A DNA stretch of 40,785 bases from a bacterium (GTDB taxonomy: Bacteria > SZUA-182 > DTGQ01): assembly GCA_040752695.1 (NCBI GenBank), contig JBFMGO010000043.1, forward strand, positions 1 to 40,785, written 5' to 3'. Positions 1 through 40,785 of this stretch are shown here, one piece after another. The stretch's first letter is position 1. Every line of letters starts with the position of its first letter. A model generated the notes under the pieces. It searched no databases, was not told the DNA's origin, and worked only from the letters and a program-made list of their open reading frames with translations. Made by a program: the position numbers and the translations under genes.

Positions 1-840
1 GAGAAACTCCGCTGCCCTTTGTAAGAAGGCTCCATAGATAAAGCGAAAGCCGGCACCACCCGTACCGATCTCCTCCTGCATGCGAATAACCTGAGCCAGA
101 TAAAGGATAGCTTTCTTCTCCCCCAGCCGCTCGGGCCAGGACACTATCTGCCTGGCCAGATACCGTATGCCGTGCACACCGCCAAAGGGGCGTGGAGCCT
201 TAAGCATCAGGAAGCATGTCCTGCGAATCCCTTTCACGATAGCCCTGTCCACTGCCACCTCTTTACCGCAAAAGGAGGCAGAGGTCCTGGAATGAGACCG
301 GGACGAGCATCCTGTCAGGTAGTACATTTTCCCTTTTGGAGCAAAGGCTCCCCTGGCAAACCTGGCTTTTTGCAAAGAGCGGAGGGAAATGGTAACCGGC
401 CGGTCAAGGGTCGGATCACTGATCGCATACTCTCCCTTCTCCTGGCCATAGGCAATCAGGTTATGCCCATTGAAATGGAACCTGAGTGCATCGGGGAAAA
501 AGGGCAGCCAATATACCCCCACCTGCAAACCGACCGGGATATTTTCTTCAAGCGCCCGGTCAAGCGCTGCCCTGGCCTTTTGCGGATCACGAAAACGGCG
601 TACCTTGACCTTGACCCCGAGCAGCCTGGTAACACGATTGAAGATCGTTCCGGGGATCATACGAAAGGCAGTCAGGGGAATGCCGTCGAGTTTGATGAAA
701 GGCAGGTAGGCAAAAAAGAGCCCCGATCCGATCCCGAAGGCCAATGGTTCGTCGATGTCGAGGCCATAATGCTGCAAAAGGCTTGCAGTGACCCCGCTTT
801 CGCAATGAGCACTCTGTAAGTGATGAAAATCTATTACCAA
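1..840 (-). CDS. BtrH N-terminal/DUF4872 family protein (papain-like putative acyltransferase); 3' end lies outside the window
   Basis: Hand translation of the minus strand from TTG at 840 (GAAGGAG RBS upstream) gives MVIDFHHLQSAHCESGVTASLLQHYG...LRFHFNGHNL...MQEEIGTGGAGFRFIYGAFL, open to base 1. The AHCE, FHFNxHN and QEEIGTGG motifs typify BtrH-like proteins of flexirubin/DAR clusters. Not in the ORF track. Confidence 0.85.
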   Translation of the reverse strand, partial: MVIDFHHLQSAHCESGVTASLLQHYGLDIDEPLAFGIGSGLFFAYLPFIKLDGIPLTAFRMIPGTIFNRVTRLLGVKVKVRRFRDPQKARAALDRALEENIPVGLQVGVYWLPFFPDALRFHFNGHNLIAYGQEKGEYAISDPTLDRPVTISLRSLQKARFARGAFAPKGKMYYLTGCSSRSHSRTSASFCGKEVAVDRAIVKGIRRTCFLMLKAPRPFGGVHGIRYLARQIVSWPERLGEKKAILYLAQVIRMQEEIGTGGAGFRFIYGAFLQRAAEFL

Positions 841-877
841 GAATGCCAACTCCTTCTTTATTCATGAAGCTGGAATG

Positions 878-911
878 AACGATAAGAAGTATGTAACGAT
901 AAGAAGTATGT
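878..911. repeat. Perfect 17-bp tandem duplication (aacgataagaagtatgt x2)
   Basis: Read directly at 878-894 and 895-911, intergenic. Confidence 0.95.
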
Positions 912-946
912 TATTACGATAGATACGTGTTTCAGCCGGTAACTCG

Positions 947-1336
947 TCAAATCCTACCAAGTTCTTCGATCGAAAGGTCAAAGATATCCGCGTACAATTT
1001 CATTTCCCGGCTGCTCAGTTTTTTAAACCCTTTAAGGGTAAGGTGTTGTTTTACTTTTCTCCTGGATTGATGCGTATATTGAGCCAGAAGGCCGATATTC
1101 ATATGGTGCCGGGCCATGTGATAAGCCAGGGGGCTCAGATCGCCTCTCTCCACCTGCCTGCGGATTTCCTCTACCTCCTGGTGGATTTTCTGCCACGCCA
1201 GATTATTGGCGGCATTGGCCGGCTCCCATCCCGAACTGTGGACCTGCACGTATTTTCCATCCTTATCGACGGCATAGCTGACCTCGTGCCAGGCACCGAG
1301 CAGTCCCTCGTCTTGGGGAACTTCGTCTTTACGCAT
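947..1336 (-). CDS. Conserved small hypothetical protein of DAR/flexirubin clusters
   Basis: MRKDEVPQD...YAVDKDGKYVQVHSSGWEP...SPLAYHM resembles the protein usually found between darB and the BtrH-like gene. Start moved to ATG 1336 (GGAG upstream) to avoid overlap with darB. Confidence 0.8.
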   Translation of the reverse strand: MRKDEVPQDEGLLGAWHEVSYAVDKDGKYVQVHSSGWEPANAANNLAWQKIHQEVEEIRRQVERGDLSPLAYHMARHHMNIGLLAQYTHQSRRKVKQHLTLKGFKKLSSREMKLYADIFDLSIEELGRI

Positions 1337-1374
1337 GATTAACTCCAATGATTGACTCCAGCGGGTTTTTTTGA

Positions 1375-2514
1375 TTATACAGCGGTTAACAGCATATAAC
1401 AAATAGAAAATCTTCCACTTTCCGGAATGAAGCAAAGGAGCTTCTGGCCTTTTTTTATTTTTTGCGAGTGGAAAAGCTCTTCAAGCATGATGTAAATGGA
1501 GGCAGCTCCGGTATTGCCTTTTGTATGAAGGTTCGTGAACCATTTATCCAGCGGGATTTCAAAACCGATACTTTTCAGCCGGTCATAGAAATCTTTTTTA
1601 AAGAATTCGGATGAATAGTGAGGCAAAAACCAGTCTACATCCTGAGCACCAAGGTTGTGTCTGCGAATGACAGGGGGCAGGGCACGGTCCACTGCCGTCC
1701 TAACAATTTCCCGGTTGAGGAGTTTTACATCCTGCTGGATGGCAAAGCAGTTACTTTTCAATGCTTCCCCAAGGGAACCAAAACTCCGCCAGCCTTGAAT
1801 TGCTCCATGCTCGTGCTTTATGGCACCCGCATACATACAGGTCTCCAATTCGTTGGCAAACGACAATTGCTCAATCCAATCGATGCGTAAAGACAGCCGG
1901 TTGTCTTCTGCAGGCCGGGATTCCATGAAGACCGCACCGGCCCCATCGGAGAGCATCCATTTTAAAAACTCCGAGTCGAAGCAAAGGGCAGGGTTCTCTT
2001 CCAGTGCAGATTCGGGCCTGGGCGGATTTTGAATATGGAAAAGGGAGGACGCTGTTTCCGAGCCTGTGGCTACGGCGTTTCGGGTAATTCCGGCAGCAAT
2101 GCAGGCAAAGGCGTATTTCATGGCTGTCATGCCGCAAATGCAGATACCCGAAGTGCTGACCACCTCACAGGGGGGAATCCCCAATTCCCCATGAACCATC
2201 GAAGCATGCCCTGGCATTATCTGATCAGGAGTGGATGTGCCGCAACATAAGCATTCGATATCGTTCAGGGAAGAGCGGGAAGAATTCATGAGTCTGCGAA
2301 CCGCTTTAGCCGTCATGTGCGCATTCGTATGCGTGATTCTTCCCGATTGTCGGTCGATGGCGTAGTAACGGGTTTTTATGCCGTTATTGCGAAGAACGGT
2401 GCGCCGTATGCGGGATGACACCCCTTGAGTCTTCCCCATAATCAGCTCTATATCGTCATTGGTGACAGGTTCGTTTGGCAGGAAAGCGGCAATATCAGTT
2501 ATATAAACTTCCAT
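1375..2514 (-). CDS. darB: StlD/DarB-family beta-ketoacyl-ACP synthase III
   Basis: Catalytic Cys in SGICICG, His in LPHYSS, Asn in KGNTGAAS; DarB-type motifs EFLKWMLSDGAGA, ETCMYAG, QQDVKLLN and FIPESGRF. Confidence 0.9.
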   Translation of the reverse strand: MEVYITDIAAFLPNEPVTNDDIELIMGKTQGVSSRIRRTVLRNNGIKTRYYAIDRQSGRITHTNAHMTAKAVRRLMNSSRSSLNDIECLCCGTSTPDQIMPGHASMVHGELGIPPCEVVSTSGICICGMTAMKYAFACIAAGITRNAVATGSETASSLFHIQNPPRPESALEENPALCFDSEFLKWMLSDGAGAVFMESRPAEDNRLSLRIDWIEQLSFANELETCMYAGAIKHEHGAIQGWRSFGSLGEALKSNCFAIQQDVKLLNREIVRTAVDRALPPVIRRHNLGAQDVDWFLPHYSSEFFKKDFYDRLKSIGFEIPLDKWFTNLHTKGNTGAASIYIMLEELFHSQKIKKGQKLLCFIPESGRFSICYMLLTAV

Positions 2515-2529
2515 TTTGAGATGTCCCCT

Positions 2530-3831
2530 TCATAACGTTTTTCTGGAGTGGAATCGTGTGGCGAGCTCGATAAAAAGCGTATAAAACTCCTCTTCGGGGA
2601 GTTTGGTCCGTGTAACCGCGTTGGTTAATGTATAGTAATCCAAATCATGGATGACGATTTTATCCTTCATGGATCGATACAAAGGTGTCCCCGGCAACGG
2701 AGTGAGAACGGAAAATACCGGAAGCTGTATCCTGTTTTCTTCGACAAACCGAGTCAGAACCTGAAAATCTCTCTCTTCGTAATCCGGAGAGATAATGAAA
2801 TCTCCTACGATGGATATGTCCAGGTCATGAAGTATCCTGATCGCTTCACGGACGATACCAGCGGTGTTTTTCTTTCCCCATTGGGCCAAAAGGGTATTGT
2901 TTATTTCTTCGAACCCAACAACGACTGCCTGAAGACCGCTCTTTTTCCATTCCTCAAAAAGCTCTTGGTGGTCAACTACCGTATCCGCACAGGCATCTAC
3001 CAGAAAGAGTTTTTTCAGATCAGCCTCGGCGATAGCCTGACAGAGCTGTTTTGCCCTTTTTACATCACCAAAACTGTTGGCATCGACCAGGCGGATAAAC
3101 GGAATATCCCCCAGGAGCCTGATATCTCTGATAACGGTGTCGGTGTGACAGGTAAGGTAACGTTTTCCTGTCAGATTGGCGATAGAGCAAAAGGAACAGG
3201 AATGAATGCAGCCAAAGGCTGTAGCCACAAAGCCCATCTGCAATCCCAGGGCTGGAATCCGGTAATGATCACGGTATTTATCGACCAGATCGAAGCGGGG
3301 TGCGCAAGATTCCACCAAATCCTCCCGGCTGTAATTGCGGGGAATATATGAGAGTCTGCCTGCCGGATTGGTCCTGGCAATGCCTGGTATCCTTTCCGTC
3401 GGCCTTCCTGTTTCAATGGCTGAAACAAGTTCCCGAAAGCTGGCCTTTCCTAATCCTGTGACAATATAATCGACAGCCGGATGATTAAAAAATTGAGGAT
3501 CGCTGCTGGCATGGATTCCTCCGACGACAACGGTACTCTCCTTTTTTTGTTCCTTGACGTTTTGACAAAGGCGCAAAACGGTCCTGACTTCACAGGTCAG
3601 GCCGGTAATACCGACCAGATCGGGATCGAAGGCAGAAAGAGTATCGGACAGGCTCTCTCCCTGAACCTTGAGATCGAGAATGTGCGTCTTATGGTCATAG
3701 AGATTTCCCGCCAGGGCTTCCAGGGCCAGCGGTTCTCCGCGAAATATTTGATACGCTGGTTTAAACCCGTATTTTTCCTGAGAAATGCTCCGTCCACAAT
3801 TGGGCGGATTGACGAGAAGGATTTTCATCAT
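2530..3831 (-). CDS. Cobalamin-dependent (class B) radical SAM protein, HpnR-like putative C-methyltransferase
   Basis: N-terminal B12-binding domain (KILLVNPP, EPLALE, VVGGIHAS), CxxxCxxC (GCIHSCSFC), LTPLPGTPLY and a C-terminal NAVTRTKLPEEEFY. Confidence 0.9.
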   Translation of the reverse strand: MMKILLVNPPNCGRSISQEKYGFKPAYQIFRGEPLALEALAGNLYDHKTHILDLKVQGESLSDTLSAFDPDLVGITGLTCEVRTVLRLCQNVKEQKKESTVVVGGIHASSDPQFFNHPAVDYIVTGLGKASFRELVSAIETGRPTERIPGIARTNPAGRLSYIPRNYSREDLVESCAPRFDLVDKYRDHYRIPALGLQMGFVATAFGCIHSCSFCSIANLTGKRYLTCHTDTVIRDIRLLGDIPFIRLVDANSFGDVKRAKQLCQAIAEADLKKLFLVDACADTVVDHQELFEEWKKSGLQAVVVGFEEINNTLLAQWGKKNTAGIVREAIRILHDLDISIVGDFIISPDYEERDFQVLTRFVEENRIQLPVFSVLTPLPGTPLYRSMKDKIVIHDLDYYTLTNAVTRTKLPEEEFYTLFIELATRFHSRKTL

Positions 3832-4152
3832 AAAAACCTTTTCAGGTGTTATTCCTCTCTTTTAAAAAAAAGAGAGACGTTTCAACGGGAAAAGAGTAAC
3901 GTTGAATTATGCAATGATATAAGAACTAAGGGCTTGTGTCAATGATGGAAAAGAGGTGATTGAAAAGGTCATTGATATAGTTATTGTCGAATATAAATTC
4001 TAAGGAAACCAGGGCATTTCCCTGCACCGCCCGGCTGATACCTGCAAATTGTTCTTGAAAAATATCCGGAGAGATTGTATCATTCCGTTGCACACACCTT
4101 GTAATGTAAGCTGTTAATAAACAATTTACTATTCCATCAAGGACAGGGGGAA

Positions 4153-4458
4153 ATGGAAGAAGATCAGGCAAAGGATTTGGCAGAAGTACGAAAGAGAGTG
4201 AAAGAACTGCTGGTCGACAATCTTTCTCTAGAAGACATTAAGGTGCAGGACATCCGGGATGATGAACTGTTGTTCGGGGAAGAAGGGCTTGGCCTTGACT
4301 CTCTGGATGCTGTTGAAATAGTTGTCCTTTTGCAGAGAAATTTTGGATTGGAGTTGAAAGACATAGACCAGGGCAGAAAAATATTCTACTCGATCGATAC
4401 CCTGGCCCGGTATATTTATGAAAACAGGGAAGGCACTGTCCTGAAAGAGCGTTTGTGA
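4153..4458 (+). CDS. Acyl carrier protein (aryl-polyene cluster type)
   Basis: Acidic 101-aa protein with the GLGLDSLDAVE phosphopantetheine-Ser motif; purine-rich RBS upstream. Confidence 0.95.
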   Translation: MEEDQAKDLAEVRKRVKELLVDNLSLEDIKVQDIRDDELLFGEEGLGLDSLDAVEIVVLLQRNFGLELKDIDQGRKIFYSIDTLARYIYENREGTVLKERL

Positions 4459-4553
4459 CCGCAAGAGTGTTTGTAACCTAAAAAGGCATTTGTGACCTCA
4501 ACGGCATTTGTAACCTTAAGAGCGTTTGTAACCTTAAGAGCGTTTGTAACCTC
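4445..4553 (+). repeat. Six degenerate tandem copies of an 18-bp unit (consensus aagagcgtttgtaacctt)
   Basis: Units at 4445, 4463, 4482, 4500, 4518 and 4536; the first copy contains the ACP stop codon. No spacers. Confidence 0.95.
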
Positions 4554-4556
4554 GGT

Positions 4557-5786
4557 ATGAAAAAGGTAGCCATAAGCGGCCTGGGAGTGATTTCTGCTGC
4601 CGGACAGGGCATTTCCGAAACTCTGGAAACCTTTTCCTCTGGACGAAGAAATGGGGGTCGGGTGTCACTTTTTCCCACCGCGCTCTCCTATCCGGTTTTC
4701 GAAGTAAAAAAGATACCCGCTCAATGGCATAAAGAGGGGATGCGTACCCTGAGCCTCGCCCTGTGCGCAGTAAACGGCGCATTACGCGATGCCGGATTGC
4801 CGGATGACCTCTCCCGCCTGAAGGTGGGAGTCTGCCTGGGAACCACGGTAGCCAGTCAGTTAAATGATCTCGATTTTTACCGCGCTTACCGCAAGACCGG
4901 CAAAGCTCCCATGGAGCCGGTCAACCGCTTTCTTGAGGGAAACCTTGCCGAAGCTGTCGCTCACGCTTTTAAGGTGCAGGGGCCATCCCTTACCGTAGTC
5001 AATGCCTGCTCATCCGGGGCTGACGCCATCGGAGCAGCATTGTCCTGGTTGAGGAATGGAATATGCGATATAGCCATCGCCGGTGGAGCCGATGAATTGA
5101 ACCGTGTACCCTTATGCGGGTTCGGATCCTTAGGGATCATGAGCGAGTCGTTCTGTGCACCCTTTGACCGTGAGCGGTCGGGCCTGAACCTTGGCGAAGG
5201 TGCCGGGGTTCTTATTCTTGAATCCGATGAAATCTGCCGGCAGAGGGGAAAAACTCCAATCGGGTACCTTGCAGGATACGGAATTGCTGCTGACGCTTAT
5301 CACCTGACAGCCCCCCACCCGGAAGGAAAGGGTCTTGAGGCGGCGCTTCGAAAGGCATTGGCCGAAGCCGGTATTACGCCGGATGAGGTCTGTTTTGTCA
5401 ATGCTCATGGTACAGCCACCCCGGATAACGATAAGGTCGAGGGAACCCTTCTGGCCCGTATTTTTGGACCGGATATAAAGGTCCTTTCCACCAAAGGATA
5501 TACGGGACACACCCTGGGCGCCGCCGGTGGCCTGGAAGCAGCTTTTACCGTGGCCGCACTCCGTGAGGAGTGGATACCGGCCAGCATCGGCTTCGTTCAT
5601 CAGGACAGCGAAATACCGCTGGCTCCAGTAACGGAAAAAACACCGACAGAGAAGGGATACGGAGTGTCTACCTCTTTAGCCTTTGGCGGAAATAACACAG
5701 CCCTCGTTTTCGCTTCGGCATTTTCGCATCGGTACAAGAGCAGGACATCACCCCCTATTTCTCATAAAGACCGGAGTACCGTATGA
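4557..5786 (+). CDS. Beta-ketoacyl-ACP synthase (FabF-like, aryl-polyene KS)
   Basis: Cys-His-His triad intact: NACSSG, NAHGTAT, KGYTGHTLGAAG; C-terminal SLAFGGNN. Confidence 0.95.
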   Translation: MKKVAISGLGVISAAGQGISETLETFSSGRRNGGRVSLFPTALSYPVFEVKKIPAQWHKEGMRTLSLALCAVNGALRDAGLPDDLSRLKVGVCLGTTVASQLNDLDFYRAYRKTGKAPMEPVNRFLEGNLAEAVAHAFKVQGPSLTVVNACSSGADAIGAALSWLRNGICDIAIAGGADELNRVPLCGFGSLGIMSESFCAPFDRERSGLNLGEGAGVLILESDEICRQRGKTPIGYLAGYGIAADAYHLTAPHPEGKGLEAALRKALAEAGITPDEVCFVNAHGTATPDNDKVEGTLLARIFGPDIKVLSTKGYTGHTLGAAGGLEAAFTVAALREEWIPASIGFVHQDSEIPLAPVTEKTPTEKGYGVSTSLAFGGNNTALVFASAFSHRYKSRTSPPISHKDRSTV

Positions 5787-5875
5787 ATGGTATCGGGAAA
5801 ATGCAGTATGAATGGTACCGGGTGAAAGATACCGTATGAATGGTACCGGAAGAAGTGCAGTATGTATATTGCCGG
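5781..5875 (+). repeat. Three copies plus a degenerate fourth of gtatgaatggtaccgg (25-28 bp period) at the KS/CLF junction
   Basis: Copies start at 5781, 5806, 5834 and 5860. The first holds the KS stop codon and the last holds the next start codon. Confidence 0.9.
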
Positions 5876-6971
5876 AATAGGGATTATTTTCTCTCGCGGA
5901 CGGGGAATCGAAAGCTTCAGCCATGCCCTGCAAAAGGGGTGGAAGCCTCCTCAATTCATCGAGCATGCCTCCTTTTCAGATAAACCAATCCCCCTCTACG
6001 CCGTAGACCAGGAATTCATCATGGACAAGGCGGTCCTGGGAAAATCACGCAGGGCGGACAGGTTCTGCAAAATGGCTGTACTGGCTGCCTGGGATGCCGT
6101 CAAAGACAGCGGTTTGTCAGACGTCCTGTTAAACGGCAGCATGTCGCCCGGCGAAGATGCGCCGTCTCTAGGCATTATTCATGCCACGGCACTGGGACCT
6201 CACACAACCACTTTTCGTTTTCTGGACGATATCCTTGATTATGGGGAAGCGAATGTCTCTCCAACCGCCTTTTCTCACTCGGTGCATAACGCCGCTGCAT
6301 CTTATATTGCCTCCGTGCTGGACATCCGCGGCCCCACCATAACGGTGAGTCAGTTTGTTTTCTCGTTTCATCAGGCTCTCCTTTTGGCTCAATCCTGGCT
6401 CGAGGAAAAACGGTGCGACTTTGTTCTCGTTGGAAGCACGGATGAATGCGGGCAGGTTATGGAATACATTTGCCGTCAAAAACTGCACATCGCTGATGAT
6501 GGCCGGATAAAACCTTTCCATTTTTCAGCCTCGCCGGAGGCTGTTCCTGGCGAGGGGAGCGTATTTTTCCTTATGACGCAGGAGAAGAATCTCCCTGCAC
6601 CTGCCAGATATGGTGAAGTGTATGAAATTTCACTCTTCGATCATCAGAACGAAGAGGATGCACCTGATATATGTCTCATCGAGACAGACGGAATGACCGG
6701 TGATGAGACTGCCTGCCGCAATGACATCATTCCCGGCGCTTATGTTGCAGGCTACTCACCCCTGTTTGGCAGTTTTATGGCCGGAAGCGGTTTTCAGTGC
6801 GCTGCCGCTGCTCTCATGCTGAAAAGGCAAATCAGATATGCCTGTCCAGTTCAGGACAATCCATACGGAGTGAATCTGTGTACAGCGACCGAACCATCCG
6901 AAATAAGAACTATTTATAGTTTCAGGCACTGTTGCGGGCATAAAAAAGCTGTCATTAAGTTAAGGCGATAG
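5862..6971 (+). CDS. Catalytically inactive ketosynthase / chain-length-factor-like partner
   Basis: KS fold motifs (RRADRF, SPTAFSHSVHNAAAS, PGEGSVFF) are present, but the active-site Cys region reads TVSQFVFSF and the His motifs are absent. Confidence 0.85.
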   Translation: MYIAGIGIIFSRGRGIESFSHALQKGWKPPQFIEHASFSDKPIPLYAVDQEFIMDKAVLGKSRRADRFCKMAVLAAWDAVKDSGLSDVLLNGSMSPGEDAPSLGIIHATALGPHTTTFRFLDDILDYGEANVSPTAFSHSVHNAAASYIASVLDIRGPTITVSQFVFSFHQALLLAQSWLEEKRCDFVLVGSTDECGQVMEYICRQKLHIADDGRIKPFHFSASPEAVPGEGSVFFLMTQEKNLPAPARYGEVYEISLFDHQNEEDAPDICLIETDGMTGDETACRNDIIPGAYVAGYSPLFGSFMAGSGFQCAAAALMLKRQIRYACPVQDNPYGVNLCTATEPSEIRTIYSFRHCCGHKKAVIKLRR

Positions 6972-6996
6972 CGTTCAAGTTACGGCGATAGCGTTC
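6957..6996. repeat. 20-bp tandem duplication spanning the CLF stop codon
   Basis: aagttaaggcgatagcgttc / aagttacggcgatagcgttc, one mismatch. Confidence 0.95.
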
Positions 6997-7188
6997 GTTT
7001 GAGTCAGCAGCTAAAGCCATGTGTTATCTTCGGGCACCGGGAGGGCCGATACGGTCCCGCGACAACAGCTCGATCGCATAATCGATTCCATTGCGGTTCT
7101 TTGGCGGTTCTTCAATTTGTTTTATCCCTTCTTTTGACCGTCTGGCAGCCGCTCTATAACATTAACCCTGTAATATGAGGATAGTATC

Positions 7189-7806
7189 ATGCAAAAGGAA
7201 AAAAAACATGTAGTAACCGCCCTCGTTATAACTCTTTCTCTTTGCTTTTTGGGGATTTTTTCCGGATGTGCTACTTCGGGAAGAACAGATCTTGCCGGGG
7301 AATCCAATGCCGTTTCAACCAATCCGGAAGGCAGAACCTATTACACTAAAGTCAATATCTGGTACGAAGATCCATCGCGAATTTTCTCCACCAATTATCA
7401 TAAAGGAAACATCATTCCGGTTGGAACGCAAGTAAAAATCCGCAGCTTTCGGATGGATCAGATCCAGTTTACCGATGAAAGTGAAGCAACCGTCTATACA
7501 CTGATTTATATGTCAAAATACAGCCAGGTGACGATGAAGGAACTCTTTGACCAGTATTTCTCAGAAGGGAATGTCATGGCTGAAGGCGGCGAATTCACTA
7601 AGTTTACCAAGGAGGAGCAAGATAATATCAAAATGGGCACCATTGCCGAAGGTATGTGCCGGGAAGCGGTACTCATGGCCTACGGATATCCTCCGAAGCA
7701 TAGAACGCCCAGTCTGTCAAATAATATGTGGACCTACTGGAATAATCGCTTCGATACGGTAGTGATAACCTTTCAAGATGACAGGGTTCAGAATATCAAA
7801 AACTAG
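7189..7806 (+). CDS. Putative lipoprotein with C-terminal SmpA/BamE-like motif
   Basis: Signal peptide with lipobox FSGC; C-terminal IAEGMCREAVLMAYGYP...WTYW; GAGG RBS. Confidence 0.75.
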   Translation: MQKEKKHVVTALVITLSLCFLGIFSGCATSGRTDLAGESNAVSTNPEGRTYYTKVNIWYEDPSRIFSTNYHKGNIIPVGTQVKIRSFRMDQIQFTDESEATVYTLIYMSKYSQVTMKELFDQYFSEGNVMAEGGEFTKFTKEEQDNIKMGTIAEGMCREAVLMAYGYPPKHRTPSLSNNMWTYWNNRFDTVVITFQDDRVQNIKN

Positions 7807-7878
7807 GCAAGTTCTTTGAGGTCATGACCCCAATGCGCTATTTCTTTGGGGTTATGATCCCCATGTGCGCTATATCGA

Positions 7879-7922
7879 AACAAAACAACAGGCAGGTTTT
7901 TCAACCTGCCTGTTGTTTTGTT
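7879..7922. terminator. Bidirectional intrinsic terminator between convergent genes
   Basis: Long perfect hairpin caaaacaacaggcaggtt-tttc-aacctgcctgttgttttg. Confidence 0.85.
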
Positions 7923-7953
7923 AGTGACTGATCTTTGCCTCTCTCGGCCTTTT

Positions 7954-8550
7954 TTATAATCCATCGTCAGGATAAAGCACGGGTTGATTTGAACCGCTCT
8001 TTTCGTTCCATGCCTTAAGGTATTTTTCCTTTTTAGCCTGGATGCTTCGGGAATTCTGTCTCGCCCAGTTATATGAGCTATCCGTATTTTCAACATACTC
8101 ACATCCACGCTGCCAATCCTTGAACTTATCTGATGACAATTCGTCTTTATGAACCGGATACAAAGAAAACCGGGCCTTCCAGGCACCCATTCTCGGAGTA
8201 ACAAGAGCATAATACGTTTTGCCTGATTCCAGGTCAGCTTTCATAAAATCGGCGCTTTCTCCAACCACCATAAATAAATGTTCGCCGGGATCAGTTTCAT
8301 AAGCTACCATCTTTTTTGCAGGAACTATTCCTACGAGTTTATCTTCCCCTTCGGTAGCATCGAAAACGGAAGATTGTATGGCGTATGCCATACCGGAAGG
8401 ACGCATAAAAACGACTAAAGATTTATTATCTCCGGGAAGATGAGAGGTATCGTAATCAGGAACCAGTTTCATGTATTTGGAAGATCCTGCACACCCGGCA
8501 AAAAATAAGGCAATAATCATAACCACTATAAATCTGAAATAATTTTTCAT
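7954..8550 (-). CDS. Putative lipoprotein (DUF2846-like)
   Basis: Lipobox FAGC; motifs VVFMRPS, PGEHLFMVVGESADF and GKTYY. Confidence 0.75.
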   Translation of the reverse strand: MKNYFRFIVVMIIALFFAGCAGSSKYMKLVPDYDTSHLPGDNKSLVVFMRPSGMAYAIQSSVFDATEGEDKLVGIVPAKKMVAYETDPGEHLFMVVGESADFMKADLESGKTYYALVTPRMGAWKARFSLYPVHKDELSSDKFKDWQRGCEYVENTDSSYNWARQNSRSIQAKKEKYLKAWNEKSGSNQPVLYPDDGL

Positions 8551-8645
8551 CTGAAAATCTCCTGATATAAGATCGTATTATAAAAAAGAGATCGTGGATG
8601 TTTATGGTAATTATTTGCCTGGATATCTACCGTAAGTACGGTTGC

Positions 8646-9263
8646 TTAGAAGACGGCATACAAACTGATCGTAAATTCGCCGGGTTTAATCTTTTCCGGT
8701 TCACTTGTATAGCCATAATAATAAGAAGAAGCAGTATATTTCTCAAACTCTATCTCGGACGAATCGTAAGATAATTCAAGGCCAAAACCTACTACTTTGT
8801 TTCTTAAAAATTCAACCCCGCCAGCCAGGAACAGGCCGGGAGTCGAGCTTTCTACATAATCTCCGCTGGCTGCGTTATAGCTCACTCCGGCGCGGACATA
8901 GGGGGAAACACTGAGCTGAGGAATTGCGTATCGAACATCAAATTTAAGCGGGACATTTATAAACTCGGTGTCACCCAGGACCATCATGAGGGGACCAACC
9001 CCGATACCAATTCCAAGGCCAAAGTCGAATTCGACATAAGGATTGAATGCAAGACCGACCGGAACAGCATCGGTTGAAGTCGTCACATTGCCTTCTGCTT
9101 CTAAGTTATTTTCATGAAGATCTGCAATGTCCTGAAAGTTACTGATATAAGTCAGGCCGACTGGAAACCGCCAATCGACGGCAAAGGCTGAATTACTTCC
9201 GGTCACTGTTATTACCATAATCATAGCTGCTATCATACTGAAAATTATTACCTTTTCCTTCAT
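8646..9263 (-). CDS. Outer-membrane beta-barrel protein (OmpA-TM/OmpW-like)
   Basis: Signal peptide ending AFA, amphipathic strands (SPYVRAGVSY), terminal aromatic beta-signal SLYAVF; AGGAGG RBS. Confidence 0.8.
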   Translation of the reverse strand: MKEKVIIFSMIAAMIMVITVTGSNSAFAVDWRFPVGLTYISNFQDIADLHENNLEAEGNVTTSTDAVPVGLAFNPYVEFDFGLGIGIGVGPLMMVLGDTEFINVPLKFDVRYAIPQLSVSPYVRAGVSYNAASGDYVESSTPGLFLAGGVEFLRNKVVGFGLELSYDSSEIEFEKYTASSYYYGYTSEPEKIKPGEFTISLYAVF

Positions 9264-9351
9264 TTACCGCTCTCCTCCTGGTTAAAGTGTAAGTAAAAGA
9301 TCCTTAATTATTAGAAGATACTAACCTGTGTTTAATGTATAAATTAATACT

Positions 9352-9381
9352 ATGATATACAGAGAAGATTATCTATGTCAA
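9352..9381 (-). promoter_or_regulatory. Putative sigma70 promoter for the barrel gene
   Basis: TTGACA (9381-9376), 18 nt, TATCAT (9357-9352), about 90 bp upstream of the ATG. Confidence 0.5.
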
Positions 9382-9400
9382 GATTCTTACTATTAAATTA

Positions 9401-9615
9401 CTAAAGTTTGGCAGGTATTTGTTGTATCTGACTAATAATGGCATCTTCAATAATGTCAAGTAAATATAAAACGATATTTGGTTCAATTTCGTAGCGAATA
9501 AACTCGCTTAACGTGAGCATAAGCTCTTTGAGAGCGTTCCATATTTTTTTCTGCCACCCGGAGCTGAAGGTGGCTATCGGCTGTATCTCTGAAAAATTGA
9601 CCAATAGGGTTTATC
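9401..9615 (-). pseudogene. C-terminal remnant of a DDE (IS4-like) transposase, frameshifted
   Basis: Joining the two short ORFs across the A7 run (9544-9550) gives IGQFFRDTADSHLQLRVAEKIWNALKELMLTLSEF, which resembles the C-terminus of IS4-like transposases. Recognition from memory only. Confidence 0.5.
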
Positions 9616-9893
9616 GGATTATTTTTATTCAAAGATATAGGCCAGCAGGAAGGGTATCGGATCATAACCAGTGGAGGGGCTTGATACACAGCGCGTTAGA
9701 TGCGTGGCCGTTTAGTAATAAATCCTGCAAATTTTGCCGGGGTTAAGATTGAGAAAGGCCAGGGTTTAAAAGTGAGAAAAGCCAGGTGAGCAATGATTAA
9801 TCCTCTCCTGGAAAGGACTTCGATCCTACTACAATGAGGCTTTCAAAGGGGAGCTTGCACTGATGCTCCATTCTCCCTGGTTATCATAATCAA

Positions 9894-10128
9894 CGTCATT
9901 CTGAGCGTTAGTACAGGCAGTAGGAATTACGCAAGCGGCTGTTTCTGTCCTTTTAGCGGACACTTCCCCGCTTAAAACCTGCTCAGGACAAGTTTAAGAA
10001 AAAATTTACCCAGCCGTCATTCTGAATGGAGCCTGTCCTGAGCAGGCATTAAGCTGGCAGCTTAGAATCCAGGTTTTTCAAATACTTCTGGATTCTAAGA
10101 TGGGCTCCCTGCTTCGCTCAGAATGACG
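9894..10128. repeat. Nested REP/MITE-like palindromic element
   Basis: Perfect IRs: cgtcattctgagcg 9894-9907 with 10115-10128; cctgctcaggaca 9978-9990 with 10034-10046; cttagaatccag 10061-10072 with 10088-10099. A second cgtcattctga lies at 10015. Confidence 0.85.
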
Positions 10129-10186
10129 AATTTGCTCATTTGAATGGCTTTCCTGCGAGGGGTTTGGACGATTTCTCGTTATACTC

Positions 10187-13072
10187 CTAAAAATAGCTTC
10201 CGATCTGAAACCAGACGACTATGGGCTGGTCATTTTCCGGCTCACGTTCCAGGGGGAAGGCCACATCGATCCGCACATCCAGCGGGATTAAATTGGCAAT
10301 GGAGGTTTTTACTATCATGGCGGTCCCTACATCGTGGCGGTAAGTGGCTTGGTCGGTTCTTTGCCAATCCTCCCAGACCTTGCCGCCATCGTAATAGAGA
10401 GCGACATCAACACTCTCAAACCAGAAATACTTTTTAATCGAGATATCTTTTCGGAAGTGCTTATGGACTGGCCATTTCAATTCTACATTCGAAATAGCGA
10501 TATTTGATCCCCTGTAATCCAGATTGTAATTATAGCCACGGAGCATAGTAGGTCCGGCCAGAGAGAACCTTTTATTCAGGGGCGCTTCTCCCTGCGTATC
10601 TCCCCAAAAAGCCCGGATCATCAAACTGGCCAGATGATGAACATGGAAATAGTACCGTCCATCAACCTGATATTGTTGAAAGTCAAAATCACCGCCTAAT
10701 TCCCTGGCGCATATCTCGGCCATACCTTCCAGATGCAACCCCTTGAGAGGAGTTAGTCTGGCATCACGCGTAATTTTCAGGCCGAGGCTTCCTACCTTTC
10801 CCTTCCAGGGGATTCTCAGTCCTCCTTCGTTTTCTCTTTCATCGAGATCCTCTTGTTCCTGCTCGGAAATATAGTAGGCTTCCTGCATGGTGTACAGTAA
10901 ATCGATACGATTTGCCGGGATGCGAACTTGCTGATGGGACTCGTGCAAGGTCAGGCCAATCCCTAAAGAGCCACCCCGAAAGCCTGCTGCATCGGACAAA
11001 GTAGCCATTCCCGCCAGATTTGGCCAGAGCAGCCGGTCTTTGTAAAAAAGCGTTTGATACCCGATCCTGCGGGGTTCCTGCCGGTAAAAGGTGCCAAGCT
11101 GCAATTGCCAGTCGCTGAGGTACCCTGCCGTAAGGGCTAATCCGGTAATCTGATTATCTGCTGCATTGGAGGTGGAAACGGGAATCGCTGTTACCAGGAG
11201 GCTGTCAGTATCGGGAAAATCCAAGATCGGGTAAAACCGGACCAAAAGCCTGTAGTGGTTATTCAAGCGATTGATATCAGGCAGAATATGGCCTGGATCA
11301 AGATGAGCCTCGGCAACTGCCGTATCTGCCCTCAGGGTAATGGTTTCTTCCTCTTGTCTGCCGCTCACCTGCACGGTTTTTTTGCTGCCATCCTGAAAGA
11401 CGACCAGTAATTCAACCGGCATGACAGCCTCTTGCAGGCGACGAATACGAATCGTGGTTATCGTCGTCGCCGCCGTCGCCGTCGCCGTCTGATCCTCCTT
11501 TTGGGAAGCGACATGATCGATGCTATAGTCCAGTTTTTTCGTATCGTAGATCCATTGGTCAAAAAACCAGGTAAGGTCCTGCCCTGTCACTTCCTGGCAC
11601 AGAGAGATCATCTCTTGTGTGGTCACTATTCTGCCATAATATCTCTGGATTAAGGCCTGCAGGAAAGCGGTGTAATTCTCATCTTTGAGCAGGTAATTGA
11701 GCATGCGGTGAATCATGGCTCCCTTGTCATAATGCATGGCGCTTAAGGCGGGAAGGTCATCGCTTGCTTTGGCAGATTCGGTAATGAGGCGATCATAGCC
11801 TCTGACAGCCTCTTCGCGGTAAGGCAACTCCACGAAGTATTCCGCGTAGTCCATATTCGGCATCCATTTGGGCCAGGTGAGCAGGTTCTTTCCCGCCCCA
11901 TATTTTTTCTCGAAATACCTGATGCTGGTATAGTTGGCCAGTCCTTCGCCGACCCAGTTGTTCTTGTCAAAATTATAGGTCAGGCCGACGCCCCACCACA
12001 GATGGCTCACTTCGTGGGCTACAACGACTTCCATTATCCGTTTTAACAGGCCGGGGAATTTATGCAATTCTCTGGGAATGAAAATAGCGTTGCCCGAAGT
12101 GTAGGCTGCTGTAGCTCCCATGTGGAAATCGACGATTGACAGGTGATCGAAGGTCAGGGGAAGATGCATATCCCGATGGATAAAACGAATGGCTTCGGCT
12201 GCATATTGAAGACAGGATTGAGCTGTCCTGACATCCCGAGAAAAATAGTAAACCTTTATCGTTACTCCTTCGGATTCTTTTTCCGCAATAAGATAATCCC
12301 GGCTTGAAGCCAGGGCCAATAAAGGAGTAGGACCGCAATCTCCAGAATAGGTAGTGGTTCCATCCGGATGGTCTTCGCTCCTTTCCCAGGCTGCCGAGGA
12401 AACAGGAACTTCCACCGATGGAACGGTCAGAGAAAGATGAAAAAAAGCGGGAGGTGATTCCTCAAGACCCGTTATCCATTCTCCCTCCCTCCTGGATAGA
12501 AGGGTAGGGTACCAGAACCCCTGTAAGTAAAGAGTATTCTGGTAGTGACCATCGGCATATTTTTCGGGAATCCTGGTCTTAAAATCAATCTCCAGGGTAT
12601 CGTTTTCCCCGGGAGCCAGGGGCTTGGGCAAGGTGACGAGCAGCAACGTTTTTTCCTGAGCACAGCCAAGCGGAAGGTCTAAGTCCGTCTTATAGGAATA
12701 GGGCAGGGGATTCCCCTTCCCGTCGTTAACGCCGAGAATTTCCATCCACGAAGGATTGAATCCATGAGGATACGAGTAATCGTAGGTACTCTCTTCCACA
12801 CGTGGGTCTTTTTTAGCCAATGTATTAGGCGCAAGCTGGAAAAGAACCTCTTCCAGCGGAATGTCCGAAGTATTGGGACAGGTAACCTTTACTTTTCCCG
12901 TAAGAGTATAAGACTGGTTGTTTAATTGAACATGAATATCATAGTGCGGCAGATCGCCGGAAGATGGAAGATTACGGATGGACGGATCTTGGGCAAATCC
13001 GGGGTTCACCTGACTACTGAAGATCACTAAAACGAGCATAATAAATAGGTTACGGCTTGCTTTTCGTTTCAA
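10187..13072 (-). CDS. Secreted M1-family (gluzincin) metallopeptidase fused to a C-terminal Omp85/BamA-type beta-barrel
   Basis: Signal peptide; HEVSHLWW-x-EGLA zinc motif; HYDKG catalytic Tyr; WFFDQW; C-terminal barrel with LRGY loop motif, YYDGGKVW and terminal Phe. Confidence 0.85.
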   Translation of the reverse strand: MKRKASRNLFIMLVLVIFSSQVNPGFAQDPSIRNLPSSGDLPHYDIHVQLNNQSYTLTGKVKVTCPNTSDIPLEEVLFQLAPNTLAKKDPRVEESTYDYSYPHGFNPSWMEILGVNDGKGNPLPYSYKTDLDLPLGCAQEKTLLLVTLPKPLAPGENDTLEIDFKTRIPEKYADGHYQNTLYLQGFWYPTLLSRREGEWITGLEESPPAFFHLSLTVPSVEVPVSSAAWERSEDHPDGTTTYSGDCGPTPLLALASSRDYLIAEKESEGVTIKVYYFSRDVRTAQSCLQYAAEAIRFIHRDMHLPLTFDHLSIVDFHMGATAAYTSGNAIFIPRELHKFPGLLKRIMEVVVAHEVSHLWWGVGLTYNFDKNNWVGEGLANYTSIRYFEKKYGAGKNLLTWPKWMPNMDYAEYFVELPYREEAVRGYDRLITESAKASDDLPALSAMHYDKGAMIHRMLNYLLKDENYTAFLQALIQRYYGRIVTTQEMISLCQEVTGQDLTWFFDQWIYDTKKLDYSIDHVASQKEDQTATATAATTITTIRIRRLQEAVMPVELLVVFQDGSKKTVQVSGRQEEETITLRADTAVAEAHLDPGHILPDINRLNNHYRLLVRFYPILDFPDTDSLLVTAIPVSTSNAADNQITGLALTAGYLSDWQLQLGTFYRQEPRRIGYQTLFYKDRLLWPNLAGMATLSDAAGFRGGSLGIGLTLHESHQQVRIPANRIDLLYTMQEAYYISEQEQEDLDERENEGGLRIPWKGKVGSLGLKITRDARLTPLKGLHLEGMAEICARELGGDFDFQQYQVDGRYYFHVHHLASLMIRAFWGDTQGEAPLNKRFSLAGPTMLRGYNYNLDYRGSNIAISNVELKWPVHKHFRKDISIKKYFWFESVDVALYYDGGKVWEDWQRTDQATYRHDVGTAMIVKTSIANLIPLDVRIDVAFPLEREPENDQPIVVWFQIGSYF

Positions 13073-13170
13073 ATTACTATCCTCACTTTGGCTTACCTGT
13101 CTTGCTCATGTTACTGAGTACGGAATTGATATACCATTCAGGTTAAGTGATATACCAATATGCTCTATTA

Positions 13171-13210
13171 TATTATGTTGACCTCATTATTACTATGTTG
13201 GCCTCATTAT
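13171..13210. repeat. 20-bp tandem duplication in the divergent promoter region
   Basis: tattatgttgacctcattat / tactatgttggcctcattat. Confidence 0.85.
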
Positions 13211-13325
13211 TCCGTTGACTTAATTCCCTATTTATGTATAATTTTTGATGCAATTCTTACCATGAAATTATTATTTTCTGCTTCACAGCATTTCCTGCCT
13301 TCGGCAGCGCTTTGGAGGGAAATTA

Positions 13326-13502
13326 ACTGCACCAATGAGTGCACTAATAACTGCACCAATGGCTATACCAATGACCACTACCATACTGGTTGCGATAACG
13401 ACTGCAATAATAGCTGTAATAACGACTGCAATAACGACGGCAGTAGTTATTGCAGTAATGACCGCAATAACTACTGCAATAACGCCTGCAATAGCAACTG
13501 CA
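13326..13502 (+). repeat. About 14 degenerate 12-bp tandem units (acgactgcaata-like) at the 5' end of the PagL-like gene
   Basis: Read directly; encodes (TTAI)n in the PagL frame. Confidence 0.9.
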
Positions 13503-14132
13503 TTTTCGCACAATACTGTTAAGAATGGACTGATAGGATTTACTATCCTCCTCTCAACACTCGTTTTATGGCCAGGGAACACCTATGCCGAGAGAAATAG
13601 CCAAAGTATGGTCTCCACCCGGTACGGATTAGCTTCAATCCTCGGAAATACCTATGATCCGGTAAACGATATACGTTTTTTCCTGATTTCAGGCTTTGCG
13701 CTCTATGATTATGAACGGGTCTGGCATCATCCGGCGCCCGACCCCTTACGCTTTAAAGTAGAAGGCGCTCTTGGAGCAACCACAAGCCCCTGTGCCCGTA
13801 TCATGGCCTCTGTCGGGATAGAGGCATTCTATTATCTGGATACCTTTGCAGCGAAACATTCAGGTGCCGCGGAACATTCAGTCGCTGCGAAACAGATACG
13901 GCCCTATGCAGAGGCAGGTGTCGGCATTATATATTCTGATTTTCAAGTAGAAGGCCAGGGCCTTCGCATCAACTTCAATCCTCAAGCGGGCCTTGGTCTG
14001 GAATTTTTAACAGAACCAAAAACATCCTTTTTTACGACCCTTCGCCTTCATCATATCTCAAATGGCCACTTATACAAATATAATCGGGGTGTTAATTCCA
14101 TCTCTTTAGTGGTTGGGTATTTTTTTCCATGA
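13335..14132 (+). CDS. pagL: PagL-like lipid A 3-O-deacylase (acyloxyacyl hydrolase family); start uncertain
   Basis: PYAEAGVGIIY, NFNPQAGLG, catalytic RLHHISNG, NRGVN; signal-peptide-like KNGLIGFTILLSTLVLWPGNTYA after the repeat tract. Confidence 0.8.
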   Translation: MSALITAPMAIPMTTTILVAITTAIIAVITTAITTAVVIAVMTAITTAITPAIATAFSHNTVKNGLIGFTILLSTLVLWPGNTYAERNSQSMVSTRYGLASILGNTYDPVNDIRFFLISGFALYDYERVWHHPAPDPLRFKVEGALGATTSPCARIMASVGIEAFYYLDTFAAKHSGAAEHSVAAKQIRPYAEAGVGIIYSDFQVEGQGLRINFNPQAGLGLEFLTEPKTSFFTTLRLHHISNGHLYKYNRGVNSISLVVGYFFP

Positions 14133-14365
14133 TACCCTTTTCCTGTTTCCTTGTAAATAGGGTATGAATAGTATAAAGATACTATATTATGGAAATATTA
14201 CTGGATTATGAAGATATTACTGGGTAAATGACAGGCTCAGAGCATGATGGCATTTAAAATTGATCAACCATGAAACATGAGTTCAGTACTGCATGTGGGG
14301 AGTGCAACGATCCAGATTAAAAGTTCCCCCCCGGCCAATGAGGGCTCACATACCGGCGGGAGCCC

Positions 14366-14400
14366 CAAGGGGGGGCAGGGATAAAGCCCTGCCCCCTTTG
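14366..14400. terminator. GC-rich hairpin between convergent genes
   Basis: gggggcaggg (14371-14380) pairs with ccctgccccc (14387-14396). Confidence 0.6.
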
Positions 14401-14438
14401 CATGGGGTTTATTGCATATCCGCAACTCGATATCGGAA

Positions 14439-15215
14439 CTAAATAACAGGAGGCGTCAAGGTTACATTGAACGATCCGGTTTCTCCTACGACACCGGTAC
14501 CGAGGGTTAAAGTATACTCCCCGGTTATTTCGGTGGAAGAAACCAGAATTGCACTGATACTGACATCAACTAATTTACCGCCTGCCAGATTATTAGACCC
14601 GGTAAGGACTATCTGGCCATTGGCTATTTCTCCCGTTACACTGACCAGCGTTGGAAGAACCGTATTACTGATGAATTGAACATAACCGGCAAGCGCGCCA
14701 ACAACTACCGGATCTTCAACAAGATTGAGGGTCATAGCTCCAAAGGTAAGACCGTTGCTCCAGGTTCCCTGCCATAATCCTGATTGCTCAGCTAACCCGT
14801 ACCTGCCATAGAGCCCGCCATACAGGCCCCCATACAGGCCGCCATACAGGCCACCGTATAATCCCAAGCTGCCATACAGGCCGCCATAGAGCCCGCCATA
14901 CAGGCCGCCATACAGGCCACCGTATAATCCCAAGCCGCCGCCATACAGGCCGCCAGAGAGCCCACCGTAAAGGCCACCGTATAATCCTAAACCACCATAA
15001 TATCCGCCTCCCCCATACAGGCCACCATATAATCCCAGGCCGCCATACAGGCCGCCGTAGCCGCCGCCGTAAAGCCCTCCATAGCTACTGTATAAACCGC
15101 TTATTCCGTAGCTGCTATAATACGCCTGCACGGAGGAGCATGGAATTACTGTGGAAACGAATAGTAGAAAACCCAAAATGACCAATAACCTGGATTTCGT
15201 AGAAAGCTTCATCAT
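14439..15215 (-). CDS. Secreted Gly/Tyr/Leu-rich (GGLY)n repeat protein with a C-terminal beta-rich domain
   Basis: AAGGAG RBS before ATG 15215; signal peptide ending VQA; about 110 residues of G/L/Y/S with 13 GGLY; C-terminal GLWQGTW beta domain. Confidence 0.85.
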   Translation of the reverse strand: MMKLSTKSRLLVILGFLLFVSTVIPCSSVQAYYSSYGISGLYSSYGGLYGGGYGGLYGGLGLYGGLYGGGGYYGGLGLYGGLYGGLSGGLYGGGLGLYGGLYGGLYGGLYGGLYGSLGLYGGLYGGLYGGLYGGLYGRYGLAEQSGLWQGTWSNGLTFGAMTLNLVEDPVVVGALAGYVQFISNTVLPTLVSVTGEIANGQIVLTGSNNLAGGKLVDVSISAILVSSTEITGEYTLTLGTGVVGETGSFNVTLTPPVI

Positions 15216-15426
15216 GTCAGTCTCCTTACTAACCTGGTTAAACAATTGAGAAAATGAGTTGACTAAATCGCGTGAAAATCCAACCGTTTTCTATCCTTAC
15301 CCTGAGCTTCCCTTTCACCATACTGTTATATAAGAAAGTTACGAAGGGAGAGAATAAAGGACCTCCCATTATCCGGGCAATGACATTCAGTTGTTGAGGA
15401 TTACCCATTAATAGAGCCATCATTTT

Positions 15427-15455
15427 AAGCCCTCGCCCCTTTCAGGGCGAGGGAG
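15427..15455. mobile_element. IS200/IS605-type subterminal hairpin remnant
   Basis: aagccctcgccc-ctttca-gggcgagggag resembles the AAGCCCC...TTTAGGG...GGG ends of IS605-family elements. No tnpA or tnpB nearby. Confidence 0.4.
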
Positions 15456-15941
15456 AATAACGCTGTCCCTGTGCTCAGCGCCATGACGTGAAACTTCTGC
15501 TCCTGAGCAAAAGCCACACCTTAATCCATCTCTCAACTGAATAGCATTGCCCTTACCTTATGCCGGGGCAGACGTTTTTATCCAGGCCGCGTAATTCCCG
15601 CAGCCTGTACTACGTCTCCCTACTAGGAATACTATTTTTCAATATTGATACCAGTTGAAAAGATGAGGAAGAAAGCAGGGGAGAGGCAGTATTAAGGTTC
15701 TGAATTATTAATGGAATTACAATAAGTAAGAGACGATCTTGAATAAAGCGTCCAAAACAGACAGGACTTCCTGAAGGCAGGAGAGCTTGTCATAAATACT
15801 ATAAGATTCAAGTATAAATTTTTTCCGAATCTTTGGATGATCTTAGTTACACTGATATCGGGACGGGTAATGCAATAGATAATGTAAAAGAAGCTGGCTG
15901 ATCTCAGTGGCGGAAAAATTAGAAAAAGATCAATTAATTTA

Positions 15942-15970
15942 TTGATTTTTCAATCAAATTAATATAGAAT
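15942..15970 (+). promoter_or_regulatory. Putative sigma70 promoter
   Basis: TTGATT-17 nt-TAGAAT in AT-rich DNA, overlapped by the IR aaagatcaat/attgattttt. Confidence 0.45.
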
Positions 15971-16321
15971 ACTAACCATCTTGTCTCATTTCGCAAATAC
16001 AGTGGGTAGCTCTCTGATTTTTAGGCTGAAGGCTGTCGCTCCAAGAGCCTTTCTTGCGGTCGAGACGCATTGTCTCCTCCTGTAATCTAATGCCTACAAT
16101 CTATCTTTTATCTCTACGGTCTATCTACCGTCTGTCTACCTGAGTAGACTACGCGAGAGGAAAAAGCCGGGCAAGACTCAGTGAGCCCAGAAGACAGGTG
16201 ATATATCTTTCTTATTTTTTATGCTGTTAGAAAAAATTTTAAAAGGTTGAAACGTTAATAAATTAAATTTTTCCGAAAAGATTATTAGGAATAAAAGCAA
16301 CCTTTTACGAGGAGGTATGAG

Positions 16322-16588
16322 ATGAAGACCCTGACTATCCAACTTCCTGATAAGCTGTATGAAACCTTAAAATTATATAGCATCAAGAAAGGCAAAAACA
16401 TACCCGAAGTCCTCAGAGAAAGCGCTCAATTCATGATCTGGGAGGATCAAAAAGAAGGAGCGCTCCGTGAATATAGAGAAGAGAGACTCGCCATTCAGGA
16501 TTTGGCAGACTTACTGGGATTGAGCTACCGGGAAGTAAATGAGCTGTTGGCAATGGAAAACACAACCGCTACCAGGCAATCATCATAA
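16322..16588 (+). CDS. Small RHH/UPF0175-like (antitoxin-like) DNA-binding protein
   Basis: Strong GGAGGT RBS; N-terminal MKTLTIQLPD RHH-like strand; C-terminal LAIQDLADLLGLSYREVNELL HTH. Confidence 0.7.
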   Translation: MKTLTIQLPDKLYETLKLYSIKKGKNIPEVLRESAQFMIWEDQKEGALREYREERLAIQDLADLLGLSYREVNELLAMENTTATRQSS

Positions 16589-16703
16589 TCGGCCTGCAAA
16601 TACTTTGCTGCTGTTTCCGGAAAAAAGAGATGAGTATTTTTCCAGGAGCGAACTCTTATAAAGCTCGATACGAGTATGTGCCAAAAGATTTAAAAGGGTA
16701 AAG

Positions 16704-16745
16704 AGGGTGGAACTGATATTTACGACCGGTTCTGCCCTTTTTTAT
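16704..16745 (+). terminator. Putative intrinsic terminator
   Basis: agggtggaactg pairs with cggttctgccct and is followed by a T-run. Confidence 0.5.
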
Positions 16746-16813
16746 TTATACCCCTATAGATAAATGAGATAGGTACTATAAAAAATCGAGTTCCCTTTTC
16801 ATATGCGATTAAT

Positions 16814-16849
16814 AAAAAAGGCAGGGCCATTGCTGACTCTGCCTTTTGA
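16814..16849 (-). terminator. Intrinsic terminator of the giant-protein operon
   Basis: aaaaggcag / ctgcctttt hairpin about 20 bp after the PEP-CTERM stop, with a T-run on the minus strand. Confidence 0.7.
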
Positions 16850-16867
16850 ATTTATTGAGAAATTAAC

Positions 16868-17434
16868 TTAACCTTTCCAAATCCTTTTCTTCATTCCCGA
16901 AATACTCAGCAAGCCCAAAAACCCAAAACTGAAAAGCAACAGAGGAGAAGGCTCCGGAACGGGGGCTGTGCCAGAAGCACTGGTCCCGCTATACACAATA
17001 GGATCAGGACCAGACGGATTAAAAATAGTTACGTCAAATGGAAGGTTTCCGACCTGATAATCAAACTGAAAGGTAAAGCCACTGAGGAATTCCCCGGGAG
17101 CAATATCTGTCCCAACCGGCGGGGTACCTGGGTTTTGTGAGAAGGCAGTGATAAAACCTGCCCCATCTACTTCATCCCATCCAGTTGGAAGTTGAACAAC
17201 GGTATACGTGTATGAAGGATTAAAGTTTAAAGATAAATCGTAAAGATCATAGCCTGCATCAGCAATCGGATCTGAGGCATTAAAGAGTGTATAGTCATAT
17301 TGCCATGTCCCCCCTCCCAAGCTTGTCTCAATATAACTAAGACTTGCACTTGGAATAGCCCAGGCAATACAGGTGAAGGAGCACAAGGCCGCTGCTAAAA
17401 AGATACCGATAAAGAGAGTTTTTAAAAATTCCAT
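16868..17434 (-). CDS. PEP-CTERM sorting domain protein
   Basis: Signal peptide; C-terminal VPEPSPLLLFSFGFLGLL transmembrane segment and basic tail KKR; GAGGAGG RBS. Confidence 0.95.
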   Translation of the reverse strand: MEFLKTLFIGIFLAAALCSFTCIAWAIPSASLSYIETSLGGGTWQYDYTLFNASDPIADAGYDLYDLSLNFNPSYTYTVVQLPTGWDEVDGAGFITAFSQNPGTPPVGTDIAPGEFLSGFTFQFDYQVGNLPFDVTIFNPSGPDPIVYSGTSASGTAPVPEPSPLLLFSFGFLGLLSISGMKKRIWKG

Positions 17435-17467
17435 TTGCTTGGTTCCTCCTCATGATGCAAAAAATAT

Positions 17468-19951
17468 TTATGGCGCTGAAATTATCAGATCACCGCCACT
17501 GGTGGTTGCTGGCCCTTTTGAATAGTAAGGACTGTTGTCCGGTTTATTAATGATAATCCCGAAGCTGTCGGGAGATCCGTCAGTTACCGTGGCCGTGAAG
17601 GTGTATCCTCCAACGCCATTGACTGTCCCTGTACCGCTTATGGTAGCTGTACTCCCCGCGATAGATACCGTTGTAACCTGGGTACTCACAAAATTCATAC
17701 GGGTTCGGGAATAATAGTATTTGAACCATCCTGAAGGTGATGAGGGGCCGGTGACATCCATCGAAAAACTTGCCTTATAGGTTGCAGTTTCAGGGAAATT
17801 ATAGGCGCCGCCCGAGATTCTCACTTGTGTATCCACTTTCATCTCATATGCACCTATATCATATTCTGCACTGTGATCACCGTTACCGTCCTGTGGCCTT
17901 GCTATGCCATTTTTATCCCTGTCAGGGGCTCCCTGGCTGGTTCCGGCATCGATACAGGGAGAAGCAGGCTGCAGGGAGTAATTACCTGCTCCGGAATCAA
18001 TGAAAAGGGGATTCTGATTGATATTGCCTATACCACCGTATCCATCCTGGATATCAGAGTAGGTAACGCTGGTGAGAAGGCTGTCATCCGAAACGTGAAT
18101 TTCATTGGGTGAATCTCCCCAGAGGATACAGTTTGTGATCCGTGGAGTGGAGTTATCACAGTAAACTCCGCCGCCGGATAGAGCAGTATTACTGCTCAGA
18201 GTACAGTTAGTCAGAATCGGTGAGGCATCCTCACAGTAAATTCCACCGCCGGCACCACTTGAAATGTTTCTCACTATAACGCAATTCATAATGGTCGGTG
18301 AAGAGCCTCTGCATAAGATTCCACCTCCCAACGGTGCCTTTCCGTTTCGCAGGGTAAGTCCCATCAAGAGAGAGTTGTTTTGCTCTCCATGATCAAAGGT
18401 GACAACACTTCCTTTCCCGTCTCCATCGATAATGGTATCAACTGCTATATCCGGCATAGTACCCATTACCATAATTGCCTTACCCATGAAAGAAATATTC
18501 TCTGTATACGTGCCTGGCTCGATACTTACTACATCCCCATTGCCGGCAGCGTTGATTGCAGCCTGAATACTCCCGCCAGGTGAAACGCGGATCTCAACGG
18601 CTCTGGCATAGAAGGTTGCTCCCTCCTCCATCCACTCGCTGTAATTCACTCCGTCAAAGGCCCGTGCCCGCCAGGAATACCAGGTATTCTTGGGCAGGTT
18701 GATCCCGCACGTCCAGGAAGTGATGGATGCTCCCTCGACGACTCCATTAGCGGATGTTATGGCTGGTGGGGTTAAACTGGCGTTGGGATAAATCTCAAAT
18801 TCATAGGTGAGAGCGTCTCCATCCGGATCGGAGCTGTTGCTTATCTGCAAAGCAGGTGTCGAGGTTGTAATTTCATTCATCTGGACAGGGTAATGGAGAG
18901 CAGGTTTTAAAGGAGGCCGGTTTATCGAGACAGTGGTAATGGCATCCGGTGTCTCTGGGGCCTGTTCATGATGGCCTACATTGTCTGTAGCTATACTATA
19001 GAAGGCATAGGCACTATCACCTTTGCCGGAAAACGTGCCGCTGGTGGCAGTGGTATTTTTCAGCCAGAGCTTGTAAGGACCGCCATTTTCCGATACATAG
19101 ATATCATAACCCGCAATCCCTGAGCCATCGGCATCGTCCTGGCCGGTCCAGGTTACGGCAAACTGGCCGGGAGAGTGAGCAGGGAGGGCGGTGACTTGGC
19201 TGGCGGGAGTGCCTGCATCGATGGTGTTGAAAACCAGCGGAGTATCCATGGGCGGATTCCAGTCAAAGACGATAGTGGCTACGTTTTCGATTTTAGTGCC
19301 GGCGGGAAGGTTGGAGGATGGTTTGATTGAGAATTTAACGTATCCTTCCCCTTCGTGGTTATCTCCATTAGGCGGCAGGAATCCGGCCAGTGGGTCTTCG
19401 GTTTGCTCGCCGGTGGCTGGGTCGATGGCCGTAAAGGTCCAGGAAGCCATGCCGGTCGAGGGGTCGAAATTGCCTTCGATATCGACCAGGAGGTTATTGC
19501 CTTCGGGACGAAGGTCCACGCGGGTGGAGTAATGCTTGAGGCCGGGAGGGACGGTAATGTGGTGATTGCTAAATTCCATATCGCCAAGGGTAAAGGTGCT
19601 ATAGTCGAGGTGCGGAGAAAGAGGATCGGTGATAGTGACCAGTTGGGCTGAGGCGACAGCCTCCTTGTCATTTTCGAAGCGGATGGTGTAGGGAAGGGTC
19701 TCATTCGGCTGAATATGTCCCATTGTGCCAACACCTACCGAGATCAGCTTATCGTTGGGGTCGTGGGAAAAGATAGGCGATATGGGGAATGATTGACACA
19801 AAGCGTAGGCAGGCTGTGGGACTAATAGATACTGGATAAATTCTAAAGGATTTAGACCAGGGAGCACCAGGATGCAAAAAAACAGCATACCGAGAATTGA
19901 AAGGTGATGTTTTAGTTTATCTTTTAGTATATTGCCTGGCATGCATATCAT
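17468..19951 (-). CDS. Secreted multidomain protein: SxDPNDK (DUF7619/DUF11-like) domain, FN3-like domains, right-handed beta-helix with choice-of-anchor-Q-like motif, C-terminal post-COAP-like domain
   Basis: GGAGG RBS 7 nt before ATG 19951 (track start 20011 is an alternative). Signal ends PAYA; motifs SHDPNDK...YTIRFEN...IVFDWN, GSGIAGYDIYVS, YSWRARAFDG, SIQAAIN...GGGIYC, SPCIDAG...DIGAYE. Confidence 0.85.
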   Translation of the reverse strand: MICMPGNILKDKLKHHLSILGMLFFCILVLPGLNPLEFIQYLLVPQPAYALCQSFPISPIFSHDPNDKLISVGVGTMGHIQPNETLPYTIRFENDKEAVASAQLVTITDPLSPHLDYSTFTLGDMEFSNHHITVPPGLKHYSTRVDLRPEGNNLLVDIEGNFDPSTGMASWTFTAIDPATGEQTEDPLAGFLPPNGDNHEGEGYVKFSIKPSSNLPAGTKIENVATIVFDWNPPMDTPLVFNTIDAGTPASQVTALPAHSPGQFAVTWTGQDDADGSGIAGYDIYVSENGGPYKLWLKNTTATSGTFSGKGDSAYAFYSIATDNVGHHEQAPETPDAITTVSINRPPLKPALHYPVQMNEITTSTPALQISNSSDPDGDALTYEFEIYPNASLTPPAITSANGVVEGASITSWTCGINLPKNTWYSWRARAFDGVNYSEWMEEGATFYARAVEIRVSPGGSIQAAINAAGNGDVVSIEPGTYTENISFMGKAIMVMGTMPDIAVDTIIDGDGKGSVVTFDHGEQNNSLLMGLTLRNGKAPLGGGILCRGSSPTIMNCVIVRNISSGAGGGIYCEDASPILTNCTLSSNTALSGGGVYCDNSTPRITNCILWGDSPNEIHVSDDSLLTSVTYSDIQDGYGGIGNINQNPLFIDSGAGNYSLQPASPCIDAGTSQGAPDRDKNGIARPQDGNGDHSAEYDIGAYEMKVDTQVRISGGAYNFPETATYKASFSMDVTGPSSPSGWFKYYYSRTRMNFVSTQVTTVSIAGSTATISGTGTVNGVGGYTFTATVTDGSPDSFGIIINKPDNSPYYSKGPATTSGGDLIISAP

Positions 19952-20099
19952 ATTTTCCCTCCAAAACCTTGTTAATCTGTGAATCTTGTGAAGGTCTTCC
20001 CGATTTCCCATTGTTTTTCCCCAGTATTTTTAGTCTTCGCTTACGGGTCTTAATTCGGTTCCCTCGATATGTTCCTGGTTTTATAACAACATCAGGTTT

Positions 20100-20163
20100 T
20101 AGGCGCTTGCCCGTTCCTTAGGATCTTATGCCCATCTAATAGGATCTTACGTCCATTCAATAG
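20100..20163. repeat. 21-bp tandem repeat (two good copies, one degenerate) between the giant gene and its partner
   Basis: taggatcttatgcccatctaa (20119) and taggatcttacgtccattcaa (20140). Confidence 0.8.
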
Positions 20164-20187
20164 CCGGTGCTTCTATAATTTAATCTT

Positions 20188-23100
20188 TTATTCTACTATA
20201 CATAAATCATTAGAGGGTGTGGGATTTCCATCTATTTTGGATTCATCATTCCTTCTGAAAATAGCAGTGGCGGATATATCTTTAGTAACCAAAATTACCT
20301 GCTTTTGAAGATCAGGTTTAATAATGCCATCCGTAACACTAGGGCCTTGCCAGTGATCGAATTGATATCCCTCTTCCGGTTCTGCATTGAACTCTATCTC
20401 GTCTCCTTCAAAATAGACCATATCCGTTCTATCATCATAAATAGCTTCAGGCACAGTGCGTTCCTTTATGTAGACTGGAACGGACCCACCATCCCCACCA
20501 TAAAGACGGGCTATATAGCAGGGCCTATTTATATTCTTATACTCTTCGTATTGTGCTACGTAATTGTTCCAGCGTTTCCAGAATAGAGCAGATGAATTAT
20601 TACATTTATCAATTTTTATTTTAATACTCTGAAGATTATTATAGTAGTCTTCCATTCCCTGATAAAATGTATCTACTATACTAAGAAGGGTTTGAAATTC
20701 AAAAACAGTTCCTGAAATCCCCCTACATGCTCGTCTCTTGATAGTATAGCGGATCTCTTCTTCTCCTGTTGCAATCACTATTTCTCCAACTGCTTTAGAA
20801 AGTTCTGTAATAGCAGTTTTGAGGTTCTTAAGATTTTCTTTTTCCTCTGCTACGACCTTTATATACTCATTATTGATATTCCCATCCTTATTAGCACTAT
20901 AGTTATTTTTTAACTTTTCTAATGATTCCCGAGTATTTTTCTCCGCATTAAAAAATTTTTCTTCTTCTTTACTGAGCGTAGTATAAATTTTCCTCTTCTC
21001 TTTAGTAAGTATATGACCCCGATAAACTGTATAAAGTACATCTCCTGCAGGTCCTATGCAGTCGATAGCCCAACCAAAGGGCTGATAACTAAGATATACC
21101 TGAGCGAGCTTACTGATAACTTTAAGTGCCCATTCTCCCTTAGCCAGTGCTATTTCTGTACGAATGTCTATACCTAGCTGATTAATTGCATTATAAGTAT
21201 CAGTGCCAAGATCTTCGGTTGGATATGGTAGCGGTGTAATCTTCCATTTATTTTTGAATTTAACTTGCCAATTAAATTTACTAAAGCTGTCGTAATTCTC
21301 TAATACATATTGATAATCTCCGGAATGATAATAAAAGCTACCGAAATAGTGTGAAGAATCAAGCTGAGAATCATCTGGCCTTACGAGATCGTAGCTATGA
21401 TCAAATGTTTTCACTAAACTTATATATTTATCCCATAATAGGGACGTAGGCTCAAGTTTCTTACAAAATTGAGGAATTAGTTTTCCCAATACCTCTCGAT
21501 ACTTTGACTCACAACCAATACTTTTCCAGGTGTCGGGCCAGATTTTATCTGACAAAGGCATGGCGTTATAATATGGAAGCGTATTAAGTGTCTGATCAAG
21601 ATAACCAAGTTTAATTTTCTCAATTTTCCCATGATCAGGCAATTGCTCCATTGAAATTCGCATTCGATATATTGTTGCTAATCCAGAATTGTCATCAGCT
21701 ATCCAAGCTGGACCAGGAGCTAGTAGCGCTGTATTAAGTGGAATACTAAGCTCAGTATTATCCTCGATCAATATAGTTATCGTGCTCTTTGCAATACCTC
21801 GGCAAGCTTGGATAGAGTAAGTGCCATCTTTCAGAGGGCCAGATGTGAACACCCCAACTGAATTTGATAGTCCGTTATATAGTGCAGTATTTCCACTATA
21901 AATCAATACTTCAACTTCGGCTATTGGCAAACCGGTAGATTCATCCACAGTGTTAACAGAGATAGAAAAACCCTCTTTGTCAAGAACAAAGGTATAGTTC
22001 ATAGAGGATTCAATAGTTAAGGAAGTTTTCAAAGGTGTATACCCTGGTGCTTGCACTAATGCCTCCCACGTGCCTGGTTGAATACCCTCAATCAAATAGT
22101 TACCTGCGTCGTCAGTAGTGACGCGGAGTCCAGGATCATCGGTTCCTGCATGCGTGCTTACTAAGCTAACAATTGCAGAAGGAATTGGTTGGCCATTAGC
22201 TTCGTCATTAACCATTCCCGATAATGATATACCAGAAGATACATTGACATCCACAGCTATTGTTTCTTCCTCTCTTATAGAAGTGCTCATCGTGGTACAG
22301 GCGAATCCTGCAGCCTGAACGACAATCCAATACTCCCCAGTTACGAAACTAGAAAAATTATACTTTCCATCACCCTGCGTAATGGCATATAAGCCTCTAG
22401 ATCCACTATCTTTCAAAATCACGGTTACCAGGGCATCAGCAATTGGCTCACCAGTTTCAGCATTTCTAATGATTCCGTTGAGAGCCCCTGAGGCTGCGAT
22501 GAAATCCAAATTGAATGTCCCACCTCCACTGCCCTCAAGTTGCTGGGTTTTGAAAGAGTAACTTTCGTGTCTAGCGCTCACGGAATAATCTGCTGGGGGA
22601 ATATTAATAAACTTATATTTACCATCATCCCCTGTGAGATCCTCTGCAATAGATACCCCATTAGAAGTTTTCAATGTAATCCACGTATTAGACAAAGGAG
22701 TAACTTTATCTGCCGCAGTTATAGTACCAGATAAGGATATACCCTTGGTTAGTGAAATCACCAAACCATCTGCAATACCGGAAACAGGCACTTTAATTAT
22801 ACGCTGGGCAGTGCAGTATCCTTCAGCCTCAACACTAAGAGAATAGACATCCGGTGCAAATTGATCACCGATGAAGATGCCATTTCCTTCACTGGTCAAA
22901 GTATATATAGCCCCACTATTTGACTTGAAAGTAATTGAAGCCCCGCTAACAGGCGTTGTACTATCTGGTTCAGTGACTAGCCCCTTCACTGACACACCAT
23001 CGCGCAGTTGAAAATTCATCCCTGCTAAGACTTGGCCAAGCACTAGTGACGTGCTCTCATAAATTGATGGGATAAAGCCGCCAACTTCAACCCGAATTGT

Positions 23101-26100
23101 ATGTATGCCCTCATATAAACCAACGATTTGAAAGTAACCACTTTCATTGGTAGCAGCTATTCCCATGCTGTTATTCGGTCCTTGAGCAAATACTGCCGCG
23201 CCAACAATAGGTTTTCCATTGCTATCTACAACCATTCCCGAGACGGAAGCACCAAGGACAAGGCTAAAATCCTGAGTAGCAGATCCGCTAACCACCACAT
23301 TAACAATAGTAACCTTTGACTTGAGAAATCCCTCAGCACTGGCAAAAACCTCCCAATCACCACCAGCAAGTTCACTTACCTTATACACTCCGTTCTCATC
23401 AGTCATAGCGCTCGCTACCTCACCACTCTCTACTCTTGTAGCCATGACATAGGCACCCTCAATCGGATGTCCTCCCTCGTCAGTAACTTTCCCGCTTATT
23501 TCAGCTCCTTTAACCAGGTCGAAAAGCACATCAGAACGCATCTCTCCTTTGGCCAGAAAAAAGGCTGGTTTTTGCTCTTCCATATATCCTTCCACTCTGG
23601 CTTCAACGGTGTATACATCCTGTGGCAGCCCTTTAAGGTTGTAATAACCCTCATCATCTGTTCGCCCTGTAGCGAATGTGCCGGTATTTTTTCCCCGTGC
23701 CGATATCAATGCATCCTTAATTGGTATCCCACTGTCCTTCACATAGCCGCTTATCTCGCCTCCCGGTGATACATAAACAACATGATCGAGACAATCCTTA
23801 TCCCCCTGGACTTCAGCCGAGGCACCCTCATCAACCAGATACCCTTCCACCTCAAGCTCATAATGTCCTTCAGGCAGACCAGTCAATAAATAAGTACCAT
23901 TCATATTAGTCACAGCCCTGGCATAACCTGTTCCTCCGGGCTGGTAAGCAAAAATAGTAACCCCTGCAACTGGAGTGTGACTATCACTTTCATAGACAAC
24001 ACCACTTATGGCTCCCCTATGACCGCCGTAGGCGATATTTACCTCAAGGCCAAAGAGTTTACGCACATCGTATATCCTTTCACCGTACAGGGCGAGACGT
24101 CTTGCATCTTCCCTGAGTACTTGAATATACGAACCCCAGGTATTACCAAGCTGGCTCTGTATATTCTCCCATATAGGCTTCCATGTTTCCTCATCCATGC
24201 TTTTAGGCTTGAGGGTGGCATCTACCTTGCTCCAATCAATCGGCTCATCCAGTTGGTCCACGATGTTCAGGTAAATTGGCACATTGAGTGTATTATCTAT
24301 TTTAAACTCCATCTCAATTGAATACGTTGAACCAGGAGGAAGCACATCTACAGGATTTTCTTTTGCAACGCCAAGTACCTGCACCGGATTTTGGTGAAAT
24401 GCCTCCGTGGAGAAGAGACGCAAAAAGGACCCCTGTCCTCCGGTTACCACCATTAAAGGTGCCGGAATATCCGCATCACCGATATTTCCATAATCCAGGG
24501 TGAGGGTATAAGGACGACCCGGTCGCACCAGGTTTGGCATAACCAGCCGCGAATACAACTCCCCGCCCTTGCCCTGCACCACATTGAGTTCCTTGCTGCA
24601 CACTGAGCCATCAGGATTTATAAGCTCAATACGATAGCTGCCGGCAGGTTTACCGGTCAAATCGAAGGTGACGAGCAAAAATCCGGTATCCTTGAAAGTA
24701 ACCACCCCTGTATCCACAATATTGCCCGCAGTATCTTTCAGAAATACCGTGCTTCCGGGAGCAAAGTTAAATCCGCTGATTCCCACCGTTACCTTACCGG
24801 CATTTCCAGCCTCACTTATACTCAGCCCGCTGATGGAGTGATCTGGCAGGACGGCTCTCAACTCATACGCAGGGGGCGAAGCCGGGCAGTTATACCCATA
24901 GATCAGAATATAATAGACACCGGCCCTGGCTCCCAGAATCCGATCCACGAGGTTGCCTGATGGGTCTTTCTCTCCCTTGGTATCATAGCTGCTCCTGGTC
25001 GGTATCTTTCCATAAGCCGCATAAAGCTCAGCGTTCTCTCTGGCCGCTCCGGCAAGAGTAATGATCAGGTCCTGCCCTGCCTCAGCAGTAATCTGGTAAT
25101 ATAAAGACTGGCCCTTGGCAATGGTACCGGTTTCTGTCATGTTCAAGGCCAACTCCCTGCCGATGACCGTGATCTGGCCAAGAGATACGGCTGTATTATT
25201 TTCTTCATCGGTTTCCCGTACATCATCGAAGATATCCGTACTGGCCAGAACTGAGTAAATTCCCGGCATTACCGCTGGAATGTCGGCAGTAATGGTCTTG
25301 GTATAGCTTTGACCTTGCGGCACATCTCCATCGTCCGCTGAATGGAAAACGCGGGCGATACGCTGATCACCGAGGTTCCATTCCTGATCGGAAGATAAGT
25401 ACAAAGTATCGTACCAGGCACCGACTGCATCCTGACTGCCCTGGTTTTTCACTTCATAGGTCCAGGTAGCGGCCTGGCCATAGATGCCGCTGCCCGGAGG
25501 GCTGATACTGGTTACCACCAGGTCTGCAGGGGGAGTGAGATTGACCTCTACTGTCGAGCAGGAAACCGTACTATTATTATTCTCTTTTTCTCCCTCAACG
25601 ACGTGACCAGGAGTGCCACTGTCAGTCGTCACGATCACATAATAGGGACCTGCTGCCCAGCCCGGCAGTTTGGGTTCAAGGCTTTGGGTGTAGGTCCCTC
25701 CGGCGGCAAGTTCACCTTTGTGGCGAGTGTTGCCAAGGGAAAGATCACTACTTGAATCAAGATAGGGATCTCTTGAAAGATAAACCGTGTCATCCCAGAA
25801 TCCATCTTTGGCTGAGGTTGACACCGTACCCTCATTCGTCACTGTCCACTCTATCCTTATACCTTGCCCTGACCAGGCAGTCTCCGGTAGAACAATAGTG
25901 GTCACTCTCAGGTCCGGAGTCGGAGCGGGATTAACGGTCAGGGATGCACAAGCAGTATTGTTTTCCTCCCCTTCATATTCATAGATATCATTGAACTTAC
26001 CGGAATCGGTCTTGACAATCACCTGGATATTCCCTGCCCGGTCCTTGGGCAAAGGAATACTCCTGGTCACTGAATAGCTTGCTCCGCCAGCCAGGGAGCC

Positions 26101-29100
26101 CTGATGCTTGAAATCCATCCGTACATCCTGGGCATCCGGCACGTTATCGGAAGATAGATAAACCGTGTCATCCCAGCTATTTCCCAACGTAGAATCTGGC
26201 CCGGCATTGGTTACTGTCCAGGTGATCTCGATCGATTGACCCTGGCAGCCACCAGTCGGGACAGTAAGATGACTGACCACAAGATCAGCACGTACTCCCG
26301 TGACCTGCACAGTCCCCGGACTTGAAGAGGTATTGTTATCCTCCTTGTCATATTCGAATACCTGATGGATGGCATCGGTAACGACATACACGTGATACGG
26401 ACCGGACACATCCTGGCGTACGACAAAGGATTCCGATTGCGAATAGCTTGCACCTGTGGCCAGAGCCCCTGAACGGCTGACCAGGCCGAGGTTGATGTCC
26501 GAGGCCGGATCAAAGGTTTTATCTTTCGAAAGATAGACCCCGTCCTTCCAGAAAGTCTCATCCGTATCTCTGTTTCCCTTATTCATGACCGTCCAACCGA
26601 TGGTTATAGCTGAACCTGCCTTGGCGGTGAGAGGAGCATTCACCTCTGTTACCTGAAGGTCTGCCGGCTGAAGGGCAATCTCGATAGCCTGAGGGATCAG
26701 GAAAATATTATTTCCTTCTCCACTCCCCTTTTCGTACACCGAGTTTCGATCATCGGTTACTACCAGGAGGTGGTAGGTTCCGGTCAGGCGGTCAGGAATG
26801 CGAATAAAAGCTGGCTGAATGGGAGGTCCTGTGATTTGGCCCGCCTCCAGAGTTCCTGTCTGCTCGAACATGCCGCATAAGCGGTCCTTTTTCGGATCGA
26901 ATACCGTATCTTCTGAAAGATAGACAGCATCCTTCCATCCTTTGGCTGGAGCATCACCACGATTTGTGATAGTCCAACTTACCGCTATGATTTCATTAGC
27001 TATTGCATTGGCCGGAGCACTGGCAGTTTGAACCTGTAGGTCAGCGGCCTTTTCGCTCAGGGTGATGAGCTGTGGCACACTGACGTTATTCTCCTCAATT
27101 CCCTTTTCATATACGCTCTTGTCTGCATCGGTACAGAAGAAAAGATAATACTCACCCTCACGGTGCTCAGGGAGAGCGGGTATGAGAAGTTCATGAGGTG
27201 CCGCAGGAGGCCCATAACTTGCCCCTGTGGCCAGAGATTCCATATGGTCGAAGGTGGCCACCAGAGTGTCAAGGGCAGGATCAAGGGAATTATCGCCTGA
27301 CAGGTATATCTTATCCTGCCAGGGGGCCACGGCAGAGGCCGTGCCCTGATTACTGATGCTCCAGTTCACCTGAATGGTCTGCCCTGCAATACCTGCAGGA
27401 GGGACAGTAAAACTTTCCACTTTCAGATCGGCAGCCTGGTTAATCAGGGTAATGACATGAGGTGAACTGATGTTATTCGCTTCTCCGCTCTCTTTTTCGT
27501 ATACGTTCTTATCAACGTCAGTAACAAAGAAAAGATAGCGGGGGCCCCCGATATTGGAGGGAAGCCTGACCTCTCCGGGCGCATCCGGCCCATAGCCGGC
27601 ATCTTTGGCCAAAGATACGGAGCGGACAAAGGTTCGCAGCAGGGTGTCCGAATTGGTATCGAGACTATCGTCCTCCGACAGATAAACGGCATCTTTCCAG
27701 GGCGCCTGGGCAGCGACTGTGCCAAGATTGCTGACTCTCCAGTCCACCTGGATGGTCTGCCCGGCAATGCCCGTAGATGAGGCAGTAAAGCTTTCCACCC
27801 GCAGGTCAGCGGCAACATCGGTCAGAGTAATGGCTTGAGGTTCGCTGATGTTATTGGCTTCTCCGCCTGCTTTTTCATATACAGTGTTGTCCTTATCGAT
27901 CACGAGGAAGAGATAACAAGTGCCTTCAACACTATCCGGGACTCTTACCTCTCTCTGGATACCATGCCCATAGCTTCCTCCGGGCTGCACTGATTCTGAA
28001 TGCTCAAATGATGGAGTCAAGAGCTTATCCGAGCTATCGAAGATAGTATCCTTTGACAAGTAAACTGCGTCTTTCCACTTTCCGGCAGCGGCAGCAGTGC
28101 CCGAATTGGTAACGCTCCAGTTTACCTGGACATTCTGCCCGGTAATGCCGGTAGCCGGGACAGTGAAGCTTTCCACCCTCAAATCTGCCGCAGGATCGCT
28201 CACTTCTATGGCTGAAGGGATGCAGAAAGTGTTATTATTCTCTGCATTATATTCATACAGGTTGTCATCGGCGTCGGCAGCAATAATAATGTAATAGGCA
28301 CCTTCTATCCCCTGAGTAAGTTGGAAATCCTGGCTTCTGCTGTAGGTATGGGCTGGATCGAGTGCATTTGATTGCGGGACTGATCCCAGCAGCTTATCCG
28401 ACTGGGTATTCAGGGTCTCGTCTCTGGAAAGGTAAACCTTATCCAGCCAGTTACCTATGGCTGTTGTTTCAGGCCCGGCATTGATGACAGTCCATTGCAC
28501 AGTAATCAGTTGTCCGGCTATGCCGGCGGTCGAAGATGTGGCTGTTTCGACCTGGAGGTCCGACCTGACTAAAGAGATGGTAACCGGGGTATCACTTACT
28601 CGAACATTGTTATCCTTGTTATTCTCCCAAACAGAGTTATTCTTATCAGTTTTGATGAGAATGTAGTAATTTCCTTCCATACCGGCAGGCACTTTGACAG
28701 GAAATTCGGTTACTTCATACCCTTGGCTGGCCTTCAGCACGCCTGTATGCGCTGATATACCTAATTCCTGATCGCTTCCTTCAAGAATCTGGTCAGTCGA
28801 TAGATAGACGGCATCATTCCAGGTACTGGATCGGGTACTGCCAGCACCTATGTTTTTCACTATCCAATTTACTTTCATTTGCTGCCCTGATATGGCAGTG
28901 GCTGGGATATTCGCTGAAGAAATAGAGATATCCGGTGGATCAGGTGGAACTATCTCGATTTCAGCCATACCATAATCTTTTCCCGAAACATTGCTGCCGC
29001 CACCTCGAGTATCGGGGATAAAAAAGAGATAGTATTTACCTGCATACTGTGAAGGCAGGGATACTGAAACGCTTCCCGTCTGTGACCCGCCAGGAGGAAT

Positions 29101-32100
29101 ACTTGGATAAGACTCCCAAGTACGTTTAAGTGGCGTATCACCAGTCCAGCTATAGATTGTATCAGAGGATATAGTAATATCATGCCCCTTGATATATTGA
29201 GTCGCCTGGGTACCGGTATTGGATATTTTCCATTCAACCGTAATAGTTTCACCTGACTTCACTTTTGGGGGCACATGAAAATAATCCACTTTAAGATAGG
29301 GTGGCGAGGATGGCGGGATGGTCACTTCTGCTTTATAAGAGCTTTGTCCCACATTGTTATTTTCCCCGTCAAACTCCTCTACCTTATCATCAGCATCTGT
29401 TTTAACTAAAACATAATAAGAACCCTTTGGGGCCGAACCTGGAATGGTCACTTCCTGAGTTTGTGTATAGGCTTCCCCCGGTGCAAGAAACTCCGCGTTT
29501 CGGAGAGCAGCCACCTCGATATCCCAGGTATTTATAGTTGTATCAGATGAAAGATACAGCTTATCATACCAACAGGCTGAACTGGTTGCACCGTTCCCCT
29601 TGTTTTCAACCGTCCAGGAGAAGGTCGCCTTTCCCCCGGCACTTAAGGTTCCCGGCACTGTTACACTGGTCACCTGAAGGTCAGGATAGGGCCTTGTAGT
29701 AATCCAGAGCGGTGGTGTAGCCACCAGGGTATTATTGCTTCCTGCTCCCTGCTCAGCCAATCCGCCGGAGATTCCCTGACTGTTGGCCTTGACGATGATC
29801 CATCGCTGGCCATTGATTCCATCGGGAAGGGTGATAGTTATGGTTCTGGTGTAGGTTTTCCCAGGATCGACTGACTGATTGAATTGGGCCTCACCTATCT
29901 GGGCATCATCGGTACTATATTTTGAGTCTCCAGAAATATACACTGAATCCGTCCATTGGCCAATGGCCTTACCTATCCCGTTATTGGTAACTGTCCAGGT
30001 AATGTCGATTTGTCTGGCTGCTCTTCCCTCGGCCGGGTGCACTATCCTGGTCACCACAAGGTCTGGCAATTGCTGGATAAAATCAAAGCTGTATACATCG
30101 TCATCTGCCTCCCCCTGGCTGCCATCCTGGTCCTGATCCAGAAGATTGCCCGCAATGTCCTGAATCGTCGGAGCAATGGCCACATGATAGGTTCCATCTG
30201 TTAAAGAAGGGGTGAGTTTGACCTGGAATACGGTGGTTGAATCAGCGGGATTTGGCTTTACTTCACTAATGGCAACCTTCCCCGCCGGGCCAGTCACAGT
30301 CACTGCCTCTTTGATAAAGGTAGCTGGCTTAATCGCCTCGCTGAAGGTAAGATCAAAGGTCTGTACCGGCACGTTCTGGATGCCGGAAAGAGAATGCCCT
30401 GTAATTTTCGGGCCGGCACCGTCAAGACTAAAACTGCCGACATACCGGTCATCATAGGGTTCGCCATTGATCCCATCCTGATCCTGATTGAGAGGGTTCC
30501 CGGCTAGATCGAGTACCTGCGCTCCAATAATGAACCGGTAGGTCCCCTCACTTTCCTGGGGTGAAAATGCTACGGTAAATTTTTTCTGTTCCGCACCATC
30601 AACCGGAGTTATGGATTCAGGAGTGATTCCCCCTCCCGTGGGTCCAGCGATAGATACATACTCCGCAATGAAAGAGGAAGGATTTATGGCTTCATTGAAC
30701 GTGACGTCAAAAGAGCTTATTGGCGGTTTGACCCTTCCAGATGGCGAGTGGGCGACAACCTGTGGCCCAGCCGCATCAATTATCTTGAACCAGGCATCGT
30801 AGCGGTCTTCTTCCGGCTCACCGGTTATGCAATCTCCATCCTGATCGATAAGGAGGCCATCCATGCTTTCTATCTGAGGCCCGATGTATACGTGGTAGAT
30901 TCCAATATTGCGCTGTTCGGTAAAGCCAATCCGGTAAGTGGTACTGTCTATTCTGGTTGGCCCGCTCGTTAGTTGTATGGGTCCCGCAGGGCCGGTTATC
31001 CCTATATCAGCCGATGTAAAAGTACCTGCCTTGATTTCCTGACTGAAGGTAATGGTCATGATATTTACCGGCAGTATCTGATCGCCGCTCGGCGAGTGTC
31101 CGGAAACCTTGAGGCTGGGCAGAATAGAGAATGTAGCTGTATAGAGATCTTCTCCTTGCTCTCCATTGCTGTGGTCTCTATCCTGATCCATCGGATTTGC
31201 GCTCAGGTCCGTAATCTGTGGGCCTATCACAAGCCGGTAGGCGCCGGCAAATGTCTGAGCGGGAAAATTGATTCTGAAACTGACAGGATCAAGCTGGGTT
31301 ATGGAACCAGGAATGATTATTCCACCCGGCCCGCTGATGGATACATCTTCCAGGGTAAAGGATTCCGGATCAACCGGCTCATCGAATATCATATCAAAGA
31401 AACTTATCGCCGGGCTGACATTTCCTGAAGGTGAGGAAGAAACAACGTGCGGCCCGATAATATCTTTAATTTTAAAAGAGAAATGATATCGATCGTCAAT
31501 TTCCTCTTCCAGCAGGCCATCCTGGTCCTGGTCCATATTCACACCTGCCATATTTTCAATCCCCGGACCGATTGTGATGTGATAGGTTCCAGCTATCGTC
31601 TGCTCGGCAAATCCTGTTTGCCAGATAGTGCCCTCAATCCAGGCTGGCCCATCCGTTATCGATACACTCCCTGCCGGTCCAGTGATGACGATATCATCTG
31701 CCGTGAAAGTGGCAGGGTTTATCTCCTGACTGAAGGCAAGGGTGAACCTGCTTACCGGCGGTATCTGATCTTCACGTGGCGTATGATCGGTAATCCGGGG
31801 TCCGGCCATAATGGTGAAGATGGTGACATACTGATCTTCCACCTCCTCGCCGTTGGTCCTGTCTTCGTCCTGGTCCATGGGATTATGGGCAAGATCGGTA
31901 ATCTGAGGGCCGATGTTTACCTGATAAACCCCGGCCAGTCTCCGATCGGGCACGGCAGCCCGAAAACTCGCTGCACCCAAACGGGTAATAGCGGTTGGGG
32001 TAATGGTTCCTCCTGGTCCTGTGATTAACAAATCCCCTGCCTCAAAAGAGACCGGATCGATTTCTTCATTGAATACGATGTCAAGAGAGTTTACCGGCGG

Positions 32101-35100
32101 CTTGACATTCCCCGATGGTGAAAGGGAAAGAACGCGCGGGCCGGATACATCGATGATGATAAAGGAAGCGTCATAGCGGTCATCCTGCTCTTCTCCGATT
32201 ACACCATCCCGGTCCTGGTCCATCGGCAGGCCATCGAGATTTTCAATGAATGGCCCGATCAATACACGATAAGTTCCAGGCATTCCCTGTTCAGCAAACA
32301 CTGCCTGATAGGTGGTCCCTTCCACCAATGTCGGACCATTTATAACGAGCACCTGCTCCCCCGCGGGATTTATCATGATAATGTCATCTTGCAGGAAGGT
32401 AGCCTCATTTATTCCCTGACTAAAAGTAAAGGTCATCAAATTGACGCTATGAGGCTGATCTTCCGCCGGGGTATGACTGACAATTCTCAATCCCGCCAGG
32501 ATCGTGACACCGGCTGCAAACCTGTCTTCCTCCGCTTCCCCATCGATCGAATCATTGTCTTGATTCATTAGGTTCCCAGCCAGGTCAAGAATCTGGGGGC
32601 CAATTATTACTTGGTACTGCCCTGCAAGCCTCTGCTCAGGGAAATCTATCCTGAATCTTGCCGGATCATCCGGATCATCTAATTGCGTGATCGAATCAGG
32701 AACAATGACTCCTCCGGGCCCGGTAATGGAAATATCCTCTATCGCCAATGAATCCAGGTCAATTGATTCATTGAAGCTGATCTCCATATGATCTACGGGA
32801 GGTGACAATCTCCCCGATGGAGAGCATGAAACTACCTGAGGTCCTTTAACATCAACAGTAATGGTTACTTCCTCGCTGTCACTCATCTGAGGCTCACCAT
32901 CGTCAGTAACCGTAAAAGTAATGAGATACTCACCGGCATCTTCATAACCCGGCTGCCAGGTAAAGGTACGGGTGCCTGGATCAAAGCTCGCACCCGAAGG
33001 GACGCCGGTAGCTGAATAGGTAAGGGTATCATGTACGTCCGGATCAGAAGCAGTGACCGTGAAGGTAAGGGTGTCGCCATCTTTTACGACCTTATTACCA
33101 ATAGGGTCGAGTATCGGTGCCCGATTGGCTTCATCTGTACACCAGCAGCACCCGTCACCCATGTATTCATCGCAGTCTGCAAATTCAACCGGTGGGCAGG
33201 TATCGTCAAAATCACGCCCGGCCTGATAGCAGGCCATGCCTCTTTCACGGCAATACTCCAGGCATGAAGATCCATGGATGAATTCCCAATGTGTCGGCTC
33301 ACTACTTGCAGGAGTAAATTTCTGAATGCGGTGATTCCAAGTATCAGCCACATACACATTCCCGCTGCTGTCTACTGCTATTCCTCTGGGAGATTTAAAT
33401 TGTCCATCCCCCGATCCACTACTTCCCCATTTGGTCAACAACACACCCTCAGAGCTGAATTTCTGTATCCGGTTGTAGGCATCTTCAGCTACATATACAT
33501 TTCCACTGCTATCTACTGCTATTCCGTTGGGGGAATAAATTTGTCCATCCCCTGATTCTTCACTTCTCCATTTGGCCAAAAACACACCCTCAGAGCTGAA
33601 CTTCTGTATCCGGTGACTTCCAATATCAACTACATACACATTACCGCTGCTGTCTATTGCGATTCCGTTGGGGGAATAAAATTGTCCATCCCCTGATCCA
33701 TTACTTCCCCACTTGGCCAGAAAGACACCCTCAGAGCTGAATTTCTGTATCCGGTGATTTCCAGTATCAGCCACATATACATTGCCGCTGCTGTCTACTG
33801 CTATTCCATTGGGATACGAAAATTGCCCATCCCCTGATCCATTACTTCCCCATTTGGCCAAAAATACACCCTCAGAGCTGAATTTCTGTATCCGATGATT
33901 TCCAGTATCAGCCACATATACATTGCCGTTGCTGTCTATTGCCATTCCGTTAGGAGAACAAAATTGCCCATCCCCTGATCCTTTACTTCCCCATTTGGCC
34001 AAAAATACACCCTCAGAGCTGAATTTCTGTACCCTATTGTTATCACTATCAGCCACATACACATTCCCGCTGCTGTCTACCGCTATGCCGCAGGGCCAGG
34101 AAAATTGCTCATTCCCTGATCCGCGACTACCCCATTTGGCCAAAAACACACCCTCAGAGCTGAATTTCTGTATCCGGTCGTTGCTATTATCAGCCACATA
34201 CACATTCCCGCTGCTGTCTACTGCTATGTCGGTGGGATACGAAAATTGCCCATCCCCTGATCCATTACTTCCCCATTTGGCTAAAAATACACCCTCAGAG
34301 CTGAATTTCTGTACCCTATTGTTATCACTATCAGCCACATACACATTCCCGCTGCTGTCTATCGCTATGCCGTAGGGCCAGGAAAATTGCCCATCCCCTG
34401 ATCCATTACTTCCCCATTTGGCCAAAAATACACCCTCAGAGCTGAATTTCTGTATCCTATGGTTATCACTATCAGCCACATACACATTCCCGCTGCTGTC
34501 TACCGCTATGCCGGTGGGCCAGGAAGATTGCCCATCCCCAGATCCATTACTTCCCCATTTGGCCAAAAATACACCCTCAGAGCTGAATTTCTGTATCCTA
34601 TGGTTATCACTATCAGCCACATACACATTCCCACTGTTGTCTATCGCTATCCCGTTGGGGGAAAAAAATTGCCCATCCCCTGATCCTTCACTTCCCCATT
34701 TGGCCAAAAATATACCCTCAGAGCTGAATTTCTGAATGAGGTGTTTTACTCTATCAGCCACATACACATTCCCGCTGCTGTCTACTGCTATGCCGGTGGG
34801 AATAAAAAATTGCCCATCCCCTGATCCATTACTACCCCATTTAACCAATAATACACCTTCAGGGCTGAATTTCTGTACCCTGCTGTTGGCACTATCAACC
34901 ACATACACATTCCCGCTGCTGTCTACCGCTACGCCGATGGGAGAATTAAAATGCCATGCAATAGAGGGTATCTTCCATACAAATTCCATCTGTGGCTCGG
35001 CCTTGATAACAGTAATGGTTATTTCTTCACTATCACTCATCTGAGGCTCGCCATCATCAGTAACCGTAAAAGTAAGATGATAGACGCCGGAATCACCGTT

Positions 35101-37887
35101 ATCCGGCTGCCAGATAAAGGTACGAGTGTTCGAATCAAAGTACGCGCCATCAGGCAAGTCACTCACTGAGTAGGTCAATATGTCACCGGGATCAGGGTCA
35201 TGACCACTTACAGCAAAGGAAAGAGATTCTCCCTCTGGCACTATCTTATCACCTATTGGATCGAGAACCGGCGGGGTATTCGAAGCAGGAGGAGCAGCAG
35301 CGGTCCTCGAGGCACTGATAAAATTAACTGAACAAGACCCAATGCTCATGTGCGCATGCGGTTGAAAGGTAACGGTTTTCCCGGACATTTCCATGGTAAC
35401 GGTAAAATAAACATCGCCTATGTAGGTATTGCCTGAATTTCTATTTATACTTAATGCCAGAACCTGCGAAGGTGAGGTATTTCTGAAACTTTCATTATCG
35501 TATATTAAATTCGACAGCATGCTATTGGTTTGCGAGACGCTGCCAACAACCTCCCCAGGCACTATAGGGGAATAAGAACCTAAGTTGCTCTTATATATGC
35601 CTAACCCAAATCCATCAACCGAAGAATTACTGGTAAACTTCAAACTATCGATATCAAAAGCTGTGATATTCTCATTACCGGTATTGACTATCAAGAGATA
35701 GCTATAAATTTGAGTAATTCCACATCCATTGCAGAGAGTGGCATTCATATTATCTATGTAAATAACTTCGTATGAGATATTGTTAAAAACGGTAATAGTT
35801 ATTTCCTCGCTGCAACTCATCTGAGGCTCACCACTATCGGTTACCGTAAAAGTGATGTGGTACTTATCGCCAGCATCTTCATAACCAGGCTGCCAGGTAA
35901 AGGTGCGGGTATTCGGATTAAAGCTTGCGCCAGAAGGGATGCCTGTAGCTGAATAGGTAAGGATGTCATTATCGTCCCGATCAAAAGCATTAATTGCAAA
36001 GGTAAGCACATCGCCATATTGCATTGCCTTATTGCCAATAGGATCAAGAAGTGGTGCATGATTCACCTGACTCCCTTGGCTAAATTTCTGTATCCTGTTG
36101 TTACCGCTATCAGCCACATATACATTACCGCCGCTATCTACGGCTACTCCTGAAGGTTGCCTAAATTGCCCATCCCCTGTGCCATAGCTTCCCCACTTGG
36201 CCATAAAAAACCCCTCAGAGCAGAACTTTTGTATCCGGTGATGTTCTATATGCTCGTAATCTTCAGTATCTGCCACGTATACATTGCCACCGCTATCTAC
36301 GGCTACTGCATAAGGACAGGCAAATTGTCTATCCCCAGATCCATAGCTTCCCCATTTTTTCAGAAAGACCCCCTCAGAGCTGAACTTTTGTATCCGATAG
36401 TTATAAGGGTCAGCCACATACACATTACCGCTGCTATCTACAGCTATGCCACGAGGGTACCTCAATTGTCCATCTTCTGATCCATTGCTTCCCCACTTGG
36501 CCAGAAAGACCCCCTCAGAGTTAAATTTCTGTACCCGATGGTTATAAGAGTCAACTACATATACATTATCGATGGTATCTACGGCTACTCCAGAAGGTCC
36601 TTGAAATTGTCCATCTCCCGATCCATAGCTTCCCCACTTGGCCAGAAAGACTCCCTCAGAGTCAAATTTCTGTATCCGATTATTGGAAGGGTCAGCCACA
36701 TACACATTACCGCTGCTGTCTACCGCGACACCACCAAGAGGATAACCAAATTGTCCATCTCCAGTGCCCTCACTTCCCCACTTGGTCACAAAGATCCCCT
36801 CAGAGTCAAATTTCTGTATCCGATAGTTCTCCTCATCAGCCACATACATATTCCCGCTGCTATCTATGGCTATTCCCTTTGGATTATTAAAATGTCCATC
36901 CCCTGATCCATTGCTTCCCCAGTTAGCCAAAAGGTCACCCTCAGAGCTGAACTTTTGTATCCGACGGTTATCGCTATCTGCCACATACACATTACCACCG
37001 TTATCTATAGCTATTTCATAAGGGTAGCCAAATTGTCCATCCCCTGTGCCATGGCTCCCCCACTTTTTGAGAAAGACACCCTCAGAGCTGAATTTGGATA
37101 CCCGCTGGTTGTTGGTCTCTACTACGTACACATTCCCGCTGTTGTCTACTGCTATGCCACGGGGGTAGCTCAATTGTCCATCCCCTGTGCCATTGCTCCC
37201 CCATTTTTTCAGAAAGACACCCTCAGAGTTGAATTTCTGTATCCGGTGGTTACTAGTTTCAGCTACATACACATTACCGCTGCTATCTACCGCTATTCCC
37301 CAGGGAGTACTAAACTGCCCATCCCCTGTGCCATTGCTCCCCCATTTTTTCAGAAAGACACCCTCGGAGTTGAATTTCTGTATCCGACGGTTATTGGTAT
37401 CTGCCACATACACATTACCACTGCTATCTACGGCTATTCCCCGTGCGGCATAAAATTGCCCGTCCCCTGCGCCATAGCTTCCCCATTTCTTCAAAAAGAC
37501 ACCCTCGGAGTTAAATTTTTGTATCCGTGCTCGACTACTGGCGTCTAGCACGTACACATTGCCGCTGCTATCTATGGCTATTCCGGAAGCCTGCCAAAAT
37601 TGGCCGTCTTCTGTTCCAAAGCTTCCCCATTCGGTAAGCAGGGTACCCTCAGCGTCAAATTTCTGTATCCGACACCCACTAACGATTACGTACATATTCT
37701 CACTGCTATCTATTGCTACACCACCAAGAGAGTCAAAGTACCATGCCTTACCAGGTATCTTACTGACAAACTCTATCTGCGCTCCAGCCATGCCAAAAGT
37801 CTTAAACAGAACTATCACAGGTACAATACAAAGAATATATAATCTTACTCTTTCCCTGAGACTGAATTTAGAGAAAAACCCTTTCAT
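20188..37887 (-). CDS. Giant 5899-aa secreted surface/adhesin-like mosaic protein
   Basis: Uninterrupted 17.7-kb ORF with signal peptide. Order: 12 NHL, Ig, insert, Ig, 12 NHL, Cys-rich mini-domain, Ig, 8 SbsA-Ig, 13 CARDB, PPC, IPT-like, conserved linker domain, 9 carboxypeptidase-regulatory-like repeats, unique helical region, InlB B-repeat-like domain. Confidence 0.95.
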   Translation of the reverse strand: MKGFFSKFSLRERVRLYILCIVPVIVLFKTFGMAGAQIEFVSKIPGKAWYFDSLGGVAIDSSENMYVIVSGCRIQKFDAEGTLLTEWGSFGTEDGQFWQASGIAIDSSGNVYVLDASSRARIQKFNSEGVFLKKWGSYGAGDGQFYAARGIAVDSSGNVYVADTNNRRIQKFNSEGVFLKKWGSNGTGDGQFSTPWGIAVDSSGNVYVAETSNHRIQKFNSEGVFLKKWGSNGTGDGQLSYPRGIAVDNSGNVYVVETNNQRVSKFSSEGVFLKKWGSHGTGDGQFGYPYEIAIDNGGNVYVADSDNRRIQKFSSEGDLLANWGSNGSGDGHFNNPKGIAIDSSGNMYVADEENYRIQKFDSEGIFVTKWGSEGTGDGQFGYPLGGVAVDSSGNVYVADPSNNRIQKFDSEGVFLAKWGSYGSGDGQFQGPSGVAVDTIDNVYVVDSYNHRVQKFNSEGVFLAKWGSNGSEDGQLRYPRGIAVDSSGNVYVADPYNYRIQKFSSEGVFLKKWGSYGSGDRQFACPYAVAVDSGGNVYVADTEDYEHIEHHRIQKFCSEGFFMAKWGSYGTGDGQFRQPSGVAVDSGGNVYVADSGNNRIQKFSQGSQVNHAPLLDPIGNKAMQYGDVLTFAINAFDRDDNDILTYSATGIPSGASFNPNTRTFTWQPGYEDAGDKYHITFTVTDSGEPQMSCSEEITITVFNNISYEVIYIDNMNATLCNGCGITQIYSYLLIVNTGNENITAFDIDSLKFTSNSSVDGFGLGIYKSNLGSYSPIVPGEVVGSVSQTNSMLSNLIYDNESFRNTSPSQVLALSINRNSGNTYIGDVYFTVTMEMSGKTVTFQPHAHMSIGSCSVNFISASRTAAAPPASNTPPVLDPIGDKIVPEGESLSFAVSGHDPDPGDILTYSVSDLPDGAYFDSNTRTFIWQPDNGDSGVYHLTFTVTDDGEPQMSDSEEITITVIKAEPQMEFVWKIPSIAWHFNSPIGVAVDSSGNVYVVDSANSRVQKFSPEGVLLVKWGSNGSGDGQFFIPTGIAVDSSGNVYVADRVKHLIQKFSSEGIFLAKWGSEGSGDGQFFSPNGIAIDNSGNVYVADSDNHRIQKFSSEGVFLAKWGSNGSGDGQSSWPTGIAVDSSGNVYVADSDNHRIQKFSSEGVFLAKWGSNGSGDGQFSWPYGIAIDSSGNVYVADSDNNRVQKFSSEGVFLAKWGSNGSGDGQFSYPTDIAVDSSGNVYVADNSNDRIQKFSSEGVFLAKWGSRGSGNEQFSWPCGIAVDSSGNVYVADSDNNRVQKFSSEGVFLAKWGSKGSGDGQFCSPNGMAIDSNGNVYVADTGNHRIQKFSSEGVFLAKWGSNGSGDGQFSYPNGIAVDSSGNVYVADTGNHRIQKFSSEGVFLAKWGSNGSGDGQFYSPNGIAIDSSGNVYVVDIGSHRIQKFSSEGVFLAKWRSEESGDGQIYSPNGIAVDSSGNVYVAEDAYNRIQKFSSEGVLLTKWGSSGSGDGQFKSPRGIAVDSSGNVYVADTWNHRIQKFTPASSEPTHWEFIHGSSCLEYCRERGMACYQAGRDFDDTCPPVEFADCDEYMGDGCCWCTDEANRAPILDPIGNKVVKDGDTLTFTVTASDPDVHDTLTYSATGVPSGASFDPGTRTFTWQPGYEDAGEYLITFTVTDDGEPQMSDSEEVTITVDVKGPQVVSCSPSGRLSPPVDHMEISFNESIDLDSLAIEDISITGPGGVIVPDSITQLDDPDDPARFRIDFPEQRLAGQYQVIIGPQILDLAGNLMNQDNDSIDGEAEEDRFAAGVTILAGLRIVSHTPAEDQPHSVNLMTFTFSQGINEATFLQDDIIMINPAGEQVLVINGPTLVEGTTYQAVFAEQGMPGTYRVLIGPFIENLDGLPMDQDRDGVIGEEQDDRYDASFIIIDVSGPRVLSLSPSGNVKPPVNSLDIVFNEEIDPVSFEAGDLLITGPGGTITPTAITRLGAASFRAAVPDRRLAGVYQVNIGPQITDLAHNPMDQDEDRTNGEEVEDQYVTIFTIMAGPRITDHTPREDQIPPVSRFTLAFSQEINPATFTADDIVITGPAGSVSITDGPAWIEGTIWQTGFAEQTIAGTYHITIGPGIENMAGVNMDQDQDGLLEEEIDDRYHFSFKIKDIIGPHVVSSSPSGNVSPAISFFDMIFDEPVDPESFTLEDVSISGPGGIIIPGSITQLDPVSFRINFPAQTFAGAYRLVIGPQITDLSANPMDQDRDHSNGEQGEDLYTATFSILPSLKVSGHSPSGDQILPVNIMTITFSQEIKAGTFTSADIGITGPAGPIQLTSGPTRIDSTTYRIGFTEQRNIGIYHVYIGPQIESMDGLLIDQDGDCITGEPEEDRYDAWFKIIDAAGPQVVAHSPSGRVKPPISSFDVTFNEAINPSSFIAEYVSIAGPTGGGITPESITPVDGAEQKKFTVAFSPQESEGTYRFIIGAQVLDLAGNPLNQDQDGINGEPYDDRYVGSFSLDGAGPKITGHSLSGIQNVPVQTFDLTFSEAIKPATFIKEAVTVTGPAGKVAISEVKPNPADSTTVFQVKLTPSLTDGTYHVAIAPTIQDIAGNLLDQDQDGSQGEADDDVYSFDFIQQLPDLVVTRIVHPAEGRAARQIDITWTVTNNGIGKAIGQWTDSVYISGDSKYSTDDAQIGEAQFNQSVDPGKTYTRTITITLPDGINGQRWIIVKANSQGISGGLAEQGAGSNNTLVATPPLWITTRPYPDLQVTSVTVPGTLSAGGKATFSWTVENKGNGATSSACWYDKLYLSSDTTINTWDIEVAALRNAEFLAPGEAYTQTQEVTIPGSAPKGSYYVLVKTDADDKVEEFDGENNNVGQSSYKAEVTIPPSSPPYLKVDYFHVPPKVKSGETITVEWKISNTGTQATQYIKGHDITISSDTIYSWTGDTPLKRTWESYPSIPPGGSQTGSVSVSLPSQYAGKYYLFFIPDTRGGGSNVSGKDYGMAEIEIVPPDPPDISISSANIPATAISGQQMKVNWIVKNIGAGSTRSSTWNDAVYLSTDQILEGSDQELGISAHTGVLKASQGYEVTEFPVKVPAGMEGNYYILIKTDKNNSVWENNKDNNVRVSDTPVTISLVRSDLQVETATSSTAGIAGQLITVQWTVINAGPETTAIGNWLDKVYLSRDETLNTQSDKLLGSVPQSNALDPAHTYSRSQDFQLTQGIEGAYYIIIAADADDNLYEYNAENNNTFCIPSAIEVSDPAADLRVESFTVPATGITGQNVQVNWSVTNSGTAAAAGKWKDAVYLSKDTIFDSSDKLLTPSFEHSESVQPGGSYGHGIQREVRVPDSVEGTCYLFLVIDKDNTVYEKAGGEANNISEPQAITLTDVAADLRVESFTASSTGIAGQTIQVDWRVSNLGTVAAQAPWKDAVYLSEDDSLDTNSDTLLRTFVRSVSLAKDAGYGPDAPGEVRLPSNIGGPRYLFFVTDVDKNVYEKESGEANNISSPHVITLINQAADLKVESFTVPPAGIAGQTIQVNWSISNQGTASAVAPWQDKIYLSGDNSLDPALDTLVATFDHMESLATGASYGPPAAPHELLIPALPEHREGEYYLFFCTDADKSVYEKGIEENNVSVPQLITLSEKAADLQVQTASAPANAIANEIIAVSWTITNRGDAPAKGWKDAVYLSEDTVFDPKKDRLCGMFEQTGTLEAGQITGPPIQPAFIRIPDRLTGTYHLLVVTDDRNSVYEKGSGEGNNIFLIPQAIEIALQPADLQVTEVNAPLTAKAGSAITIGWTVMNKGNRDTDETFWKDGVYLSKDKTFDPASDINLGLVSRSGALATGASYSQSESFVVRQDVSGPYHVYVVTDAIHQVFEYDKEDNNTSSSPGTVQVTGVRADLVVSHLTVPTGGCQGQSIEITWTVTNAGPDSTLGNSWDDTVYLSSDNVPDAQDVRMDFKHQGSLAGGASYSVTRSIPLPKDRAGNIQVIVKTDSGKFNDIYEYEGEENNTACASLTVNPAPTPDLRVTTIVLPETAWSGQGIRIEWTVTNEGTVSTSAKDGFWDDTVYLSRDPYLDSSSDLSLGNTRHKGELAAGGTYTQSLEPKLPGWAAGPYYVIVTTDSGTPGHVVEGEKENNNSTVSCSTVEVNLTPPADLVVTSISPPGSGIYGQAATWTYEVKNQGSQDAVGAWYDTLYLSSDQEWNLGDQRIARVFHSADDGDVPQGQSYTKTITADIPAVMPGIYSVLASTDIFDDVRETDEENNTAVSLGQITVIGRELALNMTETGTIAKGQSLYYQITAEAGQDLIITLAGAARENAELYAAYGKIPTRSSYDTKGEKDPSGNLVDRILGARAGVYYILIYGYNCPASPPAYELRAVLPDHSISGLSISEAGNAGKVTVGISGFNFAPGSTVFLKDTAGNIVDTGVVTFKDTGFLLVTFDLTGKPAGSYRIELINPDGSVCSKELNVVQGKGGELYSRLVMPNLVRPGRPYTLTLDYGNIGDADIPAPLMVVTGGQGSFLRLFSTEAFHQNPVQVLGVAKENPVDVLPPGSTYSIEMEFKIDNTLNVPIYLNIVDQLDEPIDWSKVDATLKPKSMDEETWKPIWENIQSQLGNTWGSYIQVLREDARRLALYGERIYDVRKLFGLEVNIAYGGHRGAISGVVYESDSHTPVAGVTIFAYQPGGTGYARAVTNMNGTYLLTGLPEGHYELEVEGYLVDEGASAEVQGDKDCLDHVVYVSPGGEISGYVKDSGIPIKDALISARGKNTGTFATGRTDDEGYYNLKGLPQDVYTVEARVEGYMEEQKPAFFLAKGEMRSDVLFDLVKGAEISGKVTDEGGHPIEGAYVMATRVESGEVASAMTDENGVYKVSELAGGDWEVFASAEGFLKSKVTIVNVVVSGSATQDFSLVLGASVSGMVVDSNGKPIVGAAVFAQGPNNSMGIAATNESGYFQIVGLYEGIHTIRVEVGGFIPSIYESTSLVLGQVLAGMNFQLRDGVSVKGLVTEPDSTTPVSGASITFKSNSGAIYTLTSEGNGIFIGDQFAPDVYSLSVEAEGYCTAQRIIKVPVSGIADGLVISLTKGISLSGTITAADKVTPLSNTWITLKTSNGVSIAEDLTGDDGKYKFINIPPADYSVSARHESYSFKTQQLEGSGGGTFNLDFIAASGALNGIIRNAETGEPIADALVTVILKDSGSRGLYAITQGDGKYNFSSFVTGEYWIVVQAAGFACTTMSTSIREEETIAVDVNVSSGISLSGMVNDEANGQPIPSAIVSLVSTHAGTDDPGLRVTTDDAGNYLIEGIQPGTWEALVQAPGYTPLKTSLTIESSMNYTFVLDKEGFSISVNTVDESTGLPIAEVEVLIYSGNTALYNGLSNSVGVFTSGPLKDGTYSIQACRGIAKSTITILIEDNTELSIPLNTALLAPGPAWIADDNSGLATIYRMRISMEQLPDHGKIEKIKLGYLDQTLNTLPYYNAMPLSDKIWPDTWKSIGCESKYREVLGKLIPQFCKKLEPTSLLWDKYISLVKTFDHSYDLVRPDDSQLDSSHYFGSFYYHSGDYQYVLENYDSFSKFNWQVKFKNKWKITPLPYPTEDLGTDTYNAINQLGIDIRTEIALAKGEWALKVISKLAQVYLSYQPFGWAIDCIGPAGDVLYTVYRGHILTKEKRKIYTTLSKEEEKFFNAEKNTRESLEKLKNNYSANKDGNINNEYIKVVAEEKENLKNLKTAITELSKAVGEIVIATGEEEIRYTIKRRACRGISGTVFEFQTLLSIVDTFYQGMEDYYNNLQSIKIKIDKCNNSSALFWKRWNNYVAQYEEYKNINRPCYIARLYGGDGGSVPVYIKERTVPEAIYDDRTDMVYFEGDEIEFNAEPEEGYQFDHWQGPSVTDGIIKPDLQKQVILVTKDISATAIFRRNDESKIDGNPTPSNDLCIVE
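21745..24015 (-). repeat. Nine carboxypeptidase-regulatory-like (Cna-B/transthyretin-like) repeats; approximate limits
   Basis: Recurring ISGxVxD...PIxGAxV...TDxxGxY motifs. Confidence 0.8.
25180..30065 (-). repeat. Thirteen CARDB domains; approximate limits
   Basis: Recurring (P/A)DLxV...WTVxNxG...WxDxVYLSxD...ExxExNN; the third copy is divergent. Confidence 0.85.
30075..32845 (-). repeat. Eight SbsA-type Ig-like domains with DQDxDG loops, alternating two subtypes; approximate limits
   Basis: GPxVxxxSPSG and xxHTPxxDQ starts alternate; each domain has an IxDLAGN-type motif and an acidic DQDxDG loop. Confidence 0.8.
33315..34950 (-). repeat. NHL block 2: 12 near-identical 141-bp (47-aa) repeats
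   Basis: Twelve (R/L)(I/V)QKF motifs; DNA units such as cacattcccgctgctgtcta recur almost verbatim. Confidence 0.95.
36080..37735 (-). repeat. NHL block 1: 12 repeats of about 47 aa
   Basis: Twelve R(I/V)(Q/S)KF motifs with GIAVDSSGNVYVAD cores. Confidence 0.95.
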
Positions 37888-38644
37888 CTTCTTCTCTCTC
37901 CTTGCTTGGTAGTTGCAGGCTTAACCATGATGTAAGGTGCCCACTTTGCCTGATTATCTCCGCCGGATTATCGCCTCTGGCGTCTTAGTACAGGCCGCAT
38001 TCGATACGCGGACAGATAGACCGCCATCCACACAGCACGCTACTTGTCATTCTGTCCACTATTCTGTCCGCTATAGGGGCAGAAACAACCGGACGCCTAC
38101 CCGCGTGGCCTGGCCTGTACTTGGAGTATCCGCCTTGTTATCTTTGAGACCTCGTGGTAACGTAGGTACATGAATTGCGGTACTCCTTTCCCGACTCCAG
38201 TGATAATCAGCAATATTTAAGGCCATGACTGGTATATATTTTGTTCCTTATGAATAAGAGACCTTGAACCTATTCACCCTTTGACAACCCGAGTGATCGA
38301 CCTGAGTGAAGGATTCAACCTTTTGAATATAAAAATTCCTTGTTGCTTCGCTTTTTGGAGAGGTCATGAGTACTTCAGCGAGACTTCCTTTGGGATCTTT
38401 CCCTGGAGCGACCTCTCAACTTTAATACTGGTACAGCGAGACTTTCAATACGCCGCCTCTCCATGAGAGTTTGGGTGATGTCTCGCTGTAGTATTAAGAA
38501 GGATAAATTTTACCTTGATGATATCTTTTATTTCAATTATCCGCCAATCGGAGAGGTTCCTTATGAGTAGTACTTCCCATAATCAAGGAGATAAATACAA
38601 TTATTGTCGAGGCAATTCAGCATCATCAAGACGGTCTGGCTCAT

Positions 38645-38673
38645 TTGACATTGTTAAGTCAGCGCTATATCTT
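38645..38673 (+). promoter_or_regulatory. Putative sigma70 promoter upstream of the SagB-like gene
   Basis: TTGACA-17 nt-TATCTT. Confidence 0.45.
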
Positions 38674-38956
38674 TAATGCATTTTTTATTCCAAAATATAA
38701 GTCATTGATAATTAATGAAATTATTTTCGTTACCATCTTTCATTAATTGTAGCTTTTAACTACATTATTTTTTTAAACTTTATATAAACATTACCTAATT
38801 GTTTGATGTCTAAATATATAATCAATCAATTAATAATTTGTAGTGAGATGCTACACTTCAGACATGAAAGAGAATAAAATAAGGCTGGCTTCCCAACATT
38901 GGTGCTCTATAATCCACAGTCCCGCTTTAACATACAGATTAGAAGGAGAATCGATT

Positions 38957-39787
38957 ATGAAAACTGCTGCCTTTAGGTTTTTCTTTACCATCTTCCTTTT
39001 CATAATAGGGCATTGGCTTTTTGGATCTTTTTCACGACTGGGTAAAAGTTCAGCTTACCCATCCAGATCAACTTCTTCGGTTTTTGCTATGGCCGGGACT
39101 TCACCAAAGCCTGCCAATCCTGGCCATAACGACGATACTGATCAAAATAGCGATACCGGTCAAAATAACGATACCGGCCATAACAAGATCAAACTCCCTG
39201 TTCCCCGCTGCCAGGGGTCAATTTCTGTGGAGGAAGCGATCAAGCTGAGGAGGACTAGAAGGAGTTTCCTCACTGCACCCTTGTCAAAGCAGCAACTTTC
39301 ACAGATACTCTGGGCAGCTATGGGAATTACCGAAGAGGGTGGAGAGAAAAGATCGGTTCCATCAGCCGGAGCACTCAACCCGCTGGACATTTTTATTGTG
39401 GTGGGGAAAAAGGGGATCACCCAGATGGAGGAAGGAGTTTATCATTATCACCCCACCGATCACCAGCTTATCAGGGTCGGTTCCAGAGATCTGCGAAAAC
39501 AGATTGCCGAGGGTGCTCTTGGCCAGAGCTGGATTTCCCAGACACCGGTGGTTATCGTTATTACTGGTGAATATGTCAGAACCACAAGGAAATATGGGGA
39601 GAGAGGGATTCGCTATGTCCATATGGAAGCAGGTCATGTTGCGCAAAATATATTTCTTCAGTCAGTGGCACTTGAGCTTGGAGCCGGTATTGTCGGCGCT
39701 TTTGACGACGAAAAGATCAAGAGCGGCATGAACCTCCCCGACAATTATAATCCGTTACTGATAATGCCGGTTGGGAAGGTGAAGTAA
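38957..39787 (+). CDS. SagB/ThcOx-family nitroreductase-fold dehydrogenase with N-terminal signal/TM segment
   Basis: Motifs RRTRRSF, LSQILWAAMG, RSVPSAGALNP, KYGERGIRYVHMEAGHVAQN, VGAFDD; AAGGAG RBS before ATG 38957. Confidence 0.9.
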   Translation: MKTAAFRFFFTIFLFIIGHWLFGSFSRLGKSSAYPSRSTSSVFAMAGTSPKPANPGHNDDTDQNSDTGQNNDTGHNKIKLPVPRCQGSISVEEAIKLRRTRRSFLTAPLSKQQLSQILWAAMGITEEGGEKRSVPSAGALNPLDIFIVVGKKGITQMEEGVYHYHPTDHQLIRVGSRDLRKQIAEGALGQSWISQTPVVIVITGEYVRTTRKYGERGIRYVHMEAGHVAQNIFLQSVALELGAGIVGAFDDEKIKSGMNLPDNYNPLLIMPVGKVK

Positions 39788-40500
39788 AGTGAGAAATAAA
39801 GTGATCTTATGGATATATTCCCCAATTACAGGTTATGTTTATGTTATTAGCCTTTGATTTCCCGCTATTATTTTTCAGGGAATTTTTGGATATGCCCAGT
39901 GAAATCCTCCTGGCTATACGGGTATTCGTTTCAAGAGCATAGGTGAATTTTGCGGTAAGCCTTACATCGGGAAGAGAAGTTTGCAATCTGTTCTGAACGG
40001 ATCACCGTTTGTTGACCTGCCATCGTTCCCACTTTTGACTTACCCAGCTTGCAGCCACAACATCCGGTAAGGGCTGTTTTTCCTGCCTAACAGCCAGCGT
40101 AATTAATAAACAAATCGACCGTCTAGCAAAGGAATTGTGAAAGATACCGATATATCTTATCCATATGTGGAGAGAAAGTGAGGAGGATAAGAAAGAGAAT
40201 GAAAAAATCAAACATGGAAAGCAAGTTGTATTCTCTTTTAGAAGCTCTGGACATGCGTCCTAAAAGCTCAACCGGAAACCAGACGACAATGAATAGGGAA
40301 AGGAATCGACCTATTACAAATTCTTTTTACCAGCCCAAAAAGTGTGACCACCAGTGCATCGATTGTTTTTTAATCTTTTGTCAAAGAGAACAACCTGCCT
40401 TAAGTGTCTGCTCATAAAGGAAATACGGCGAGGCTTCTTCATGGATCACACGTACTCATGGGATAGCAATTCGCCGTTTATCGGATATGGACAGTAATAA

Positions 40501-40538
40501 GTAAGCTCCTTCCCCCCATAAAGAGGGAGGGAGCTTGC
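40501..40538. terminator. Hairpin, possible terminator
   Basis: aagctccttccc pairs with gggagggagctt. Confidence 0.4.
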
Positions 40539-40785
40539 TCCACCAGAGTATATATCATCTCCTCAGGACATCATTCCCTATTCCCTCTTTTAAATCTTGA
40601 ATGGAATTATCCCTCTATTCCTTCCATAGTGCGTCCAAAGGTCAGTATCATATCTTTCGAACCCCGGAGAGTGTTGAAGGGTGAAGGGGTGGCAGGTTTT
40701 AGCCGAAATAAAGATCAAAGCTGTAACCAACCTCCTTTAGGAAAAGTGGACGATAGCCGGCCGCATATTTCATGTGCGATGTACT

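Follow-up and report, generated by a model that had tools for sequence, protein, structure and literature searches.

The giant gene, its partner and the junction

The window, that is the whole stretch of 40,785 nucleotides that was analysed, holds two long open reading frames on its reverse strand. The ORF listing gives one of 5899 aa at 20188..37887 (-) and one of 847 aa at 17468..20011 (-), and the two are in different reading frames. The first encodes a giant protein; it is followed by the gene for a partner protein with a DUF7619 domain and then by a gene for a PEP-CTERM protein. The giant gene is highly repetitive. Its product starts with a predicted Sec-type signal peptide (MKGFF...GMAGA) and continues with two NHL propeller arrays, He_PIG, Big_5, about 11 CARDB domains, PPC, an IPT-like region, nine CarboxypepD_reg domains and a variable tail. 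Profile matches to NHL, He_PIG, Big_5, CARDB, PPC and CarboxypepD_reg bear out the CARDB and PPC labels given in the first-pass annotation. The tail, residues 5311-5810 (20458..21957, -), is helical, rich in K, N and Y, and ends in ...EEYKNINRPCY. After it come an InlB-B-repeat-like domain and a 20-aa end ...NDESKIDGNPTPSNDLCIVE (20191..20457, -); the domain matches Flg_new_2 at 21 bits, below the cut-off of 23.6, and it is absent from this position in the fused relatives inspected. The frame then closes with the clean C-terminus that had been described (...NDLCIVE), reading ...GNPTPSNDLCIVE before the stop codon at 20188-20190.

The partner carries the DPNDK block followed by an FN3 module, as had been noticed at first sight; it reads QPAYALCQSFPISPIFSHDPNDK and later TPASQVTALP...GSGIAGYDIYVS. 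DUF7619 (PF24595) occupies residues 84-265 (19217..19762, -) and is matched in two stretches with 69.4 bits against a cut-off of 27. It begins at DPNDK, and position 1 of the Pfam model falls on D84 of this motif. The FN3 module (GSGIAGYDIYVS) and a second Ig-like domain, the latter a weak match to Sde0182_C, lie at 18602..19216 (-). A right-handed beta-helix region with a choice-of-anchor Q domain (42.8 bits, cut-off 25) takes up 17471..18574 (-), and the end of the protein resembles post-COAP-1 at 29 bits, below the cut-off of 40.

Where does the partner start? Translation probably begins with the ATG at 19951, which is M21 of the 847-aa ORF and lies 60 nt inside it. A Shine-Dalgarno-like GGAGGG (19957..19962, -) stands 5 nt upstream of this ATG; for comparison, sites of the GGAG type stand about 10 nt before the starts of the giant gene and of the gene after the partner. 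The database gene call (P0003, 751 aa) starts instead at M97, after DPNDK, and ignores the leader. With the start placed at 19951, the spacer between the giant's stop and the partner is 236 nt long (19952..20187, -), while 176 nt separate that stop from the first ATG of the ORF. The spacer has no terminator-like hairpin, and no terminator-like site was found between the two genes. A 21-nt tandem repeat (20108-20149) lies within it and has no other copy in the genome. The junction shares no repeats with other contigs of the same genome, and 19000-22500 does not recur elsewhere in it except for about 70% identity to a paralogue on contig C61 inside DUF7619. Note that several stops occur in each of the three frames between the genes, so that no single base error could fuse the giant and the partner.

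Fused relatives and the variable slot

Is the DPNDK block normally part of the same polypeptide as the giant? The first-pass annotation stated that it is, and the survey agrees: PF24595 is present in 10 of 11 other giants that match the PPC-IPT region, and the module is internal at 70 of 80 metagenome loci, where a locus was scored as fused if the module lay at least 300 aa inside a long frame. The nearest orthologue (72% identity), in genome G004, is fused, and so is the genome's own paralogue on C61 (P0276, 3917 aa). The conserved stalk of the giant, from about residue 1 to 5282 (22042..37887, -), is colinear with P0273 (G004:C247, 4528 aa) and P0274 (4940 aa); residues 1901-4968 align to the former at 55% and residues 2132-5282 to the latter at 52%. 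Residues 2132-5282 of the giant correspond to 838-3992 of P0274, and residues 82-479 of the partner correspond to 4336-4735 of the same protein, with an unrelated stretch of 343 aa between the matched parts. P0273 shows the same pattern with a stretch of 288 aa. Homology with the fused orthologues ends near residue 5282 of the giant and restarts at residue 82 of the partner. The fused CARDB-PPC-CarboxypepD_reg-DUF7619 giants share with this locus the colinear stalk (52-55%), the C-terminal module (62-72%) and the non-homologous variable slot. They are single polypeptides, however, whereas here the slot is interrupted by a stop, followed by a spacer, a ribosome site and a leader, and the giant ends in an extra B-repeat.

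The slot where the orthologues have unrelated low-GC variable regions is occupied here by a low-GC block of about 2.2 kb (19763..21960, -), which comprises the tail, the stop, the spacer, the ribosome site, the leader and a 13-aa linker, and whose right edge is at the DPNDK codons. The GC content is 0.368 in the tail, 0.386 in the B-repeat, 0.403 in the spacer and 0.402 in the leader, compared with 0.537 in DUF7619 and 0.45 in CarboxypepD_reg, and there is no break in composition between the tail, the spacer and the leader. The variable region of G004 is also low in GC (0.355 vs 0.44-0.49). Part of the low GC could come from the K/N/Y-rich composition instead of a foreign origin.

The tail itself has no match in Pfam or NCBIfam. 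A search of 1.84 billion representatives gave 407 matches at E <= 0.001, and the 150 listed all fall on query positions 473-586, which is the B-repeat; outside this repeat the tail had no relative among the matches listed. Comparison with the variable regions of the fused relatives by phmmer and BLASTP matched only CarboxypepD_reg repeats, and the best score in the protein atlas was 0.85, under the useful range. An AlphaFold model of the 590-aa tail made without an alignment was unusable (pLDDT 33). A membrane-helix hairpin was considered as a shared trait of the variable regions and rejected, since hydropathy was inconsistent over 11 regions.

The leader, the module and their stand-alone homologues

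The partner's own ribosome site, claimed in the first-pass annotation, is there in the form of GGAGGG. The signal peptide claimed with it would be a 50-aa hydrophobic leader ending in AYA-x-C, a candidate for Sec export and for cleavage by signal peptidase I at its A-x-A, but 17 residues separate its main hydrophobic run from AYA, which is atypical for a signal peptide. The leader (residues 21-70; 19802..19951, -) has a basic start (K30, K32 and K34), the hydrophobic run LSILGMLFFCILVLPGL, PGLNP, a second short hydrophobic stretch and P-x-x-A-Y-A, with a hydropathy of 1.98 in a 19-aa window. It is joined to DPNDK by the linker LCQSFPISPIFSH (19763..19801, -). Two stand-alone proteins from two independent assemblies, P0004 (601 aa) and P0005 (706 aa), have a homologous leader followed, as in the partner, by A-x-A-x-C, SHDPNDK and DUF7619-FN3-Ig; they differ from it in having other C-terminal ends, without the beta-helix. 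P0005, from an unclassified bacterium, is annotated only as a hypothetical protein. Over the leader region it is 60% identical to the partner (E 3e-16). Leader and linker have 15 invariant columns among the three proteins, including the A-x-A and the Cys in the linker two to three residues later, and the leader is conserved to roughly the same degree as the module itself (63-69%). This conservation in two independent proteins, together with the stops in all frames, upholds the earlier view that the split evolved and is not a frameshift.

Of 20 genomes of the phylum, the leader was found only in the one that contains the window, and no second copy was found in that genome. A search over proteins of 465-1483 aa had limited reach, matching P0005 only and not P0004. 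One possible source of the leader was tried and rejected: an in-frame VLPPGS..EF segment of the C61 paralogue matched in tblastn only at query residues 41-80 of 80 (partner residues 61-100), around DPN and at 38% identity. In fused P0275 homology seemed to reach into the leader, but this part of the alignment was an ungapped run-on with no real identity.

Is there a single origin of the split forms? In the tree, P0004, P0005, the partner and G004 form one small group, in which fused G004 is placed between split forms (support 85/82 and 94/92). Taken at face value, this placement would call for re-fusion or recombination. An AU test does not reject one common origin for the three split forms (p = 0.20). 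A leader-bearing partner linked to a giant is known from this one locus; a contig scan with P0005 gave three loci, none of them on its own contig, of which L023 shares later domains only. Some stand-alone secreted proteins (P0006, P0009 and G011/P0054) also bear DPN-DUF7619, preceded by no more than a small N-terminal domain, and the same form is found at five metagenome loci (L090, L095, L097, L103 and L104, four of them inspected). Because such proteins occur, the module needs no covalently attached giant.

A model of partner residues 71-383 reached a pLDDT of 84, with DUF7619 as a beta-sandwich, and resembles the Ig-like domains of AgI/II adhesins, BcpA and other pilins. Foldseek gave a probability of 1.0 to the Ig domains of AspA, BspA, SspB, BcpA and PrgB, with TM-scores of just 0.3-0.4 over the two-domain model. 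No solved relative was found by sequence in the PDB (best E 0.24). K88, E113 and N252 are invariant in all 11 close sequences, while Lys88 is not family-wide, being I or L in many distant DUF7619 members. DUF7619 was created as a CnaA-like family with isopeptide bonds predicted inside the domain (bioRxiv 10.1101/2025.04.25.650565). Isopeptide chemistry at DPNDK had been suggested as a means of capturing the giant. The motif is better read not as a capture site but as the opening strand of an Ig-like domain whose predicted isopeptide bonds are internal.

Origin of the split and comparison with known systems

How could one giant have become two proteins? Evolved gene fission is probably the answer, in which a variable cassette brought its own stop and restart into a giant Sec-exported surface protein. 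The host would be a Gram-negative-type, two-membrane bacterium and the giant a multi-domain protein of its surface. The family plan would run from a stalk (NHL, Big_5, CARDB, PPC, IPT-like, CarboxypepD_reg) through a variable, compositionally foreign helical region to a conserved C-terminal module made of DUF7619 from DPNDK, FN3, Ig and beta-helix. In this genome a low-GC cassette of about 2.2 kb would fill the variable slot, supply the B-repeat domain and the stop codon with which the first protein ends, and then restart translation and export of the module by means of its own ribosome site and the conserved 50-aa leader. The cassette may have arrived, or been exchanged, by recombination between the conserved flanks. 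The two genes are presumably co-transcribed, and both products would be exported separately by Sec.

Do the two products meet again outside the cell? The first-pass annotation had proposed a two-part extracellular assembly, in which the separately exported partner recaptures the giant and rebuilds the ancestral single chain. We consider this possible but doubtful. Recapture could take place by strand complementation, or by a disulfide from the C-terminal Cys of the giant (..DLCIVE) to the partner's Cys after A-x-A. The latter Cys is invariant in the three leader-bearing proteins, but the giant's C-terminal Cys is not comparable across species. At least one Cys lies 20-50 residues before DPN in 9 of the 10 fused relatives examined, and the split may therefore adjoin a disulfide-bonded end of the variable region. 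Functional coupling is plausible, since the halves are one chain in the relatives, and the absence of a terminator between the genes fits co-expression. These points are to be set against the stand-alone secreted proteins that bear DPN-DUF7619 and against the bonding predicted for the domain family of DPNDK, which is internal and not between chains. Co-folding the last 170 aa of the giant with residues 71-383 of the partner gave a score of 0.01 against a mark of 0.32, which is evidence neither way.

Another explanation, which we hold to be improbable, is that a new variable cassette with its own stop replaced an old one and left the DUF7619 gene behind as a displaced remnant, unexported or decaying. 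Orphan modules do arise in this way behind Rhs and CdiA genes. In favour of a remnant, the position of the low-GC cassette and its stop is exactly that of the variable slot, and the database gene call begins after the leader. What is more, modules are severed from their upstream part by frame changes at 2 of 80 metagenome loci (L059 and L080) and at G003:C147, and 9 of 120 listed homologues start at most 30 aa from DPN without a hydrophobic N-terminus. Against this, the partner's 847-aa frame is intact, with a good ribosome site ahead of M21, and its leader is conserved at the protein level in two other lineages (at least 60% identity). The module is 72% identical to that of the fused orthologue in G004 and retains every family-invariant position. 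It is very improbable that sequencing or assembly merely mimicked a split, through a chimeric join or errors in a metagenome-assembled contig: the assembly is in 239 contigs, the giant gene is highly repetitive and the stretch from tail to spacer is known from one assembly, but the join of leader and DPNDK is present in two other independent assemblies, the composition is continuous across the junction, the region is not repeated in the genome apart from the C61 match, and the many stops exclude a single error.

If gene fission by a variable cassette is the right account, the locus would be a clean natural example of how a giant surface protein of many domains can be divided at the border of a domain without loss of function, when a single stretch of DNA of distinct composition provides the stop, the ribosome site and the export leader. 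A design common to the family also comes to light, in which a region unrelated among orthologues lies between the conserved stalk and the DUF7619-FN3 module. Should the halves merely act alone, this would be an ordinary gene fission. Should the variable region be an effector, the polymorphic toxin idea would extend to internal cassettes, and the split form would offer a handle on the role of the C-terminal module. A far-reaching version, which we think unlikely, is that DPN-DUF7619 marks the right border of an exchangeable foreign effector cassette in a large, undescribed polymorphic class of surface proteins with CARDB- or Rhs-type stalks and an internal variable or toxin domain. The splitting cassette of the window would then end the stalk, leave the variable domain free as a genuine C-terminal end and relaunch the module with its own leader, and the products would be rejoined outside the cell via the conserved Cys.

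How does the locus compare with known systems? Asp-Pro self-processing of the FrpC type is the work of a "clip-and-link" module. Such a module was neither among the 50 Foldseek matches listed nor matched by sequence in the PDB, which is a weak test. DUF7619 is named as closely related to DUF11/CLIPPER, among other CnaA-like domains, in the paper that describes it (bioRxiv 10.1101/2025.04.25.650565), and the Lys-Asn/Asp bond is a predicted one here. A literature search found no description of this split or of the internal-cassette design. Polymorphic toxin systems such as Rhs and CdiA have a conserved delivery part, exchangeable ends and orphan modules. No toxin family was matched in the window's tail, and no immunity gene candidate was found among the next genes directly downstream of the giant. 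In other bacteria the DPN-DUF7619 module also follows the Rhs core, and at least once it stands behind a known toxin domain: P0029, a distant protein of the Rhs type, has a Tlde1_dom toxin domain in the slot (39.2 bits, cut-off 30.1). Like the Rhs and CdiA systems, the locus has a conserved delivery part and, between close relatives, an unrelated variable region of foreign composition, found here between conserved flanks with a contrast in GC. Unlike in those systems, the variable region is internal, and a conserved module comes after it.

The giant gene, its partner and their fused relatives

The genome comprises 6.05 Mb in 239 contigs, and the window is one entire contig of 40,785 bases. On its minus strand, a giant ORF of 5899 aa (20188-37887) is followed by a partner ORF of 847 aa (17468-20011, also minus). 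An ordinary signal peptide opens the giant; behind it lie NHL propellers in two arrays, He_PIG and Big_5, followed by about 11 CARDB domains, one PPC, an IPT-like stretch, nine CarboxypepD_reg domains and a 590-aa tail ending ...NDLCIVE. The partner reads ...VPQPAYALCQSFPISPIFSHDPNDK... before DUF7619 (69.4 bits vs a cut-off of 27), whose Pfam model begins at the D of DPNDK, and continues with an FN3 module, a second Ig-like domain, a beta-helix, a choice-of-anchor Q domain and a post-COAP-1-like end. The description of the two ORFs in the first-pass annotation was thereby confirmed.

Does the DPNDK block normally belong to the same polypeptide, as that annotation held? It does. Twelve proteins of 3244-10324 aa matching the giant's PPC-IPT region were compared, the window's giant included. 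DUF7619 (PF24595) is present in 10 of the other 11, the eleventh being a partial record, and the window's giant is the sole complete protein without it. Scoring the homologues as fused or split, a check proposed earlier, thus finds the relatives fused and the split only in the window among complete PPC-IPT-matching giants. In a survey of 80 metagenome loci matched with the module's N-terminus, the module is preceded in frame by 300 residues or more in 70 and by 150-299 (a small Ig-like N-terminal part) in 6; 2 end at a contig end, and 2 (L059, L080) have the appearance of fused genes that a frame change has interrupted. The nearest orthologue, a 4531-aa frame in G004, a genome of the window's family, runs from CarboxypepD_reg repeats through about 290 unrelated residues to VQASHDPNDK, and its module shares 72% identity with the partner's. 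A paralogue in the window's own genome is likewise a single open frame (3948 aa; ...CARDB-PPC-IPT-...SSIGSYDPNLK-DUF7619-FN3). This paralogue (G000:C61:9973-21816, of which L018 is part) is without a CarboxypepD_reg array or long variable region, and its DUF7619-FN3-Ig block is in tandem duplicate, the second copy beginning DRNFK, not DPNxK.

Some other genes of the window should be mentioned. A 188-aa protein (16868-17434, minus) carries, besides a signal peptide, a PEP-CTERM-type sorting signal at its C-terminus (...VPEPSPLLLFSFGFLGLLSISGMKKR); its gene starts 33 nt past the partner's stop with its own GGAGG site, and may be in one operon with the partner. A 268-aa secreted protein (14439-15245, minus) consists mostly of GGLYGG-type Gly/Tyr/Leu repeats and has no Pfam family, and a 961-aa protein (10187-13072, minus) shows an unusual pairing of Peptidase_M1 with a C-terminal Omp85-type barrel. 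At 13160-13600, where a PagL-like lipid A deacylase gene begins, ORFs overlap on both strands over a short-period repeat that reads TAITTAVVIAV... in one frame and NNCTN... in another. The cluster at 1-7000 (BtrH_N/DUF4872, a B12-binding radical SAM enzyme, a KAS III-like gene, two ketoacyl-synthase genes and an acyl carrier protein) is a small lipid or polyketide-type pathway.

Break point and leader

Where does the break fall? Against the fused relative P0274, the alignment of the giant ends at residue 5282 and that of the partner begins at residue 82, as it also does against P0273, the G004 orthologue. The gap is filled by 343 residues in P0274 and 288 in P0273, stretches with no relationship to one another or to the window's tail. 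In the window it is filled by the 590-aa tail, stop, spacer, ribosome site and leader (partner residues 21-70), which form one compositional block. The GC content is 0.45 in the CarboxypepD_reg region, 0.368 in the helical tail, 0.386 in the B-repeat and end, 0.403 in the spacer, 0.402 in the leader and 0.537 in DUF7619, and the right-hand jump coincides with the DPNDK codons. The G004 variable region has a GC of 0.355 vs 0.44-0.49 in its flanks. No family was found for the giant's tail; when it was searched against 1.84 billion representatives, all of the matches listed (150) were only to the last ~100 residues, an InlB-B-repeat-like domain. A Cys lies ~20-50 residues before DPN in 9 of 10 fused regions compared. 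In L026-L029, L045 and the fused relative P0275, the helical variable region ends in a Cys or CxxxC-type cluster at that distance, followed by a Pro-rich linker; the giant's tail has a matching ...NINRPCY, then an extra B-repeat and the stop, with no linker. Loci L026-L042, on 16 contigs of one metagenome, encode related giants with the same variable slot. The variable regions of L026-L029 are helical and AT-rich, ending C...Pro-rich linker...SYDPNDK, and in L030-L039 and L042 the module start is altered to ...D[VI]HDKLTSIG, without DPN.

The giant and partner lie in different frames, with several stops in each of the three frames between them. The sequence upstream of the partner ORF's first ATG (20011) is poor; the ATG at 19951 (M21) has GGAGGG 5 nt upstream, and the giant and the next gene downstream have GGAG-type sites ~10 nt before their starts. 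From M21 the partner has a basic stretch, the hydrophobic run LSILGMLFFCILVLPGL (hydropathy 1.98 over 19 aa), PGLNP, a second short hydrophobic stretch and P-x-x-A-Y-A. No terminator-like hairpin was found between giant and partner (0.8 expected by chance), so their co-transcription appears plausible. The spacer also holds a tandem 21-nt direct repeat (20108-20149, copies 76% identical), whose full pattern has no other occurrence in the genome.

Is the leader translated? The same leader begins two independent stand-alone homologues, P0004 (601 aa) and P0005 (706 aa), the latter matching the leader region with E 3e-16 and 60% identity. Across the three aligned proteins, 15 leader and linker columns are invariant, among them those of A-x-A and of a Cys that follows it by two to three residues, and the module itself is 63-69% identical. 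Since an untranslated stretch would not keep such similarity beside such a module, the conservation of the leader speaks for translation. However, the database gene call for the partner, P0003 (751 aa), starts at M97, past DPNDK, which counts against the leader. The leader is absent from all 80 metagenome loci, and a hydrophobic N-terminus with DPN in the first 60 residues was seen only in P0004 and P0005 (120 matches listed, 732 proteins of 465-1483 aa). Among 20 representative genomes of the phylum, the query used found the leader only in the window's own genome.

Explanations of the split

The split has probably evolved. A cassette occupying the variable slot would have arrived with a stop of its own and a restart signal with an export leader, or would have evolved these. 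One transcript would then give a stalk-plus-variable-domain protein and a DUF7619-FN3-beta-helix protein, each predicted to be exported separately by Sec; genes near the locus for Omp85, PagL and an outer-membrane beta-barrel protein indicate that the host has two membranes. The first-pass annotation had likewise preferred an evolved split to a frameshift, and the stops in all frames and the leader kept in P0004 and P0005 bear this out. On the tree, the three leader-bearing proteins and the fused G004 protein form one small group of unresolved order, and an AU test does not reject a single origin of the split (p = 0.20, for a grouping picked after the tree was seen). Gene fission of multi-domain surface proteins is already known. 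What is new is that the break falls exactly in a variable slot of foreign composition, that the leader is conserved across three lineages, and that the family as a whole has its variable region internally, before DUF7619, a design on which a literature search found no paper.

Do the two halves re-associate after separate export? The invariant Cys after A-x-A, the Cys near the giant's C-terminus and the fused state of the relatives point that way, but stand-alone secreted proteins also carry the module with only a small N-terminal domain, and we regard re-association as rather doubtful. It is improbable that the partner is a decaying remnant. On indirect evidence an artefact is very unlikely, considering that the same leader occurs in two independent stand-alone homologues, that base composition is smooth from tail through spacer to leader, and that nothing in 19000-22500 recurs on other contigs apart from DUF7619, where the paralogue is ~70% identical.

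The module and its slot in known systems

The family DUF7619 originates from a survey of intradomain isopeptide bonds, which names it a close relative of DUF11/CLIPPER, with a CnaA-like Ig fold (bioRxiv 10.1101/2025.04.25.650565). A model of partner residues 71-383 (11 sequences, pLDDT 84) has two beta-sandwich domains, for which Foldseek returned FN3 modules and Ig-like domains of AgI/II adhesins, BcpA and other pilins; no solved structure was found by sequence match to the module. Based on family, model and Foldseek matches, DPNDK is predicted to form the first strand in a domain of the stalk type. The Lys of DPNDK does not vary among the 11 closest sequences, but I or L stands in its place in many distant members. 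S-H-D-P-N-D-K is invariant in the split forms, which have nothing to cut off, and this argues for a structural role. FrpC-like modules are Asp-Pro self-cleaving; such a module at DPN gained no support from the fold search or sequence search.

The DPN-DUF7619-FN3 module is found behind many different N-terminal parts, Rhs cores included. In the Rhs-type protein P0029, a Tlde1 toxin domain (39.2 bits vs a cut-off of 30.1) lies between the Rhs core and DUF7619; it occupies residues 295-390, before DUF7619-FN3, and is internal, not C-terminal. In L021 (G003:C147, 1270-3862), from the window's own family, the end of an Rhs core is followed by ~95 variable residues and IDPNDK. These lie in an overlapping frame different from that of the core end, and the middle part of this DUF7619 is missing; the frame change may reflect a frameshift, an error or gene decay. 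As no toxin family or immunity gene was found for the window's own tail, its system is not classed as a polymorphic toxin. Nevertheless, since Rhs cores and a Tlde1 domain precede DUF7619, the slot behaves like the variable end of polymorphic toxins: the stretch before DPN is likewise variable, but it is internal here, whereas in those toxins it is the end that varies.
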